64,000 nucleotides of DNA from Candidatus Saccharimonadales bacterium (lineage in GTDB: Bacteria; Patescibacteriota; Saccharimonadia; Saccharimonadales; EFPC-124): assembly GCA_035457485.1 (NCBI GenBank), contig DATIBO010000006.1, positions 14,300 to 78,299 of the forward strand. Direction: 5' to 3'. Position 1 is the stretch's first letter; every line of letters starts with the position of its first letter. A model generated the notes under the pieces. That model did not search any database, was not told the origin of the DNA, and worked only from the letters and a program-made list of their open reading frames with translations. Below, piece by piece: positions 1 through 64,000 of this stretch. The position numbers and the translations under genes were made by a program.

Positions 1-2
1 CA

Positions 3-1253
3 CTTTTGACTGTAAGTGGACAACTACCGCTGGAGTCCATAAAAGACACTTTGATCGTGGGAGAGCTCGCACTGGACGGCTCCGTTAGATCTGTACGCGG
101 AATTATAAACTTCGTCGAAACCGCGAAAATCAATGGATTTAAGAGAGTTATAGTCCCTACTGATAACGCAGATCAGGCGACCTTGGTGGATGGAATTGAA
201 GTCCTAGCGGTGGGATCGCTTAAGGAAACTTTTGAACACTTTGCCAAGATGAAGACGTTAAGCTCCACGCCAAGGAAGACTTTCACCTCTACAGCCGGGA
301 GCTCTACGCTTTTGAGTATTCGCGGTCAAGAACAAGCTAAACGCGCACTATTAATTGCGGCTTCGGGTGGACACAACTTATTACTCTCCGGACCACCTGG
401 GTCCGGCAAAACAATGCTAGCAAAGGCATTGAAAGAGATTCTTCCTCCACCTACAACAGATCAGGTAATCGAGATGACAAAAATTCATAGTCTATCTAGC
501 GCCAATTACGATCAGGTTATTACTGAAAGACCTTTTAGGTCACCACACCATAGCGCCAGCCACACCTCATTAGTTGGCGGGGGCAGAAACCCAAAACCGG
601 GCGAAATTAGCTTGGCGCATCATGGAGTGCTCTGTATGGATGAGCTACCAGAATATTCACGACAGGCCTTAGAGTCGCTCAGACAACCTTTAGAAGATCG
701 AGAAATTAGCATTTCAAGAGTGAGCGACCATGTAGTTTATCCTGCTGATTTTATCTTTATAGCAACTCAAAACCCCTGCCCTTGCGGATATCTTGGAGAC
801 AAAAAGCGCAATTGCAGTTGCACGTTGGCGCAAATTCAACTTTACAAAAAGAAAGTTTCGGGGCCACTGCTTGACCGAATAGATATGATAATCGATGTCG
901 GCCGAGTTGATCTAGATAAAATATTAGATCAAACTGACTCACCCAATCAAACAATTAATGAAGTTAGGCAATGCGTAATTAACGCCCGTCACATTCAAGA
1001 GAATCGTTATAAAAAGCAAGGCTCAACCAACTCACACCTACGTAGCGATGGCGTAAATAAGTTTGCAAAACTAGATCAGAGCTCGATAGTTTTGCTTAAC
1101 CAAGCCGCTAACAACTTGAGTTTATCTGCGAGGAGTTATTTTAAAGTAATTAAGGTCGCAAGGACCATCGCAGATCTGGAAAGTTCGGAGGCAATTCTCC
1201 CTCACCACATTTCCGAAGCATTACAATTTAGATTAAGAAGTAATTCATCTTGA
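3..1253 (+). CDS. comM: Mg-chelatase-like AAA+ ATPase, YifB/ComM family (5' end truncated by the window edge)
   Basis: Walker A LLLSGPPGSGKTMLAKAL and Walker B VLCMDELPE. C-terminal Cys cluster CPCGYLGDKKRNCSC is typical of ComM/YifB. The ORF runs off the left edge. Confidence 0.85.
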   Translation, partial: LLTVSGQLPLESIKDTLIVGELALDGSVRSVRGIINFVETAKINGFKRVIVPTDNADQATLVDGIEVLAVGSLKETFEHFAKMKTLSSTPRKTFTSTAGSSTLLSIRGQEQAKRALLIAASGGHNLLLSGPPGSGKTMLAKALKEILPPPTTDQVIEMTKIHSLSSANYDQVITERPFRSPHHSASHTSLVGGGRNPKPGEISLAHHGVLCMDELPEYSRQALESLRQPLEDREISISRVSDHVVYPADFIFIATQNPCPCGYLGDKKRNCSCTLAQIQLYKKKVSGPLLDRIDMIIDVGRVDLDKILDQTDSPNQTINEVRQCVINARHIQENRYKKQGSTNSHLRSDGVNKFAKLDQSSIVLLNQAANNLSLSARSYFKVIKVARTIADLESSEAILPHHISEALQFRLRSNSS

Positions 1254-1269
1254 ATTTTTTATCGACCTC

Positions 1270-1278
1270 TGCTAAAAT
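1270..1278 (+). promoter_or_regulatory. Extended -10 promoter element TGcTAAAAT upstream of infC
   Basis: TG at 1270-1271 and TAAAAT at 1273-1278. It lies 6 nt upstream of the TTG at 1285. Confidence 0.5.
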
Positions 1279-1284
1279 ATATCT

Positions 1285-1863
1285 TTGAATAGAGAGAAAG
1301 CAGCCATTAAAGGAGCAAATTCCATCAGTAAATCGGTTCGAATAAACGGGGCAATTAGAGCCTCTGAACTTCGTGTTGTCGGACCCGATGGAAACCAGAT
1401 TGGCGTACTGTCTAGATCAGAAGCACTTTCAGAAGCAGAAAAAGCCGGTTTGGACCTTGTTGAAGTCTCACCTATGGCAAGTCCACCAGTTGCTCGAATT
1501 GTTGATTGGGGTAAATACCTCTATCAAAAAACTAAAGAGCAACAAAAAAGTCGCAAGAACTCTAAGGCCGTTGAGGTCAAACAGATGCGAATGGGACTTA
1601 AAATTGGCGCCAACGACCTAGAAATCAAGCTTCGCAAGATTCGTGAATTTCTGGAAGCAGGTCATAAAGTTAAAATTATGGTCTTCTTTAGAGGTCGTGA
1701 GATGGCTCACCAAGAACTAGGCTACGATCTGTTAAGAAAGATTGCCGACCAACTTTCAGAAGTTGCCGTCGTAGATCAAAAGCCAATAATGGCAGGCAAG
1801 AATTTAGGAATTGTTGTAAGGAGTACCAATGCCAAAACTCAAAACCCATCGCGGAACAGCTAA
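1285..1863 (+). CDS. infC: Translation initiation factor IF-3
   Basis: [44 protein letters not shown] is a typical IF-3 N-domain, and the gene sits in an infC-rpmI-rplT operon. The start is ambiguous: TTG at 1285 (leaderless geometry) or in-frame ATC at 1324, 8 nt after AAGGAG. Confidence 0.9.
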
Positions 1864-2023
1864 GCGCGTTAAAATTACCGGAAGCGGTAAGATTTTGCGT
1901 CGCCACGCTAGTAAGTCACACATGCTACAAAAAAAGAGCGAAGGTCGCAAGCGTAGGCTTTCAACTTCAGCTTCAGTAACAGGCGCAATTGGTCGAAACC
2001 TTAAGCGCGCACTAGGAGAATAA
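1829..2023 (+). CDS. rpmI: 50S ribosomal protein L35
   Basis: [27 protein letters not shown] is the L35 signature. The gene overlaps the infC 3' end. Confidence 0.95.
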
Positions 2024-2024
2024 A

Positions 2025-2366
2025 ATGAGAGTAAAACGAGGCGTTACAGCCAGAGCTAAACACAAGAAGATTTTAGACCTAACTAAAGGCATGCAAGCTG
2101 CACGCCGACGCTCTTACCGGCTTGCCAAACAAACCGTGATTCGGGCTTTGCAGTACGCTTACCGCGACCGCCGCAACCTTAAGCGCGATTTACGTGGCCT
2201 TTGGATAACTCGCATCAACGCCGCCGCTCGCGAAAACGACACAACTTACGGCAAACTTGTTGACGGCCTTAAAAAAGCTAATGTAGAACTTGACCGAAAA
2301 GTTCTTGCAGACATCGCCGTCTCTGCTCCGCACGCGTTTAGTGAAGTCGTAAAAGCTGCTAAATAG
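2025..2366 (+). CDS. rplT: 50S ribosomal protein L20
   Basis: [17 protein letters not shown]...[24 protein letters not shown] is the L20 signature. Confidence 0.95.
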
Positions 2367-2380
2367 GCATTACATACAAT

Positions 2381-2410
2381 AAAAAAACCGCTCACATGAG
2401 CGGTTTTTTT
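2381..2410. terminator. Bidirectional rho-independent terminator (rplT on +, RNase P RNA on -)
   Basis: Stem CCGCTC/GAGCGG with loop ACAT, flanked by an A7 run upstream and a T7 run downstream. Confidence 0.8.
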
Positions 2411-2412
2411 AT

Positions 2413-2752
2413 ATCAGGTCACCTGTAAGCCGGGTTCTGTCGAGGATGATCATCTATCTAGTCCCAACGTTGCCGCAGGGATCAAGCGGATAATGGTCCA
2501 TTAGCGGATAGCTACTACGTAACATAGTAATGGTCCCCTTGCAGCGAACAGGGTTTACCTTCTTGCCATGTCACCATGACACGCTGTGGGCTCTTACCCC
2601 ACTCGTTTCATCCTTACCTTTTGCAAGGCGGTATCGTTTCTGTGGCACTTTCCCTAGGGTCGCCCCCGATTGCCGTTAGCAATTGTTCTTTATCCTTTGC
2701 TGCCCGGACTTTCCTCCTAAGCATGGCTTAGGCGATCATCCAGCAACCTGAC
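2413..2752 (-). ncRNA. rnpB: RNase P RNA (bacterial type)
   Basis: The minus strand reads GGAGGAAAGTCCGGGCAGC (CR-I), GGGAAAGTGCCACAGAAACGATACC, and ACAGAACCCGGCTTACAGGTGACCTGAT (CR-V) at the 3' end. The 5' TCAGGT pairs with the 3' ACCTGA to form P1. Confidence 0.85.
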
Positions 2753-2794
2753 GCATACAATTATACTATGTTAAGCAGCTAAAAGCAATTATGC

Positions 2795-3649
2795 TTACGC
2801 CTGCTCGTCTAGGATCTTATTAACCATAGCATCTGCTTCTTTATTAAACTCGCGTCTAACGTGCGAAAAAGATATATGCTTAAATTCCTTAGAAATGTTT
2901 TTGATGTATGTATGAATTGGCCAGAGATCACGATTTTTAATCTGATAAACGCCGTTTAGCTGATTTACTACCAACAAACTATCGAGCCTCACTTCAATCT
3001 CTCTACCACCAAGTTCACGAGCCTTGTCGAGCGCAAATCTTACGGCATTATATTCCGCCTGATTGTTAGTGGTTATCCCTAAGTATTTTCCACCTTCAAA
3101 AATAAGTTTCTCCGAACTATCTAGAATAACGAACCCTGACGCCGAAGGTCCTGGATTTCCACGTGACCCGCCGTCTGCGTATATGATCAAATGGTCCGTT
3201 TTTGTTGTTGTCTGCTCTACATTTACTTCGGGGGATACTTCTGGAACCTCGCCGCGCTCATCCAAGGCAAGGGCTCTGCTAGTTGTTTCTGTAACGTTAC
3301 TAAGATGGATTTCGCCCAATTTGATCCAGTCAAATTTATCATGCTCGCTGCTGAGCACAATTTTTCCTGTTTTTAATGTTGCCAAAAAGCTCAACACTAC
3401 ATACTGGTGATGTGAGTCATAGCTATCGAGCATCGAATGAACATCGTATAGCTGCAAGGACTCGATCTCTAAACCTGTTTCTTCTATTACTTCTCTTTGT
3501 AATGCAGCCTTTGGATCTTCACCAAAATCAACCTTACCTCCAGGTAATTCAAATAGACCAATATAGGCAGGGTTGCCAGAAGCGCGCCTGAGCAGCAAGA
3601 CTTTACTGTCTTGTTTAATTACGGCTCGTACGTGAAGTGTTTGTTTCAT
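2795..3649 (-). CDS. Fusion protein: N-terminal Nudix hydrolase plus C-terminal RNase HI
   Basis: A perfect Nudix box is present (GKVDFGEDPKAALQREVIEETGL). The C-terminal half carries the RNase H DEDD residues: IYADGGSRGNPGP, NNQAEYNAV, DSLLVVNQL, NKEADAMV. Confidence 0.8.
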   Translation of the reverse strand: MKQTLHVRAVIKQDSKVLLLRRASGNPAYIGLFELPGGKVDFGEDPKAALQREVIEETGLEIESLQLYDVHSMLDSYDSHHQYVVLSFLATLKTGKIVLSSEHDKFDWIKLGEIHLSNVTETTSRALALDERGEVPEVSPEVNVEQTTTKTDHLIIYADGGSRGNPGPSASGFVILDSSEKLIFEGGKYLGITTNNQAEYNAVRFALDKARELGGREIEVRLDSLLVVNQLNGVYQIKNRDLWPIHTYIKNISKEFKHISFSHVRREFNKEADAMVNKILDEQA

Positions 3650-3686
3650 ATTTATACTTTAGATCAAAACCCTAAATATTGCCATT

Positions 3687-3763
3687 TGGTCGGGATGACA
3701 GGATTTGAACCTGCGACCCCACGGCCCCCAGCCGTGTGCGCTACCGGGCTGCGCCACATCCCG
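3687..3763 (-). tRNA. tRNA-Pro (anticodon GGG), CCA encoded
   Basis: The reverse complement CGGGATGTGGCGCAGCCCGGTAGCGCACACGGCTGGGGGCCGTGGGGTCGCAGGTTCAAATCCTGTCATCCCGACCA folds as a cloverleaf. The anticodon loop is CTGGGGG. Confidence 0.9.
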
Positions 3764-3937
3764 TTAAAACATAAAATCCCACCGAACTAGCAGAGTGAAT
3801 AGAAATTCCCGCTTTTATTTGCAGGTGGGAATCATATTTTTATCCCACGGGACAAAAAGCTCAGATTCCCAAAAAAAGTGTGTTCAGGAAAATCATATCC
3901 ACCTTGCCGCGCTCGGTAGGACACTTTTATTATATCA

Positions 3938-4570
3938 CTATACTTGCGGCACACCTGTTATAAACGTAAAAATCACGTTCAAAAGTTGCGTAAACGGAGC
4001 CTCTAGGAACAAATAAAATATTGCGAAAAACCCAAATATCGCAAGCATTCCAGCCGATTCAATAATTTCCATACCCCTCCTGACAAAATCGGGGGCTAAT
4101 GCGTAAAGCAGTCTTGAGCCATCTAGAGGTGGAAAAGGAATCATGTTAAATAAGAAGAACGTTAGGTTAACTAAACAAAAATAGTAAACAAACCCTGTTA
4201 GCATTACAGGCATTGCGATAAATTGTAAAATTAGACCTGCAACCACGGCTAAAATTAGGTTCGTAAACGGCCCAGCTAGGGCTACGATCGCAGACCCAAA
4301 CTCTTCAAACTTGAGCCGATCTGGATTAAATGGTACTGGTTTGGCCATTCCAAATGGTGGCGCACCAATAGCAACCAGAAGCAATGGGAGTAAAATTGTA
4401 GTAAACAGGTCTATATGCGCAAACGGGTTAAAAGTTAGCCTGCCCATATGCTTAGCGGTGTCGTCACCTAACCAATACCCCATGTAGGCGTGCATAGCCT
4501 CATGTAGAGTTATCGAAATCAAGATTGAGACAAGAACAAAAACTAGTGTGATTATAACTTCTGGAGACAT
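3938..4570 (-). CDS. Site-2 protease family (M50-like) membrane zinc metalloprotease
   Basis: HEAMH (HExxH) lies in the first TM helix. The protein has multiple TM segments and the motif NMIPFPPLDGSRL. Confidence 0.75.
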   Translation of the reverse strand: MSPEVIITLVFVLVSILISITLHEAMHAYMGYWLGDDTAKHMGRLTFNPFAHIDLFTTILLPLLLVAIGAPPFGMAKPVPFNPDRLKFEEFGSAIVALAGPFTNLILAVVAGLILQFIAMPVMLTGFVYYFCLVNLTFFLFNMIPFPPLDGSRLLYALAPDFVRRGMEIIESAGMLAIFGFFAIFYLFLEAPFTQLLNVIFTFITGVPQV

Positions 4571-4577
4571 GTATATA

Positions 4578-4586
4578 AGTATAGCA
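4578..4586 (-). promoter_or_regulatory. Extended -10 (TGcTATACT) 7 nt upstream of ATG 4570; predicted leaderless transcript
   Basis: The minus strand reads TGCTATACT-tatatac-ATG. There is no Shine-Dalgarno sequence in the gap. Confidence 0.5.
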
Positions 4587-4655
4587 GTTATAACCTTGAC
4601 GTAACAGATGAAAAAGAGTAAAATTGTACAAGACTGTAAAAAAGAGAGATAAATT

Positions 4656-4847
4656 ATGGCATCTTATTGCGCACTAACTGGTAAAGGCAAACAATTTGGT
4701 AACAATGTTAGCTTTTCTATGCGTCACACAAAACGCGTATGGAAGCCTAACCTGCAGAAAAAAACCTTTGTTGTTGACGGTAAAAAAGTGACTATGGCAA
4801 TTAGCACTCAGGCTATCCGCACACTTAAGAAAAAAGGTATTCTTTAA
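4656..4847 (+). CDS. rpmB: 50S ribosomal protein L28
   Basis: CALTGKGKQFGNNVSFSMRHTKRVWKPNLQKK is the L28 signature. A promoter-like TTGACG-17-TAAAAT lies upstream. Confidence 0.95.
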   Translation: MASYCALTGKGKQFGNNVSFSMRHTKRVWKPNLQKKTFVVDGKKVTMAISTQAIRTLKKKGIL

Positions 4848-4871
4848 ATTATTTAATCATAAATTACCAAC

Positions 4872-4905
4872 AAAAAAACCTCGCATTTTATGGCGAGGTT
4901 TTTTG
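4872..4905. terminator. Bidirectional rho-independent terminator
   Basis: Stem CCTCGC/GCGAGG (4879-4898), flanked by an A7 run and a T6 run. Confidence 0.75.
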
Positions 4906-4916
4906 TTTGAGCCAGT

Positions 4917-5555
4917 TTATTTACTAAGAGCCAGCTTATAAATAGTTAGACTCGCAGGCAATAGACCGCTTTTAACCTTAAGTTTGGCGTACTCTTCTAC
5001 ATTAGCCCCACCAAGCTCTTTAACAAACTCATCCAGACCGGCCTGTTCTACTTCGTATTTAATACTCGCGTCGGCGTAATGCGTCGGGATCACAGTTTTA
5101 GGTTCAATCTTTTTAACGAGGTTCGCTGCCGATTTTGCATCAAGAGTGTATCCGTAGCCACCAACTGGCACAACTAAAATATCAACTACCCCTAGCGCTT
5201 CAAGCTGCTCATCGCTCAAATTTGGGTCAACATGACCTATGATGGCTATAGTTGTATCATCAATATTCAACTTATACATAGTTGCCGATTTGTCGTCATC
5301 TTTCAAAGAGCTATGTGGACGTGCTGCAATACCTTTTATGGTGCAGTTTTTGACTTCGTACTCACCTGGACCATCAATCAATACGACTTCTTCATCTGTA
5401 GGTTCAGACATAAAGGCATGTTTTGTTGCAATAAAAGCTACAGATTTGCCCTTGAAATCTTTTAGTCCAACACTTGATAATTTTGGATCAATCACAAACA
5501 CATCTTTTTTTCGGTCGATTGTAATGCAGTTAGCGCCTTTGTATTCAATATCCAT
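4917..5555 (-). CDS. MBL-fold metal-dependent hydrolase (UPF0173-like)
   Basis: The length and pattern (DIEYKGANCITI...IGHVDP...PTHY) resemble small beta-lactamase-fold hydrolases. The family assignment is from memory. Confidence 0.6.
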   Translation of the reverse strand: MDIEYKGANCITIDRKKDVFVIDPKLSSVGLKDFKGKSVAFIATKHAFMSEPTDEEVVLIDGPGEYEVKNCTIKGIAARPHSSLKDDDKSATMYKLNIDDTTIAIIGHVDPNLSDEQLEALGVVDILVVPVGGYGYTLDAKSAANLVKKIEPKTVIPTHYADASIKYEVEQAGLDEFVKELGGANVEEYAKLKVKSGLLPASLTIYKLALSK

Positions 5556-5557
5556 TT

Positions 5558-6157
5558 TTACTCCTCTTTAGCCCCTGAAAGAATCTGTTCGGTATCCTGT
5601 AGTAGCGTAAATTTATTATTAATTATATCCATAATGAACCGATCTTTAATACTTAATCTGTAATAAAAATCCTCATAGGTCATGGTCGTGTAGTTAAGCG
5701 AACGCTTTTCTTCGACTTCCAGTTCCTTGATGAATTTTTTGAGCTGAGTTTTATTTATGTCACCAACAAGTAGGACATCTACGCCGCCCTCACTACCTCT
5801 AACTAGACTACCGCTTAACAACGCTAATCTAATATCCCCAAGAGCCTTAAGCCTACTCGACCAGTCGCTTTTGGCGCCCTCGGTTGCCTGAGCGTTAAAA
5901 GCGCCATCCGAAAATATAGCTCGCAGCGGCTCATAATGAACATAGCTTTGATTCACCTCATAATAAAGGCGGTTATTGGAGCTATCACTTTTTATGATGC
6001 CGATACTCAACATATTAGCAAGTTCGCGACGCACGGAGTTGATTTGTTCGTCAATCTTACGGGTTATCTCGCGCACATAAAAAGCTCGGTTAGGATTATT
6101 CAAAAACAGATGTAAAAGTTTTACCCGAGTTTTAGAACCAAATAATGCGTCAATCAT
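5558..6157 (-). CDS. Winged-helix DNA-binding protein (ArsR-like N-terminus)
   Basis: FGSKTRVKLLHLFLNNPNRAFYVREITRKIDEQINSVRRELANM is typical of a wHTH domain. The C-terminal domain is unknown. Confidence 0.5.
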   Translation of the reverse strand: MIDALFGSKTRVKLLHLFLNNPNRAFYVREITRKIDEQINSVRRELANMLSIGIIKSDSSNNRLYYEVNQSYVHYEPLRAIFSDGAFNAQATEGAKSDWSSRLKALGDIRLALLSGSLVRGSEGGVDVLLVGDINKTQLKKFIKELEVEEKRSLNYTTMTYEDFYYRLSIKDRFIMDIINNKFTLLQDTEQILSGAKEE

Positions 6158-6163
6158 GTTTCA

Positions 6164-6192
6164 ACTATACCTTGTCTGAGTATTTATTGTAA
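6164..6192 (-). promoter_or_regulatory. Sigma-70 type promoter TTACAA-17-TATAGT, 6 nt upstream of ATG 6157 (leaderless)
   Basis: The minus strand reads TTACAA (6192-6187), a 17-nt spacer, TATAGT (6169-6164), tgaaac, then ATG. Confidence 0.6.
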
Positions 6193-6223
6193 CAAGATCT
6201 GTACATGTTGGGTATACTATTAC

Positions 6224-7096
6224 CTAATTAATCTTTTTAACAAAGTTATCTATAATGGGCTCCAGCTCATCAGGTACACCCCAGACAATGGACTTATTCC
6301 TTTTAAACCATGTCATCTGTTTTTTAGCTAAACGAATATCACTTTTTATAATTTCTTGCTTGGCTTGATCTAGATCAATTTCATCGTTTAGGTAACCTCT
6401 GAGTGAACGGTAAATATTACTCTTCATCGGTTCACAATTCCAGCCATACTTTTTTGACAGTTTCTTGGTTTCCTCGATTACACCACTTTGGAGCATTTGT
6501 TCCAAGCGTCTTTCGATTCTATTTTTCAGCTCGGTTCGTTCGTTGTAAATTCCAACAATAAGAGTGTTATCTCTTACAACGTTATCTTTTTTACTCAAAC
6601 CACCTACCTCTATAGCGCGAACCAAATAACGTTTGTTTGTAGAATTTTCAGGCAAACTTATTCCAAGTTCTTTGCACTTAGCTTGCAACTCTTCTATCGA
6701 AAGTTCATTAAGCGACTCTCGGTCATGCTGGCCTGGCGATCTGCCAAAAGAATAGTTATAAATAACCGAGTCTATGAACAAGCCGCTGCCGCCAACCATA
6801 ATCGGTATTTTACCCCTGTTCCAAACTTCATCAATAGTTTTAGTTGCCATTTTTTTAAAGTCAGCTACGGTAAATCGCTGATCCGGATCAACAATATTTA
6901 TCAAATGATGAGGATTTTTTTTAATGTCTTGTTCCGTAGGCTTAGCCGTGCCAATATCCATACCTCTATATATTGTCCGAGAGTCAGCAGAAATAATCTC
7001 TCCCTTGTATTTTTGAGCCATTTTAATAGCAAAGCTGGTTTTTCCGCTAGATGTAGGGCCTACTATTACCAGCAAAGGAGCTACTCCGGCCACCAT
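6224..7096 (-). CDS. miaA: tRNA dimethylallyltransferase
   Basis: VIVGPTSSGKTSFAIKMA...ISADSRTIYRGMDIGTAKPT is the MiaA signature. Confidence 0.9.
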   Translation of the reverse strand: MVAGVAPLLVIVGPTSSGKTSFAIKMAQKYKGEIISADSRTIYRGMDIGTAKPTEQDIKKNPHHLINIVDPDQRFTVADFKKMATKTIDEVWNRGKIPIMVGGSGLFIDSVIYNYSFGRSPGQHDRESLNELSIEELQAKCKELGISLPENSTNKRYLVRAIEVGGLSKKDNVVRDNTLIVGIYNERTELKNRIERRLEQMLQSGVIEETKKLSKKYGWNCEPMKSNIYRSLRGYLNDEIDLDQAKQEIIKSDIRLAKKQMTWFKRNKSIVWGVPDELEPIIDNFVKKIN

Positions 7097-7389
7097 AATA
7101 GCTCCTTTATATTAGCCTTGTACTCATCATTTATTACAACGTTCTCCTGCTCGAGCAGCTGTCTATGAATGTGTATTCCACCGGGCCAACCACTAGCCAA
7201 CTTGCCTTCGCGATTAACAACTCTGTGCCAGGGTAGATCTACAGGACCGAAATGCGCTACCTGTCCAACCTGCCTGGCGGCTCTTGGATTTCCGCAAAGC
7301 GCCGCAACCTGACCATATGTCATCAATCTTCCTGCGGGTATTTTAGCGACAAGTTCGTAGATTTTTTTACTAAAACTAATTTCAACCAT
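7081..7389 (-). CDS. Alkyltransferase-like protein (ATL; MGMT DNA-binding domain lacking the acceptor Cys)
   Basis: YGQVAALCGNPRAARQVGQVAH...PWHRVVN. The canonical PCHRV motif is replaced by PWHRV. Confidence 0.8.
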   Translation of the reverse strand: MVEISFSKKIYELVAKIPAGRLMTYGQVAALCGNPRAARQVGQVAHFGPVDLPWHRVVNREGKLASGWPGGIHIHRQLLEQENVVINDEYKANIKELLWWPE

Positions 7390-9221
7390 TAGTTAATATG
7401 TTGTAAAAATTCACTCAATTCCTCGAGAGAAACTTTACTCTCCTCGCCTTTAACCCTAGCGCTAACCTGTTTAGCTTCTACGTCTTTTGGACCAACGATA
7501 AGTTGCACTGGAATCTTAAGTTCCACGGCATCGCGGATCTTTCGACCTAGTGATTCATTGCGATCATCTACTTTATAACGTAGCTCGTTATACTTAAGTG
7601 GCGTCATTAAAACTGTTCCGCTCAAGACTGACTCAACTTCTTTAACGTACTCCAAGACAGTGTCATTAATTGTCAGAATCCTGATTTGTTCAGGAGCCAA
7701 CCAGAACGGTAGCCAACCAGCCGTTTTCTCGATCAAAATAGCCATAAAGCGCTCGTAAGAACCTAGAACAGCGCAGTGGACCATGACAGGAGTAGCATCA
7801 TTTCCGCTTTTATCAGTGTAAGTTAAGCCGAAACGCTTCGGAGTCGAAAAATCTAACTGAACAGTAGAAAGTTGACGCTCATTACCTAAGACATCCTTAT
7901 ACATAAAGTCTAATTTAGGACCGTACAATGCAGCTTCACCTTCCATTCTTTTGGCGTTCAGCCCAAGTTCCTTAGCTAGTTCTTCTAGCATATTCTCGGC
8001 CTTATCCCAGTCGGCCACATCACCCACATAAGCGTCGGGCTTACTGTAATCACGCACTGATAAAGAAACCCAGTGGTCGCCGTACATTCCTAAACTAGAA
8101 TGAAACTCCTCAACAAGTTTGCATAGACCCACTACCACCTGCTTGATTTGATCAGGAGTACAAAACACATGATTGTCATCGACAGTGATAGCTCGCACAC
8201 GGGTTAGCCCGCCGATTTGACCGGGCTTTTCATCTCGATACTGCATAGATGTCTGCGCGTAACTAATAGGTAAATCTTTGTAGCTACGTGGTTGCGATGC
8301 AAAAATTTGAGTATGATGTGGGCAGTTAACCGGCTTCATAACAAAATCCACATCGTAATGGCTCTGCACATTAAACAGTTCACCACTAAATTTTTGTGCA
8401 TGACCAGATATTTCATAAAGTTCACGCCTAGCTAAATGAGGAATTTCTACCTCCATACCACCATATTTTTTAGCAAACTGCGTTAGCATATCTTTTAATA
8501 ACCGTCTGATTGTAGTTCCACGCGGCGTAAACAGCGGTAGGCCCGGCCCGACTAAATCAGAAAATGCAAATAGGTCCATTTGCTTACCCAGTAAACGATG
8601 GTCACGAGCCTTAGCTTGTTCGAGCGCATCCAAATACTTATCTAGATCTTCTTGAGTTTTAAACGCTACGCCGTACAAGCGTTGCATCTGAGGATTACCC
8701 TCTTTGCCACGCCAATAAACACCAGAAATCTTCATCAATTTGAACGCGCCGACTTTACCAGTACTTTCAACATGTGGACCACGACACAAATCTTCAAAGT
8801 CACCATTGCTGTAGAAACCAACTTCATCTACCTTACTCTCACCTTCGGCAATTGTGCCTAGCTCTTCAGCATTCAGGTCTTTAGCAACCGTTGTGCCCGC
8901 ACGTTTAAGATCGTTGAGAAGTTCCAGCTTGTACGGTTGCTTTTTTTCTTTAGCCCACTTAATAGCATTATCTATTGTTTTTACAGATCGCTCAAATTTA
9001 TGGTCTTCAGCAATAACCTTCTTCATCTCTTTTTCTATCTTTGCAAAATCATCTTCTGAAACTTTTTTGTCGCCCAGATCAAGATCATAGTAGAAACCGT
9101 TATCAACTGCGGGGCCAACACCCAGTTTAACCTCAGGCCAAATTCTTTTTAAAGCAGTAGCAAACACATGCGCGGCCGAGTGACGCATTATTTGTAATTC
9201 ATCTTGTTTTTGGTTGGACAT
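7389..9221 (-). CDS. thrS: Threonine--tRNA ligase
   Basis: RHSAAHVFATALKRIWPEVKLGVGPAVDNGFYYD, class II motifs and an anticodon-binding C-terminus are present. The protein starts at the editing-domain region, so the N-terminal TGS domain appears absent. Confidence 0.95.
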   Translation of the reverse strand: MSNQKQDELQIMRHSAAHVFATALKRIWPEVKLGVGPAVDNGFYYDLDLGDKKVSEDDFAKIEKEMKKVIAEDHKFERSVKTIDNAIKWAKEKKQPYKLELLNDLKRAGTTVAKDLNAEELGTIAEGESKVDEVGFYSNGDFEDLCRGPHVESTGKVGAFKLMKISGVYWRGKEGNPQMQRLYGVAFKTQEDLDKYLDALEQAKARDHRLLGKQMDLFAFSDLVGPGLPLFTPRGTTIRRLLKDMLTQFAKKYGGMEVEIPHLARRELYEISGHAQKFSGELFNVQSHYDVDFVMKPVNCPHHTQIFASQPRSYKDLPISYAQTSMQYRDEKPGQIGGLTRVRAITVDDNHVFCTPDQIKQVVVGLCKLVEEFHSSLGMYGDHWVSLSVRDYSKPDAYVGDVADWDKAENMLEELAKELGLNAKRMEGEAALYGPKLDFMYKDVLGNERQLSTVQLDFSTPKRFGLTYTDKSGNDATPVMVHCAVLGSYERFMAILIEKTAGWLPFWLAPEQIRILTINDTVLEYVKEVESVLSGTVLMTPLKYNELRYKVDDRNESLGRKIRDAVELKIPVQLIVGPKDVEAKQVSARVKGEESKVSLEELSEFLQHIN

Positions 9222-9405
9222 ATTATTATCCCTTTTTAAAGCTAATAAGAATGTGAATGTTAAAAAAGTAATACCCCTACGGGGTGGCTGTGATTCTTTT
9301 TATTGTTACTAGCTTTTTCATAACTGAACTTATTTTAACCTTATTTGAGGTATTTAACAACAGTGACCCAAATAAAAAAGACCATACATTAAATGATCTT
9401 TTTTA

Positions 9406-9482
9406 TGGTGGGCTCTACAGGACTCGAACCTGTGACCTCTTCCACGTCAAGGAAGCGCTCTAGCCAACTGAGCTAAGAGCCC
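9406..9482 (-). tRNA. tRNA-Val (anticodon GAC), CCA encoded
   Basis: The reverse complement is GGGCTCTTAGCTCAGTTGGCTAGAGCGCTTCCTTGACGTGGAAGAGGTCACAGGTTCGAGTCCTGTAGAGCCCACCA. The anticodon loop is TTGACGT. Confidence 0.9.
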
Positions 9483-9560
9483 GCTTACAAACTAGGATAC
9501 AATAACTGTCCCCGACAAACAATAGTTCACAAATGATATAAGTAAACGTAATTAAGATTA

Positions 9561-9589
9561 TTGACATATTAAAGTGTTTATGCTAATAT
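9561..9589 (+). promoter_or_regulatory. Sigma-70 type promoter TTGACA-17-TAATAT
   Basis: A consensus -35 TTGACA (9561-9566), an exact 17-nt spacer, and TAATAT (9584-9589). Confidence 0.55.
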
Positions 9590-9599
9590 TAAAAATGTT

Positions 9600-9707
9600 A
9601 TGAGCAACACACAACACTCTCATAAAGAAACAAAGTCTGAACTTGAAAAGTTTGAATTGTTTTATGAGCATATAGACGACAATCGACCCAAGAAGCATCG
9701 TAAGTAA
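9600..9707 (+). CDS. Candidate 35-aa micro-protein (MSNTQHSHKETKSELEKFELFYEHIDDNRPKKHRK)
   Basis: The ATG lies 10 nt after the -10 element and has no Shine-Dalgarno sequence. The ORF is followed by the terminator at 9741-9768. It is below the ORF-track cutoff, and coding status is unproven. Confidence 0.3.
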   Translation: MSNTQHSHKETKSELEKFELFYEHIDDNRPKKHRK

Positions 9708-9740
9708 AGTACCTAAATCCCACCCCTGATTTATTATCCG

Positions 9741-9768
9741 CCTCCAGATTCACCTCTGGAGGTTTTTT
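9741..9768 (+). terminator. Rho-independent terminator
   Basis: Stem CCTCCAGA/TCTGGAGG with loop TTCACC, followed by T6. Confidence 0.75.
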
Positions 9769-9831
9769 AATCCACACTTATTCGCTAGTTTTCCACTCGC
9801 TTTTTTAATAGTTGTATGACAATATATAGTC

Positions 9832-10248
9832 ATGAAATGCCCTTACTGCCTTAGCGATAAAACAACCGTCTACAACTCTCGCCCATCCAAAAAACTTAAC
9901 CAAGTGTGGCGTAGGAGGCAGTGTTTAAACTGCAAAAAACAGTTTACTACTACAGAGTTAGTGGATCCGTCCTTGGTTATTTCGATTACTACAAAAGGCG
10001 CCAAAAAACCGACCAAGTACAGCCGGGCTAAGCTGCTGACCAGCTTATTACGATCCTGCGATCACAGACAAAACCAAGAGGACGACTCATTGTACCTATT
10101 AGAAACCATTGAGCAATCTTTACTAAAGTTATCCAGCAAGAATAATCAAACTATAAACACTGATCAAATAAAATCTACTACTACGGAAATTCTAAAAAGA
10201 TTCGATAAAGTTGCAGCTATTAAGTATTCTAGCTACTACCCTAACTGA
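9832..10248 (+). CDS. nrdR: NrdR-like transcriptional repressor (zinc ribbon plus ATP-cone-like region)
   Basis: MKCPYCLSDKTTVYNSR...VWRRRQCLNCKKQFTTTE matches the NrdR zinc-ribbon pattern (CPxC...RRRxCxxC..FTT.E). The C-terminal half is divergent. Confidence 0.6.
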   Translation: MKCPYCLSDKTTVYNSRPSKKLNQVWRRRQCLNCKKQFTTTELVDPSLVISITTKGAKKPTKYSRAKLLTSLLRSCDHRQNQEDDSLYLLETIEQSLLKLSSKNNQTINTDQIKSTTTEILKRFDKVAAIKYSSYYPN

Positions 10249-10249
10249 G

Positions 10250-11872
10250 TTATTTTTTTACAGCTTTCACGGTCAGGTCAAACTTTTCCAGATACTTACC
10301 AAGGAATAATCTTGTTTGAGAATTAAACGCTGCAGCAGACCCATAAACGATACTTGTAACCGGCATTAGCAACCACTGGGCAAGCATAAAAAGCGTGCGA
10401 TGGCGCTTGTAACGCGCAGGCCTTTTTGGCAACATTTTTAAAGCAAGGAACATAGTTATAAACAAGCCGACTATCGCAACGGATTGAATTTGACTTGCGA
10501 TCTGAGGAAGTTCATGGGCGATTATACTTCTGCCGGATTCGCTACCAAAGAAAAGTGGGATCCAGGCACCAAAAGTAATCAATATAGATGCCGAAGCCCA
10601 GCTAAAATGACTTTCGAGCAGGCGCCAAAAACGACTTATCAGCCCGGGAAGCGGTACGGTTCGATCTTTTCTAAAACCTTTGTCGGCAACGTAAGCTACG
10701 TCTGAAGCACCGTAGGCCCAGCGTCTTAACTGCGTAAATTGTGCTTTTAAGGTTTTAAGGTAGGTACTCTCTAAAACCGCATCTTGATAAATCGGGATCG
10801 ATATTGGGGTTACCTCATAGTCGCCATCGTAAGCAAAGTAGCTGCGCCAATACTGGTGACCGTCTTCGACGATTGTGCGAACGCTCCAGAAGTCGGTCTT
10901 GATTAACGATTTCAACCCCTGCGAATGCGATGAGAAATTTCTAAGTAAATGTGGCCGCACCGAATTTACTATAGCCCAGAATGAATTACCTGTTGCAAGC
11001 ACACGCATTGGTGCAGGTGCATCCCAAATGTTATTCATGAATAGTGCGATTGGTTGGAAAGAACGATGTTCGCGCTTTGGCTCAACAATATACTCGTAAG
11101 TTACACTCGCAAGATATTCTGGATGTGGTCGGTTGTCGGAGTCAAGCGTAGTTACAATTACGTTTTCTGGCTTGATCCCATGCTTTTCGGTGTATTTTTT
11201 AAGATGTCGGCCGGCAAAAGTAATGTTACCCCCTTTGCCTATTAGCTCGTACGGTAAACCTTGAGGATGAGAAAGAGCCTCCATATGCAAACATTTATCG
11301 GCGTATTCTTTTACCATTGCCTCCCCAAGCTTATGGCCATCTGGGTAGCGAGCTTCATCTGCCAAAATAATTATTAAGTTATTCTTACAATCATAATTAC
11401 TAGCCAAAACAGACTTAATGGTAGGCTCTAAAACCTCACGCGACTCATTAACGAACGGGATGATAACTGCATTAAGTACTTTACTCGGAATTAAATAATT
11501 TTTTGGAGTAGATTTTATATCCAAAAGATTCTTATAGTGAACGTCGCGACGCCAACCGCCAGTGTCCGAGTTAGACTCGTAGCGACCAATAGCAATTTGA
11601 GGATTCTCTAGGTCCTCCAACCGCTCACGCCAATTTACATGCCTAGCCCGCTCTAATCTGTTGTAGCCCTGCGATGTTCTGTAGGCCATACCTATAGCTT
11701 TTACAAACCACCATATCACAAAGGCTGTAATAAAAATTGCTCCGTAAAGAGGGTTAATTAAACTTAAAACAACCGGGAGCAAAAGTGAGCCATAGCTCAT
11801 AATTGCCGGCAACATCTCAAAAAACCGATACTTAGGAGTCCGTTTACCTACTGGAATTTCGATATCTGTCAT
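10250..11872 (-). CDS. Membrane-bound family 2 glycosyltransferase (processive, cellulose-synthase-like)
   Basis: Motifs IIPFVNESREVL, TLDSDN and QFTQLRRWAYG (QxxRW) are present, with flanking TM helices. Confidence 0.8.
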   Translation of the reverse strand: MTDIEIPVGKRTPKYRFFEMLPAIMSYGSLLLPVVLSLINPLYGAIFITAFVIWWFVKAIGMAYRTSQGYNRLERARHVNWRERLEDLENPQIAIGRYESNSDTGGWRRDVHYKNLLDIKSTPKNYLIPSKVLNAVIIPFVNESREVLEPTIKSVLASNYDCKNNLIIILADEARYPDGHKLGEAMVKEYADKCLHMEALSHPQGLPYELIGKGGNITFAGRHLKKYTEKHGIKPENVIVTTLDSDNRPHPEYLASVTYEYIVEPKREHRSFQPIALFMNNIWDAPAPMRVLATGNSFWAIVNSVRPHLLRNFSSHSQGLKSLIKTDFWSVRTIVEDGHQYWRSYFAYDGDYEVTPISIPIYQDAVLESTYLKTLKAQFTQLRRWAYGASDVAYVADKGFRKDRTVPLPGLISRFWRLLESHFSWASASILITFGAWIPLFFGSESGRSIIAHELPQIASQIQSVAIVGLFITMFLALKMLPKRPARYKRHRTLFMLAQWLLMPVTSIVYGSAAAFNSQTRLFLGKYLEKFDLTVKAVKK

Positions 11873-12237
11873 ACGGATGGAGCTAAGTTAAGGATGGAGT
11901 TTGTTACGATCAGACCAACTACTAAGATAAAAGTTGTTATTCCAAGGAGCGACAAAGCTATTAATCTATCAAGTGAGTAGATTTTAGTAGCGATAAAAGC
12001 GTTTACTCCGGCAACTACAAGTGCAAAAATCGGAAAAATATACAGGGCAAACCACTGATTTCGGTAAATATTCGCAGTACCATAATCTGTATAACGGATC
12101 GGGATCTGAACGTCACTGGCATTTAAACGAATTAAAGTGACTAAAACGGTGATCAACGCCATCATCACCACCAGACCAATGAGCCCTAGCATTAATCTGT
12201 CTTTTACAATCGCAAGTAGTTCTGCTCTTTTAATCAT
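11869..12237 (-). CDS. Small integral membrane protein (4 predicted TM segments), function unknown
   Basis: The start is moved to ATG 12237 (MIKRAELL...) because the longer ORF overlaps tRNA-Gly. TATACT lies 10 nt upstream. The 3' end overlaps the GT2 start by 4 nt. Confidence 0.55.
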   Translation of the reverse strand: MIKRAELLAIVKDRLMLGLIGLVVMMALITVLVTLIRLNASDVQIPIRYTDYGTANIYRNQWFALYIFPIFALVVAGVNAFIATKIYSLDRLIALSLLGITTFILVVGLIVTNSILNLAPSV

Positions 12238-12259
12238 AGATGTTTCTAGTATACAACAA

Positions 12260-12334
12260 TGGTGCGGGTACTGGGAATCGAACCCAGCGCCTAGCCTTGG
12301 GAAGGCCATATATTAACCACTATACGATACCCGC
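12260..12334 (-). tRNA. tRNA-Gly (anticodon CCC), CCA encoded
   Basis: The reverse complement is GCGGGTATCGTATAGTGGTTAATATATGGCCTTCCCAAGGCTAGGCGCTGGGTTCGATTCCCAGTACCCGCACCA. The anticodon loop is TTCCCAA. Confidence 0.9.
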
Positions 12335-12335
12335 A

Positions 12336-12411
12336 TGGAGCCACTTGCCGGGATCGAACCGGCGACCTGCTCGTTACGAATGAGCTGCTCTACCTACTGA
12401 GCTAAAGTGGC
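12336..12411 (-). tRNA. tRNA-Thr (anticodon CGT), CCA encoded
   Basis: The reverse complement is GCCACTTTAGCTCAGTAGGTAGAGCAGCTCATTCGTAACGAGCAGGTCGCCGGTTCGATCCCGGCAAGTGGCTCCA. CGT occupies positions 34-36. Confidence 0.9.
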
Positions 12412-12484
12412 GTAAACAGATGTATTATATCAGATTTGCAGTGAGACTGCGCGCCAGCCCAAACCAGCGCGCAGCTCCACCACC

Positions 12485-13120
12485 TTACAGTTTTCGGTTC
12501 TTGCCCATCTTCTCGTAGAAGATCTCGGTGATCGAGCGACGCTCAACAGGAACCAGTCGATCGCCGGGATAGATGGTTGCGCCGGACTTCTTGAGCGCTC
12601 GATCGAGCTGAACGCCGAAGTAGATACCCGGCTTCGCGGCGTTGATCATCCAGTCGGCGATGCCCGGGAACAGCTCGCTCGCCTTGAAGCACGGCTCGCG
12701 TGGCGACCTTGCGACCAGAGTCGCACCCCGACGAACGTGGCCAGGTGAAACGATCTCGAATCGATCACCTTCGAACACCTCGTCCTCGAGTAACCCTTTG
12801 AGCCTGAAGTTTGCGCCCAGACTCCCCGCCTCGAGCGGCTCCCCGAACTTGTTGTTCGACGTGCCGTTGCGCGCTTGCAGCCACTCTCGCAGCTCAGGCA
12901 GATGCTCTCCAGGGAATCCGTAGATCGCCTTGTTCTCACCTCCGTGCACCGACTCATCAGCCTGCTTGTCTATTCGCAGACCAAGTTTGTCGATCACCAC
13001 CGGACCACGCACAGGTTCTTTGATGAAACCAGACATGACAGGCTCACCACGGCGCTCCATAATTTCTCGGAGTTCCTGACACGCACATATTTCCTCGATA
13101 GTCGGAAAAATTTCTCTCAC
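12485..13120 (-). CDS. MOSC domain protein (YiiM-like), on a high-GC islet
   Basis: SGFIKEPVRGPVVIDKLGLRIDKQADESVHGGENKAIYGF is the MOSC N-terminal pattern. A hand-counted 60-nt sample gives 63% GC. The exact start is uncertain because GTG 13120 directly abuts GGGAGG. A GC hairpin lies at 12447-12474, 3' of the stop. Confidence 0.8.
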   Translation of the reverse strand: MREIFPTIEEICACQELREIMERRGEPVMSGFIKEPVRGPVVIDKLGLRIDKQADESVHGGENKAIYGFPGEHLPELREWLQARNGTSNNKFGEPLEAGSLGANFRLKGLLEDEVFEGDRFEIVSPGHVRRGATLVARSPREPCFKASELFPGIADWMINAAKPGIYFGVQLDRALKKSGATIYPGDRLVPVERRSITEIFYEKMGKNRKL

Positions 13121-13155
13121 CTCCCTCTGTAAAGCGGTAGAACCATAATAACCTG

Positions 13156-13184
13156 ATGACAGCTAAACCATCAAGCTTTATGAT
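13156..13184 (+). promoter_or_regulatory. Promoter ATGACA-17-TATGAT, 6 nt upstream of ATG 13191 (leaderless)
   Basis: ATGACA at 13156-13161, a 17-nt spacer, TATGAT at 13179-13184, attaat, then ATG. Confidence 0.55.
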
Positions 13185-13190
13185 ATTAAT

Positions 13191-13724
13191 ATGAGTGAGT
13201 ACGACAAAGCCCGAGAAGAATTCAAACCTAAAGTTATAAAAGTTCTTTTTATTGCCGAGTCCCCTCCTCCCTCTGCTAATGTGCAAAGCAGTAGACACTT
13301 TTATCGCCACGAAAAAATCCGCCGAGATGACAGGCTTTTTGTTAACACAATTAAAGCTCTGTATTCTTCGGCTGAGCATCTTACTGAAGCACAGATCGAA
13401 GAATCTAAAAGAGATTGGTTGAGCAAATTTATGAATGACGGATTTTATATGATCGAAGCGCTTCGAGAATCCCAGGTTCATGAAGTCACAAAAAAAGAAC
13501 GTCAACAAAAAATCGCAATTTCGGCTACTGATCTGGTAGAGCGCGTTAAAAAACTTGCAAACGCAGACACAAAGATCATCCTAATAAAGTCTAATGTTTT
13601 TGATATCGCATCCAAGCCACTGCGCGATGCCGGGTTTAATGTTTTAAATAAGGGGCTTGTGGACTACCCAGGACATTTTAATCAAACGGCTTACCGCCAA
13701 AAAGTACAAGATCTACTTGCTTAG
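13191..13724 (+). CDS. Hypothetical protein, 177 aa, low GC
   Basis: A long ORF with background composition lying between two high-GC islets. I recognise no domain with confidence. Confidence 0.6.
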   Translation: MSEYDKAREEFKPKVIKVLFIAESPPPSANVQSSRHFYRHEKIRRDDRLFVNTIKALYSSAEHLTEAQIEESKRDWLSKFMNDGFYMIEALRESQVHEVTKKERQQKIAISATDLVERVKKLANADTKIILIKSNVFDIASKPLRDAGFNVLNKGLVDYPGHFNQTAYRQKVQDLLA

Positions 13725-13803
13725 CGTTTTATTTAAAGACCCCTGAACATCTGCCGTGTAGCGCAAGATGCTCAGGGGTTAACGGCTTTTCGCTGCCGAG
13801 CGT

Positions 13804-14151
13804 CTACAACATCTTCCGGAGGTCCCCTTCGATCAATCTTGGCATTTCACCAGAGGCCAGGTCAAATCCGACGAGACCATCCCAGGCGTATCGAAGAACG
13901 TCCTCGATAAACCTGTCTTGAGCTTCTTCGGTAACCTCGAATTGCGGCTGGATTAACAGCGCAAAGCACGGACGGTCACCGAAAAAAAGGATGTCAGCAC
14001 TGCCGCGAGCCAGCGCAGGCCGAATGCCAGCGGTCGCAGAACGCGCTTCTGGCAGAATTAGCCTCGTGACTTGACTGTGCCGAGCTGGCGGATAAGTCAT
14101 AAAAAAGTAGAGCAAGCCGATCCGAACGATACCTTGCCGGACATCCGACAT
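13804..14151 (-). CDS. Hypothetical protein, 115 aa, on a high-GC islet
   Basis: The start is set at ATG 14151, preceded by AGGAG (gttaggagtcggtATG). An extended -10 TGaTATAGT lies at 14203-14211. The sample GC is 62%. An imperfect hairpin at 13741-13779 follows the stop. Confidence 0.5.
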   Translation of the reverse strand: MSDVRQGIVRIGLLYFFMTYPPARHSQVTRLILPEARSATAGIRPALARGSADILFFGDRPCFALLIQPQFEVTEEAQDRFIEDVLRYAWDGLVGFDLASGEMPRLIEGDLRKML

Positions 14152-14245
14152 ACCGACTCCTAACACTAGCTGCCGACGATTTGCTTACGACACCGTGTTT
14201 AGACTATATCATACGAAGTTAATTAAGTTTTTAAACTCTGGCAAA

Positions 14246-14270
14246 CAAAAAACCCCAGAATGGGGATTTT
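14246..14270 (-). terminator. Rho-independent terminator downstream of tRNA-Asp
   Basis: Stem CCCCA/TGGGG with a 3-nt loop. The minus strand reads AAAATCCCCATTCTGGGGTTTTTT. Confidence 0.65.
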
Positions 14271-14282
14271 AATAAGTTCACT

Positions 14283-14360
14283 TGGCGGGCCCGACCGGAT
14301 TCGAACCGGCGATCTCCTCCGTGACAGGGAGGCGTGATAGGCCAACTTCACTACGAGCCC
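14283..14360 (-). tRNA. tRNA-Asp (anticodon GTC), CCA encoded
   Basis: The reverse complement is GGGCTCGTAGTGAAGTTGGCCTATCACGCCTCCCTGTCACGGAGGAGATCGCCGGTTCGAATCCGGTCGGGCCCGCCA. The anticodon loop is CTGTCAC. Confidence 0.9.
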
Positions 14361-14405
14361 AGACTCGCCAAGACTACAAAATAATAGCAGCTTTTACCCT
14401 TTAAA

Positions 14406-15461
14406 TCAAGTTGTTGGACTAGCAATTGGCTCAACTTTGATGAACTCATCGATTACACCTGATTGGCGGAATTCCTCGAGTTTTTGTTGAAGGGCTTTAT
14501 AACCTACAAAAATTGCCGAGAGTGTAACTTCTTTTTCGGAAGGTCGCGCAACAAGTTTGATAATGTAAAAGCCGTTTGTGCCATTTATAACACCTGACGT
14601 TGCTCCAACCTCAAGCTGATTTGCGGCAGCGATTAGACCGTTTGGGTCGTTGTCCGCCAAGCCGTAAGTACCAATATCTCCACCCTTAGCGCCGGCAATT
14701 ACATCTTCAGACGATTTAGCTACTTCTTCAAAAGGCACGCCGGCATTTAATTGCGCTAGAAACCCGTCAATTTTTGCACGTTCTTCGGTACCTATTTTTG
14801 CCGCAACTTTTGTCTGCAAAAGCTGATTGTGGATCGACTGCTTGTACTCATCTAGCGACCAGTCGTAGTAATTGCGGATAATCTGTCGATAAGCGTCTTC
14901 TGTTAAGCCAAGTTTGTTACTACTGATTTGCATTGCAACGAAATCATTAACCTCTTGCCTACTCACAGAAACGTCATTTTCTTTGGCTAATTTTTTAATG
15001 AATGCTGTCTCGGTGCTTTTATTTAAAGCAAGACGTTTTTGGTATTCAAGCTGTCTTTTACCGTCATCAGAGTTAAAATTGACAGCCTCTTTTGTACTAA
15101 AGTAGTGGATCGAGCTCCGAAGCTCACGCAAATAATCACTATATGCCACCCACTGCCCCTCTACTTTTGCCACGGGAAAAGGTACAACAGTTGTAAGCCT
15201 ATACATAAACGCGCTAACGTTTTGCGCGCCGTAAAGCTGCCATGTAGCGAAACTGAATAAGCCAATAAAGGCTACAACGAAAATGAGAATACTAATTATA
15301 AGTACTCGGTGCTTGGTGTACTGTAGCGGATATTTAAACTTACGTCCGCCGGCTAAAATACGTTCGCGGTGCTGCGCAACTGTTTCGTTAGTAATTCTAC
15401 CGCCAGTCTCTGGAAGTTCAGGTTCTTTTTTGTTGAATTTACTTGGAATAATATTGTTCAT
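14406..15461 (-). CDS. Membrane-anchored peptidyl-prolyl isomerase (SurA-N plus parvulin/PpiC type)
   Basis: An N-terminal TM helix is present. The C-terminal rotamase region reads GGDIGTYGL...GFYIIKLVAR. Confidence 0.8.
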   Translation of the reverse strand: MNNIIPSKFNKKEPELPETGGRITNETVAQHRERILAGGRKFKYPLQYTKHRVLIISILIFVVAFIGLFSFATWQLYGAQNVSAFMYRLTTVVPFPVAKVEGQWVAYSDYLRELRSSIHYFSTKEAVNFNSDDGKRQLEYQKRLALNKSTETAFIKKLAKENDVSVSRQEVNDFVAMQISSNKLGLTEDAYRQIIRNYYDWSLDEYKQSIHNQLLQTKVAAKIGTEERAKIDGFLAQLNAGVPFEEVAKSSEDVIAGAKGGDIGTYGLADNDPNGLIAAANQLEVGATSGVINGTNGFYIIKLVARPSEKEVTLSAIFVGYKALQQKLEEFRQSGVIDEFIKVEPIASPTT

Positions 15462-15955
15462 TATTGATCAGCGGCTTCACCGCCATATTTAGTTACAACA
15501 TCCGAAAGATCGTTATGGATTTTATCTGGATGATGTATTTTGTTTAACAACAGATCTCCTACGTAAGTCTGGATCACAACTGTTCCAAACCCAAACATAG
15601 ACGCACTTAATCCAGGAATATTATAGCTTATGTTTTGAATCTTAGATATGCCAAGGTCGATTACACTTCTATTGAAAAACCCTTTTTGAGTAATTTGTCG
15701 TAGTCGCTGATTCGTAACAATATAAACGCTAAAATACCAACCCATCCAGTGGTAAAAAAACAACACAATTCCCAACACCAACCCACCAAAAGCCAGCCAT
15801 AAATAGTTTAAGTTTTCAGGCCAAAGCAATACTGGAATACTCGCGATCAAAAATGGAATAAGTAACGCGTAAAATCCCTTTCGCATCATAATAGGGTGAT
15901 GACGAAATGTAAAAATTAAATTTTCACCTTCTTGCTGGCCTTCGAATTCTGGCAT
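15461..15955 (-). CDS. Membrane protein with bacterial PH (bPH_2/YdbT-like) domain
   Basis: Two TM helices are followed by YIVTNQRLRQITQKGFFNRSVIDLGISKIQNISY. The start is set at ATG 15955 because TATAAT (15962-15967) lies exactly 6 nt upstream. The TTG at 15973 in the ORF track falls inside that promoter. Confidence 0.6.
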   Translation of the reverse strand: MPEFEGQQEGENLIFTFRHHPIMMRKGFYALLIPFLIASIPVLLWPENLNYLWLAFGGLVLGIVLFFYHWMGWYFSVYIVTNQRLRQITQKGFFNRSVIDLGISKIQNISYNIPGLSASMFGFGTVVIQTYVGDLLLNKIHHPDKIHNDLSDVVTKYGGEAADQ

Positions 15956-16031
15956 GTTTTTATTATACAACAACCTTACTTTTATAATTTAATCAACAAT
16001 GCCGGTTTTGTCGCATTCCCCACATAATTTC

Positions 16032-16108
16032 TGGTACCCCGGGCAGGATTCGAACCTGCGACACCCTCCTTAGGACGGAGGTGCTCTGTCCAGCTGAGCT
16101 ACCGGAGC
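16032..16108 (-). tRNA. tRNA-Arg (anticodon CCT), CCA encoded
   Basis: The reverse complement is GCTCCGGTAGCTCAGCTGGACAGAGCACCTCCGTCCTAAGGAGGGTGTCGCAGGTTCGAATCCTGCCCGGGGTACCA. The anticodon loop is GTCCTAA. Confidence 0.9.
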
Positions 16109-16143
16109 ATAGTCTGCAACCAAAGTTGCAGATACATTATATA

Positions 16144-16773
16144 TTAATAGTACTTGCCGTACATGGTTTCGCTACCAGACAAATTATAATGGTAGATTTT
16201 TTCATCACCGAACCAAAGTTTGATTTCGTTTTCGGCTTCGGCTGCGGTTTCGCTAGCGTGGAATAAATTGTGAATCGATCGCTTTTCGGCGTTTGCAACT
16301 GCTGGGCTATCTACCGAAAAGTCACCACGGATGGTGCCGACGTCGGCCTTGAATGGAAGCGTGTGGCCAGCAAGCTTGCGGACCATTTCTACTGCTTGAA
16401 TACCTTCGACTACCATACACACCACTGGGCCTGACTGCATGAATTTGATTAGGCTCTCTAAAACTTCTTTGCCTAACTCGGCTTTGTCCTCGGAGCCTAA
16501 TACTTCCTTGGCAGTTACATCCAAATTTTCGAATCCGCTCAAACTTTTTTCGCCTAAACGTAACACCCAAGCCTCGTCGCTAGCTGGGTAATGTGCCCTA
16601 ACCTGCTCTTCGGTTGGAATTAACATTTTCATCGCCACAACCTTAAGTCCGGCTTTTTCTAGCCGATGAATAATCTCGCCTACAAGTCCTCGCATAACAC
16701 CGTCGGGTTTGATCATACAATATGTGCGTTCAAACTTAACTTTATGTACTACAGGATGAAGTTCTTTAGACAT
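16144..16773 (-). CDS. ndk: Nucleoside diphosphate kinase (long form)
   Basis: ERTYCMIKPDGVMRGLVGEIIHRLEKAGLKVVAMK and NLFHASE (active-site His) are present. AAGGAG Shine-Dalgarno lies upstream. Confidence 0.9.
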   Translation of the reverse strand: MSKELHPVVHKVKFERTYCMIKPDGVMRGLVGEIIHRLEKAGLKVVAMKMLIPTEEQVRAHYPASDEAWVLRLGEKSLSGFENLDVTAKEVLGSEDKAELGKEVLESLIKFMQSGPVVCMVVEGIQAVEMVRKLAGHTLPFKADVGTIRGDFSVDSPAVANAEKRSIHNLFHASETAAEAENEIKLWFGDEKIYHYNLSGSETMYGKYY

Positions 16774-16875
16774 TTGAGCTCCTTATTTTTGAATACTGTA
16801 ACATAAATAGGCTCGTAAGATAAATAGAAGTCGGCAAGCTGTAAAATTGAATAAAAAATGTGCTCACATAAACCA

Positions 16876-16884
16876 TGGTATACT
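16876..16884 (+). promoter_or_regulatory. Extended -10 TGgTATACT, 6 nt upstream of ATG 16891 (leaderless xerC)
   Basis: TG at 16876-16877, TATACT at 16879-16884, acgctt, then ATG. Confidence 0.5.
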
Positions 16885-16890
16885 ACGCTT

Positions 16891-17820
16891 ATGTCTAAGT
16901 ATATTTCTGAGCTGATAGTAGACTTTTTAGAATATTTAGAAGTTGAGCAAAACCGTTCTCAAAAGACAGCCGAAAACTACCACCTTTACTTAATGCGCCT
17001 AGTTGAGTTCGCTGACGACATTAAGATCGAACAGATAAACGATGAGCTTGTTCGCAAGTGGCGGCTCTGGCTAGCGAGATTTAAAGATGACAAAGGGCAG
17101 GAGCTGTCTAAGTTAACTCAATCTTATCACCTAATTGCGCTTAGGAGTTTTTTAAAATTCTGCTCTAAGCGAGGAATTAGTTCCCTAGCACCTGATAAAA
17201 TCGAGCTGCCCCGCGTAAAAAAACGTCAAGTTAGTTTTTTGAACGATGATGAGCTTAAAAGATTATTTGAGTCCATTAAAGCAGCTAGCCTAATTGGTCT
17301 TCGCGACAGGGCTATTGTGGCACTTTTATATTCTAGCGGTCTGCGTGTATCTGAACTGGCAGGCTTAAACAAGGATCACATAAACCTAAAACGCGGCGAA
17401 TTTACTGTGCGCGGTAAAGGGCAAAAAGATCGCGTAGTTTTTATCGATTCATATGCAAATCAATTACTCAACGAATATATTGACGCACGCGATGATAACG
17501 ACCAAGCTCTCTTCATCCGTTATAGTGGAACAAAAAATGTAGACAACAGCGGAGACTTTGCCAGACTAACCCCACGTAGTATTCAGCGAATTGTTAGCGG
17601 ATATGCAAAGTTGGCTGGCATAACCAAGCAGGTTTCACCGCATACTTTGCGACACAGCTTTGCTACCGATCTTTTAATGAATGGGGCCGATCTTAGAAGC
17701 GTGCAGTCATTGCTTGGCCACAGCAACATAGCGACCACGCAAATTTATACACATGTAACCGACCCTCACTTAAAAGATATACATGAACGATTTCACTCTG
17801 TCGCCGAACAAGAGACCTAA
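16891..17820 (+). CDS. xerC: Tyrosine site-specific recombinase XerC/XerD
   Basis: An N-terminal SAM-like domain is present (FLEYLEVEQNRSQKTAENY). The catalytic residues are in ...LRVSELAGL..., HTLRHSFATDLL, and LGHSNIATTQIYTHV. The start is chosen by promoter geometry. Confidence 0.85.
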   Translation: MSKYISELIVDFLEYLEVEQNRSQKTAENYHLYLMRLVEFADDIKIEQINDELVRKWRLWLARFKDDKGQELSKLTQSYHLIALRSFLKFCSKRGISSLAPDKIELPRVKKRQVSFLNDDELKRLFESIKAASLIGLRDRAIVALLYSSGLRVSELAGLNKDHINLKRGEFTVRGKGQKDRVVFIDSYANQLLNEYIDARDDNDQALFIRYSGTKNVDNSGDFARLTPRSIQRIVSGYAKLAGITKQVSPHTLRHSFATDLLMNGADLRSVQSLLGHSNIATTQIYTHVTDPHLKDIHERFHSVAEQET

Positions 17821-18974
17821 GGACAATTGTTATCTGCAGAGTTCGCGGCATCGGCCACACGCATATTCTTGCAAATGTCGTCCGTGGTCTCGGCTGCAAA
17901 TTCAGGGAAACTGGTGATTGGGTTTAGCCTTACTCGAGCCTGCACCCGCCTAAAAACATCTTGTGACTTACCTGTAGAATCTATAAGCGGCTGCACTTCA
18001 TTCATTTCCACGCTAGAGTTAGTACTACTGTTGTGAAGTTGAACTCTAAAATGAGTCTTGCCGTAAATCGGCGTTACGCGCAAAGAGAAGTTGTTCGCAT
18101 TACTAGCAAGTCCGGCAGGCAGCTGTAAGGTTGCAGTACATAAATATGATCCGTAACTAGTAAACGTACTGCTGCATTGAACAAATGGACTTGGTGAGCT
18201 TTTAGAACTATCGAACTGATGACCTGAATCGGCGGTACCTAAGTCGATCACTGTTGCCGAACCACCACTAACGGGAGCAAGGAAGACTGACCTGCTCCTT
18301 GTGTCAAGATCTGACCTGTTAAAGCTTCCTGAGTTTGGATATCCTAGCAGCTGAACTCGCAAATATGCGGGGTAGCCAAGACTACTCCAACTGCTTGCTC
18401 CGGTTTGCGGCGGCAAAAGAGGTAGAGGAGCATTTGGCGCTAATGCATTTGGGCGACCATCTGCCTCATCACTAACTGTTTCGCTAAGTAAGTGCCAAGA
18501 AACCTTAATCTGATTAAAATCGCTCACTCCCCTTAGAGGGAAAACTTTACTCACATTAGCCGATGAACTATCAACATAATCCGGCGAATTAAGCTTTACA
18601 TTTAAGCAAGTGTACGACTGGTTAAGGTCGTTACTTGCAACGGCTTGACCAGTGATATTTAACTGTGTCCTAATCTGAGTTTTACTGGTTAAACTATCAC
18701 AGTTATTGGAGTCCGCCCCAAAGGCAGTCGCCAGCTCGGCTCTTACATCTGCTGGAGTTGCTGGATTATAGTAGGCCAATAAGGCGCGCTTGCCGTCCTC
18801 AATCCCCGATTCCGCAGCCGCTCTTGCGTTCGCGCTTAAATCGTTATCCACCGATTGCCTTTGCTCGGTTATCATGATTCGCAAAAAGCTAACCGTGATA
18901 ACTGTTACCAGCAGCATAAAAAATATTACGGTAAATAAAGATACGAAACCGGATTCTTTATTTGAGTAACTCAT
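17817..18974 (-). CDS. PilX-like pilus-associated protein (N-terminal PilX_N-type anchor)
   Basis: GFVSLFTVIFFMLLVTVITVSFLRIMITEQRQSVDNDLSANARAAAESGIEDG is typical of the PilX N-domain. It is the last gene of the minor pilin cluster. Confidence 0.65.
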   Translation of the reverse strand: MSYSNKESGFVSLFTVIFFMLLVTVITVSFLRIMITEQRQSVDNDLSANARAAAESGIEDGKRALLAYYNPATPADVRAELATAFGADSNNCDSLTSKTQIRTQLNITGQAVASNDLNQSYTCLNVKLNSPDYVDSSSANVSKVFPLRGVSDFNQIKVSWHLLSETVSDEADGRPNALAPNAPLPLLPPQTGASSWSSLGYPAYLRVQLLGYPNSGSFNRSDLDTRSRSVFLAPVSGGSATVIDLGTADSGHQFDSSKSSPSPFVQCSSTFTSYGSYLCTATLQLPAGLASNANNFSLRVTPIYGKTHFRVQLHNSSTNSSVEMNEVQPLIDSTGKSQDVFRRVQARVRLNPITSFPEFAAETTDDICKNMRVADAANSADNNCP

Positions 18975-19636
18975 TAATTTTGACCTCCCATAGATACAGT
19001 TGTACTAAAAGTAGACGTTGCGCAAAATTCTGAACCACCAACACCAGTGCAACGTACCCAAGTTGCTGGATTATTTGGATCAGGAGGAGCAGCCGGGAAC
19101 GGATCAAGCAAAGTAGGATTAGTTACATCCTCCTTTGTGGAAAGTTGCATTGTAATTGTAACTAAGTCAGTATTCGTATTTGGAACAACGCTCAGCATCT
19201 GTACCCAAACTCTATCTGTTAAAAGAGAGGTTGCATTAGCCGCTGGCACGTTTGGATAAACCCCAGAAGAAGCCGCGCACATGGCATTGCCCGGATCGTT
19301 CACGCGGGCCATTGTAACCGAAGGATTACCGACACTATCATATTTATTGGTTGTTGCACCTTGATAGTTCCAAACATAACTTACACTACCAAAACAGACT
19401 CTTCCGGCTGGAATAGCCGTAGTAACTACGTTACTCGATGACCTTGCAGCACGCGCCATGTCATCAACCGAATTCCTTGCGGTTTGATTGATCTCTTTAA
19501 CAGTTAGGCCTTTATTGTAAGTCCTCATAACCTGCACCACAGCCAGTACCGTAAACAAAATGATAAATCCAATAAATGCAATGGCTAGCATGAGCTCGAC
19601 TAATGTAAAACCAGATTGTTTACCGTGACGGGTCAT
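18974..19636 (-). CDS. Type IV minor pilin (prepilin N-terminal cleavage/methylation domain)
   Basis: KQSGFTLVELMLAIAFIGFIILF is a class III signal (G|FTLVE). Confidence 0.7.
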   Translation of the reverse strand: MTRHGKQSGFTLVELMLAIAFIGFIILFTVLAVVQVMRTYNKGLTVKEINQTARNSVDDMARAARSSSNVVTTAIPAGRVCFGSVSYVWNYQGATTNKYDSVGNPSVTMARVNDPGNAMCAASSGVYPNVPAANATSLLTDRVWVQMLSVVPNTNTDLVTITMQLSTKEDVTNPTLLDPFPAAPPDPNNPATWVRCTGVGGSEFCATSTFSTTVSMGGQN

Positions 19637-20162
19637 ATAGCCTCACAGACGTTACGCTACGTTGCTGCCCCGTTCCGGGTCCCTGCCAACAAGCTCGCAC
19701 AACAAAATCGACGTATGGCTGCAAATTACCGTTTGATTTTTGTGCTTCAATCCAGATACCTTGCCCAGGCGAAGGAACCGTTGTTGGCTGAGTATCATTA
19801 TAGAGCTGTGACTCAATTCTAGTGGATGTTTGTGTCATGTAAAAGTCGGTTCCGGGTTGGTTTTTGTCGCATGTTTCATCGTAGCTTATCGTTGCGCTTG
19901 CCGGTATACCTGACACGACTGCCTGCCAAGTTTGCCCGTTGTCACTTGTAGGGTCAACCGCGTAGTCGTCTCTTACCTTGCGCAACATCTCCACCTGGCC
20001 GTTTATTGTCAGGCGGACCTGCGAATGCTCAACGGCATTTTGACCAGCTGAAAGTCCGCGATTCATGATGGTAATAGATCCAACGATTACAGCTCCAAGT
20101 ATAATTATAGACAATAAGACTTCAATCAAAGTGTCGCCTGATTCCAAATTTCTACGATCCAT
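19620..20162 (-). CDS. Type IV minor pilin-like protein
   Basis: LESGDTLIEVLLSIIILGAVIV is a pilin-like N-terminus. The start is set at the internal ATG 20162, which overlaps the upstream gene by 11 nt. The alternative start is 20195. Confidence 0.55.
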   Translation of the reverse strand: MDRRNLESGDTLIEVLLSIIILGAVIVGSITIMNRGLSAGQNAVEHSQVRLTINGQVEMLRKVRDDYAVDPTSDNGQTWQAVVSGIPASATISYDETCDKNQPGTDFYMTQTSTRIESQLYNDTQPTTVPSPGQGIWIEAQKSNGNLQPYVDFVVRACWQGPGTGQQRSVTSVRLYDPSR

Positions 20163-20952
20163 TGCAATCCCCTGGTGCGACTTGATCAAACACAATTTGC
20201 GCCGCGTTTTGATTACTTACCATCCCGTTAACAACAAGTTTAGCTGGCTGACCTAGGTTGTCGGCATTCTGCAGGCAGTAGTTTGTAATTTTGCCAGCGT
20301 TAATGCTAGCGTTATTAACAATAGACGTCAGAGCAACTGTAGGAGTACTGGCCGGTTCTTTGTATGTATAGGTTAACATTCGCGTAGAGCTTGGGCTACG
20401 AATGATTGCTAATGCATTTGCAGCGATTGGAGAGGCGTCAGCCGTACTGACCCGCCTCACGCCAGATATGTATGCCTGCCACGGTATAGAATACTCCTCG
20501 GGGCCGATCGACGTTACAATTCGCGGTTGATAGGCCGCAATTAATTGCTCGTCGCTCATGCTAAAGTCCAAGTTACTCGGCTCAGTACCTACTATATTGT
20601 AGGTTTTAAGCTTGTAATCGCCCGTGGTAAACAAGATTAATTTACCCATGAAAAAACAGTTGCTCGTGCCTGGCTCTTGCGTGCCACTACTAAAGCTTCC
20701 GGCATTACAGATCTGCTGGTTGTCACGACTGTTAACCCCAGCCAAAACATTGTCATATTGTTTTTGAACGTATGCCTCTAGTGAGTTTCCACTATCAGTA
20801 AACCGTAAGTTGCGAATTGTGCCGCCCGTGGTTAAGACTGCTACTAAAAGAAGTAGCCCACTTATAGCTAAAAATAGGGTAACTTCGATAATGGTGTAAC
20901 CCTGCTGAAGCGCCCCTACCTCTGGGCGTGATATTGAACATCTTCCACTCAT
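20152..20952 (-). CDS. Type IV minor pilin-like protein
   Basis: ALQQGYTIIEVTLFLAISGLLLLVAV is a prepilin-type N-terminus. TATAAT (20961-20966) lies 8 nt upstream of the ATG. Confidence 0.65.
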   Translation of the reverse strand: MSGRCSISRPEVGALQQGYTIIEVTLFLAISGLLLLVAVLTTGGTIRNLRFTDSGNSLEAYVQKQYDNVLAGVNSRDNQQICNAGSFSSGTQEPGTSNCFFMGKLILFTTGDYKLKTYNIVGTEPSNLDFSMSDEQLIAAYQPRIVTSIGPEEYSIPWQAYISGVRRVSTADASPIAANALAIIRSPSSTRMLTYTYKEPASTPTVALTSIVNNASINAGKITNYCLQNADNLGQPAKLVVNGMVSNQNAAQIVFDQVAPGDCNGS

Positions 20953-20977
20953 TTAACCAAATTATAGCATAAGCAGA

Positions 20978-21781
20978 TTAAACGCCCACCAGCAAAAGTT
21001 CGTAAATATACCAATTCAAAATTATGTCGCCAAACAAGCCGGCAATAAAAAATGCAATTATTAAAAATGGACCAAATGGTATGCGACTTTTTCGATTTAA
21101 CTTGCCCAAGGCTAAACCCGGCACAACATATAAAAAGCCAATAACATTGGAAAACAATAATACCATGATGGCTTTTTGCCAGCCCAATACTGCTCCAATA
21201 AATATGCTGAGTTTTACATCGCCAAAGCCTACCCACTTACCTTTTGAAAAAAAGTATAACAATCCATAAAAACCGGCTATAGCCGTCACCCCAGACAAAA
21301 CATAAAAAATGTAGTTTGTACCCGGCATCAAACTTACGCGCAAGCCAGCATCAACTAACCCAAGAGTAATTAAAGGAAATACTAGTTTATCCGGCAACAA
21401 CATCCACCTTAGGTCGTAAACAAAAAGTGCGGTCAGCAAAACAAGATAAATTAGCCAAATTACAAACGACGCAACGGCCTGCCACTGATCAAACCCAAGC
21501 GGCCAAAAAAAGTATGACAAAACAAACAGAGCGCCCATACTAAGCTCAATGACTGGACTAACTGTGCTTATTTTTTTGCCACAGTACCTGCATTTGCCAC
21601 CAAGCGACAACCAGCTAATTACAGGCACGAGATCTTTTACCCCTAACTTGTGGTGGCAGCTTTCGCATTCGGAGCGGTCTGCTACAAAATCTTTTTTATT
21701 TTTTAGACGCCAGACAAGCGCGTCAACAAAACTACCCATAGCTAGCCCAACTAGCCCCAAGAAAATCGGCAATAAATCCAT
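20978..21781 (-). CDS. pilD: Prepilin peptidase (A24 family)
   Basis: CESCHHKLGVKDLVPVISWLSLGGKCRYCGKKIS is the zinc-finger region. The protein is polytopic, with GFGDVKL. Confidence 0.9.
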   Translation of the reverse strand: MDLLPIFLGLVGLAMGSFVDALVWRLKNKKDFVADRSECESCHHKLGVKDLVPVISWLSLGGKCRYCGKKISTVSPVIELSMGALFVLSYFFWPLGFDQWQAVASFVIWLIYLVLLTALFVYDLRWMLLPDKLVFPLITLGLVDAGLRVSLMPGTNYIFYVLSGVTAIAGFYGLLYFFSKGKWVGFGDVKLSIFIGAVLGWQKAIMVLLFSNVIGFLYVVPGLALGKLNRKSRIPFGPFLIIAFFIAGLFGDIILNWYIYELLLVGV

Positions 21782-21810
21782 ACTTTTAAGCTTATCAATT
21801 TCTGTCAGAT

Positions 21811-21840
21811 TTAAAAAGAACTCCCCGGAGGGAGTTCTTT
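21811..21840 (-). terminator. Rho-independent terminator after pilA
   Basis: Stem AAGAACTCC/GGAGTTCTT (21816-39). The minus strand is followed by a T run (A13-A17 on plus). Confidence 0.7.
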
Positions 21841-21844
21841 CATC

Positions 21845-22333
21845 TTATCGATTGTCTAAGCAGTAGAATCCACCTTGTTCTTGGTAAATTACTGCCGCTA
21901 TATTCCTGGAACCGGTACTGGTCTCGACTCCGTTGGTTCCGCCGCAACGTGAGTTCGTGTAAATCTTGATCTCACCTTGCTGAACAGTTACCGGTGAAGC
22001 CGGTGCTGCAGTGTTATATCCACCCGAGGCCGGCACACTGTAGGTTGCTCCACTTGAAGGATCAGAGAAATTAGCACTGTTAACCGTTAGGTAGTTGCTA
22101 ATCATTGTGTTCCAGGCGGTTGCGCTTGTTGGTAAATTACCCTGGTTATTACTTGAGTAAGACGTAACCTGGCTCATAAATCGACCAAGATCGTTCTTAC
22201 GCTGCGTATCGCGCTGGCCGCGCTGCAGTGCAGGCAATGCTAAAAATACTACCAAGAAAATAAGACCAGCGATCGCAAGTACAAGCACGACTTCGATGAT
22301 CGTAAATCCTTTACCGTTGTTTAACTTCTTCAT
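21845..22333 (-). CDS. pilA: Major type IV pilin
   Basis: MKKLNNGKGFTIIEVVLVLAIAGLIFLVVFLALPALQRGQRD is a class III signal. AAGGTGG Shine-Dalgarno precedes ATG 22333. The gene has its own terminator. Confidence 0.8.
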   Translation of the reverse strand: MKKLNNGKGFTIIEVVLVLAIAGLIFLVVFLALPALQRGQRDTQRKNDLGRFMSQVTSYSSNNQGNLPTSATAWNTMISNYLTVNSANFSDPSSGATYSVPASGGYNTAAPASPVTVQQGEIKIYTNSRCGGTNGVETSTGSRNIAAVIYQEQGGFYCLDNR

Positions 22334-22420
22334 TGTTGTGGATCCCACCTTTCTTAAGTTGGTTCAAAAACGCTTATGTTTAGATTATATACAAACCTGC
22401 CGCAGCTATGCAATACATTT

Positions 22421-23635
22421 TTAACTACCCGGCAGATTGCCTATCAAGCCGTAAACCGGCAACAAGATGGCCAGAACCATAATCCCAGCCACAGCTGCAA
22501 GTACCACCATTAACACCGGTTCGATTGCAGTTGAGATCGAGCGCACAGCCGCATCAACCTCATTCTCGTAATATGTCGCAGCCTTACCCATCATTTTGTC
22601 TATTCCACCAGATTGCTCACCAATTCCTATCATTTGCGGGACAAGTGACAAAATATAAGGCTCGTTTTTAAGCGAAGAAGACAAAGATTTACCACCCTTA
22701 ACTTTCTCGGCGGCACGCATAATACTCTCGGCAATCGGGATATTATTGACGGCGCGCGCAGAAATTCGTAACATCTCTAGCATCTGTACCCCTGTAGACA
22801 TAAGTGTCTGACCTGTTCGCGTAAACCTCGCCATGTAAACCTTACGGAACAAATTACCAAATAGTGGTACGTTAAGCTTAAAGGTGTCTAGCCACTTGCG
22901 CCCAGCGTCGGTATCAAGGTAGCGTTTTGCAAAATAACCCGCCGCGATCAAAATTAAAATTAGCAACCACCAAAACTTAATCACAAAGTTTGACGCACCC
23001 ACCAAAATTGCAGTCACAAGAGGCAGCTCTTTATTCAGGTCTTCATAAAGTCGCTCAATCTGCGGAATAATTGTAAACAACATAAACGCAATAACACCCA
23101 TGATCACAACCAGCACGATTGCCGGATAAACCATTGCCCCCCTAACTTTACTCAAAAGTTCGGCTTCTTTTTCTTGCTGATCAGCGATACGCTCCAAGGC
23201 CTTATCCAAAGTTCCCGACGCTTCGCCTGCGGCGATTAACGCAATAAATACATCATTAAAAATCTCAGGATGCTTCGCAAAAGCATCAGCTAGAGTACTT
23301 CCGCCTTCGATGCTGGTGATGATATCATTCGTCACCGCAACAAGCCGTTTATTCTCGGTCTGATCTGCCAAGGTTCGCAAACTTTGTGCAAGCGGCAAAC
23401 CGGCGTTAATTAATGTGGCTAATTGTCGAGTAAAAATAACTCGATCTTTTGCACCTACGCGGTTAGTTAACCGTGCCCAGATATTACTCTTCCCTGTTTG
23501 TTCGGTTATCTGCAATGGCACAATTCCCTGCGCCATCAAAACTTTTGCAGCAGCGCGCTCGGACTCAGCCTGGACTGTGGAATGTATGACTTTATTAGTG
23601 GTGGTATCTCGCGCAGAATAATCAAAACTTAGCAT
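22421..23635 (-). CDS. pilC: Type IV pilus platform protein (GspF/PilC family)
   Basis: Two T2SSF repeats are present (FTRQLATLINAGLPLAQSL; FTRTGQTLMSTGVQMLEML), with 3 TM helices. Confidence 0.9.
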   Translation of the reverse strand: MLSFDYSARDTTTNKVIHSTVQAESERAAAKVLMAQGIVPLQITEQTGKSNIWARLTNRVGAKDRVIFTRQLATLINAGLPLAQSLRTLADQTENKRLVAVTNDIITSIEGGSTLADAFAKHPEIFNDVFIALIAAGEASGTLDKALERIADQQEKEAELLSKVRGAMVYPAIVLVVIMGVIAFMLFTIIPQIERLYEDLNKELPLVTAILVGASNFVIKFWWLLILILIAAGYFAKRYLDTDAGRKWLDTFKLNVPLFGNLFRKVYMARFTRTGQTLMSTGVQMLEMLRISARAVNNIPIAESIMRAAEKVKGGKSLSSSLKNEPYILSLVPQMIGIGEQSGGIDKMMGKAATYYENEVDAAVRSISTAIEPVLMVVLAAVAGIMVLAILLPVYGLIGNLPGS

Positions 23636-23636
23636 T

Positions 23637-24704
23637 TTAGCCTCTCATCATCCGGTCAAATTCCGAAACATCAACTGCAAAGTTTCGAGCTTCATCGTAA
23701 CTCACAGTACCCGACTGAACCATACCCGACAAAGTCTTGTCCATCGATTGCATTCCTATGTCACCGCCGGTCTGGATAACCGCGTCAAGTTGGTGACTCT
23801 TACCCTCGCGAATAATATTACGCACAGCTGGCGTTGCGATTAAAATTTCGGCCGCAGCCAATCGTCCGCCGCCGATTGCCGGCACTAAACGCTGAGAACA
23901 AATTGCTTGCAAAATGTTAGCTAGCTGGCTGCGAATCTGAGGTTGCTGGTGTGGCGGAAACACGTCAATCATACGATCGATTGACTGTGCCGCACTGTTC
24001 GTGTGCAAAGTTGCAAACACTAAGTGGCCAGTCTCTGCGATTGTGATTGCTGCGCTAATTGTCTCCAGGTCGCGCATCTCACCAATCAAAACTACATCCG
24101 GGTCCTGACGTAAACTGGAACGAAGAGCCGCGCTAAAGCTATATGTGTCGTAGTGCACCTCGCGTTGCACCACTAAAGAGCGTTTAGACTTATGCGTAAA
24201 CTCGATTGGATCTTCGATCGTAATAATGTGGTCGGCGCGATTAGTGTTAATTACGTCAACTAGGGCTGCCAAAGTTGTAGACTTACCCGATCCGGTTGGG
24301 CCAGTTACCAAAACCAAACCACGTGGGTAAGATGCAAAATTAGTTACAGTTCCTGGCAATCCAAGTTCCGAAATACTTTTAATTTCATTGGGGATCAAAC
24401 GGAGCGCCGCAGCCAAGTTGCCACGTTCATGAAATGCGTTAACGCGGAACCGACCTAAGTCGCCGAATGCAAAACTAAAGTCAAATTCTTTATCTTTTAG
24501 CAAAATTTGTTTTTGCTCTTCGTCTAAAATTGCAAAAATTAGGCTTTCAACCTTTTCTTCATCTAAAATTGGATAACCAGAAATAGGCGTTAGAGTTCCG
24601 TCTATCCTAAGCATTGGCGGCATACTAACCTGCAAATGCAAATCTGAAGCCCGTTTTTTTATAACTTCTTCCAGTAAAATCTCGATTTTTAGTTCTGCAG
24701 CCAT
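23637..24704 (-). CDS. pilT: Twitching-motility retraction ATPase
   Basis: About 355 aa, with GLVLVTGPTGSGKSTTLAALV, AAEILIATPAVRNIIREGK and the HLVFATLHTNSA His box. Confidence 0.9.
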   Translation of the reverse strand: MAAELKIEILLEEVIKKRASDLHLQVSMPPMLRIDGTLTPISGYPILDEEKVESLIFAILDEEQKQILLKDKEFDFSFAFGDLGRFRVNAFHERGNLAAALRLIPNEIKSISELGLPGTVTNFASYPRGLVLVTGPTGSGKSTTLAALVDVINTNRADHIITIEDPIEFTHKSKRSLVVQREVHYDTYSFSAALRSSLRQDPDVVLIGEMRDLETISAAITIAETGHLVFATLHTNSAAQSIDRMIDVFPPHQQPQIRSQLANILQAICSQRLVPAIGGGRLAAAEILIATPAVRNIIREGKSHQLDAVIQTGGDIGMQSMDKTLSGMVQSGTVSYDEARNFAVDVSEFDRMMRG

Positions 24705-24713
24705 GCTACCCCT

Positions 24714-26486
24714 TTATGCTATATTTGCCGCAACGCGATTAACTTCGCCTAGCGTGGTTAATCCGCTCAAAGCCTTGAGATACCCATCTTGTCGCATCGT
24801 AACCATGCCTTGTTCAACAGCCCTACGCTGAATGTCGCCGCTGGTTGCGCGTTTTATAATTAGATTTTGGATATCCTGATTGACATCCATAACCTCATAT
24901 AACCCCAAGCGACCCTTAAAGCCACCTGGCGTCTGAGGGCTATCTTTGCCCCTAACTAAAGTATAAGCTTTTTGGTTGGCAAGCGGCAAGTCTTTATAAC
25001 CTAAGTCGGCCGCAACTTTGGCTACTTCGTCTTTAGTTTTCGGCAACAGTCCATTTAGAGTTTCGTGAATGCTCATGGTCTCTAGTGATCCCGAAGTATA
25101 AGTTTCTTTTTCCTCTGTAACTCTGCGTACTAAACGCTGACCAATAATTACGTTAACTGTTGAAGCAATCAAGAATGGTTCAATTCCCATATCCAGCAAG
25201 CGGGGCAAAATTCCGGCGGCAGAGTTTGTGTGAAGTGTACTAAACACCAGGTGGCCCGTAAGTGCAGCTTGCACGGCTAGGTCAGCTGTTTCTTTGTCGC
25301 GAATCTCACCAACCATTACAACGTCTGGGTCTTGGCGCAAGATCGATCTTAAACCATTAGCAAAAGTTAGGCCCACTTCTGGATTAACCTGAATTTGGTT
25401 AACGCCATCCATTTTATATTCAACCGGATCTTCGAGAGTAACAATATTGACTTCATCACTTTTAATACTCTGGATAAGCGCATAAAGCGATGTGGTTTTT
25501 CCCGAGCCAGTCGGACCAGATGTCAAGACCATTCCGTTTGGCTTACGAATCCCCGATTCAATTCGGCGCAGCGCTCGCCCAGCAAAACCAAGTTCTTGCA
25601 ACCTAAAGTTGGTTCCACTTTTATCAAGCAAGCGAATAACTACCTGTTCGCCCCAAACTACCGGGCTGATCGCGATACGAAGATCGACGTCTTTGCCAAT
25701 CATTCTAATGGCAAATTGACCGTCTTGCGGTATACGATGCTCGTCGATTTTTAAGTTTGACAGAATTTTGATGCGTGATACTAGTGCGGGTTCAATGCTT
25801 TTTGGCAGCTTCATTATTTCGCGTAACACACCATCGATTCGAGCTCGGATTTTAAGCGAATTTTCAAGAGGCTCGATATGTATATCAGATGCGCGGGCCC
25901 TGACCGCATACTCCAAAATCGTGCTGAGCGCACGGCTAATCGGTGAATCTTGCACCAAATCGCGAATATTTGCGCTCGCAACTTTAGCTCCCTCTTCTTC
26001 TGTTTTTGCGGTCTCAATTGCGGCACTTACGCCAGCTTCTAGGTTGGTTTTGTACTGATCTAAGACGTGGCGCACACCAGCCTCAGAGGCCATGTATACC
26101 TTAATCGGTCGGCCAATTTTGTTGGCAAGGTAGTCGACTGCCTGTACATTATTGGCATCAATCATCGCCACACCTACACGCTTTTGCACATCACCAAGCG
26201 GCACCGCCATAAAATGCTCAGCGACATCGCGTGGCAATAGATCAAGAACTCGGGTTTCAATCTGTGCGTCCGATAAGTCAACATACGGCACTCCCGAAAT
26301 CTCAGCCATAAGCTTAGTCAGCTGCTCGTCGTTAACTTTTTTAGTTTCAAGTAAAAGTGCTACAAATGGCTTCCCTAATTTAGCTGCTTGCTTACGCAAA
26401 CTTACCAGTTCATCACTAGTCAAAAACTTTTCACTAACTAGTAGCGATTCGAGTTTCTTTTGATTTTCTTCGGTTAAAATACTCAA
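24714..26486 (-). CDS. pilB: Type IV pilus assembly (extension) ATPase, GspE/PilB family
   Basis: An N-terminal T2SSE_N domain is present, with Walker A TSGPTGSGKTTSLYA and GHLVFSTLHTNSAAG. Confidence 0.9.
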   Translation of the reverse strand: MSILTEENQKKLESLLVSEKFLTSDELVSLRKQAAKLGKPFVALLLETKKVNDEQLTKLMAEISGVPYVDLSDAQIETRVLDLLPRDVAEHFMAVPLGDVQKRVGVAMIDANNVQAVDYLANKIGRPIKVYMASEAGVRHVLDQYKTNLEAGVSAAIETAKTEEEGAKVASANIRDLVQDSPISRALSTILEYAVRARASDIHIEPLENSLKIRARIDGVLREIMKLPKSIEPALVSRIKILSNLKIDEHRIPQDGQFAIRMIGKDVDLRIAISPVVWGEQVVIRLLDKSGTNFRLQELGFAGRALRRIESGIRKPNGMVLTSGPTGSGKTTSLYALIQSIKSDEVNIVTLEDPVEYKMDGVNQIQVNPEVGLTFANGLRSILRQDPDVVMVGEIRDKETADLAVQAALTGHLVFSTLHTNSAAGILPRLLDMGIEPFLIASTVNVIIGQRLVRRVTEEKETYTSGSLETMSIHETLNGLLPKTKDEVAKVAADLGYKDLPLANQKAYTLVRGKDSPQTPGGFKGRLGLYEVMDVNQDIQNLIIKRATSGDIQRRAVEQGMVTMRQDGYLKALSGLTTLGEVNRVAANIA

Positions 26487-26497
26487 AGTCGGTCCCC

Positions 26498-26743
26498 TTA
26501 TTGGCCGCTAAATGGCTGCTGATTGGATGGACTTCCGATTTGAATAACCACAGTTGGGTTAATTGCATTTGAGTTAAATATACGAGGTGAGGGCTCGACA
26601 ATTGATGCAGAGATTGGCTCTACAGATTCAACTTTAGTCTCTTGATCGTCTGGTGACCCGAATAAACCTTTTACCAGTAAGTAAGAAATAACCAAGGTTA
26701 TCGATGCAATTAGAATTAAAATTGCGATATCATTCTTTTTCAT
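26498..26743 (-). CDS. Small single-pass membrane protein in the pil operon (function unknown)
   Basis: 81 aa with one N-terminal TM helix. It overlaps the upstream gene by 4 nt. Confidence 0.5.
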   Translation of the reverse strand: MKKNDIAILILIASITLVISYLLVKGLFGSPDDQETKVESVEPISASIVEPSPRIFNSNAINPTVVIQIGSPSNQQPFSGQ

Positions 26744-27414
26744 TTTATAACCTCCTCGCCTACGGTGACGGTTTTGGGCGGCTGATAGTACGTTACTGCC
26801 TCTATATTTGCGCGAAGATCCGCATCCGTTCCAGTCAAGCTCATGCTTGTAATCTTGATCGGGCGAATAGTTTTTTCTATATCCAAAATTGCATTCTGCA
26901 CCTGGCTATATTCACCTGATATCACAAAGCTGAAAGCCATCTCTTGCGGTGTACTTGGGATTTGCTCAGCTTCTGTTGCATCCTGAGGCACTATTATGTT
27001 TTCGATCGCCACACCAGATCGTCCTAAAATAATCTGCTGCAAAGATGTTCCTAAAGCGGCTGGGTCAAAAGTTGTTGGCAATGCATCCAGAACACTCTTT
27101 GTGTTTGGGTCGTTAGGGTTAGTTTTTACAGAAGCCAAAGCCTGGTTAGCAACGAGCGCATCCACCTCATCGGTCAACCCGGTAATATTGCTAAGATTCG
27201 AGCTAAGCGTTGCCGAAGCCTTACTTTTTGCCGCGATTACTTTGTTATTATGAACCCATCTTCCAAACAGATACTGCCCAGTTGCAACACACAAACTTAT
27301 CGAAACCGCAGCTGCGGCGATCCAAATAAACATTGTTCGGCCGGCAACCTCAATTTGTTGTCGTTTTTTTAGTCCAGTCAATCGCTGAGGCTCGGGCTTT
27401 GTGGGCTTTTCCAT
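26740..27414 (-). CDS. pilO: PilO-like bitopic pilus alignment protein
   Basis: The call rests on its position after pilN, a single TM helix (MFIWIAAAAVSISLCVATGQYLF), and a periplasmic-type C-terminal domain. Confidence 0.5.
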   Translation of the reverse strand: MEKPTKPEPQRLTGLKKRQQIEVAGRTMFIWIAAAAVSISLCVATGQYLFGRWVHNNKVIAAKSKASATLSSNLSNITGLTDEVDALVANQALASVKTNPNDPNTKSVLDALPTTFDPAALGTSLQQIILGRSGVAIENIIVPQDATEAEQIPSTPQEMAFSFVISGEYSQVQNAILDIEKTIRPIKITSMSLTGTDADLRANIEAVTYYQPPKTVTVGEEVIK

Positions 27415-28136
27415 TATTCTGCCTCCGTAGGAGTAGTGTTAAATAACTGATCTTGGGGAATAGGCGCACCTGTTACAGACTGAGTTGTGGTTATATTTGG
27501 AACAATTGCCTGCACATCGGTATTTTTTGCGTCGAATACTGGCGCGTTGTAAAAGGCCTTAATTGTAAACGAAACAACTGTTTGATTATTTGATTTCGCC
27601 AATCCGCTTGACTGTGTCATAACCTGACTAAACATACTTTCTTTGGTTAGATCGCCCTCGCCGTTTGGTTTAAATTCTACTTGAGCGTTTTTTAGAGTAT
27701 CGATAAATACGTTAAGTGCCTCGAAAGATCCAGTGGTTCCAGTAAATACAATTGAGCTTTCGCTTGCAGCAACCTGCACATTGCTCAAATTTACGTTATT
27801 AGGAGGGCTCGGGTTCAAAATGTTCAAAAAGCTAAACAGTCTAGAATAAACGCCCTTACTTGCATGTAGCGGATCGAGTGCTGCAAGTTGATTCTGTATC
27901 GTTAAATACTGGTCTACATCCGAAATTGACGATAGCTCCTCGGATTTATCGTTGATAGCGTTTGTGATTAGCGTAATTTGGAACTGCTGGCCAAAGTTAA
28001 CATAAAAGAATAACAATACGCTGATGCCCGCAGCAATTAAGGTAACTAAGATCGAACTTGTGATAACAAGGTGCTTAGTTTTTTGCGCGTTTATAAACTC
28101 TTTTTTTAGATCTGGCAACAGGTTTAGTTGAATCAT
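27414..28136 (-). CDS. pilN: PilN-like fimbrial assembly protein
   Basis: MIQLNLLPDLKKEFINAQK followed by a TM helix is the canonical PilN N-terminus. Confidence 0.7.
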   Translation of the reverse strand: MIQLNLLPDLKKEFINAQKTKHLVITSSILVTLIAAGISVLLFFYVNFGQQFQITLITNAINDKSEELSSISDVDQYLTIQNQLAALDPLHASKGVYSRLFSFLNILNPSPPNNVNLSNVQVAASESSIVFTGTTGSFEALNVFIDTLKNAQVEFKPNGEGDLTKESMFSQVMTQSSGLAKSNNQTVVSFTIKAFYNAPVFDAKNTDVQAIVPNITTTQSVTGAPIPQDQLFNTTPTEAE

Positions 28137-29173
28137 ATCTTTCTCTCCGCTAAACCAACCGCAACACCAAATTGTGGAGCAAGCTGCATAAGCTGATCCT
28201 GCATGCCAGACCCGTATTGCACGTTAGCCCACGAGTTACCGGCGATCGTACGCATACCAGTCTTTGACGAAATATATTCTGCAAATGCGGGAATTGTAAG
28301 TGTATATCCTGATAGCACCACCGAATTAACCGGCACATTCGGATAGCGAGTTTGGAAAAACTTAGCCGATTTAGTTACTTCGGCCGCAAACTGCTCTAAA
28401 GTGGCATCTAGCGATTTTAGGATTTGCCCCTCTAGTCTGTCTGGATATAAACCGAACTTAGTAATAAACTGCTGTGCCTGATTAGGATCAACGTTTAGAT
28501 TTTGGATAGCAGCCCTAATTAACGTCTGCATTCCCACTGGAATAGATCGAATTAAACGTGGTGCGTCGTTCAAAACCAAAACAATATCTGTTGAAAAGTC
28601 ACCAAAATCCAAAATCATGTTTGCGCCCTGGGTGTTTGGCGGAATTAGCGCTCGAACAAGCGCCAATGAATCTGGCTCAAGTGCAATAACGTTCAAGCCC
28701 AGACCTTCGACCATATCAAGTCGAGCCTCACTAAATTTCTTGGAAACACTAGCTAACAAAACTTCTATCTTACTTGGGTCACGCAAAGATTTGCCCAGAA
28801 CAGCCCAGTCTATTTTTACATCGTCCACCGCCATAGGAATAAACTGCTCAGCCTGATACTTAATTGTGCTAGAAAGTTCTTGCGCAGGAAGATCAGGTAA
28901 ATCGACTACTGTGATAAACGTTTTGTTTGAAGGTATTCCGACGGTAACGTTACGCGCAGTAATCCCGCTCTGCCCTATCAAATTAGTTATCACATCACTT
29001 AAACGACGCTGGTCTTCCGGTGAGTCAGATGTTGAAATTTTAATATCAACAGGGGCTGAGCCATAACGAACCAAGCTCCAGCCACCGCCAGATTCTTTAA
29101 GCTGTACAACCCTGATAGCTGTAGTGCCAATATCTAGTGCGAAAAAGTCGCCCACCGATGAAAACAAACTCAT
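28133..29173 (-). CDS. pilM: Type IV pilus assembly ATPase-like protein PilM (actin fold)
   Basis: FFALDIGTTAIRVVQL...DFGDFSTDIVLV is an actin-like ATPase pattern. It is the first gene of the pilMNO block. Confidence 0.85.
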   Translation of the reverse strand: MSLFSSVGDFFALDIGTTAIRVVQLKESGGGWSLVRYGSAPVDIKISTSDSPEDQRRLSDVITNLIGQSGITARNVTVGIPSNKTFITVVDLPDLPAQELSSTIKYQAEQFIPMAVDDVKIDWAVLGKSLRDPSKIEVLLASVSKKFSEARLDMVEGLGLNVIALEPDSLALVRALIPPNTQGANMILDFGDFSTDIVLVLNDAPRLIRSIPVGMQTLIRAAIQNLNVDPNQAQQFITKFGLYPDRLEGQILKSLDATLEQFAAEVTKSAKFFQTRYPNVPVNSVVLSGYTLTIPAFAEYISSKTGMRTIAGNSWANVQYGSGMQDQLMQLAPQFGVAVGLAERKI

Positions 29174-29222
29174 ACTGCCCTAAATTATAGCATAAGCATT
29201 TTTATATTTACTACATTTTTGC

Positions 29223-31496
29223 TTAAAATCTTGGAGGAAGTTCACGTACCTGTGAAGTTGTTATTACTGTCGAAGAACTGTCGTTTAGTGCGTTTGTCAA
29301 AAAGACTTCTGGGCTCAATTTAATTATCTCTGCTGGCGCTCGCCTAGCCGCGACCGTTGAGCCTTCGGCACCTGCAGTTCTGTAAAGATCCAATCGGCGA
29401 GCAATAATTGCACCGTCAACCAACAAATCTGAATTACAAGTAGCAGCCGGTAACGGTGGTTTTTCTTGGCAAGTAAAGAACGTTCCTCTACTTATAAATA
29501 TTCCACTCAAATTTCGGACGCTTCCGTTAACCATAATATCACCGGTAGCTATTACAACTAAGCTAGGAATACTAGCTGCGTCGGTATAGGTTGCCGGGTA
29601 GTTAATTCCCAGGCCTGTAATATTTACATTTCCATCGATAATGTAAACTTGCTTACTTCCCGCTGGCAATGTGCCGGTACTAATTGTAAACATCCCCGAA
29701 CTCTTACAAGGTGTAGTTGGTGGCGAAGCTACGTTCGCAGCCGATGGACAAGCCGTCGTCACGTTTGCGTAATCCGCTGCGTAGTCTTTTATACAGTGCT
29801 GTGGTGCTGCAAAGTTACCCGGAATTGCTTGTGTATTAGAGAACGTCAATGCCTTTGCTAGAGCAGTCGGCCCGGCTGGAGCTCCGTTTACCAGGGCTTT
29901 GCTGGCAGATCCAAAGCTCGTAACAGCACCGAGTGAGAACGACGCATACTCAACCATTGAGCCAGCGTACCCTGCTCCACCACTCAAGGTACGAGACGAA
30001 GTTGTAATCTTGGCTAATCCATTTGTACATGCCCCGGCAGAATCTGCTAGGCCACCCCCAGCCCAAACATCGCCGCCCATAAAGTGAACATACGGGGTCT
30101 TTACTATCGTTACGCAAACCGTAGAACTCGTTCGGGATCCAACGCTAGGAGTGGCAGGAGAAACCGTTAGCGATCGGCAGATCTGACTACCCGGAGCTTG
30201 CCCAGAAATTGTTATATTTTGAGTTGCAACTACCGTTGGTGAACCGGCATTCCAGGTGAATGTGGTTGGACAACTTGTCGAAGGAGGTCCAGCTATTCCG
30301 CCAGGCTGAGTGCCATTTACCGTACAACTTACGCTTGGGCTATTATTACTACCTACGTTATCTATAGTAAATGTAAACGTAATCGTATCACCGTCTTGCG
30401 CAGTGGTCGATGGACTAACACCCGTCACGGGCACCAGATCATATGCTGCAGCCACAGTAGCGCATCTTGTCGCACCCGTACCGGAACCTCCGCTTTCGTT
30501 CAACGGCGACCAGCGCACTTGTCTACAATATTGAGTTCCTGCCGCTGTCCCATTCGGCACTGTAAATGCTGGCTCGGAATACGCCGTTTTTTCTTGACCA
30601 GATGTAAATGTCCCTGCATTTCCAGAACTTATAGAAGCGCCACCGGGCATATTATGCGCCGACCAAGTAATAGATGATGGAGTTGCAGATGGGCCGGAGT
30701 TACTGAGATAATTAACAAAGCTCAAACTAGCACCAGGGTTTACTGTAATGTCGGTCGAGCTTCCGTTAACAGTAGTTCTTCCATTCATAGTAAAGTCCAC
30801 GGGGTTTGGTAACGGTAGAATGTTTCCATTGCCAACCGGGTTTCCGCATTCTCGCCTAATTGCATACTGAACCGTACCGGTAGGACTGGAGCGGAATAAG
30901 ATTGCCAAGCCGTCATTGTTATAATCAAAAAATGCATCATCGTTTGGCGATGGCGAATCATCCGTTCCCTGGTAATATGTGTTTATATTGTACGCGTAGT
31001 TAGTACTCCAACTAATCCGACCGGCCGATGCGTACGCGTTAACTAAAGCACGCCATTCAGTCATTTGCGCTGCAGTTGGCGGTCTACTACGTTCAGCGGC
31101 CGGGGTCCCAAGCATAGTATGTACAATAAACGCTGCACCAGTTTTAGCACGGGCATCACCGTAAGTTCCACTACCAAAACCGTAGCTTCCATTAGGAATT
31201 CCGTTAGCTAAACGACCCTCGATAAAAGCAATTAACTCTGCCGCTGTATTTAAATCGCGAGGAATGGCATTACACCAGTTATTGCCGTTGTTGTAGTTGT
31301 ACGGGCCATACTCGCCACCCGTACTACAAGATTGATTTAGAACCTCCCACCCAGCCGTGTCTAAACTATTTGTAAAGTAACCACGGTGCTCTGCCCTGCC
31401 CTGGATTCCACCCGCGGGATACGCCAGAACCATTCCACCATACCCGATAAAAAACGCGCCAATTACAGCGGCCGTTAGGATAAGTTTTTTACTCAT
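29223..31496 (-). CDS. Large secreted/surface protein (757 aa), Gly/Ser/Thr/Asn-rich with Ig-like (CARDB-type) middle region
   Basis: An N-terminal signal or anchor is present (MSKKLILTAAVIGAFFIGYGGMVLA). Beta-rich repeats occur, for example ITFTFTIDNVGSNNSPSVSCTV. It lies immediately upstream of pilM. Confidence 0.6.
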   Translation of the reverse strand: MSKKLILTAAVIGAFFIGYGGMVLAYPAGGIQGRAEHRGYFTNSLDTAGWEVLNQSCSTGGEYGPYNYNNGNNWCNAIPRDLNTAAELIAFIEGRLANGIPNGSYGFGSGTYGDARAKTGAAFIVHTMLGTPAAERSRPPTAAQMTEWRALVNAYASAGRISWSTNYAYNINTYYQGTDDSPSPNDDAFFDYNNDGLAILFRSSPTGTVQYAIRRECGNPVGNGNILPLPNPVDFTMNGRTTVNGSSTDITVNPGASLSFVNYLSNSGPSATPSSITWSAHNMPGGASISSGNAGTFTSGQEKTAYSEPAFTVPNGTAAGTQYCRQVRWSPLNESGGSGTGATRCATVAAAYDLVPVTGVSPSTTAQDGDTITFTFTIDNVGSNNSPSVSCTVNGTQPGGIAGPPSTSCPTTFTWNAGSPTVVATQNITISGQAPGSQICRSLTVSPATPSVGSRTSSTVCVTIVKTPYVHFMGGDVWAGGGLADSAGACTNGLAKITTSSRTLSGGAGYAGSMVEYASFSLGAVTSFGSASKALVNGAPAGPTALAKALTFSNTQAIPGNFAAPQHCIKDYAADYANVTTACPSAANVASPPTTPCKSSGMFTISTGTLPAGSKQVYIIDGNVNITGLGINYPATYTDAASIPSLVVIATGDIMVNGSVRNLSGIFISRGTFFTCQEKPPLPAATCNSDLLVDGAIIARRLDLYRTAGAEGSTVAARRAPAEIIKLSPEVFLTNALNDSSSTVITTSQVRELPPRF

Positions 31497-32026
31497 GGCT
31501 GTCCACCCAAGCTAGTAATTAATTCTCGCAATGTATTGTTGTTGGCCTCTTTCATTGCGTTACTGTCAGGATTCAGCTCGATCGCTTTTTTGTAATACTC
31601 GATTGCCTTTTCATTATCACCTAAACCTTGGTATTGAGCGCCTATTTTGCTCGCAGTTTGAAAATCCGGTGAAATTTCATAAGCCTGAAGATAAAGCGCA
31701 AGTGCCCCGTTAGTATCACCTTGGTCGCTAGCAATGTTGCCCTTTTGCACTAAAAGCATCTGCTTATCGGCATTAGAGATATTTGAATCTGCCAACGACT
31801 GATCGATGTACGTGTTTGCTTCGCCGGGTTTGCCCTCGAGCAACAAATTTTGAGCCTCAGCAACGTTGGCTGGCAATTCGTTTACACCTGAATCAATTGC
31901 AGCCTGATCGCTAAACTGTAAAATCGCCCAGCGTACGAATGCCCCGGCCGCAACAGCGCCCAGCAAAAGCAACGCGACCCAGATCGCCACTAAAGTTAGC
32001 TTCTTTTTGTCTTTAATTCCACTCAT
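31493..32026 (-). CDS. Membrane-anchored TPR-repeat protein
   Basis: An N-terminal TM helix is present. TPR-like repeats include ALALYLQAYEISPDFQTASKIGAQYQGLGDNEKAIEYYKKAIELNP. The gene overlaps the next gene by 4 nt. Confidence 0.7.
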   Translation of the reverse strand: MSGIKDKKKLTLVAIWVALLLLGAVAAGAFVRWAILQFSDQAAIDSGVNELPANVAEAQNLLLEGKPGEANTYIDQSLADSNISNADKQMLLVQKGNIASDQGDTNGALALYLQAYEISPDFQTASKIGAQYQGLGDNEKAIEYYKKAIELNPDSNAMKEANNNTLRELITSLGGQP

Positions 32027-32052
32027 GCTTATGCTTAAAAGTATATCATTTT

Positions 32053-33813
32053 TTAGTTTTGAAAAAAGTTATAAACACGCCGCGAAAGTTCGGCCATATT
32101 TGGATTGTTTCCGCCATAGCTCATTATGCCCAAAATGTACGTTCCGTTTGGTGCATAAACAATTGCAACGTCGTGCATATAGCCAGCATAAAAACCAACT
32201 TTATCGGCAACCACTACGTTGCTCGGTACACCTGACGGAATCCCGCCACGCCACACCTGTCGTTTGAACATACTTAGTAGTCGTTCCGTTCCTGCCGGGT
32301 CAAGCAAAGTGCCCGCGTTTAAGCGCAACATAAAATTGGTTTCGTCCCGCACGGTAGAATGCTTTTCTTCACAGCATCCATTATTAATTAAAGTATCCGT
32401 AAAACCAGCCTCGGTAACCATTCGTTGAACCTCAGCCCAGCCCATTAGGTTTAAAAACGACACCGAGCAAGGATTGGTCGAATTAACAATCATTTCGGTT
32501 AAGCACGCATCCACCGTCCATCCAATATCGGTAATTTGATCATAACTTATGCTACCCTCGTTGATCTTTTTTAACAGCGCGTAAGCCACGAACATCTTAA
32601 AAGTGCTTGCCGTAACATATTGTTTATCAGGCTGCCACTCAGCGTAACGATGCTCGCCGCCAAGCTCACGAATAATTACCCCGTAGTCACCGTACGCCTG
32701 AGATTCCCAGTCACGGATCACGGCCAGTAGACCTTCGCTGCTTTTAGAATAAGTTTTTACATACTGCAGCTTTGGCGGGACCTCAACCGCGTTAAGCTCT
32801 ACCGTGGGGTTTTGGTCTTGTCCAAGTAATGCTACTTTTATTTGCTCGGCCGCATCGTCGGTAGAAACCGATCTTCCTGACGCAGCCTCACTCCTACCTA
32901 CCTCCTGACCATCGAGCAAAGTTACTGTAGATGTGCCCGGAGCTATCGAACTCTGCTGATCAATCTCGCTAAGATAGACTTTTATTGCTTCGGTGTTAAA
33001 ATCCAGTGTCAGCTGTTTGGTTTCGGGGTTTTCTACAAAACTAATCCAATTACCAATAACATCGCGCGTTGGCTCAAAAGTTTTATCATTTAACGTAAGC
33101 TTTGGCCTGTGGGCTAGAATGTCCTCGGCTTGCTTTTTAAGATCTTGGAGCTCGGTCAGCGACCTTTTGAATGGAACTGCATCTGGGGTCAAAGTCACCT
33201 TAGCGTAAGCAACCACCGCCTGTCGCTGGATCTGCATCTTTACATCATGCGCGTTAAAATTATAGCCGTTTTTTGCATCGTCGATAAAAACTTCGCCTGC
33301 CTTAATGCTGATCGCCGCATCGCTCGCTGCCAACTTGTCTTCGGCAACTAGCTGCTCGGCAAAAGCGTTCAATCGATCGTTATCGACAATCGCTAACATT
33401 GGGATATTAGAAGATTGTGCAACTTTTATCCAGCTAGAAAACGGTATCAACCTCTCCCAAGTTGGGTAATTCAGTGCAATTTCTGCATTGGCTTCGCGAT
33501 CAATCGTCAATCCAATATCCTGCCACTTCGCCTTCCAAGTTTTACTAGGAGTAACAATCGTAACTTCACCATTATTAGCGTAGTCATCAAAAGTTGCGAT
33601 CAACTGATCTTTGTTTTTCCCGCCAATCATCAAGCCACCCACACTGTAAAGCGGCAGCGCACGATCACTGGGATACAAAAGTTGCATTGGTATAGTTAAA
33701 AATGCGATCCCCAGGAACGCCCAACCCAAAAGTCGCAACCACTTTGTATGTTTAAGCCAATGCCTAAACAACGACGGATCGACATGACCTAAAGCCATCC
33801 AACCGTGCTGCAT
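32053..33813 (-). CDS. Membrane-anchored serine hydrolase (class A beta-lactamase / DD-peptidase-like C-terminal domain)
   Basis: An N-terminal TM helix is present. The C-terminal domain has an SxxK motif (ASTFKMFVAYALL) and a KxG-type motif (ADKVGF). GGGGAG Shine-Dalgarno lies upstream. Confidence 0.65.
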   Translation of the reverse strand: MQHGWMALGHVDPSLFRHWLKHTKWLRLLGWAFLGIAFLTIPMQLLYPSDRALPLYSVGGLMIGGKNKDQLIATFDDYANNGEVTIVTPSKTWKAKWQDIGLTIDREANAEIALNYPTWERLIPFSSWIKVAQSSNIPMLAIVDNDRLNAFAEQLVAEDKLAASDAAISIKAGEVFIDDAKNGYNFNAHDVKMQIQRQAVVAYAKVTLTPDAVPFKRSLTELQDLKKQAEDILAHRPKLTLNDKTFEPTRDVIGNWISFVENPETKQLTLDFNTEAIKVYLSEIDQQSSIAPGTSTVTLLDGQEVGRSEAASGRSVSTDDAAEQIKVALLGQDQNPTVELNAVEVPPKLQYVKTYSKSSEGLLAVIRDWESQAYGDYGVIIRELGGEHRYAEWQPDKQYVTASTFKMFVAYALLKKINEGSISYDQITDIGWTVDACLTEMIVNSTNPCSVSFLNLMGWAEVQRMVTEAGFTDTLINNGCCEEKHSTVRDETNFMLRLNAGTLLDPAGTERLLSMFKRQVWRGGIPSGVPSNVVVADKVGFYAGYMHDVAIVYAPNGTYILGIMSYGGNNPNMAELSRRVYNFFQN

Positions 33814-33848
33814 TTAGCTCCCCTATTAGCCTTATGCTTATTGTATCA

Positions 33849-34175
33849 CTATTTTTCTTCGGGCTGATTGCGGTGCAAAATTATTCTGCGGTCGCGCGCC
33901 CGTTGAAAAAGAATTCCTGCAAATCCAAAAAATATACCTATACCCAAAAAGGCATAAATTGCTGTAAAAATTTTACCGGCATCAGTTTGTGGCGCAATGT
34001 CACCGTAGCCGACCGTGGTTAACGTCATTGCTGCAAAATAAATTGCATCAATGTAAGAAAGTTTTTCGACTAAATGAAAAAACACTGCCCCTATTAAAAA
34101 TACGAACATAAAAAGTAAAAAAACTTTTAAAAGCTGTTTGTCGGTTTGTACGTTTAAAGATTCGGGTTGCTCCAT
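33849..34175 (-). CDS. Minimal two-TM potassium channel (108 aa)
   Basis: The selectivity filter TLTTVGYGD is flanked by two TM helices. There is no cytoplasmic regulatory domain. Confidence 0.8.
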   Translation of the reverse strand: MEQPESLNVQTDKQLLKVFLLFMFVFLIGAVFFHLVEKLSYIDAIYFAAMTLTTVGYGDIAPQTDAGKIFTAIYAFLGIGIFFGFAGILFQRARDRRIILHRNQPEEK

Positions 34176-34181
34176 AGATTA

Positions 34182-34210
34182 AGCATAAGCGAAAATAAAA
34201 AGTCAGGCAA
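34182..34210 (-). promoter_or_regulatory. Promoter TTGCCT-17-TATGCT, 6 nt upstream of ATG 34175 (leaderless K+ channel mRNA)
   Basis: The minus strand reads TTGCCT (34210-34205), a 17-nt spacer, TATGCT (34187-34182), taatct, then ATG. It contains the GCTTATGCT box. Confidence 0.55.
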
Positions 34211-34228
34211 ATTTACCACTCAGGCCCA

Positions 34229-35317
34229 TTACAATGTCTTGCCATTCACTATCTTTTTTACTTTTATTTCTTTTACAGGCAGTTCACCTGTTTTCTCACC
34301 AAACTGTCTTAATGACTCCAAAAACGACCACTGTAAAACTGCAGTTGCTTCATGAACATACTCTCTTTCTGCGTCCTGCGCAGGCGAGTTCACAAAAAGT
34401 TCTACCTTAAGTTCGCCATTGGATCTTTCGCCTTCAAATCTTACCGAAACTTGAATCTCTTTATCGCCCCAGGGCACCGGAAAAAATAACTCACTTGGCT
34501 CCTTGTTCAAATGTTCATATAAAGGAGCGTGAAGTTTACTATCCGAAATCAAAAAGCTTGGCCATAAATCTGTTTCAGTAACACCTCTATGCTCGGCAAA
34601 TTCACTCGTTAAATTAAGGTCTGCGATAGTACCAACCACCCTTTCATCCGAAGCGAAATCGCCTGCATCAATTTTAGTAAAACTCTCATCATCGAGATAA
34701 ACTCGGATTTCTGGGTGATCAAAAGAAATAACTTCATCTTGATCAAAAGATTCCCATCCCTTACCATTCTCAAAGCTCATTGTATCAATCCCTAGATAAT
34801 CTCTGGCCATCCTTAGTTCCTGCAGCCACGAATTAGTCTCCTGCACATTACCCAATCGACTCCTAGAAAAACCTATCAGCTCAAGCGCCACCGAACCATC
34901 TTCGGCCATTTTAATCCAGCCTCGCGAGACTAGATTACCCAAGTCGAGACCAAGTCCATCCGCAAGTTTCATGGCTTTTTTGGAGAACATTCTGGTTTTT
35001 TTACCCGACTCAGCTTCTGTTAGATCATCGAAACGCTGTATATCTAAAGCATCGTGACCTCCACCGCGCTCCACATAATCACGCTTAATAATATCTGAGA
35101 CAATTACATATGGATGTCCGTTTTCGGTAACGTGTACCTCGCAACCCACCCCTTTTATTAAACTCGCTCCTCGATTCCTAGACGATCTAATTGTCTCTAA
35201 AAATAAGTCTCGGCGCATTTCATCACGCAGCACCGAATCTTGATCATCTTCAAGGAATTCCCCTGCATTATAAAAATCCGCCTGCTGCTCGCGACTATAA
35301 TCAGGATTTTCACTCAT
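34229..35317 (-). CDS. Hypothetical acidic protein, 362 aa
   Basis: A long ORF with background composition. I recognise no domain. Confidence 0.6.
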   Translation of the reverse strand: MSENPDYSREQQADFYNAGEFLEDDQDSVLRDEMRRDLFLETIRSSRNRGASLIKGVGCEVHVTENGHPYVIVSDIIKRDYVERGGGHDALDIQRFDDLTEAESGKKTRMFSKKAMKLADGLGLDLGNLVSRGWIKMAEDGSVALELIGFSRSRLGNVQETNSWLQELRMARDYLGIDTMSFENGKGWESFDQDEVISFDHPEIRVYLDDESFTKIDAGDFASDERVVGTIADLNLTSEFAEHRGVTETDLWPSFLISDSKLHAPLYEHLNKEPSELFFPVPWGDKEIQVSVRFEGERSNGELKVELFVNSPAQDAEREYVHEATAVLQWSFLESLRQFGEKTGELPVKEIKVKKIVNGKTL

Positions 35318-35367
35318 AGAAAAATAATAGCATAACTATTTTCGGGCATGTATTTTTACGTTACCTC

Positions 35368-35376
35368 TGTTATAAT
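35368..35376 (+). promoter_or_regulatory. Extended -10 TGtTATAAT, 7 nt upstream of ATG 35384 (leaderless ychF)
   Basis: TG at 35368-35369, TATAAT at 35371-35376, acggcac, then ATG. Confidence 0.55.
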
Positions 35377-35383
35377 ACGGCAC

Positions 35384-36460
35384 ATGAGTCTATCAATTGG
35401 AATCGTCGGCCTACCTAACGTCGGCAAATCTACTTTATTTAATGCCCTAACCGACGCTAAAATTTTAGCGGCTAATTATCCGTTCGCAACCATCGAACCG
35501 AACACGGGAATTGTTCCAGTGCCCGATTCACGCCTGGATGTTTTAGCAAAAATGTATTCAACCGAAAAAATTGTTCCTGCAACTGTAACTTTTGTAGATA
35601 TCGCAGGTCTTGTGGCTGGCGCCAACAAGGGTGAAGGTTTGGGAAATAAGTTTTTGGCCAACATACGTGAATGCAATGCAATCGCACACGTCGTGCGCGC
35701 TTTCGCCGACGACAACGTTTTGCACGTAGCCGACAAAGTTGATCCAAAAGACGACATTGAAGTCATCGATACCGAACTAATTTTGGCAGATTTGCAGACG
35801 ATTGAAAACAAGCTAGCCCGAGTTCAAAAAGAAGCCAAGGCCAACCCGAAAGCCCGCGAAGTTGCCGGCTACATTGAGCGGTTAAAAGAACATTTGTTGC
35901 AAGGTACTCCCCTGCACAAACTGCCATCACTAGACGAAGAAGCAATTAAAGACATCAATTTAATGACTGCAAAGCCAGTAATCTATGTTTTTAATGTGGA
36001 CGAAACGACCCTAGCCAATGAAACGCGCAAGCAAGAGCTGGCCAGTTTGGTCGCTCCTGCGAAATCCATTTTTATATGCGCAAAGCTAGAAGAAGAACTC
36101 CGCGATTTATCACCCGAGGATGCTGCTGAAATGTTAGAAACATACGGTCAAGACGAGCCCGGTTTAAATAAATTAATTAGCGCGGCTTATGACACATTAG
36201 GGTTGCAGAGCTACTTAACAGCCGGTAAGCAAGAGGTTCGGGCTTGGACGATCAAAAAAGGGTTTACGGCTCCACAAGCGGCGGGGGTGATCCACACAGA
36301 TTTTGAACGCGGATTTATTGCTGCCCAAATTGTTAGCTACGACGATTTAGTTGCCGCCGGATCAGAAGCCGCAGCTAAGGCCGCAGGCAAAATGCGAACC
36401 GAAGGCAAAACCTACGTGATGCAACCTGGCGATGTAGTTGAGTTTAGATTTAACGTTTAA
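35384..36460 (+). CDS. ychF: Redox-regulated ribosome-binding ATPase YchF
   Basis: MSLSIGIVGLPNVGKSTLFNALT...NYPFATIEPNTG and the C-terminal TGS-like FERGFIAAQIV are present. The start is chosen at the conserved N-terminus and by promoter geometry. Confidence 0.92.
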   Translation: MSLSIGIVGLPNVGKSTLFNALTDAKILAANYPFATIEPNTGIVPVPDSRLDVLAKMYSTEKIVPATVTFVDIAGLVAGANKGEGLGNKFLANIRECNAIAHVVRAFADDNVLHVADKVDPKDDIEVIDTELILADLQTIENKLARVQKEAKANPKAREVAGYIERLKEHLLQGTPLHKLPSLDEEAIKDINLMTAKPVIYVFNVDETTLANETRKQELASLVAPAKSIFICAKLEEELRDLSPEDAAEMLETYGQDEPGLNKLISAAYDTLGLQSYLTAGKQEVRAWTIKKGFTAPQAAGVIHTDFERGFIAAQIVSYDDLVAAGSEAAAKAAGKMRTEGKTYVMQPGDVVEFRFNV

Positions 36461-36520
36461 GAGGCGCCCTGATCCGAAAGATTCAGAACGCCTCATCTCG
36501 TGCGACAGAAGTCGCGGTGA

Positions 36521-36667
36521 TCAGTTAGTGGCGGTGTACGGCGGACGCCATTCGCCGCCGGGCGGAACTTCGCATCCGCCGTTCTTTCCCATCAGTAGCA
36601 GGGTGGCAGCTAGAACCAAAAGGAATGCTGCCAGCCGGGGGCGCAATTGAGGCCATGTGGAAGTCAT
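36521..36667 (-). CDS. Candidate 48-aa signal-peptide micro-protein B (high-GC islet)
   Basis: GAGGAGGTGAA precedes the ATG. The product is MTSTWPQLRPRLAAFLLVLAATLLLMGKNGGCEVPPGGEWRPPYTATN. A hairpin at 36501-36516 follows the stop. Confidence 0.4.
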   Translation of the reverse strand: MTSTWPQLRPRLAAFLLVLAATLLLMGKNGGCEVPPGGEWRPPYTATN

Positions 36668-36707
36668 TTCACCTCCTCTCACACTAGTACTAGCCGAGGG
36701 CCAGGTG

Positions 36708-36833
36708 CTACGGCACGCGGCCGCCGCCTCCCTCGCAGTCCTCGACTCCCAGCATGATGCCAAGCGCGATTGCACTCAGAGCGAATACAATTCTTGCGCT
36801 TTGGCTAGCCGAAAGCTGATACAAGAAAGCCAC
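36708..36833 (-). CDS. Candidate 41-aa signal-peptide micro-protein A (high-GC islet)
   Basis: TAGGAGGTGAAAAA precedes the GTG. The product is (M)AFLYQLSASQSARIVFALSAIALGIMLGVEDCEGGGGRVP. TATAAT lies at 36858-36863, just after the tlyA stop. Confidence 0.35.
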   Translation of the reverse strand: MAFLYQLSASQSARIVFALSAIALGIMLGVEDCEGGGGRVP

Positions 36834-36871
36834 TTTTTCACCTCCTAAGACAGTGTAATTATAAAATAATT

Positions 36872-37591
36872 CTAAACTTTACTCAACAAATAAAATCGCT
36901 CTCGATTGCCTTTAGCGCCGGCGATTTCGCTATCAGATTTATCACGAATAATAAACTTTTGCTTCGCCCAGGTTTCAAAGTCTTTTAAAATCTTGCGGCG
37001 CATAGCATCGTTTTTAATCACACCTTTGTGTTTGTCGGCGCTACCGGCCTCAAACTGCGGCTTAACCATTGCGACGATTTTAGTTTTTTTAGTGCTTAGC
37101 TTCGCTACACTTGGCAAAATATCACGCAAGCTTATAAAGCTCACATCTATAACCACGATATCAGCAGCTGTGGAAAGCTTGTGGAAATCTCGAATGTCCG
37201 TTTGTTCGTGTAGTTCCACTCTGTCATCACTACGCAAGGTGGGGTGCAGTTGATTTGTTCCAACGTCAACGGCAATAACTTTTGTTGCACGGTGTTGCAA
37301 AGCGTAATCGGTGAATCCGCCAGTAGATGAACCAACGTCCAAAACCACCTTATCTTTAAAATTTAGGTTCAAGGCTTTGGCAACAGATGCCAATTTTAAT
37401 CCAGCACGCGAAACATACTGTTCGACTGCTTTAAATTCAATTTTTGCTTCCGAGCCAACAAAATAACCAGGCTTTAAAATAACCTGGTTATTTACGCTAA
37501 CTTTGCCCATTTTAATCCAGCTTTCGGCCTGCGACCTAGTTGGAACCAAGCCTCTTTTAACCATAGCTTGGTCTAGCCTGGATTTTTGCAT
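36872..37591 (-). CDS. tlyA: TlyA-family rRNA 2'-O-methyltransferase
   Basis: An S4 domain is present (RLDQAMVKRGLVPTRSQAESWIKMGKVSVNN), followed by an FtsJ-like SAM motif (VLDVGSSTGGFTD). Confidence 0.88.
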   Translation of the reverse strand: MQKSRLDQAMVKRGLVPTRSQAESWIKMGKVSVNNQVILKPGYFVGSEAKIEFKAVEQYVSRAGLKLASVAKALNLNFKDKVVLDVGSSTGGFTDYALQHRATKVIAVDVGTNQLHPTLRSDDRVELHEQTDIRDFHKLSTAADIVVIDVSFISLRDILPSVAKLSTKKTKIVAMVKPQFEAGSADKHKGVIKNDAMRRKILKDFETWAKQKFIIRDKSDSEIAGAKGNRERFYLLSKV

Positions 37592-38155
37592 TTAGTCCTT
37601 TTTGCGTTCTAGGTATTCACCTGTTCGAGTGTCAACTTTTATTACGTCACCAGTTTTAATAAAAGCTGGAACCTTTAAAACTAAACCGGTCTCAAGTGTT
37701 GCGTCTTTAAGAACGCTACTTGTTGTGTCGCCTTTGACCACTGTTTCGGCGTAAGCTACAGTCAGGTAAACATTTTTTGCAAGCTCGATATTAATCACTT
37801 TGCCGTCAAAAAACTGTAGCTCGACTTCGTCGCCTTCTTTTAGGTAGTCTTTAGCTTCATCAACTAAATCGCCAGGAAGCTCAAATTGCTCAAAGCTTTC
37901 GCCGTCCATAAAGTGGTAATTTGTTCCATCTGTATACAAATATTGCACTTTACGATTTTCGACATGCGCAGGCTCCAATTTATCCGAGCCTTTAAAAGTC
38001 TTTGGAATCACAGCACCATCAAGCAAACTCTTCAAGCGAACGTTCACGATCGAACCGCCACGACCCATAACTTTTTGCGAATAATCAATCACTCGGAAAG
38101 GTTTTCCGTCGATTTGAATAAGTGTGCCCTTTTTAATCTCGGTAATACCGTACAT
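37592..38155 (-). CDS. efp: Elongation factor P
   Basis: IKKGTLIQIDGKPFRVIDYSQKVMGRGGSIVNVRLKSL is the EF-P signature. Confidence 0.95.
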   Translation of the reverse strand: MYGITEIKKGTLIQIDGKPFRVIDYSQKVMGRGGSIVNVRLKSLLDGAVIPKTFKGSDKLEPAHVENRKVQYLYTDGTNYHFMDGESFEQFELPGDLVDEAKDYLKEGDEVELQFFDGKVINIELAKNVYLTVAYAETVVKGDTTSSVLKDATLETGLVLKVPAFIKTGDVIKVDTRTGEYLERKKD

Positions 38156-38162
38156 AAAACTC

Positions 38163-38354
38163 CTAGCTGTTAGCTACGAATGGTAGCAATGCCAAATGAC
38201 GAGCGCGCTTAACTTCAATAGCTAATCGGCTCTGTTGTCGCTGGCTTAAACCAGTTTTTGAGCGTGGTTCAATTTGACCATATTGGTTCACAAAACGCAA
38301 AAGCTGTTTTGGATCTTTGTAGTCAAACTCTACATCTTTTTTTATTCGTTTCAT
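38163..38354 (-). CDS. rpsR: 30S ribosomal protein S18
   Basis: DYKDPKQLLRFVNQYGQIEPRSKTGLSQRQQSRLAIEVKRARHLALLPF is the S18 signature. Confidence 0.93.
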   Translation of the reverse strand: MKRIKKDVEFDYKDPKQLLRFVNQYGQIEPRSKTGLSQRQQSRLAIEVKRARHLALLPFVANS

Positions 38355-38365
38355 TTATTTACTCC

Positions 38366-38827
38366 TTAGAATGGAATTTCACTTAAGTCAATTGGTTTGT
38401 CATCGATGTCTTCAATTACAGAATCATCTTTTTTGTCAGATTTTTTGTCTGAACTTGGCGCTGAGTAACCGGCCGAACCGCCATTACCACCAGCACCACC
38501 GCCATCAAGGAAAGTTACGTCGCTTGCAACCACTTCAACCTTGCTGCGTTTTTGCCCTTCTTGCTCCCAACTGCGCTGGCTTAATCTGCCCATTACTAAG
38601 CATTTTCGGCCTTTGCTTAAATATTGGTTAACAAGTTCACCTAATTTACCCCAAGCAGTTACGTCAAAAAACTCAACTGCGTCTTGCTGTTGACCAGATT
38701 GATCCTGCCAGCTGCGGTTAATAGCTAGGCTAAAACTACAAACACTCTGCCCACTCGGAGTTGTTTTTAGCTCTGGGTCCCGAGTTAGGTTACCCATAAG
38801 GATTACTTGGTTAACACTTTTGCTCAT
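38366..38827 (-). CDS. ssb: Single-stranded DNA-binding protein
   Basis: An OB fold is present (VNQVILMGNLTRDPELKTTPSGQSVCSFSLAINR), with a Gly-rich linker and an acidic tip ending DLSEIPF. Confidence 0.93.
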   Translation of the reverse strand: MSKSVNQVILMGNLTRDPELKTTPSGQSVCSFSLAINRSWQDQSGQQQDAVEFFDVTAWGKLGELVNQYLSKGRKCLVMGRLSQRSWEQEGQKRSKVEVVASDVTFLDGGGAGGNGGSAGYSAPSSDKKSDKKDDSVIEDIDDKPIDLSEIPF

Positions 38828-38845
38828 ATACCCTCGCTTGTTTAA

Positions 38846-39196
38846 CTATTTTTCTTCTTTGGATTCTTTTTCAGCTGCTTCAGCTTCTGCTGCCTCGCGA
38901 GCTGCACGAGCTTTTAGGTCAATCGCAGTTAGCAAGTAGCGCAAGGCTTCGTCAGTGATGTTAAGGGTGCTTTGAAGCTTCTTAACAGTTTCAGTTGGAA
39001 GCTTGAGCTCAAAGTATACGTAAACACCAAAATCTTCTTTTTTGATCTTGTACGCAAGTTTTCGCTTACCCCAATTGTCTTCTTTTACAATTTCGCCTTT
39101 GTTGTCGGCGATAATTTGACGGATTTTCGTCAACGGTTTCTCCAGGTCAATTTCTAGATCTGGGTGTAAAACCACAACGAGTTCGTAATCTCGCAT
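38846..39196 (-). CDS. rpsF: 30S ribosomal protein S6
   Basis: MRDYELVVVLHPDLE is the conserved S6 start. GGAAGGA Shine-Dalgarno lies upstream. The longer ORF-track start at 39301 is rejected. Confidence 0.9.
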   Translation of the reverse strand: MRDYELVVVLHPDLEIDLEKPLTKIRQIIADNKGEIVKEDNWGKRKLAYKIKKEDFGVYVYFELKLPTETVKKLQSTLNITDEALRYLLTAIDLKARAAREAAEAEAAEKESKEEK

Positions 39197-39426
39197 AGAT
39201 TCCTTCCATGGATCTTGGTTTTTATACCAAGAGCGTATAAATACGCGGTTAGTTGTTAATATGTAAACTTTACTATAAAACAGAGGTAATTGCAAGTTCA
39301 TCCGGCCAGAGATCAGTTTATTTTAGACTGACTCGGCGCAAACATCACCCTGTTTCAGTCGTGGCCACCGACTTGTTTATACACTACCATAACTTGGCTC
39401 TGTAGTTTTGATAAATTACGGTATTT

Positions 39427-41583
39427 TTACGCTTCGTCGGTCGATCCACCAAAAGCGTCGTCTAAACTTTTGATAAGAACATCTCGTGGTCGGGCGCCAT
39501 CCGCGGGGCCGATTATTCCTTGTTCTTCCATGGTTTCTATCAAACGCGCGGCTCGTGCATAACCAACTCGTAGGCGTCGCTGCAATAAACTGGCACTTGC
39601 CTTACCACTTTCAATCACACAGCGCACCGCATCTTTGTACATATCATCGTCGCCACCACCGTCGTAGTCCATAACCACGCCACCTTTACCGCTAAGCTGA
39701 ACTGGTTGAGCAATAATTTCGTCATCGTACTGAGGTGGGCGCTGCATTCGCAAATGATCACTAACTTTAATCACCTCAGGGTCATCGACAAACGCACCTT
39801 GGACACGTTTCGGCTTACTCATGTCCGGCGTAAGCAGTAGCATGTCACCTTTTCCGAGCAGTTTTTCGGCACCCACTTGATCCAAAATCGTACGACTATC
39901 GACCTGACTCGCCACCGTGAATGCAATTCGAGCCGGTACATTGGCTTTGATTAAGCCAGTGATAACATCTACACTCGGACGTTGAGTCGCCAAAACAAGG
40001 TGAATACCGACAGCTCGAGCCTTTTGTGCTAAACGAACGATCAGTGCCTCAACATCGCGCGCAGCTAGCATCATAAGATCAGCCAGCTCGTCAATCACTA
40101 TAACAATGTATGGCATGCGTTCATCTGATCGCGAGCTGTTATAACCTTGGATATTACGCACCTTCTCTTCAGCAAGCAGACTGTAGCGTCGCTCCATCTC
40201 GTTTACGGCCCATTTTAATGCGCTAATACATTTTTCGGGCACCGTAATAACCGGGGTTAGCAAATGCGGGATATCATTATATGGAGTCAGCTCTACCTGC
40301 TTAGGGTCGACTAAAATGAGCTTCAAATCGGATGGACTGTTGCGGTAAAGCATGCTTGTAAGCACACTGTTGATCATGACCGACTTACCTGAACCAGTCG
40401 CACCGGCGATTAAAACGTGCGGCATTTTGTCTAACTCCCCTATCACGGGATCGCCTGCAATGTCGCGCCCAATAGCAAAACTAAGCGGTGAGCCAGCATT
40501 TTGCCACTGCCCAGAAGTCAAAATTCCGTGCAGGCGAACATCAGCAGCTTTTACGTTTGGAACCTCGATACCAACAGCCCGCTGGCCTGGGATTGGCGCC
40601 TCGATACGTATCGCTTGAGCAGCTAGGTTCAATGCGATATTAGTCTCTAAAGCAGTAATTCGGGTGAGCTTAACGCCGGCTGGCGGCTTTAACGTATATT
40701 GCGTAACTTTTGGACCAATGTTGGCGCCCTCCATGTCAACATCGATGTTAAATTCGCCCAAAGTATCTTTAATTACCTGAGCATTGTGTTTAACGTCTCC
40801 GGCATCAGCTGGTGACTGTTTTTTCTCTAGCAGATCAACACTCGGACTCTGCCAATCGGGATCGGTTGTGCTTGTAAGAGCTTGTTGATCGGTTGCAGAG
40901 GGTTTTTCTGCACTGTTTTTAAGCGATCCGAGTTTAGCAGAGTTTAACGTTGGCACACCTTCGTTTAATTTAAGCTCGCCAATAGATTTGCTTGTAAATA
41001 AGCCAGCCTTTTCGGCAACTTCTCGGTTTTGGTCTTCTTCACTAACTTCACGTTTAAATAAGTTAACAACCGCATTTACAACAGTCATTGGAGATAATTT
41101 AAGAACAAATAAGCTCGTTATAAATGCTGCGATAAACAAAATGAATCCAGTAGTTTTTGTGTCTAAAATCGAGAGCATCGAGCTAGAGACTATGTAGCCT
41201 ACGAAACCTCCCCCGTCACTGCTTAAAACTTGGTCATAAGAAGTTGCATTTGGACTAAATAAATGAATTAGGCCAGCTATTTCTGCTAAAAACAAGATTG
41301 TGGCTAAGATGACTACAGTCGGTAAGCGGTTGTTCTCTGCTCTGAAAGTTGCGATCGCAATGTAAATCGCTACAACCGGAACAAGAAGGATTGTCCAGCC
41401 TATTAGCCAGCGAAGAGCGCCGTTAAGCCACTCGAGAACTGGTCCACCAGTACCAAATACGGCCAAAATAACCAAAAATGCTGCAACAATTAAAATAACA
41501 GCAGTGGCTTGCTGCCAAAAACCTTCGGGCAACTTATGCTCGGCCTGAAGTTTTTTTGGTGTACGTCGTCGTTTTCTACCCAT
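39427..41583 (-). CDS. ftsK: DNA translocase FtsK/SpoIIIE
   Basis: Four or five N-terminal TM helices are present. The motor domain has HVLIAGATGSGKSVMINS and IVIDELADLMM. The C-terminal gamma wHTH is ASASLLQRRLRVGYARAARLIE. Confidence 0.92.
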   Translation of the reverse strand: MGRKRRRTPKKLQAEHKLPEGFWQQATAVILIVAAFLVILAVFGTGGPVLEWLNGALRWLIGWTILLVPVVAIYIAIATFRAENNRLPTVVILATILFLAEIAGLIHLFSPNATSYDQVLSSDGGGFVGYIVSSSMLSILDTKTTGFILFIAAFITSLFVLKLSPMTVVNAVVNLFKREVSEEDQNREVAEKAGLFTSKSIGELKLNEGVPTLNSAKLGSLKNSAEKPSATDQQALTSTTDPDWQSPSVDLLEKKQSPADAGDVKHNAQVIKDTLGEFNIDVDMEGANIGPKVTQYTLKPPAGVKLTRITALETNIALNLAAQAIRIEAPIPGQRAVGIEVPNVKAADVRLHGILTSGQWQNAGSPLSFAIGRDIAGDPVIGELDKMPHVLIAGATGSGKSVMINSVLTSMLYRNSPSDLKLILVDPKQVELTPYNDIPHLLTPVITVPEKCISALKWAVNEMERRYSLLAEEKVRNIQGYNSSRSDERMPYIVIVIDELADLMMLAARDVEALIVRLAQKARAVGIHLVLATQRPSVDVITGLIKANVPARIAFTVASQVDSRTILDQVGAEKLLGKGDMLLLTPDMSKPKRVQGAFVDDPEVIKVSDHLRMQRPPQYDDEIIAQPVQLSGKGGVVMDYDGGGDDDMYKDAVRCVIESGKASASLLQRRLRVGYARAARLIETMEEQGIIGPADGARPRDVLIKSLDDAFGGSTDEA

Positions 41584-41719
41584 AACGTGTTTGTATTATA
41601 TCCCTGATCGCCCAAGAGGTCGATAGGCGTTGATAACTTATTGTAGCAGTTTTTACTACAAAAAGCAAAATAAGTTCTGTGCGCAGGGCGCGGCTCCTCG
41701 CAGAACCGCGCCCCAGGCA

Positions 41720-42466
41720 TCACGCAACCCAGTACAGGTCGTAACAGGTGCGAACCGTGGTGGTCTTGCCGTAGCCGGACTCGAGAGCGACAGCCTCGCT
41801 GTTGTCGTGCCGCGGGATCGCCAGGCGCCAGGGCTTGGGGACGGCCCCACCCGACATCGAGACGTTGTGGTAGGCCAACACGCCAGCCACACACTGCGCG
41901 AACAGCGGCTTGTTCTTGGCCGGAGCGAGCTCGACTTCGAACACGTTGTCCGCGAAGCGCGTCAGCGAGTACTCGTAGTAGTCGCCAAGCGCCGCGGCCA
42001 GTTCGACGAACATTCCGAGCTCCGCCTCGGGCTTGCCGGCGTACTTCCCACTCTGAAGCTCCTGCCAGTAAACGAGCATGCCGATGATGGGCACGTACAG
42101 CACACTCTCGCATAGCGTCGGGCGAGAGTCGCGAGAAGTCACGCCTCTCTCAGCCCGACAGGACACCTTGACTTCGGTGTCGCCACTCAGATACTGGACC
42201 TCGAACGACTGTGGATGAACCAGCACGCTTCCGTAGGCGTACATGTCCCACTGCTCGCGAAGCTGGGTGATCGTGCTCTCCGCGAAGACCCGCATCTGCT
42301 GATCGCTTGCCACAGGGGGCAGGTCGACCAGAGTTATGGCCGCCGCGCGGCCGCGGTATGTAGGGTTCCGCGTCAGCCCACTATCCTCGAACGTGTCGAG
42401 CTGAGTGGTACAGCCAGCCGCCGCCAAAATGGCGACAAGCACTAGCGTGAGTCGATAACGTCTCAC
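41720..42466 (-). CDS. Putative lipoprotein, 248 aa (high-GC islet)
   Basis: The GTG start is preceded by GGAGGTG. The signal plus lipobox-like cysteine is MRRYRLTLVLVAILAAAGC. A hand-counted sample gives 67% GC. A GC hairpin lies at 41686-41713, 3' of the stop. Confidence 0.6.
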   Translation of the reverse strand: MRRYRLTLVLVAILAAAGCTTQLDTFEDSGLTRNPTYRGRAAAITLVDLPPVASDQQMRVFAESTITQLREQWDMYAYGSVLVHPQSFEVQYLSGDTEVKVSCRAERGVTSRDSRPTLCESVLYVPIIGMLVYWQELQSGKYAGKPEAELGMFVELAAALGDYYEYSLTRFADNVFEVELAPAKNKPLFAQCVAGVLAYHNVSMSGGAVPKPWRLAIPRHDNSEAVALESGYGKTTTVRTCYDLYWVA

Positions 42467-42526
42467 GTCTCACCTCCGTGATACCTATGTCAGCCGGTTG
42501 CTGACATGAACGCCTATTATAAAATT

Positions 42527-43027
42527 TTACCTGTAATTTGTAAAGTTAACCGGGAAGTCAAAATCCTGAGCCTGCACAATTTTCATCGCAGCTTGCAGCT
42601 CATCCTTTTTGGCGCTACTCACCCGCACTTCTGTACCCTGAATTTGTGCCTTAACTTTCGGTAGATTGTCGCGTAGCAAATTGGTAATTTTTTTAGCTTT
42701 TTCTTGATCTAGACCCTTTTTAAACGAGACTTCGAGTGTAGTCTTTAAGTTACTAACAACTGGGGTTTTACTTGTGTCTAAAATCTTTTGGCTAACATTT
42801 CGACTGGCTAGTTTTTTACGCAGGATCTCTAAAATTGCATCAATATGATACTGACTGTCGCCCACAACTTTTAAGCCAGTTTTGTCACCATCTAAAAATT
42901 CTAGGCTAGCGCTTGTACCTTTTAAGTCGTAGCGATTACCCATTTCGCGCTTAGATTGATCGACGGAATTTATAACCTCGGCTAAGTCAAAGTCGCTAAC
43001 AATATCAAAAGAAAATGTCGAAGCCAT
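42527..43027 (-). CDS. yajQ: YajQ-family nucleotide-binding protein (UPF0234)
   Basis: ASTFSFDIVSDFDLAEVINSVDQSKREMGNRYDLKG is the YajQ signature. Confidence 0.88.
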   Translation of the reverse strand: MASTFSFDIVSDFDLAEVINSVDQSKREMGNRYDLKGTSASLEFLDGDKTGLKVVGDSQYHIDAILEILRKKLASRNVSQKILDTSKTPVVSNLKTTLEVSFKKGLDQEKAKKITNLLRDNLPKVKAQIQGTEVRVSSAKKDELQAAMKIVQAQDFDFPVNFTNYR

Positions 43028-43030
43028 ACC

Positions 43031-45145
43031 TTAGAATACGTCCGATTTAGTTGGGTTTTCTAGTGGCTGCGGCAAACGTGGCGGCATTGGACGTTGTGGT
43101 CGTGGCGCACGTTGTTGCTGATCTGGCGCAGCGTTGCCACTACCGATTTCGTTAACCACGGGAATTACAATCGGCGTGCGACGAGTTTTGTCATACAAAA
43201 TATGAGTAATTTCGTCTTTAAGCTCTTTTTTAAGAATATCAACATCTAGTTTTCGGCTACCCAAACGTGCGACTTTTTGCTTTAGGTAGGTTCGAATCAA
43301 GTTCATTAGCTCCTCACTGTCGCGCAGGTAAATAAATCCGCGACTAATGATATCTGGGCTTGTAAGTAAGCGACCAGTCTGACGGCTAATCGTTAGAACA
43401 ACCACAAACATTCCCTCGGCGGCCATGTGAATTCGATCCTTCAAAACAATCTCGCTCACCTCTTCGCCGGCGTCGTCGTACATTACGCCACCCACAGGGA
43501 TTCGGCCGGCTTTTCGCGCGGTTCCATTTTGGTCGATCTCAACTACATCACCCGAGTCACAAACAAAAATGTTTTGGTGCTTAATGCCGCACTCTTTTTC
43601 GGCCAAGCGCGCATTGTGCGCTAGCATGTGGAACTCACCGTGAACCGGCATGTAATATTTAGGCTTAACGGCGTTAATAAGCCTAACATGGTCAGCGTAG
43701 TAACCGTGCCCAGAAAGGTGTAGTGGACCGTATCCGTGCAAGTGGCCATGTGCGTTTTGCAGAACATCGGCACCTTCGCGCATTAGGCCGTCAACAGTTC
43801 GCACAACATATTTTTCGTTACCTGGAATTGGGTTGGAGCTTAAAACAATAATGTCGCTGCCTTTAACCTTAATATGCTTGTGCGCGCCGCTAACCATTCG
43901 GTTGAGCACCGCGTTGAACTCTCCTTGACTGCCGGTGCACACCACCACAACTTTGCTGTCGGGTAGTTTTACAAGATCATCCATACGCACAATTACATCT
44001 TTTGGAACTTTAATACTCTGAGCGCGCAGAGCGACTTCCATATTCTGGATCATGCTGTAACCAGCGAAAGCAACTTTGCGTCCATGTCGTTGCGCGGCTT
44101 CTAGGATCATCTGAATACGGTGGATCTGCGAGCTGAAAGTCGAAACAATCACGCGACTGCCAGAGTTTTGTTGCATAATGTCGGCAAAAGACTGACCAAT
44201 TTCGAACTCACCATGTTTATGAGTACCATCTGATTCACAGTTCGTACTTTCGTTGAACATCATCAAAAAGCCCTCTTCGCGGCTGATTTGTTCTAGGCGC
44301 TCAAGATCAAACTGCTTGCCATCAACTGGGTTTTGCTCAAAGCGCCAGTCTCCAGTGTGAAGCAAAACGCCAGCAGGAGTTCGAACAACCACCGCCGTAG
44401 AGTCTGGGATTGAGTGGTTAACACGGACCAACTCAATTCCAAAACTACCGCCAAGCTGAATGCGATCATGGATATCAGGATTCATTACGTTGTAGATTGG
44501 ACGATAATCTGTGTCGGATTCTTCCATCAACTTCTCTACCATTCCAAGCGTAAATTTACTTCCGTAAACCGGCACAGGAATTTTGTGTAGCAAGTGGCGA
44601 ACCGCACCAATGTGGTCAAGGTGTCCGTGGGTAAAAATTACGCCACGGATTTTGTGTTTGCGCTCCTCAAGATAGCTAATGTCAGGCACAATATAATTGA
44701 TACCTGGATAGTCGTTGCCAGGGAACAAAAAGCCCATGTCGATCACAATAATGTCATCGCCGTATTCCAGCGCCATCATGTTTTTACCAATACCCATTTC
44801 ACCTAAACCACCGATTGGCATAATTTTAAGCGTTGGGCCGTCTCGACGCGGAATAGTTTTTTGCATGTTTAGAGTGAACTGTCGTCCACCATATCCGTTA
44901 AATGTGGATTTATTAACCGGCACATCGATTACGTGCTGACTGGCCTGTAAGTTAACATTTTCGCTAACGCGCCGCGCCGCCCGCTGCACTTCGCCGCGCC
45001 GAGTTTGCGTTTTTGCAAGCACTGTATTGTTGCTTTGCTGACGTTGTTGGTTTTGATTTTGTTGCGGTCGCTGCTGCTGATTGTTCATTCGCTCACGATT
45101 TTGTTGCAGTCGTTCTTGTACGCTTTTACTGTCGAATTTGTTCAT
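43031..45145 (-). CDS. rnj: Ribonuclease J with Gln-rich N-terminal and Pro-rich C-terminal extensions
   Basis: The MBL/beta-CASP core has IFTHGHLDHIGA and HVSGH-type motifs. The first ~90 aa contain QQRPQQNQNQQRQQ, and the tail contains PRPQRPMPPRLPQP. Confidence 0.92.
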   Translation of the reverse strand: MNKFDSKSVQERLQQNRERMNNQQQRPQQNQNQQRQQSNNTVLAKTQTRRGEVQRAARRVSENVNLQASQHVIDVPVNKSTFNGYGGRQFTLNMQKTIPRRDGPTLKIMPIGGLGEMGIGKNMMALEYGDDIIVIDMGFLFPGNDYPGINYIVPDISYLEERKHKIRGVIFTHGHLDHIGAVRHLLHKIPVPVYGSKFTLGMVEKLMEESDTDYRPIYNVMNPDIHDRIQLGGSFGIELVRVNHSIPDSTAVVVRTPAGVLLHTGDWRFEQNPVDGKQFDLERLEQISREEGFLMMFNESTNCESDGTHKHGEFEIGQSFADIMQQNSGSRVIVSTFSSQIHRIQMILEAAQRHGRKVAFAGYSMIQNMEVALRAQSIKVPKDVIVRMDDLVKLPDSKVVVVCTGSQGEFNAVLNRMVSGAHKHIKVKGSDIIVLSSNPIPGNEKYVVRTVDGLMREGADVLQNAHGHLHGYGPLHLSGHGYYADHVRLINAVKPKYYMPVHGEFHMLAHNARLAEKECGIKHQNIFVCDSGDVVEIDQNGTARKAGRIPVGGVMYDDAGEEVSEIVLKDRIHMAAEGMFVVVLTISRQTGRLLTSPDIISRGFIYLRDSEELMNLIRTYLKQKVARLGSRKLDVDILKKELKDEITHILYDKTRRTPIVIPVVNEIGSGNAAPDQQQRAPRPQRPMPPRLPQPLENPTKSDVF

Positions 45146-45745
45146 CTATTTCCTTTCGAGCTGTTCTAGGACACTCGGTATTTTTTTAAAATCATCTATT
45201 AATGTTTGGCGCATTCCACCGTTGTAGAGCGCGGCCGCAGGATGGAAAAGTGGCATTACTACCAAATCGCCGTTGCGCTTGGCATACCCGTGCACCTGGC
45301 TAATTTTTTGACTTGGCAAAAAATATTCCATGCTATGCCTACCTAAAGTTACAACCAGTTTTGGGTTTATGACCTTAAGTTGACCTAGCAAGTACGGCCA
45401 AAAAGCATGCTTTTCTTCGGGTAACGGATCGCGATTATTCGGCGGTCTGTACTTAACAATATTAGTAATATAAACGTCTTCGCGTTGCAAGCCGGCTTCT
45501 TGTAGCATCTCGTTCAAAAACTTCCCGGCCGCCCCAACAAATGGTCTACCCTGCTCGTCTTCGTTTTTACCTGGCGCCTCGCCAATAAAAACGATCTCAG
45601 CATCTAAATTGCCCTCACCCATAACCAGGTTCTTGGCTGTCTTGGCCAAATGCTCACAGATATTGTTGGATTCAATATCTGCTTTTATTCGGTCGAGACG
45701 TGTTTGTTTATCGCTATTCATATCCCAAGAGGCAACATCGGCCAA
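45146..45745 (-). CDS. Uracil-DNA glycosylase, family 4
   Basis: GEGNLDAEIVFIGEAPGKNEDEQGRPFVGAAGKFL and a motif B region near HPAAAL are present. The start may be ATG 45721 rather than TTG 45745. Confidence 0.88.
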   Translation of the reverse strand: MADVASWDMNSDKQTRLDRIKADIESNNICEHLAKTAKNLVMGEGNLDAEIVFIGEAPGKNEDEQGRPFVGAAGKFLNEMLQEAGLQREDVYITNIVKYRPPNNRDPLPEEKHAFWPYLLGQLKVINPKLVVTLGRHSMEYFLPSQKISQVHGYAKRNGDLVVMPLFHPAAALYNGGMRQTLIDDFKKIPSVLEQLERK

Positions 45746-45860
45746 ACCGATGACGTTAAATTAAATATAACACACATCTTATATTTTGACCAGAGATATT
45801 TACAAGACTAAGTAATAAATGTACTATTAACTGGATTTGTCAAATGCCCTAGGGAGAGAC

Positions 45861-46361
45861 ATGATCGACACGGCAAGTCCACAAGCCAGGGCGCTACGGC
45901 GCGCAGTTCTGTCTGAGTCCATGGCATGGTCACGCACTCGTCCGCGAGTCGTGATGACCCGCGAAGAGCTTCTGGCCGCAAAGAACAGCGCAGACATCAG
46001 CTGGGTGCTGCCCGAGCTTGGCAGCGGAACAGCCCAAGAGGAAGCGTGGCTAGAGGCCGTGAGAAACGAAGCCACGGGGCTTCAGCGGTCCCTCGAAGAC
46101 AGTATGAAACTCGCGTATATGGACTTCGCACTCTGGTTCATTAACCTCGAACTCGGGCTACTATCGCACGAGAACCACGCTCACTGTGCAGATGGCCACC
46201 GATCAAGCACATTCTGGGTGTACAACCTGAATCAGCTCTTCTACTTCTCGGATCGTGGCATCATGCACACCGAAGAAGTGGTCAAGCTCGTGGTTGACGA
46301 GCATCGCAGGCGCAACCCGAACTGTCGCCTCACCTACGAAGCGGCGTGGCCAACCTGGTAG
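45861..46361 (+). CDS. Hypothetical protein, 166 aa (high-GC islet)
   Basis: ATG 45861 is preceded by GGGAGAG. The sample GC is 62%. A 13-bp GC hairpin at 46378-46409 follows the stop. I recognise no domain. Confidence 0.45.
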   Translation: MIDTASPQARALRRAVLSESMAWSRTRPRVVMTREELLAAKNSADISWVLPELGSGTAQEEAWLEAVRNEATGLQRSLEDSMKLAYMDFALWFINLELGLLSHENHAHCADGHRSSTFWVYNLNQLFYFSDRGIMHTEEVVKLVVDEHRRRNPNCRLTYEAAWPTW

Positions 46362-46420
46362 CAGGACAAATCGTCAAGAGGGGGCTGCCCACATCCGGGC
46401 GGCCCCCTCGCAAGTCAAAT

Positions 46421-48535
46421 TTATACCTGCTTAGCTTCTTTCATACTCAAGTTCAAGCGACCTTGATCATCGATTGCAGTTAACTTAACCGTTACCTTCT
46501 GACCTTCTTTAAGTACGTCACTGACATTTTCTACGCGCTTGTCGCTAATTTGACTAACGTGCACCAAACCGTCACGACCAGGCATAATATTTACAAATGC
46601 GCCAAATTCCATCAGTTTAACAACTGTTCCTTCGTAGATTTTACCAACCTCCGGTTCAGCCACAATGTCGCTGATCATCTTAAGCGCAGCTTCGATTGCT
46701 TTGCCGTCTACTGCAGCAACAGTCACTAAACCATCATCTTTAATGTCGATCTCAGCACCAGTCTCAGCAATAATCTTGTTAATTACTTCGCCGCCTTTAC
46801 CGATGACTTCGCGGATTTTTTCTGGCTTGATCATCAGTTTTTCTATCCGCGGCGCATATGGACTAAGTGTTTTGCGTGGCTCAGCGATTGTCTCAAGCAT
46901 ATGGTTTAAAATAAACGCACGACCCTCCCTGCCTTGTTGCAGCGCTTGTCTTAGTACGTCGACATCAAGACCATGGACTTTCATATCCATTTGAAGCGCC
47001 GTGATTCCCTTGCTCGTTCCTGTAACCTTAAAGTCCATGTCGCCAGCAAAATCTTCGGCGTCTGCAATATCGCTCAAAATTACGATCTTGTCGCCGTCCT
47101 TCATTAGACCCATAGCGATTCCGCTTACAGGAGCTTTTAGCGGCACGCCAGCATCCATTAAAGCCAAGGTACTGCTACAAGTTGCGGCCATGCTGGTTGA
47201 TCCGTTTTGGCTCATAATCTCGGTTACTGTACGAATTGCGTACGGGAATTCTTCTTCGCTTGGCAAAACTGCAGTTAGTGCGCGTTCGGCAAGATAGCCG
47301 TGGCCGATTTCGCGGCGACCCGGGCTGCCTAATCGGCGGATTTCACCAACCGTGTAGCCAGGTGCGTTGTAGTGATGCATATAACGGCGCTCTTGATCGC
47401 GTTCCATTGTATCTACGATTTGCGCGTAGCTGAGAGGGGCCAAGGTTACAATGTTCATACCTTGAGTCATGCCGCGCGTAAACAAGCTGCTGCCGTGAGC
47501 GCGTGGCAAGAATCCCACTTCGGAGCTTAACGGGCGAATTTCGCTTGGTTTACGACCATCCGGACGAACACCGTCGCCGATAATTCCTTTACGAACGTCC
47601 TTGTGTACTGCCATTGAGAAAGCTTCGTCATATTCGCCTTTGGCGTTAGCGTATTCTTCAATCTCTTGCTCAAACGCTTCGTGCATTTGGTTACGCAGAT
47701 TGCCCATTAATTCGTTGCGTTCAGGATATGGTGCGCGCATTGCCTCGCCCAACTTACCCTCTACCCAACCGTCAACTTTGCTCACGATATCTTCGTTCGG
47801 CAGAGTTAGTTCGTACTCTTGTTTGACTACGCCAACTTTTTGTACGAGTTCTTGCTGCAGCTTAATCGCTGGCTGGATCGCCTCTTGCGCCCAAGCCAAA
47901 GCTTCGACAACCTGTTCTTCGGTAACCTGATTTGCACCAGCCTCTACCATCATAATGCCAGATTCAGTCCCGGCAACTACAAGATCAAGCTCGTTTTTAT
48001 CCATTTCAGCTAGTGGCAAAAATGCAGCTGGCTTGCCATCTTTTATGCCAACGCGTAAACCCGCGACCGGGCCCTCAAAAGGCGCGCCCGTAAGCATTAA
48101 GGCGGCGCTTGCTGCGATCATCGCGACCATATCAGGCCTAAAACTTGGGTCCATACTCAAAACGCTAGCGACAACTTGAACTTCGTGCCGATAACCTTTT
48201 GGCCAAAGTGGGCGGATTGGGCGGTCGATCAAGCGACCGATTAAAATAGCTTCGTCGCTCGGGCGGCCTTCGCGCTTAATAAAACGACTGCCGCTGATTT
48301 TGCCAGCAGCGTAAAATTTTTCCTCGTAGTCCACACTGAGCGGAAAATAGTCAAAGCCAACCACCGGTTTTGGTGCAACCATTGCAGTTCCCAAAACAAC
48401 TGTATCGCCGTAGCGAACGATCACACTGGCGCTAGTTCTAAAGCCAACTCGGTTGACCTCTAAGCTGAGTTTTCGACCGCAAAAATCAGTCTCTACTTTA
48501 ATAATATCTTTGCCGTAAGGGTTGATTGTGCCCAT
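46421..48535 (-). CDS. pnp: Polyribonucleotide nucleotidyltransferase (PNPase)
   Basis: Two RNase PH domains, a KH domain and an S1 domain (GKIYEGTVVKLMEFGAFVNIMPGRDGLVHVSQI) are present. Confidence 0.95.
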   Translation of the reverse strand: MGTINPYGKDIIKVETDFCGRKLSLEVNRVGFRTSASVIVRYGDTVVLGTAMVAPKPVVGFDYFPLSVDYEEKFYAAGKISGSRFIKREGRPSDEAILIGRLIDRPIRPLWPKGYRHEVQVVASVLSMDPSFRPDMVAMIAASAALMLTGAPFEGPVAGLRVGIKDGKPAAFLPLAEMDKNELDLVVAGTESGIMMVEAGANQVTEEQVVEALAWAQEAIQPAIKLQQELVQKVGVVKQEYELTLPNEDIVSKVDGWVEGKLGEAMRAPYPERNELMGNLRNQMHEAFEQEIEEYANAKGEYDEAFSMAVHKDVRKGIIGDGVRPDGRKPSEIRPLSSEVGFLPRAHGSSLFTRGMTQGMNIVTLAPLSYAQIVDTMERDQERRYMHHYNAPGYTVGEIRRLGSPGRREIGHGYLAERALTAVLPSEEEFPYAIRTVTEIMSQNGSTSMAATCSSTLALMDAGVPLKAPVSGIAMGLMKDGDKIVILSDIADAEDFAGDMDFKVTGTSKGITALQMDMKVHGLDVDVLRQALQQGREGRAFILNHMLETIAEPRKTLSPYAPRIEKLMIKPEKIREVIGKGGEVINKIIAETGAEIDIKDDGLVTVAAVDGKAIEAALKMISDIVAEPEVGKIYEGTVVKLMEFGAFVNIMPGRDGLVHVSQISDKRVENVSDVLKEGQKVTVKLTAIDDQGRLNLSMKEAKQV

Positions 48536-48773
48536 TTATCCTCTTTCTGTACCTGACCTGGTGTAACGGGTTTTATAGTATAAATTCTCGGGTCGCTACT
48601 TTGGGATAATTTTCTGTTGCGGGTCAAAAATGTATAACACATTTTTCACTTCCGGTGTGCCACAAAAAAGTTATCTCCAAATCGCTGTGAATCCCGGTTT
48701 TATACCGAAAAATCCAGCACACGCATTATTTCAGGTACAACTTAATTATATCTTATAAAAGAACAAGGGCCCG

Positions 48774-49040
48774 CTATTTGCGAAGCCCTAGTTTTGCAAT
48801 GAGAGCCGTGTAGGCCTCGTAATTTTTGCCCTGTAAGTATTTAAGGAGGCGTTTGCGCTTACCAACCATCTGTAGCAAGCCGCGACGACCATGAAAGTCG
48901 TGCTTGTGCTCTTTAAGATGCTCAGTAACCTCTTTAATGCGTTCGGTTAAAACTGCAACCTGAACTTGAGGAGAGCCAACGTCGTCTTTGTGTGTACGAA
49001 CAGACTCAATTACTGTAGTTTTCTTGTCTTTAGTAATCAT
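48774..49040 (-). CDS. rpsO: 30S ribosomal protein S15
   Basis: [48 protein letters not shown] is the S15 signature. Confidence 0.95.
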
Positions 49041-49135
49041 CCCTAGGATTTTATCAGATCACGATCTGTTTTGCAATAAGTTTTGATAAGTTCGGTGCGA
49101 GGGCTCGGGTCCTGGTCGGACCCGGCCCCCTCACT

Positions 49136-49702
49136 TCAGGCAGGTTGGGTGGATCCTGCGATCTGCGCCAGCCGGTTGAGCCTGCGCAGCTTCACCCACA
49201 TCACGAAGCACACCAGAAGGTACCCCGACGAGGCGAAGATCAGCCAGCCGATCGGCCGCTCGTCCACGTACACGCGGACCACGGCATCGTTCTCGTAGCA
49301 GACCGAGCGGTACGGCTCCGGGTTCTCGAACCCGCAGACGTACTGGATCGTGTCGCCCGTATTGACCTTGGTGCCCGCGTTCAGAACGACGGTGTGGCCG
49401 GCGTAGGTGACGACGGTCGAGATCTCGTTGCCGCCGATCATTTCGGACATCTGCCCGAGCACGACGGACGAGGTCCAGTGCGTACGGTTCGGAACATTCT
49501 CGGCCCGCATGTCAGCCTTGCTGAGACCGGCACCAGCGCCGGCCAGGCCGATCACCGATGCGAGCGCCGAAGCGACCATGACCCACTTGATCCACCGAGC
49601 GCTCTTACTGAGCACGGCGGCCAGCCCAAGCAGAACGAGTGCTCCCAGCAGTACGGCGGCAACGCCAGCGACATTACTCTGAGAGGGATCGACTGCGATC
49701 AC
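49136..49702 (-). CDS. Putative 3-TM membrane protein, ~188 aa (high-GC islet)
   Basis: GTG 49702 is preceded by AGGGGAAAA. The TM helices are VAGVAAVLLGALVLLGLAAVL, WVMVASALASVIGLAGAGAGL and WLIFASSGYLLVCFVMWV. The sample GC is 63%. The antisense ORF 49145..49723 looks like a high-GC artefact. Confidence 0.5.
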   Translation of the reverse strand: MIAVDPSQSNVAGVAAVLLGALVLLGLAAVLSKSARWIKWVMVASALASVIGLAGAGAGLSKADMRAENVPNRTHWTSSVVLGQMSEMIGGNEISTVVTYAGHTVVLNAGTKVNTGDTIQYVCGFENPEPYRSVCYENDAVVRVYVDERPIGWLIFASSGYLLVCFVMWVKLRRLNRLAQIAGSTQPA

Positions 49703-49765
49703 TGTTTTCCCCTGTTCACTTGAAGTGAGACCAACTAATTTGGCTAGTAAATTATACAATAAATT

Positions 49766-50440
49766 CTATGATAATTCAATCAACCTGTACTCGTCAGCAA
49801 TGGTTTGCGCTTGTTCGATTTTAAACTTCCCTACCACTGTTCTGCGCAACTCGCTCGTGTATGCACCAGTTTGTAAAACGCCTCCGATATCTTGCGTCAA
49901 AGTCCTAATGTACGTTCCACTGCTCACGTGAGTACGAATTTTCATTTCAGGGTAGTTATACTCTACTAAATCCAGGTTATAAACCTTAACTTTTCGCACA
50001 GGCATATCAACCTGCACGCCTTTTCGCGCCAAATTGTATGCCCGCTGACCATTGATTTTGATGGCACTGTAGATTGGTGGGGTTTGCTCGATTTCACCTG
50101 TAAATTTAGCAAGAACGGTTTTAACCTCCTGTAAACTTGGCTCCTTATTAGAGATTTCACTAATCTCACCCTCTGGATCACCGGTGGTACTTGTTTTGCC
50201 TAAAATAATTGTCGCGTCATAGGTTTTATCAAGCTTACTAAAGTCGCCTGCGCGCTTTGTGTATTTACCGGCAACAATAATCATAAGTCCGGTTGCAAAC
50301 GGATCAAGCGTACCTGTATGACCGACTTTCACTTTTTTACCAGCCACTTCGCTTAAACGTCGTCGAACGCGCGCAACTACGCCAAAACTGGTCATACCAG
50401 ATGGCTTATCAATCAAAATAATGCCCGAAGGGTTTTGCAT
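49766..50440 (-). CDS. truB: tRNA pseudouridine(55) synthase
   Basis: GIILIDKPSGMTSFGVVARVRR...KVGHTGTLDPFATGLMIIVAG is the TruB signature. Confidence 0.92.
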   Translation of the reverse strand: MQNPSGIILIDKPSGMTSFGVVARVRRRLSEVAGKKVKVGHTGTLDPFATGLMIIVAGKYTKRAGDFSKLDKTYDATIILGKTSTTGDPEGEISEISNKEPSLQEVKTVLAKFTGEIEQTPPIYSAIKINGQRAYNLARKGVQVDMPVRKVKVYNLDLVEYNYPEMKIRTHVSSGTYIRTLTQDIGGVLQTGAYTSELRRTVVGKFKIEQAQTIADEYRLIELS

Positions 50441-50464
50441 ACAATTACTTTAACAGATTAAAAA

Positions 50465-52435
50465 CTATTGGCCAGGGATCTTAAACTGACCTGGATCGAC
50501 TGGCGCCGGAGGTAAGTTTGACGCATTAGCATCAAAAGCACTAGGTGGGGTTGGTGGCATTTGTGGATTTGATGGCAACTCAGGCAAGGCTGGTGGCATC
50601 GGTGGCATAGCAGGAGCCCCTGGTTGCCCAGGCTCGCTAATAGGAAGTTGTGGCATCGGCGGTATCGGCGGTAATGCACCGAATCCAGATGGTTGGTTAG
50701 GCGTTAGATCGGTTGTTACTGGCTGCGGTGGAGTTACTGGCGCTGGCTCTGTGGGTGCAACTGCGAACGGCTCGGCAGCCGGCTGCTCTATCGGTGCAAC
50801 TGCGGGTGCGGGCTGAACAACAGGCTCTTCGGCGACTGCAGTTTGTGGCGCTTGCTGCTCAAAAGGTTGAACCTGCAATGATTCTTGAGCACCTACATCC
50901 TCGCGAGGCTGTCCGGCAGGATTAAAGGGCTGAGCTGCATAGGCTTGTTCTAGGTCTTTACGAGCATTTTGCTCAAGCTCGGCCAAGGTTGGCGCCGGAG
51001 CAGCTACTGGCTCAGGCGGCGCTTGCTCTGCAGGCTCTTGTGCGGGAGTAGTTTCTTGCGGCACTTGCGGTTGTGGCGCTTCTTCAATGACTTCTTCTGA
51101 CCCAATCATAGGTGCATGTTCTACCGCCGGCTCGTTCACAGTGGCCTCTACAGCGACAGGTTCGGCTGCGGCGGCTGATTCTACTATGGCTGGTGCAGCA
51201 ATCTCCTCGGCAGGGGGAGTTACCTCTTCGTCTTTAGCCTCTGTTGGCACCTCACCATGCTTGAGTGTACTAACTTTGTCCCTAAATTTACGCTCTTCTT
51301 CTTCGGCAAAATTTTTATCAGTTAAAGCTTGCGCGGTCGTAGCACTAAATGGCGAGCCCATTGTTGGCGGTTCTAAGCGCCGATCGCGCCAGGACTTTTC
51401 GCCCAATGTTTGAGATTCGGCTTCGTCCTCGGGGGCTTCTGTCAAAAACTCGTGAGTTGGACCGGCTGCCTGCTTGGTTTCTTCTTTGATCGCCTGCTTT
51501 AACTCGTCTAAGTTTGGCTCAGACGGCGCTGCGGTTTTCGGTAATGCTGCCTCCAATTCTTTTTCGGCAACTGCCAAATCCTGGGTTCGTTTGGCCGGCT
51601 TTTGCTCCGCATGCGCAATCGAAAGCTCGCCATTACCAGCTGCAGCAACTTCGGCCGGCTGGCTTACTTCTGGGAGTGGCCTTTGTGGCTGCAAATTAGT
51701 AGCTACCAATTGCTGGTTGGCGCCGGCTGCCATCATTTGAGCGGCCATGGTCATAACTGCAGGAGTCGTATGCTGATTGCTAAATCTTTCGGTAGCTGCA
51801 ACAAGACCCGTAAGTAGCGCCGTAGAAATCTGAGCGTCAACCAAACCTGGTTTTTGCATTTTGTCCGACAAACCAATTATCATTTCGCAAAGTGAGCTAG
51901 CATTTGGATCATGCCAGTCTACCGTGCCTAAGCCGCTCTGCTGATTATTGGCGTTAATAGTTACAACCGTAGCGTCGTGTAGTATTCGGCCATGTGCAAC
52001 AATTGCAGCGTCGAGATCTTCTCGTTTTTCTACACCGAGTGCAATAATAAGCTCAACGTTAAAATCGCCTTGACTAAATTTAAAGTCATCTTGGGTGATT
52101 GTCGTGCGATATGGAGTAATAAAGATGCGGACAACGTCTTCCTCTACTTTGTAGCGCAAACGATCGGCTTTATCTTTATCAAGCGATATTATAAAGTCGC
52201 GCAAACCATTAACGTTGCTTTCAAAGGTTTTGTTTGGCTCCAAAAAGTTGATTGCCGGCGGAATCGCTCCACTAAATACTGCCGTGGCATGTTTATCTAA
52301 CTTGTTCAGCAAAAGTGCTAAACCCAACGCTGCTGCTAGCGAATCCACGGACGGATTTGCGTTAACGGCTACTAAAATATTAGTAGACTTTTGAATTTTA
52401 TCTACGATCTGTTGCTGAGCTGCACCTGGTTGCAT
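50465..52435 (-). CDS. DHH/DHHA1-like domain protein with degenerate catalytic motifs and a ~400-aa Pro/Ala/Glu/Gln-rich C-terminal tail
   Basis: The N-terminal ~250 aa align by eye to NrnA-like phosphoesterases. The motif positions read VAVNANPSVDS and VVTINANNQ instead of DHxxxDxD and DHH. The remainder is low-complexity sequence (PAPEPVAAPAP, MPPMPPALPELP). Confidence 0.7.
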   Translation of the reverse strand: MQPGAAQQQIVDKIQKSTNILVAVNANPSVDSLAAALGLALLLNKLDKHATAVFSGAIPPAINFLEPNKTFESNVNGLRDFIISLDKDKADRLRYKVEEDVVRIFITPYRTTITQDDFKFSQGDFNVELIIALGVEKREDLDAAIVAHGRILHDATVVTINANNQQSGLGTVDWHDPNASSLCEMIIGLSDKMQKPGLVDAQISTALLTGLVAATERFSNQHTTPAVMTMAAQMMAAGANQQLVATNLQPQRPLPEVSQPAEVAAAGNGELSIAHAEQKPAKRTQDLAVAEKELEAALPKTAAPSEPNLDELKQAIKEETKQAAGPTHEFLTEAPEDEAESQTLGEKSWRDRRLEPPTMGSPFSATTAQALTDKNFAEEEERKFRDKVSTLKHGEVPTEAKDEEVTPPAEEIAAPAIVESAAAAEPVAVEATVNEPAVEHAPMIGSEEVIEEAPQPQVPQETTPAQEPAEQAPPEPVAAPAPTLAELEQNARKDLEQAYAAQPFNPAGQPREDVGAQESLQVQPFEQQAPQTAVAEEPVVQPAPAVAPIEQPAAEPFAVAPTEPAPVTPPQPVTTDLTPNQPSGFGALPPIPPMPQLPISEPGQPGAPAMPPMPPALPELPSNPQMPPTPPSAFDANASNLPPAPVDPGQFKIPGQ

Positions 52436-52550
52436 AGTTTATCTTTTTATTTTAGCCTTTTAGCTCACTTTAGCATAAGCTTGTTTTTTACGTCAAATAT
52501 AAAAACTTGAGGCAGTGTTGGACCGGCTGCAGAACTTGACCATATTAGTC

Positions 52551-52579
52551 TTTACAGATCAGCCATCTTAATGTATAGT
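52551..52579 (+). promoter_or_regulatory. Promoter TTTACA-17-TATAGT for rpsT
   Basis: TTTACA at 52551-52556, a 17-nt spacer, and TATAGT at 52574-52579 preceded by TG. Confidence 0.5.
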
Positions 52580-52621
52580 TGTTAACTGAACTTTCAACTA
52601 CTTTAAGCGAGACATTGAAAA

Positions 52622-52939
52622 ATGCCAATCATCAAATCTGCTATCAAAAAGATGCGTCAAGACGAAGTGCGTCGCACCCGTAACGCTCAGTTTAAGCGCA
52701 ACCTAAAAGCCGCAATTAAGGCTTTTCAGGCTAAACTTACTCCTGAAACTTTTAAAAAAGCCCAGTCAGAAATCGACAAAGCTGTTAAAAAGAATATTCT
52801 AGAAAAAAACACTGCTTCTCGACGCAAAGCTAGCCTGGCCAAAGCCGCAAAAGCAGCTGCCAGCGAAGCTCCAGCAAAAAAGCCGGCCACTAAAAAGACC
52901 GCAACCAAAAAACCTGCAGCAAAAAAAGCAGCCAAATAA
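52622..52939 (+). CDS. rpsT: 30S ribosomal protein S20 (Lys/Ala-rich C-terminal extension)
   Basis: MPIIKSAIKKMRQDEVRRTRNAQFKRNLKAAIK is the S20 signature. Confidence 0.92.
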   Translation: MPIIKSAIKKMRQDEVRRTRNAQFKRNLKAAIKAFQAKLTPETFKKAQSEIDKAVKKNILEKNTASRRKASLAKAAKAAASEAPAKKPATKKTATKKPAAKKAAK

Positions 52940-52940
52940 C

Positions 52941-52968
52941 AAAACGCCGCCAACTGAGCGGCGTTTTT
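52941..52968 (+). terminator. Rho-independent terminator of rpsT
   Basis: Stem CGCCGC/GCGGCG with loop CAACTGA, followed by T5. Confidence 0.8.
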
Positions 52969-52978
52969 AGTGCGTAGC

Positions 52979-53007
52979 ATGACATAAAGTTATTTTTATG
53001 TTATAAT
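52979..53007 (+). promoter_or_regulatory. Promoter ATGACA-17-TGtTATAAT driving the high-GC gene at 53067
   Basis: ATGACA at 52979-52984, a 17-nt spacer, TG at 52999-53000, and TATAAT at 53002-53007. Confidence 0.55.
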
Positions 53008-53066
53008 ATATTAATCTGCAAGCGCTTGTTCGCGTGCAGCGCGACAAGCCACTCTGAGGAGCAAAC

Positions 53067-53453
53067 TTGACTTCCAGCCAAAGAACCACGCGGCTACCGC
53101 AGAGTCATCCTCTGCTGAACGGCCTGCCCTACTTCGTCGTGGGCGAAGCCGTGATCAACGGTCTGTTCGCAGCCATCGAGTCGGGAAGCGTCCCCCGCTT
53201 ACCGATCATCGAAAAGCGCGAGACCAGCCCCGAGGACTTGAAGATCGAAGCCAGCATCGAAATCATCGAGGTCGGCTACGTCAAGCTGGTCGAGCTAACC
53301 GTGACCTGTCCGTTCATCGTCCGGCACCTCGACCAGTTCAGATCACGGATACTCAGCACCTTCCTCGAGACGGGCTACGACACCATGATCCCGCGCAGCC
53401 TCGTGGTGCGCGCCGAGAACAGCTTCACACTGCGCTTCCTCACCAAGGAGTAA
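53067..53453 (+). CDS. Hypothetical protein, 128 aa (high-GC islet)
   Basis: The TTG start is preceded by GAGGAG. The sample GC is 60%. Hairpins flank the gene at 53024-53049 and 53459-53513. Confidence 0.45.
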   Translation: MTSSQRTTRLPQSHPLLNGLPYFVVGEAVINGLFAAIESGSVPRLPIIEKRETSPEDLKIEASIEIIEVGYVKLVELTVTCPFIVRHLDQFRSRILSTFLETGYDTMIPRSLVVRAENSFTLRFLTKE

Positions 53454-53523
53454 CCCTTTTGCGACAAGTACGTCTTGGCCGCAAAGTGCGGTTCAAAGAT
53501 GTGCTTGTCGCAATAAAAACTTA

Positions 53524-54441
53524 TCAAGCTGCGATTTTTTGCAGAGTCAAACTAAGCAAATCCCAGGGGTCTGCGCCTGTGCTTTTGAGTCGTCTGTCGC
53601 ATTGTGCTACTTGGGCGGCAACATTCTTAATTTTATCCGCTCCCAATTTAAGCGCCAAGCTTTGTGATTTTCTTACTACGAAGGGATGAAGTCCAGCTTC
53701 TTTTGCGATTAAATCCGCACTTTTGCCGCCAGATATCGAGACCACGGCAAGCGCATGAACTTGACTCGCTAACAGCCCGAAAAACCGGTACGGATCTTCT
53801 TCTGTTTTTAGCTGATTGATCATCGACTGAACTTTAATTTTATTCGACGACATTGCTGCGTCTAATAGCTCGAATGCGTTACCGTCGGCGCTAGGTTCAA
53901 CCAAAAGTTCAATATTTTTAAGATCGATCTTTGGGTTATAGTTGACTAATTTTTCGATCTCAGAACTTAAGCGCCACTGATCCAGGCCAGCACGGTTAAT
54001 CAAATTCTGCGCCTCAAGACGGCCTAAATCACCGCCAATATTTTTCGCAAAATCCTGCGACCAAGCGATCAATGAACTACCCTCAACAAAATTAAACTCT
54101 TTAAAATCGCTTTTAGACTTTAACTGCTTGTACGTTTTAGTGCGCTTATCAGGCGCAGGTTCAATTATCACGAGAGTGGTTTCTTCGGGAACTACGTCCA
54201 ACCATTCCGGCAAAGCCTCCCACGCGGCCTTATTTTTGGCCAAATCTTTAATTATCACCAATTTAGCTGGCGCAAAAAGAGAAACTCCCTGCAGCAGTCC
54301 GCTAAATTCACGATGGTCAAAAGTCTCACCGTCGACTTTCTCGAGTCCGTGACGACCGTGTTTTTGCACAAAGCTTAAAATCAGCTGCTGTTCAGCTTTA
54401 CTAATCGCAAAGTCATTCTCGCCCGTTAAGGTAATTGTCAT
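53524..54441 (-). CDS. holA: DNA polymerase III delta subunit
   Basis: Size and pattern match (MTITLTGENDF...LVIIKD...; C-terminal helical domain with LLDAAMS). The start is set at ATG 54441, just after the mutM stop. Confidence 0.8.
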   Translation of the reverse strand: MTITLTGENDFAISKAEQQLILSFVQKHGRHGLEKVDGETFDHREFSGLLQGVSLFAPAKLVIIKDLAKNKAAWEALPEWLDVVPEETTLVIIEPAPDKRTKTYKQLKSKSDFKEFNFVEGSSLIAWSQDFAKNIGGDLGRLEAQNLINRAGLDQWRLSSEIEKLVNYNPKIDLKNIELLVEPSADGNAFELLDAAMSSNKIKVQSMINQLKTEEDPYRFFGLLASQVHALAVVSISGGKSADLIAKEAGLHPFVVRKSQSLALKLGADKIKNVAAQVAQCDRRLKSTGADPWDLLSLTLQKIAA

Positions 54442-54449
54442 TGGTTTAA

Positions 54450-55325
54450 TTATACCGGTTTTGGCTGACAGACCGGGCAAATATGAGTCCCTCGCCCGGC
54501 CACCCTGGTTTTAATAATTATCGTGCCGCATCGATTGCACGCTTGTCCCTCGCGCCTAAAAACATTGGCAAACTGTAGATAACTGCCTTTTTGGCCGTCA
54601 GCTCCCACATAATTTCGATCCGTCGATCCACCCATAGAAATGCTGAGGTTTAAGATTTTTCGAAGTTCAGTATATAAAAGTTTAAATTGCTCATCGGTTA
54701 TGTTTTTGACTTTTGTTTCGGGGTGAATTTTTGCGCTCCAAAGCGATTCATCGGCATAAATATTGCCGACGCCAGCCACAACGGTTTGATCGAGCAAGGC
54801 CGCTTTTATATTGCTGTTTGCGCGACGTTTAAATCGCTGAGCAAATTCGCTAGGTGTAAAATTTTTGCTCAACGGTTCGGGTCCGACTTTTTTAAAGAAA
54901 TCCAAGTTCTCCACTTCTAAGGTAGGCAGTAACCGCATCCAACCAAATTTACGCTGATCATTAAAAAATAATTTGGAGCCATCTTTAAAAGTTATTTCTA
55001 CTCGAGTAGATTTATCAGGCAATTTGCCGATTAAACTATCGCTGGGGTGGCCGGCGCCGAATCTAAAATCATCGCTCTTAAAAACTAATTGTCCGGTCAT
55101 TTTTAAGTGGACAACAATGCTGTAGTTATTCTGCAAGTCAATCACCAAAACTTTGGCGCGACGACGCACGGTTTTAATTTTTGCACCAATCAAAAACTGA
55201 TCAACATCTGCCGGGGAGTTTGGAAACCCTCTAGGCCAATCGTGCTTTTCGGCAATAATTTGACGGCCGGGCAAAAATTTGGCCAGCCCGGCTTTGATTG
55301 TTTCTACCTCTGGTAACTCTGGCAT
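54450..55325 (-). CDS. mutM: Formamidopyrimidine-DNA glycosylase
   Basis: MPELPEVETI is the N-terminus. An H2TH region and a C-terminal zinc finger (CNRCGTIIIKTRVAGRGTHICPVCQ) are present. Confidence 0.92.
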   Translation of the reverse strand: MPELPEVETIKAGLAKFLPGRQIIAEKHDWPRGFPNSPADVDQFLIGAKIKTVRRRAKVLVIDLQNNYSIVVHLKMTGQLVFKSDDFRFGAGHPSDSLIGKLPDKSTRVEITFKDGSKLFFNDQRKFGWMRLLPTLEVENLDFFKKVGPEPLSKNFTPSEFAQRFKRRANSNIKAALLDQTVVAGVGNIYADESLWSAKIHPETKVKNITDEQFKLLYTELRKILNLSISMGGSTDRNYVGADGQKGSYLQFANVFRREGQACNRCGTIIIKTRVAGRGTHICPVCQPKPV

Positions 55326-55894
55326 TATAGATACTCTCCTTGCACAGCCGTGCGCCCCATTAATCTACCCGCACGTGGTGATAATTTAGTGCGTTCGTGT
55401 TGGGTTTGAATTTTTTCTGCTAAGGGCATTAGCAGCTCCTCGACTTCAGCAAATGGATCGTCAATCACTGCCAAATCCTGCCTGAATTCATGGTGAACCA
55501 GCTCTTCATAGCCAATCAAAATCGATTCAATCGGCGGCAAAATAATTCCACCAAAATTGCGCGGTTGCCCTACAACCATCATACATTGAGACTGAAGCCC
55601 TTTACTTATTTCTGTAACAATCAGCTCACCTCTCGCGATGCTCTGTTCAACATGCAAAAAATGAGCCCTCACTAAAAGCAAGCGGCTGCGTTCGCCGTTT
55701 TGAGATGTTGTGATTAACGTACGACCGTTGTCTATCCTGGCGTGCAAGCCGGAGTTTCTAGACGACAAATCAATTGCCGTACCTGGTCGGTTCACAAGAA
55801 ATCCTTTTTTATGAACACCCTCGCCACTTTTTAGCGCCAATATACTGCCAGGAGTATCGCGCAGAGATTCATGAATTTTCGGGACCTCGCTCAT
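55325..55894 (-). CDS. Hypothetical protein, 189 aa, translationally coupled inside the dut-mutM operon
   Basis: It has a 4-nt overlap with the HAD gene and a TAATG overlap with mutM. I recognise no domain. Confidence 0.6.
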   Translation of the reverse strand: MSEVPKIHESLRDTPGSILALKSGEGVHKKGFLVNRPGTAIDLSSRNSGLHARIDNGRTLITTSQNGERSRLLLVRAHFLHVEQSIARGELIVTEISKGLQSQCMMVVGQPRNFGGIILPPIESILIGYEELVHHEFRQDLAVIDDPFAEVEELLMPLAEKIQTQHERTKLSPRAGRLMGRTAVQGEYL

Positions 55895-56460
55895 AGTAAC
55901 GCATTAATTTGGCTAATTGCCCCGTCAGTTGATTCAAATAACACAGATTTCATGCCAGCCTCTTGAGCCCCGTCACAATGAGCCCCACTATCATCAACCA
56001 TAACGCACTCGCTCGGTAAAACGCCAAGTTTTTGAGCCACCATTTCAAAAATTAAAGGATTAGGCTTAGCAACTCCAACTTCACCCGAAATCACACTGGC
56101 ATCGAAAAACTTATTGCGCTCATCCGAACTAAAAAATTGATCAATACTCTCGGCATTAATATTGCTAAGCAGCGCAACCTTAATTTTTGGACGCAAACTT
56201 TGCGCAAAATTCAATAACGCCTTATTGCGAACGTATTGGCCGACTATACTTTTACGAACCTCATCGACATCTATACCGCCTATTTCTGCAACTCGCTCGT
56301 TCAATTGTTCCTGAGTAATCTGCCCAAGATCGGATCTGTATTCCAGTTCGCGCAACTGATCTTTCACCTCATCGTAATTTTTAAGATGAGATCTGTAAAA
56401 GTCCTCCCCCACCGGCACATACAGAACACCAAAACAATCTAAAATTACTGCTTTAATCAT
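55891..56460 (-). CDS. HAD-superfamily hydrolase
   Basis: Motif I is a variant ([10 protein letters not shown]). SNINAES and [12 protein letters not shown] are also present. Confidence 0.75.
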
Positions 56461-56888
56461 TTGCCGGTGTGTCCAAAACCGCGCTCACCCCTTGCTGTTT
56501 GTGTTAATTCTAACGCCTGATCCCACTCAATTTTTTCATACTTCGTCACAACCATTTGTGCGATCCTCTCGCCATCGTTAACCGTAAAATCCTGATTAGA
56601 TAAATTTATTAAAATAACTCCAATCTCTCCCCTGTAGTCAGCATCAATGGTGGCCGGCGAATTAACAATGCTCAGCCCGTGTTTTAGCGCTAATCCGCTG
56701 CGCGGCCTAATCTGTGCTTCGTAGCCGGCTGGGAGTTCAATATGGAGACCAGTTGGGATCAACGCACGCTCTAATGGCTTAAGCGTGACAGGTTGGTCTA
56801 GGTTGGCAGTTAGGTCAAAGCCTGCCGAATGTTCGGTTTGGTATTGCGGTAATTCGTGCTTAGATTTATTAACAGCTTTTACGATCAT
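56457..56888 (-). CDS. dut: dUTP diphosphatase
   Basis: [36 protein letters not shown] and [10 protein letters not shown] are present. Confidence 0.92.
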
Positions 56889-57157
56889 GTTCTGGCTCCT
56901 TGTAGCCGTTTAAGCGCAAAGTCTGACGCAATCACCACAAAAACCAAAGCTAAGCCAGGCACGCAAACTCGGCCCAAGCTGGCACCGCCAAACATTAGTC
57001 CAATCCCCGTTATGATCTGCAGCCCTGTTAAAACAAAGGTTAATACCCTAGCTTTTTGTGTTCTTTTGGCAAAAAACATTTGCCGCGCAAACCTGTAAAT
57101 AATTACGCTAATCAATAAAGCTGCTGTAAAAATATGAATACTTAACAGATCTACCAT
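56885..57157 (-). CDS. Small membrane protein (3 TM helices), first gene of the dut operon
   Basis: A hydrophobic 90-aa ORF that overlaps dut by 4 nt. It has leaderless promoter geometry. Confidence 0.55.
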
Positions 57158-57163
57158 GGTTTT

Positions 57164-57192
57164 ATTTTAGCTGTAATTGGGTGGGACGGCAA
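57164..57192 (-). promoter_or_regulatory. Promoter TTGCCG-17-TAAAAT, 6 nt upstream of ATG 57157 (leaderless)
   Basis: The minus strand reads TTGCCG (57192-57187), a 17-nt spacer, TAAAAT (57169-57164), aaaacc, then ATG. Confidence 0.55.
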
Positions 57193-57334
57193 GTTTATGA
57201 CTGTACAGCGCTCTGATTACTCATCTATCGCAGGCGATCCGCACAAGCGTAGCGCGGAGGACCTTCGACTGAGAGACAAGAATAAAAGCTGCCGATAATT
57301 AACGTGCTAAAATTAAATCATAAGAGGTTTTAAA

Positions 57335-57604
57335 ATGTCTAAACAATCATCCGACGACTTTTTGCAAAATAAAGATTTTTTCGATGTTAAAAAAGATGAA
57401 CCGCATCTGCCAGGTGACGGTGACACGCCCTTCACACCTTACGACGATCCAACAAGCCCAGCCGTAAATCCGCAAGATCCGCACACTGACTACAAAAGTG
57501 ACATTGACGAAACCGAAGAATATAACGATGGCTTAGAAGACGCGAGCGGCACAGATGACGGCGACGAGACTATTGGTCGCCCAACCGCAAATCGAGTCGG
57601 GTAA
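57335..57604 (+). CDS. Hypothetical acidic protein, 89 aa
   Basis: TGcTAAAAT extended -10 and AAGAGG Shine-Dalgarno lie upstream. The product is Asp/Glu/Pro-rich and probably disordered. Its 3' end overlaps the convergent deaminase gene by 35 nt. Confidence 0.45.
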   Translation: MSKQSSDDFLQNKDFFDVKKDEPHLPGDGDTPFTPYDDPTSPAVNPQDPHTDYKSDIDETEEYNDGLEDASGTDDGDETIGRPTANRVG

Positions 57605-58007
57605 CCTTAATTGGAACCAAGAAGTTTTTGGCGTAATCAGAGGCGCTGTAATTATTAATTCGATACATTCCAGGATCTTGCTCGCTGGCAAGCTTATTAA
57701 AGACTATTCTGTCGATCCCTGCCCAAACCGCGCACGATACACACATACTGCAAGGTTCGTGACTTGCGTATAAAATGCAACCTTTGAGATCTTGAGTGTT
57801 CAAGGCTTTGCCAGCATTTTTTATAGCAGTTACTTCAGCGTGCGCAGATGGATCGTGATTCTCAAACACATAGCCGTGATCAGCCGAGATTATTTTGCCG
57901 TTAGCGTCAGCAACCACTGCGCCAAAATTAAAGGGAGCTTCAACTTCATCCCCCACTTCGATGGCTTTTTTTAAAAGTTGTTCGTCGCTCATTAAAGCTC
58001 TCCCCAA
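57570..58007 (-). CDS. Zinc-dependent nucleoside/nucleotide deaminase (CDA fold; TadA/guanine-deaminase-like)
   Basis: HAEVTAI and HEPCSMCVSCAVW (the HAE...PCxxC zinc site) are present. Confidence 0.85.
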   Translation of the reverse strand: MGRALMSDEQLLKKAIEVGDEVEAPFNFGAVVADANGKIISADHGYVFENHDPSAHAEVTAIKNAGKALNTQDLKGCILYASHEPCSMCVSCAVWAGIDRIVFNKLASEQDPGMYRINNYSASDYAKNFLVPIKVTRLDLRLGDQ

Positions 58008-60541
58008 TTAGCCCCTGTTTTTACATCCACCTTTAATTTAACTGGCAGCTCTGGACAGACTTCTTCCATTACTTTTTGCAAGATCTTCTCAACTTTTGGC
58101 GCGTTTACAGCCGGACACTCTACTAAAATACTGTCGTGAATTTGCAGGATTTGCTGACCTAGATCGCCTAATTCCTCTTCGACACGAAGCATGGCAATCT
58201 TCATAAGGTCAGCTTCTGTCCCCTGGATTGGCATGTTAATTGCAGCACGCTTAGCTGCTTCGCGCACGGCAAAGTTACTACTTTTTAGGTCTGGCGTTGG
58301 GCGACGGCGGCCAAACATAGTTTGCACAAAACCATCGCGGGCGGCTTGCTGCACGATGTCGTCCATGTAAATTCGGATCGGCGCACGCAGTTCAAAATAG
58401 CGTTTAATAAAATCGCGGGCTTCGATCATGCTCATTCCCGTGCCAACACTCAAACCGTGCGGGCTCATGCCGTAAAGAACACCGAAGTTAATAGTTTTGG
58501 CATTGCGGCGCTGGTCTTTGGTAACGTCACTCATGCTCACCCCATAAAATTCGGCGGCAGTTGCAGTATGAATGTCTGCGTCTTTGTTAAATTCTTCGAT
58601 CATCTTTTTGTCATCGGCCAAAACCGCAGCAAGGCGCAGTTCAAACTGACTGTAGTCAGCACTTACAAAAACATTACCTTCGGCCGGTACAAAGGCGCTG
58701 CGAATCGCCTGACCAATCTCGGTGCGAGTAGGAATATTCTGCAAGTTCGGGTTAGCCGAGCTCAGCCGCCCCGTTGCCGCAACATCTAGGCGAAAATCTG
58801 TATGCAACTTACCCTGTTCATCGACCAGTTTTGGCAACGCGTCAATGTATGTACTTTTGAGCTTAGTGTATTCGCGATACTGGGTAATTAAGTCGACGAT
58901 CGGGTTTAAACCACGCAGTTTATCGAGCTCCTTAGCGCCGGTTGAATAACCAGTTTTACCTTTTTTTATACCCATAGTTGGCAGGCCCATAACTTCGAAC
59001 AAAATATTTGCCAGCTGAGTTGGCGACGCAATGTTAAAAGTTTGACCAGCGAGTTCAAAAATCTTCTCCTCGAACTCATTAATTCGTACGGCGAACTTTT
59101 TGCTCATCTGTTTTAAAAAGTCACTGTCGAGCCTTATACCGCGGTGTTCGATTTTAGCCAACAAATCGATCGTCGGGAACTCGACCTCGTGCGCTAACTT
59201 TGTGATTTGCGGCAATTGCTCAAACTGTAGCTTTTGATCGTCATAAGCGCGCCAAATCGCAGCAATAACTTTGCTCGCGTCTTCGACGTCGACAGGCTGT
59301 TCAACTAAATCACTCAGTTCACGCAGGCGCTCAAGGCTGTTTAGTAAAAATGCGCCAATTTTTGTATCATGACCAACTTTGCCAACCCAGGAATAATTCT
59401 TAGCTAGTAATTTGCTTAGTAGATCTTTCAGGTCGTGACCAATAATTTCACCGTGTTGCATAACTTCAACAGCGTCGTCTTCAACACCATTTGCCAAGCT
59501 TATAACTGCGTAAGTTTTAGAATTACCACTCACCCACAATTCATCTCCGGCGGGGCTCAGCGCCACCACGCGTGGCTGTTGGTTTGCCAAGTTAAGCTCG
59601 CTTAAATCTACCCGCTTAGCTGGCTCGAGAACGTTTGCCGGCTCTTCAGCTTGAACTTTATCAGTTTTGCTGAGCTGCGCTTCGGCTTGGCGCAAAAGCG
59701 TTCTAAACTCTAGCTTTCTCAGCATTGCCACGAATTCTGGCGTAACGTTGTCGCTAAGCTTTGCCTTTTCGAAATCAAGTTTTACCGGCGCGTCGACCAT
59801 TAAAGTGACTAGTTTTTTACTTAAAAACGCCATGTCTTTGCTGGCTTCCAACTTCTTTTTAACGGTTGGTTTAATCAATTCAATGTTGTCGTAAACAGCT
59901 TCAAGATTTCCGTATTGTTTAATTAGTTCGATTGCGGTTTTTTCGCCCACGCCTGCTACTCCAGGAATGTTATCGCTAGAATCGCCTTTTAGCGCTTTAA
60001 CATCGATCCACTGGGTCGGCTCTACACTGTATTTCGCTTTAAAGCTTTCTTCGTTGAAAAGCTCAATCTGTGTAAAACCTTTTTTTAAGGTGTAAATATG
60101 AGTATGGGGATTTACCAATTGCAAAACATCGAGGTCGCTGGTTACCAAATAACTCTCAATATCTTTTTCGCCAGCCTGCTTAGCAAAGGCCCCCATAAGA
60201 TCATCGGCTTCATAGTCGTCGGCTTCGTAAAGCGGCCAGCCCAAACTGTTAAGCAAGTCGTGTAGTATCGGTACCTGAACATAAAAATCTGGCGGCGCAG
60301 GCTTGCGGCCGGCCTTGTACTGCGGATAAAGCTCTAACCGCGAGCGGATATTGGTTTTTGGCTTGTCCCATGCCACGCAAACGTAATTCGGCTGCAATTT
60401 TTTAATAATTTCGAGCGCCATTGTAGCAAAACCATAAACTCCACCTGTAGGCGTACCGTCTTTGGTGCTTAAACTTGGCATTGCGTAATACCCGCGATAA
60501 AAAACCGACTTACCATCAATAATAACTAGGCGCTTGCTCAT
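57992..60541 (-). CDS. polA: DNA polymerase I
   Basis: A 5' nuclease domain (LVIIDGKSVFYRGYYA...), the polymerase motifs DYSQFELRLAA, RRNAKTINFGVLYG and QIHDSILVE are present. Confidence 0.95.
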   Translation of the reverse strand: MSKRLVIIDGKSVFYRGYYAMPSLSTKDGTPTGGVYGFATMALEIIKKLQPNYVCVAWDKPKTNIRSRLELYPQYKAGRKPAPPDFYVQVPILHDLLNSLGWPLYEADDYEADDLMGAFAKQAGEKDIESYLVTSDLDVLQLVNPHTHIYTLKKGFTQIELFNEESFKAKYSVEPTQWIDVKALKGDSSDNIPGVAGVGEKTAIELIKQYGNLEAVYDNIELIKPTVKKKLEASKDMAFLSKKLVTLMVDAPVKLDFEKAKLSDNVTPEFVAMLRKLEFRTLLRQAEAQLSKTDKVQAEEPANVLEPAKRVDLSELNLANQQPRVVALSPAGDELWVSGNSKTYAVISLANGVEDDAVEVMQHGEIIGHDLKDLLSKLLAKNYSWVGKVGHDTKIGAFLLNSLERLRELSDLVEQPVDVEDASKVIAAIWRAYDDQKLQFEQLPQITKLAHEVEFPTIDLLAKIEHRGIRLDSDFLKQMSKKFAVRINEFEEKIFELAGQTFNIASPTQLANILFEVMGLPTMGIKKGKTGYSTGAKELDKLRGLNPIVDLITQYREYTKLKSTYIDALPKLVDEQGKLHTDFRLDVAATGRLSSANPNLQNIPTRTEIGQAIRSAFVPAEGNVFVSADYSQFELRLAAVLADDKKMIEEFNKDADIHTATAAEFYGVSMSDVTKDQRRNAKTINFGVLYGMSPHGLSVGTGMSMIEARDFIKRYFELRAPIRIYMDDIVQQAARDGFVQTMFGRRRPTPDLKSSNFAVREAAKRAAINMPIQGTEADLMKIAMLRVEEELGDLGQQILQIHDSILVECPAVNAPKVEKILQKVMEEVCPELPVKLKVDVKTGANWGEL

Positions 60542-60568
60542 GCTCTAATTATACCTGATTACAGAGGT

Positions 60569-61489
60569 TTAAGGTAAATACAAAGCAAGTTCAGGGTAGG
60601 TTTTGCGAATATTTGCAAAGCCTTCGGCCTCGCTCTGCCTCACTCGGGCGTCTGCCATTCTTAATAATTTGGCGATAGCCTTGATTTTAACCGGTTCACA
60701 ACCAATTCCGTGAATCATCCTAATCACACGCTCTTGGCTTGGTGGCAAATTACACAGAGCGTCATCAAGTAGATCCGCCAAAAACACTCGCTCAACTTCG
60801 TCTGTAAAATCTTCGTTCGCGCCAATTAAGTCACCAATTTCACCATCACCGTCTTCGCCCATTTGCATGTTTAGAGAAATCGCATCTTGGCTGTCGAGGA
60901 TAAGCTTCTCGAGTTCGTCTAAGGTCATGTCCATTTCTGCGGCCAACTCGTCATTAGTGGGTTCCCGACCATATTCTTTCTCGAGCTGATTTTTGATTTT
61001 AAACATCTTATTCACCCGCTCAGAAACATGCACCGGTAGCCGTTTCGACTGATTTTGATTTGCAATTGCCCTAGAAATATAGCTGCGGATCCACCAAGTT
61101 GCGTAAGTGCTAAATTTATATCCTTTTGTGTAATCAAACTTCTCGATCGCGCGAACTAGGCCAAAGTAGCCTTCTTGATAAAGATCGGTTTGATCCATGC
61201 CAAGCAAAACTCTACCTCGAAAATATTTACCAGTTGTACTAATGATTAGTCGCATATTAGCCTTCTCAAAACGGCGCTTCGCTAGCTGACCGTCTTTGGC
61301 AATTGCCTCGAGTAAGTCTGGATCCTCGTCATATTCGGACAATTCTAATAAATGCTCGGCATATAATCCGGCTTCTATTTGCTTTGCTAGATCAACTTCA
61401 TCTTGTGGCTTTAACAGAGCTTCTTCGATCCCGCGAATCTGGGACATGTAAAAATTTTGTAGGTCAGGAGTGTTTTTGGATTCAGGCAT
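60569..61489 (-). CDS. Sigma-70 family RNA polymerase sigma factor (second, shorter paralog)
   Basis: Region 2 reads [22 protein letters not shown]. Regions 3 and 4 are present. There is no long acidic N-terminal region. Confidence 0.88.
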   Translation of the reverse strand: MPESKNTPDLQNFYMSQIRGIEEALLKPQDEVDLAKQIEAGLYAEHLLELSEYDEDPDLLEAIAKDGQLAKRRFEKANMRLIISTTGKYFRGRVLLGMDQTDLYQEGYFGLVRAIEKFDYTKGYKFSTYATWWIRSYISRAIANQNQSKRLPVHVSERVNKMFKIKNQLEKEYGREPTNDELAAEMDMTLDELEKLILDSQDAISLNMQMGEDGDGEIGDLIGANEDFTDEVERVFLADLLDDALCNLPPSQERVIRMIHGIGCEPVKIKAIAKLLRMADARVRQSEAEGFANIRKTYPELALYLP

Positions 61490-61579
61490 AGAAAATTAAT
61501 AGCTAAAGATCTCAATTTAATCAAGACTCGTAAATTTGACTTAAAGCCCTAACAGACGTAGAGTAGGTGCAGGTTTTAC

Positions 61580-62296
61580 ATGTCCGATCTTAATCACGTA
61601 GCAATTATTTTAGATGGCAACCGACGTTGGGCCAAGGAGCATGGCTTATCTGGCGATTCATCGGTTTATAAACATGGCGGTTTAGCAATCGCCCCCGTTG
61701 TTGAGGCAATTTACAAAAGCGGCGCTCAATGCATTAGTTTGTGGGTTGGATCTTACTCTAACTTAGTTAACAGATCAAAAATTCTGCTCAAAGCCCTTGA
61801 CCATGCCTACGAAGCTAAATTTAACGAGCTAGCCGACAGCGAAACAATCCGAGAACAACAGGTAAAAATTGAGATCATTGGTGAGTGGCGCGAACTTTTG
61901 AGTGAAAGTTGTGTGGCGGCCGCCGATCGCGCAATTGAGGCGACTAAAAATTTTGCAAAAAGAACTCTGGTAATTTTGGTCGGCTACGATGGTGTTCGCG
62001 AACGCGGCGCAGCAGTACAAAAATTACTCCAACAAAACTCCCCCACTCCATCTGACATATTGCAAGCCGAACAACTTTTACGCTCAAACAGCTGGACAGG
62101 CCATTTGCCAAATGTAGACCTAATCATTCGCACTGGCGCCTGGCAAGATCCACACAACAGCGCTGGCTTTTTAGGATTTTTAACAACCGATTCACAATAC
62201 TCCTTCCCTCCAGTTCTATGGCCAGATTTAACCAAAGAAATGGTAAGCGAAATTTGCGATGATTACTTAAGTCGCGAAAGGCGCTATGGTAAATAA
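61580..62296 (+). CDS. uppS: Undecaprenyl (isoprenyl) diphosphate synthase
   Basis: HVAIILDGNRRWAKEHG and DLIIRTGAWQDPHNSAGFLGF are present. Confidence 0.92.
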   Translation: MSDLNHVAIILDGNRRWAKEHGLSGDSSVYKHGGLAIAPVVEAIYKSGAQCISLWVGSYSNLVNRSKILLKALDHAYEAKFNELADSETIREQQVKIEIIGEWRELLSESCVAAADRAIEATKNFAKRTLVILVGYDGVRERGAAVQKLLQQNSPTPSDILQAEQLLRSNSWTGHLPNVDLIIRTGAWQDPHNSAGFLGFLTTDSQYSFPPVLWPDLTKEMVSEICDDYLSRERRYGK

Positions 62297-62888
62297 ACAA
62301 CGCTTAAAAATTATCGGCCTCTCGGGCACTAACGGTTCCGGCAAAGACGCGATTGGGACCATTTTAGCCGACCAGTTCGGCTATTTTTTTATCAGTGTAA
62401 CAGACGCTTTGCGGGAAGAGGCTGTGCGACGTGGATGGACAGCCGAGCGCAAGTACACAAGCATAGTAAGCACTGATTGGCGGCGCGAATTTGGCTTGGC
62501 AGTTTTAGTGGAGCGTGCTTTGCAAAAATATCAGCAAGCAGGCGGTGACCAAAAATATAAAGGCGTAGTTATGGCTTCGCTTCGCAACCCTTTCGAGGCC
62601 GATAAGGTTCACGAGCTAGGCGGCGTTGTAATTTGGGTAGATGCCGATCCTGAAGTTCGTTATTCGAGAACTGTTAAAAACGTTGCTCTACGGGGTAATC
62701 GTGGCGACGAGTCTGCCAGCTTTGAACATTTTTTAGCCGACGAAGCCGCCGAAATGAGAGCGACCAGTAATGACGATAACGGATTAAATATGTCGGCCGT
62801 AAAACAAAAAGCTGATCTTACGCTTTTGAATAATAGCGATTCACTCAACGAGTTGACTCGAACGATTAAAGATACTTTGCATCTTTAG
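62286..62888 (+). CDS. P-loop nucleotide kinase-like protein (dephospho-CoA kinase/AAA-like)
   Basis: Walker A is IGLSGTNGSGKDAIG. The size is about 200 aa. The substrate cannot be inferred. Confidence 0.55.
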   Translation: MVNKQRLKIIGLSGTNGSGKDAIGTILADQFGYFFISVTDALREEAVRRGWTAERKYTSIVSTDWRREFGLAVLVERALQKYQQAGGDQKYKGVVMASLRNPFEADKVHELGGVVIWVDADPEVRYSRTVKNVALRGNRGDESASFEHFLADEAAEMRATSNDDNGLNMSAVKQKADLTLLNNSDSLNELTRTIKDTLHL

Positions 62889-62929
62889 AATACTTAGTGA
62901 AGTGGAGTCGCTAGGACTCCACTTCAATG

Positions 62930-63997
62930 TTATTGGATGTAGTCGTGCAAACGCTTAGAATCTTTATGTTTGCGTAATTTACTCAACGCCTTAGCTTCGA
63001 TCTGGCGAATACGCTCACGAGTGACGCTAAATTCCTGGCCAACTTCTTCTAGCGTGTGACTTTTGCCGTCATCTAAACCAAATCGCATTTTTAAGATTTT
63101 TTGCTCGCGCTCGGTCAAAACACCAAGCATATCGCGAACTTGCTCTTTTAACAGCTGCATTGCCGCAGATTCTTCTGGACTCTGGGCATCTTCATCCTCA
63201 ATAAAATCACCTAAAACACTATCATCGTCGTCGTCACGCACGTTTGCATCAAGAGATGTAATATCTTGCTTGATTTTCATAACGTATTCGATTTTCTCAG
63301 GTTCCATTTCCATTTCAACCGCAAGTTCTTCGATAGTCGGCTCACGGTTAAGCTCCTGGGTCATACGGCGCTGAGTGCGTAAAAGTTTGTTGATTGTCTC
63401 GACCATGTGCACTGGTATGCGAATTGTACGCGCTTGATCGGCAATCGCACGGGTGATTGCCTGGCGAATCCACCAAGTTGCGTAAGTGCTAAATTTAAAG
63501 CCTTTGTCTGGGTCGAATTTTTCAACCGCGCGCAACAAACCTGTGTTACCTTCTTGAATCAAATCCAAGAAATCTAGCCCACGACCACTATAACGCTTAG
63601 CGATACTCACCACCAAACGCATGTTAGCTTCAGCCATTTGATCTTTAGGTAGACTAAGTTTTTTAGCGCGTGCCGAAAGCTTCTCAAGCTCTTCCGTCAT
63701 TCTTGCGGAAGCCTCACCTTTTTTGGTTTTTTCTTCAATATCGGCAATCTTATCCTGAACTTCTTCTAACTCGGCTCGGTTTTCGACAACTTGCTTAGCC
63801 AAGCCCAGTTCTTCTTCTGGGTTTAAAAGTGGGATCTTGCCAATCTCACGCAAGTATAGGCGAACCGAATCGTCCGAGATGTCATCTAGATAAGCTGGCG
63901 CAGAATCATCTTCCTGCCACTCTTCGCTCTCTTCTAAATCATCCGCCATTGGCTCTATCGAGTCATCTGACATCTGAAAATCATCCTTTACGACCAA
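62930..63997 (-). CDS. rpoD: Primary RNA polymerase sigma factor
   Basis: An acidic N-terminus is present. Region 2 is [39 protein letters not shown] and region 4 is [24 protein letters not shown]. The start lies near the window edge and may be ATG 63973. Confidence 0.9.
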
Positions 63998-64000
63998 CTC

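Follow-up and report, generated by a model that had tools for sequence, protein, structure and literature searches.

GC-rich single-gene islets between housekeeping genes of a Saccharimonadales genome

How do single genes of strikingly high GC come to lie between the housekeeping genes of a bacterium of about 45% GC, and what keeps them GC-rich? The question arises from a 64,000-nt window (the whole stretch of DNA analysed here) of a metagenome-assembled genome whose assignment to Saccharimonadales was confirmed. An earlier note had picked out seven such islets and read them as recent, independent acquisitions from the actinobacterial hosts of these epibionts.

Composition and coding signal

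Islet cores were delimited by change-point analysis of GC, which gave seven segments (I1-I7) of 321-745 nt and 57-66% GC in a window with an overall GC of 0.451 (Table 1). The intergenic flanks left around the cores measure 2-191 nt, with GC of 0.20-0.50. For six islet ORFs the contrast extends to third codon positions: GC3 is 0.67 in I1 (0.67-0.70 for the CDS), 0.56 in I2, 0.79 in I4, 0.68 in I5, 0.77 in I6 and 0.83 in I7, the top value among the islets. These values lie 3.8-10.6 sd above the mean of the 63 other ORFs of the window (0.408, sd 0.040, maximum 0.47). GC3 exceeded GC2 in all six and GC1 in five, the exception being I2, whose 120-aa ORF has GC 0.54 (GC1 0.64, GC3 0.56). Codons were chosen as in a high-GC organism (ATC 0.86, AAG 0.85, TTC 0.85, CTG+CTC 0.70), and arginine outnumbered lysine in the islet proteins. 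The earlier description of the islets as compositionally distinct (GC3 of 0.56-0.83 vs 0.41 ± 0.04) and foreign-like, with codon and amino-acid usage of high-GC type, was thus borne out, the third-position claim for six ORFs.

The coding status of I3 is uncertain because it has no clear codon periodicity. Its micro-ORF A (GC1/2/3 of 0.64/0.48/0.64) is preceded by AGGAGGTGAAA, of which a second copy, at 36667-36677, stands before possible micro-ORF B; the latter showed no codon periodicity and was absent from the protein collection. Two further GC-rich stretches, 29844-30589 and 50518-51769, have high GC1 or GC2 with normal GC3, and were rejected as islets since their GC is due to amino-acid composition.

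Table 1. Positions of islet features in the window
Feature	Positions	Strand	Details
I1 GC-rich core	12438-13058		GC 0.60
I1 CDS, MOSC-domain protein	12485-13060	-	191 aa as annotated (HSE28994.1); longest ORF to 13120
I1 3' hairpin	12438-12483	-	GC-rich, without U tract; -32.3 kcal/mol, z -5.3
I2 GC-rich core	13740-14091		GC 0.57
I2 CDS, 115-aa orphan	13804-14151	-	HSE28996.1; singleton cluster
I2 3' hairpin	13739-13779	-	-34.1 kcal/mol, z -5.8
I3 GC-rich core	36463-36783		GC 0.62
I3 micro-ORF A, 41 aa	36708-36833	-	HSE29020.1; hydrophobic N-terminal half
I3 possible micro-ORF B, 48 aa	36521-36667	-	signal-peptide-like; coding status uncertain
I3 3' hairpin	36461-36494	-	60-nt region 36461-36520 folds at -29.0 kcal/mol, z -4.6
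I3 promoter-like site	36858-36886	-	TTGAGT-17-TATAAT, 10/12; overlaps tlyA end
I4 GC-rich core	41681-42425		GC 0.64
I4 CDS, 248-aa putative lipoprotein	41720-42466	-	HSE29027.1; N-terminus MRRYRLTLVLVAILAAAGC
I4 3' hairpin	41680-41719	-	60-nt region 41660-41719 folds at -31 kcal/mol, z -3.9
I4 promoter-like site	42516-42544	-	TTTACA-17-TATAAT, 11/12, region's best; overlaps yajQ stop codon
I5 GC-rich core	45846-46411		GC 0.60
I5 CDS, 166-aa soluble orphan	45861-46361	+	longest ORF starts 45837
I5 3' hairpin	46378-46409	+	-33.9 kcal/mol, z -6.0; conserved in L089
I5 promoter-like site	45799-45827	+	TTTACA-17-TACTAT, 9/12
I5 high-identity tract with L089	45530-46460	.	roughly 0.9 kb; udg 5' end, AT-rich promoter region, I5, pnp 3' end
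I6 GC-rich core	49093-49670		GC 0.66
I6 CDS, 188-aa membrane protein	49136-49702	-	HSE29034.1; longest ORF to 49759
I6 3' hairpin	49095-49134	-	-32 kcal/mol, z -6.2
I6 promoter-like site	49751-49779	-	TTGAAT-17-TATAAT, 10/12; overlaps truB end
I7 GC-rich core	53022-53491		GC 0.60
I7 CDS, 128-aa orphan	53067-53453	+	HSE29038.1; singleton cluster
I7 3' hairpin	53459-53513	+	-37.2 kcal/mol, z -7.7
I7 promoter-like site	52979-53007	+	ATGACA-17-TATAAT, extended TG, 11/12

Assembly support

Since the source is a metagenome-assembled genome, chimeric assembly or mis-binning might have placed fragments of a high-GC organism in it, and the Logan contigs of SRR25158331 include two that meet near I5, where they share 29 nt (45692-45720). 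Against this, those contigs, an independent assembly made with a different assembler, were 100% identical to the window across 31720-62939, which covers I3-I7. The same architecture recurs in further samples, with orthologous islets present in SRR33619856, SRR11006473-5 and JGI metagenomes, and each insert runs from a Shine-Dalgarno site to a hairpin and lies precisely between native genes. Artefact is essentially refuted and carries next to no weight in what follows.

Products and shared anatomy

The junction genes had been named correctly (tRNA-Gly/Thr, tRNA-Asp, TlyA/FtsJ, YchF, YajQ, FtsK, UDG, PNPase, S15, TruB, S20 and HolA); two of the islets adjoin tRNA genes. I1 matches the Pfam MOSC family (E 1.7e-13, 51 bits vs a cut-off of 22.7). 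No match was found for I2 in Pfam or NCBIfam, nor for I7 in these or in the plasmid and viral collections. I6 has three hydrophobic segments, and its protein cluster consists of just two gene calls, both from this genome. As claimed, the products lean towards the envelope; among GC3-outlier ORFs at all loci, 20 of 32 have hydrophobic segments, vs 27% overall (p = 2e-5).

As the earlier note had it, every islet forms a unit of one gene that brings its own promoter-like site and hairpin. The GC-rich hairpin lies directly 3' of the stop codon in seven of seven (-29 to -37 kcal/mol, z -3.9 to -7.7), in no case followed by a U tract, and is predicted to act as a terminator or 3'-end stabiliser. That of I1, after which the tRNA-Thr/Gly promoter comes, is largely kept in sequence in its relative L090 despite 41% protein identity; that of I4 has an orthologue in L089 with one compensatory pair (C-G to U-A); and that of I6 lies about 20 nt upstream of the rpsO promoter, itself conserved in relatives. 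The region's best sigma-70-like matches, putative promoters, fall directly upstream of I3, I4, I6 and I7. A weaker match stands upstream of I5, and I1 and I2 have 9/12 matches only; a TATAAT-type -10 had been proposed for every upstream boundary. GTG or TTG starts were likewise found in I3, I4, I6 and I7, while I1, I2 and I5 have ATG in database gene calls.

Searches of Pfam, NCBIfam and repeats found no integrase, transposase or terminal repeats, in agreement with the earlier note. Neither shared boundary motifs, boundary repeats or target-site duplications at the islets nor an attC-like sequence common to their hairpins was found.

Slots and orthologues in relatives

The junctions had been thought conserved. 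Across 80 related genomes they proved variable, spanning about 50 bp to 7.6 kb (rpsO-truB 48-7620 bp, udg-pnp 47-6162 bp, rpsT-holA 78-4282 bp), with slot contents elsewhere mostly at genome GC or lower. Close relatives are represented by short metagenome contigs only. Empty sites, a check proposed beforehand, do occur: L085 and L087 have nothing in the truB-rpsO slot, which holds I6 here, whereas L083 has unrelated GC-rich membrane ORFs in it, and comparison with empty yajQ-ftsK sites shows that I4 fills precisely the space from the yajQ stop to a conserved promoter. The I2 slot is occupied in L090 by an unrelated low-GC gene.

Same-slot orthologues were found for I1, I4 and I5. The closest I1 homologue (41% identical) lies in L090 and has GC3 of 0.60 vs 0.30-0.38 in its neighbours, the 4-fold sites of the flanking genes being saturated. 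For I4, a search of 5.8 billion proteins returned only I4 itself, and a 36% identical homologue with GC3 of 0.72 occupies the slot in L089. GC-rich lipoproteins come after yajQ in many soil relatives, with GC3 of 0.78-0.92 vs genome medians of 0.57-0.65 (L094, L097, L101, L102, L104, L106); weak scores (blastp 8e-5; hhalign 6.6e-5, probability 64%) suggest that I4 is a divergent member of this family, which is GC-elevated in every soil relative carrying it. A two-state model of passive decay, crude and calibrated on housekeeping 4-fold sites, predicted GC4 today of at most 0.64 even from a start of 1.0; I4, which offers only 42 such sites, shows 0.76 and 0.69.

The I5 orthologue, in the udg-pnp slot of L089, is 91% identical, with dS of 0.20 vs 0.86-1.29 in flanking genes. 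Within the shared tract, 60-nt windows are 0.87-0.98 identical except at 46161-46280, where identity drops to 0.72-0.82. Beyond the tract, most windows are 0.62-0.90 identical, and a second patch at 46521-46610 reaches 0.92-0.93. The native flanks inside the tract show no GC enrichment. We read the tract as the footprint of an import by homologous recombination, and because it includes native flank, no new insertion mechanism would be needed for spread; the uncharacterised single-gene process invoked earlier loses its ground here and in the lack of shared boundary repeats.

Origin of the islets

No close homologue outside the clade emerged for I1, I4 and I5 when 5.8 billion proteins were searched by word index, for I1 when 1.84 billion cluster representatives were scanned in full with HMMER, or in plasmid and viral collections, each searched with a subset of I1, I4, I6 and I7. 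The nearest MOSC proteins outside the clade are 36-44% identical to I1, and no actinobacterial donor or other reservoir was identified for any islet searched. Recent transfer from high-GC Actinobacteria would account for the high-GC codon and amino-acid usage and for the hairpins, terminator hairpins without a U tract being common in that group. It would also fit the different GC-rich genes, or none, in the truB-rpsO slot of close relatives. Such transfer into these slots does happen in the order, because an NCS2 permease of GC3 0.91 in the rpsO-pnp slot of UBA1050 (locus L020) has best plasmid-collection matches that are all Actinomycetota (Actinomyces, Nonomuraea, Arthrobacter, 55-62% identity). 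As a general account it is nevertheless refuted, in our reading of the sequences, because same-slot orthologues exist. High-GC orthologues at the same junctions in diverged relatives, the test set beforehand, were found for I1, I4 and I5 (L090 41%, L089 36%, L089 91%), GC-rich there too and with synonymous sites near or at saturation. The I4 family lies deep within Saccharimonadales, I5 appears to have moved with native flanks, and shared boundary motifs and target-site duplications are absent. We thus regard recent actinobacterial transfer as improbable overall; I2, I3, I6 and I7, for which no orthologue was found among the relatives and protein clusters searched, may have been acquired recently.

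The islets could instead be endogenous accessory genes of Saccharimonadales whose GC is raised and held by a locus-specific process. Recombination hot spots might undergo GC-biased repair or gene conversion, or biased hypermutation might go hand in hand with rapid envelope-protein diversification. Raised GC persisting across lineages of differing genomic GC and saturated synonymous sites speaks for an endogenous process, as do a shift that, like a mutational bias, reaches every codon position and the amino-acid usage and not codon choice alone, and the direct evidence of recombination at the I5 slot. The extreme protein divergence discussed below fits too, since fast evolution would yield orphan status. 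We know of no bacterial process, however, that gives a GC3 shift of 0.3-0.4 with boundaries this sharp, the native flanks that recombined along with I5 show no such enrichment in GC, most other slot contents in relatives lie at or below genome GC, and heteroduplex repair should not work across alleles only 36% identical. This explanation we hold to be tentative, and rather unlikely.

We favour, at a probability of roughly 0.55, the reading of the seven segments as autonomous single-gene cassettes that form part of a soil Saccharimonadales lineage's flexible genome, evolve fast and are exchanged by recombination. Each cassette would occupy a slot between operons, variable within the order, and run from a sigma-70 promoter that is AT-rich and looks native, through a Shine-Dalgarno site and a coding sequence of high-GC type, to a strong GC hairpin lacking a U tract. 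At least three (the MOSC protein I1, the lipoprotein I4 and the orphan I5) would have occupied their slots before related species split. Their proteins appear to diverge very fast (36-41% identity vs 73-93% in neighbouring genes), which would largely explain their orphan look, and they would pass between lineages by homologous recombination through conserved flanking genes, as the I5 tract indicates. The cassettes probably derive, in the end, from a high-GC donor. Since islet GC exceeds what passive decay allows, it would have to be kept up, either because alleles are repeatedly replaced from a high-GC pool or because an unknown process favours GC; this persistently high GC is the interesting residue of the analysis.

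Comparison with known systems

Lawrence and Ochman are said to have framed compositionally atypical, horizontally acquired genes in terms of amelioration. The islets resemble such genes in their sharp GC, GC3 and codon contrast, their patchy occurrence among relatives and their position at operon boundaries, two beside tRNA genes; they differ in being single genes without mobility genes or a donor found, and in a GC excess that, in orthologues, outlasts passive amelioration. Foreign DNA in bacteria is, moreover, usually AT-richer than the host genome, whereas the islets are GC-richer than theirs.

Phage morons are single genes, frequently of deviant GC, that are inserted between conserved neighbours and bring their own promoter and terminator. 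The islets share the promoter, one ORF and hairpin between conserved neighbours and the deviant composition, but lie in a cellular chromosome among housekeeping genes; family and viral collections yielded no phage family matches or viral contig relatives. Integron gene cassettes likewise have a single ORF followed by an imperfect inverted repeat, but the islets are dispersed rather than arrayed, have promoter-like sites of their own and lack an integrase and a shared attC-like sequence.

Replacement flexible genomic islands and hypervariable surface loci of the capsule or O-antigen type are swapped through recombination within conserved flanking sequence. The islets share with them a position that different or highly diverged genes fill in related lineages, an envelope bias among the products and import through flanking homology. 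Each islet, however, is one gene of 0.3-0.75 kb where those systems have clusters of at least 10 kb; islet GC is above rather than below the genome average, and one islet encodes a cytosolic MOSC enzyme.

The closest parallel to the I5 tract is experimental. Saccharibacteria are naturally competent, and a single-gene cassette enters an intergenic site via homology arms of about 1 kb (PMC10633639). That insertion shares with the islets a promoter-ORF-terminator cassette, an intergenic site and homologous recombination via the flanks; it differs in that I5 has retained flank homology of only a few hundred nt and its donor would be a diverged relative. The I5 tract looks like a natural counterpart of the experiment, and exchange of the cassettes by recombination would be consistent with the competence that cultured Saccharibacteria have been shown to possess.

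Composition and coding signal of the islets

For compositional characterization of the seven islets (I1 and I2, near tRNA genes; I3, tlyA/ychF; I4, yajQ/ftsK; I5, udg/pnp; I6, truB/rpsO; I7, rpsT/holA), change-point analysis was applied to the seven intergenic intervals singled out in the earlier note. Against a window GC of 45.1%, GC-rich cores of 321–745 nt and 57–66% GC were obtained, and the transitions are sharp because the interval remainders beside the cores comprise 2–191 nt at 20–50% GC. Six cores contain an ORF, with GC at third codon positions (GC3) of 0.56–0.83; the other ORFs (n = 63) have a mean GC3 of 0.408 (sd 0.040, maximum 0.47), which places the islets 3.8–10.6 sd above background. 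The observation of seven sharply bounded, GC-rich units is confirmed.

GC3 exceeded GC2 in all six islet ORFs and GC1 in all except I2. This codon-position pattern is the signature of true coding sequence under GC pressure, as opposed to random GC-rich DNA. Codon choice was of the high-GC type (ATC 0.86, AAG 0.85, TTC 0.85, TAC 0.86, CTG + CTC 0.70), and arginine and lysine made up 7.6 and 3.1% of islet residues versus 5.2 and 6.3% in background genes; the GC3-rich codons noted earlier were thus borne out for six ORFs. The exception is I3, where clear codon periodicity is absent. Its annotated content is one 41-aa ORF; a second ORF is possible, and each of the two follows the identical sequence AGGAGGTGAAA. 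The two copies form an exact 11-nt direct repeat spaced 169 nt apart, which points to tandem duplication of a micro-ORF and its ribosome-binding site.

Two other GC-rich stretches were rejected as islets, their GC arising from amino acid composition. One lies within a 656-aa ORF that is without a Pfam hit and is conserved in relatives over part of the protein only. No further islets were found in the 10 kb past the window end. Coordinates of all features are collected in the table.

Features located in the window and in two related genomes
Feature	Sequence	Position	Strand	Observation
RNase P RNA	window	2410-2751	-	bacterial class A, full length, 247 bits
RAACTTATY	window	14271-14279		right after tRNA-Asp
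GC-rich stretch	window	29.8-30.6 kb		rejected as islet
Span of two Logan contigs	window	31720-62939		covers I3-I7
11-nt repeat, copy 1	window	36667-36677	-	before I3 small ORF
11-nt repeat, copy 2	window	36836-36846	-	before I3 small ORF
ftsK 5' end and upstream region	window	41500-41680		two promoter-like sites, AT-rich hairpin
RAACTTATY	window	41669-41677		just 3' of I4 hairpin
yajQ	window	42527-43027		GC3 0.38
High-identity tract around I5	window	~45530-46460		identity to L089 0.87-0.98
Meeting point of Logan contigs	window	45692-45720		29-nt overlap
S15 gene (rpsO)	window	48774-49040		
RAACTTATY, two copies	window	49075-49093		just 3' of I6 hairpin
656-aa ORF	window	50465-52435		GC1 0.66, GC3 0.41
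GC-rich stretch (50.5-51.8 kb)	window	50518-51769		1.25 kb, in 656-aa ORF, rejected as islet
Native terminator	window	52941-52967		with U tract
RAACTTATY	window	53517-53525		just 3' of I7 hairpin
189-aa ORF	window	55325-55894		GC3 0.43
NCS2 permease gene	L020 (UBA1050, DCDR01000001.1)	8315-9790		GC3 0.91
Envelope genes	L092 (Ga0307516_10000003)	15462-20112		GC3 0.86 and 0.81, median 0.56

Assembly check

The window comes from a metagenome-assembled genome ("MAG TPA: Candidatus Saccharimonadales bacterium", locus tags VLA77_*), in which it lies on an 889,392-bp contig. Two contigs of run SRR25158331 from Logan, an independent assembly made with a different assembler, were 100% identical to the window across I3–I7, and contigs from other samples had islets of the same type in the same places. 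On these two grounds an assembly artefact was rejected. The two Logan contigs meet within the udg 5′ end and the recombination tract beside I5; this graph branch may reflect slot polymorphism within the sampled population.

Variability of the slots in related genomes

Eighty syntenic loci were fetched via PNPase from species-representative genomes; all belong to Saccharimonadales or unclassified bins, with PNPase identity of at most 77%. The junctions, earlier described as conserved, proved to vary widely in length: 48–7620 bp for rpsO/truB (63 loci, 20 gaps below 300 bp), 47–6162 bp for udg/pnp (73 loci, 33 below 300 bp), 78–4282 bp for rpsT/holA (41 loci, 25 below 300 bp), and 119–5020 bp for the ftsK-to-RNase J interval (52 loci). 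Homologues of the islet proteins were absent from all 80 loci. The slots are thus hot spots at which genes turn over across the order as a whole. The gap contents of relatives are mostly equal to or below the local GC level, and GC3-outlier ORFs occurred singly in 4 of 73 relative loci versus five in the window. What is peculiar to this genome is the density of the islets and the strength of the GC contrast.

Empty sites are known for three slots. At truB/rpsO, among contigs with an identical S15, the site is empty in L085 and L087, and L083 (as well as L084 and L086) has GC-rich membrane ORFs of unrelated sequence, encoded on the opposite strand (GC3 0.86 and 0.68). The tlyA/ychF junction is empty in L044 and in L018 holds an unrelated 130-aa secreted ORF (GC3 0.60 versus 0.42) followed by a GC hairpin. 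For yajQ/ftsK, three relatives (L092, L093, and L107) have empty sites, from which the cassette is seen to fill precisely the gap from the yajQ stop codon to a conserved promoter, TTGCxT-17-TAyAaT.

Contigs of five other samples encode the very same S15 protein, whose gene has a dS of 0.23 to L089, a related Saccharimonadales contig, where the adjoining pnp has 1.29; strong codon constraint or another recombination import could account for this low value. Neither yajQ nor the 189-aa ORF has a counterpart in the 80 syntenic loci, and both have normal GC3; the accessory genes of this genome are therefore not all GC-rich.

Same-slot orthologues and age of the islets

A single hit was obtained for I5, at 91% identity (GC3 0.71), on L089, an 8.8-kb contig of SRR33619856 that shares the gene order ftsK, 235-aa gene, yajQ, RNase J, udg, I5, pnp, rpsO. 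The housekeeping genes of L089 are 77–86% identical to those of the window at the DNA level, with dS of 0.86–2.3. The 235-aa gene encodes the I4 counterpart, a lipoprotein 36% identical to I4 (GC3 0.72, dN 0.69), and is followed by an orthologous hairpin with one compensatory C-G to U-A pair. For I1, a 41% identical MOSC protein was found on contigs of SRR11006474 and SRR11006475 (L090 and L091), in the same synteny as in the window: a divergent 178-aa gene, MOSC, tRNA-Thr, and tRNA-Gly. The flanking proteins are 73–80% identical with saturated 4-fold sites (identity 0.24–0.39), and the MOSC gene again stands out, with GC3 of 0.60 versus 0.30–0.38 for its neighbours.

A wider scan of metagenomes with YajQ retrieved relatives from soil and rhizosphere, whose genomes have a GC of 0.45–0.58. 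The gene directly after yajQ in L094/L096, L097, L101/L102, L104, and L106 encodes a lipoprotein of 300–338 aa, with GC3 of 0.78–0.92 versus genome medians of 0.57–0.65, and is followed by a GC hairpin. Barring the near-identical pairs L094/L096 and L101/L102, these proteins are 28–42% identical to one another. The I4 pair could be linked to them by blastp (8e-5) and hhalign (E 6.6e-5, probability 64%), and I4 thus appears to belong to an old family of yajQ-following lipoproteins.

The earlier proposal of recent, independent acquisition is refuted for I1, I4, and I5, which occupy the same slots in L090 or L089, relatives in which synonymous sites have come close to or reached saturation. By these comparisons, at least three of the seven islets are old residents of variable slots.

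Islet boundaries and exchange by recombination

Directly 3′ of the stop codon, all seven units carry a strong hairpin (−29 to −37 kcal/mol, z −3.9 to −7.7), and the terminator scan detected a qualifying U tract in none of the seven; the GC-rich stem-loops without a U tract reported earlier therefore hold throughout. Native terminators in the window do carry U tracts. In the 36–54-kb region, I4, I7, I6, and I3 are immediately preceded by the best sigma-70-like matches, and I5 by a weaker one. No known RNA families were found in the islets with Rfam.

Several mobile-element signatures were looked for at the boundaries. Domain searches returned no integrase or transposase, and flank-to-flank alignments for target-site duplications or boundary repeats were non-significant (I6 has a weak flank repeat, p ∼0.09), in agreement with the claim that integrases, transposases, and terminal repeats are lacking. 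No boundary motif shared among islets was found. Terminal inverted repeats were rejected, as only chance-level 12-nt inverted repeats, different in each islet, were present. An integron origin was likewise rejected: the hairpins have no sequence in common, and the integron integrase domain was absent from islet ORFs and from Pfam-annotated gene calls over 31.7–73 kb.

The motif RAACTTATY occurs 14 times (3.4 expected), with copies just 3′ of the I4, I6, and I7 hairpins. Downstream of GC-rich genes, L083 and L089 have similar GAACTTA(T/C) strings, often immediately ahead of a −35 TTGCAx. The motif could serve as an upstream promoter element, or it could be left over from the 3′ end of the upstream gene. 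The ftsK 5′ region, which includes the hairpin TGTAGTAAAAACTGCTACA, is 83–94% identical to L089, with neighbouring genes at ∼80%, and its outer promoter is still recognisable in the distant L092, L093, and L107; the region has the look of regulatory DNA under strong constraint.

Between the window and L089, the dS of I5 is 0.20, and that of the adjoining udg and pnp is 0.86 and 1.29. Sliding identity is high over a tract that includes I5 with its AT-rich promoter region and reaches ∼200 nt into the udg 5′ end and also into the end of pnp; beyond it, values are mostly 0.62–0.90. We read this tract as the trace left when the cassette, together with native flank, was imported by homologous recombination. 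Cultured Saccharibacteria are naturally competent and have integrated a promoter-ORF-terminator cassette intergenically via ∼1-kb homology arms (PMC10633639), and single-gene transfer in Patescibacteria is reported as mostly within the phylum (PMC12455944). With native flanks in the I5 tract and neither terminal repeats nor shared motifs, the uncharacterised single-gene insertion process invoked earlier is not needed for spread, and the islets would have spread by ordinary homologous recombination.

Encoded products

I1 contains a MOSC domain (PF03473, 51.1 bits versus a cut-off of 22.7, E 1.7e-13). The Cys of its REPC motif aligns by eye with the QPC motif of homologues, and the best named model, a YiiM-type 6-hydroxyaminopurine reductase, scored far under that model's cut-off; I1 is a divergent MOSC enzyme that keeps the conserved cysteine. 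I4 is a putative lipoprotein without Pfam hits of its own. Of four yajQ-following lipoproteins scanned, one (L097) passes PF04228, the YpfJ-type neutral zinc metallopeptidase family (29.4 versus 23.2 bits). Inspection of the I4-family alignments revealed no HExxH zinc site, and with no Pfam hit in I4 itself, its assignment as such a metallopeptidase was rejected; at most, its family represents a degenerate and probably non-catalytic relative of PF04228. I6 contains three hydrophobic stretches, I3 possibly codes for one or two small hydrophobic peptides, and I2, I5, and I7 are soluble orphans. Across all loci, 20 of 32 GC3-outlier ORFs have hydrophobic segments versus 27% of ORFs overall (Fisher p = 2e-5), in support of the envelope bias proposed for the products.

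PDB sequence searches were uninformative, and the structure models of I4 (pLDDT 35) and I5 (pLDDT 51) were too poor for a fold search.

Search for a donor

Among 5.8 billion proteins searched by word index, I4 and MOSC matched nothing but themselves. When all 1.84 billion cluster representatives were scanned with MOSC by HMMER, one protein at 41% identity was found; other matches were 32–51% identical over the matched stretches, at E no better than 1e-20, and every one looked up proved to be an unnamed metagenome sequence. For I2, I6, I7, and the I3 ORF, no 90%-identity partner from another genome was found. An Actinobacterial donor, as hypothesised earlier, found no support: matches were self or within the same clade, and the nearest MOSC homologues beyond the clade are only 36–44% identical.

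In the plasmid collection, I4, I6, and I7 had no tblastn hits, and a plasmid origin of MOSC was rejected, with identities of at most 31–37% to proteobacterial and other genes. A phage origin was rejected as well, PHROG hits and IMG/VR relatives both being absent. Exact-match look-ups of S18 and S20 for closer relatives returned the source genome only.

As a positive control for the donor search, an NCS2 permease between rpsO and pnp of a 49% GC genome (L020) was used. Its best plasmid-collection matches are all Actinomycetota (Actinomyces oris, 61.8%; Nonomuraea, 59.8%; Arthrobacter, 55%). The permease is likely a true transfer from a host-type bacterium. Such gene flow does take place in the order; it is not demonstrated for the seven islets. 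In L092, a relative of 55% GC, an AT3-SGNH acyltransferase and a GtrA-GT2 glycosyltransferase are also GC3-rich, with plasmid-collection matches that are ∼30% identical and taxonomically mixed.

Persistence of high GC

A two-state decay model was calibrated with the 4-fold sites of housekeeping genes shared by the window and L089; of these sites, 0.49 are identical and 0.39 differ as strong (G/C) versus weak (A/T). Under this model, ∼41% of an initial excess is left, so that a GC at 4-fold sites (GC4) of 1.0 at the start would be 0.64 now. The observed GC4 of the two I4 orthologues is 0.76 and 0.69 (42 sites), the MOSC genes have GC3 of 0.70 and 0.60 despite fully saturated 4-fold sites in their flanks, and elevated GC is seen for the yajQ-following family in all genomes, independent of the GC of the genome itself. 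The data therefore do not match a single old transfer that decayed passively. Translational selection for GC3 was rejected, since ribosomal-protein genes have GC3 of only 0.36–0.44 and the islet shift extends to all codon positions and to amino acid usage.

With two sequences per gene, high GC is possibly a product of repeated allele replacement out of an unsampled high-GC pool, and possibly one of a locus-specific, GC-favouring process. A more far-reaching reading is that fast-evolving, mostly envelope accessory genes are actively held at host-like (actinobacterial-type) GC over the long term, by a GC-favouring process at the loci, such as biased repair or diversification-linked hypermutation, or by continuing exchange with a high-GC, host-linked reservoir; we regard it as improbable (about 0.15). 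If true, this active upkeep of GC would amount to a novel way in which the composition of reduced epibiont genomes evolves.

Discussion

Of the hypothesis in the earlier note, the foreign-like composition and envelope bias stand; recency (for I1, I4, and I5), the donor, and the insertion mechanism are not supported. Accessory genes of atypical composition in replacement slots are of a known kind. The puzzling feature is the persistence of high GC, which bears on what sets GC content in bacteria. A full-text literature search returned no description of high-GC islets in Saccharibacteria.

Saccharibacteria have tiny genomes and live on Actinobacteria, and which genes are gained, kept, and swapped is therefore central to host adaptation. 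The islets outline a compact flexible genome, in which self-contained, one-gene surface or secreted cassettes sit in fixed slots between housekeeping operons, outpace their neighbours in evolution, and would be exchanged via recombination in conserved flanks, as a natural counterpart to laboratory cassette insertion by natural transformation. They also mark candidate host-interaction genes.

Compared with known systems, the islets share with horizontally acquired islets a deviant composition and codon usage and a patchy presence that includes empty sites, but have no identifiable donor lineage and neither mobility genes nor boundary repeats. The stem-loops of canonical Rho-independent terminators are present, but the U tract of that class is missing. 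Phage morons reside in phage or prophage and consist of a lone gene flanked by its own promoter and terminator. In the islets, consensus promoter matches and strong hairpins without U tracts mark candidate promoters and terminators; the islets lie among housekeeping genes and have no PHROG or IMG/VR hits. Integron cassettes share an attC site, whereas the islet hairpin sequences are mutually unrelated. With replacement flexible genomic islands, the islets have in common a locus of differing or highly diverged, surface-related content swapped via its flanks; those islands are typically multi-gene and at least 10 kb, whereas the islet unit is one ORF of 0.3–0.75 kb.
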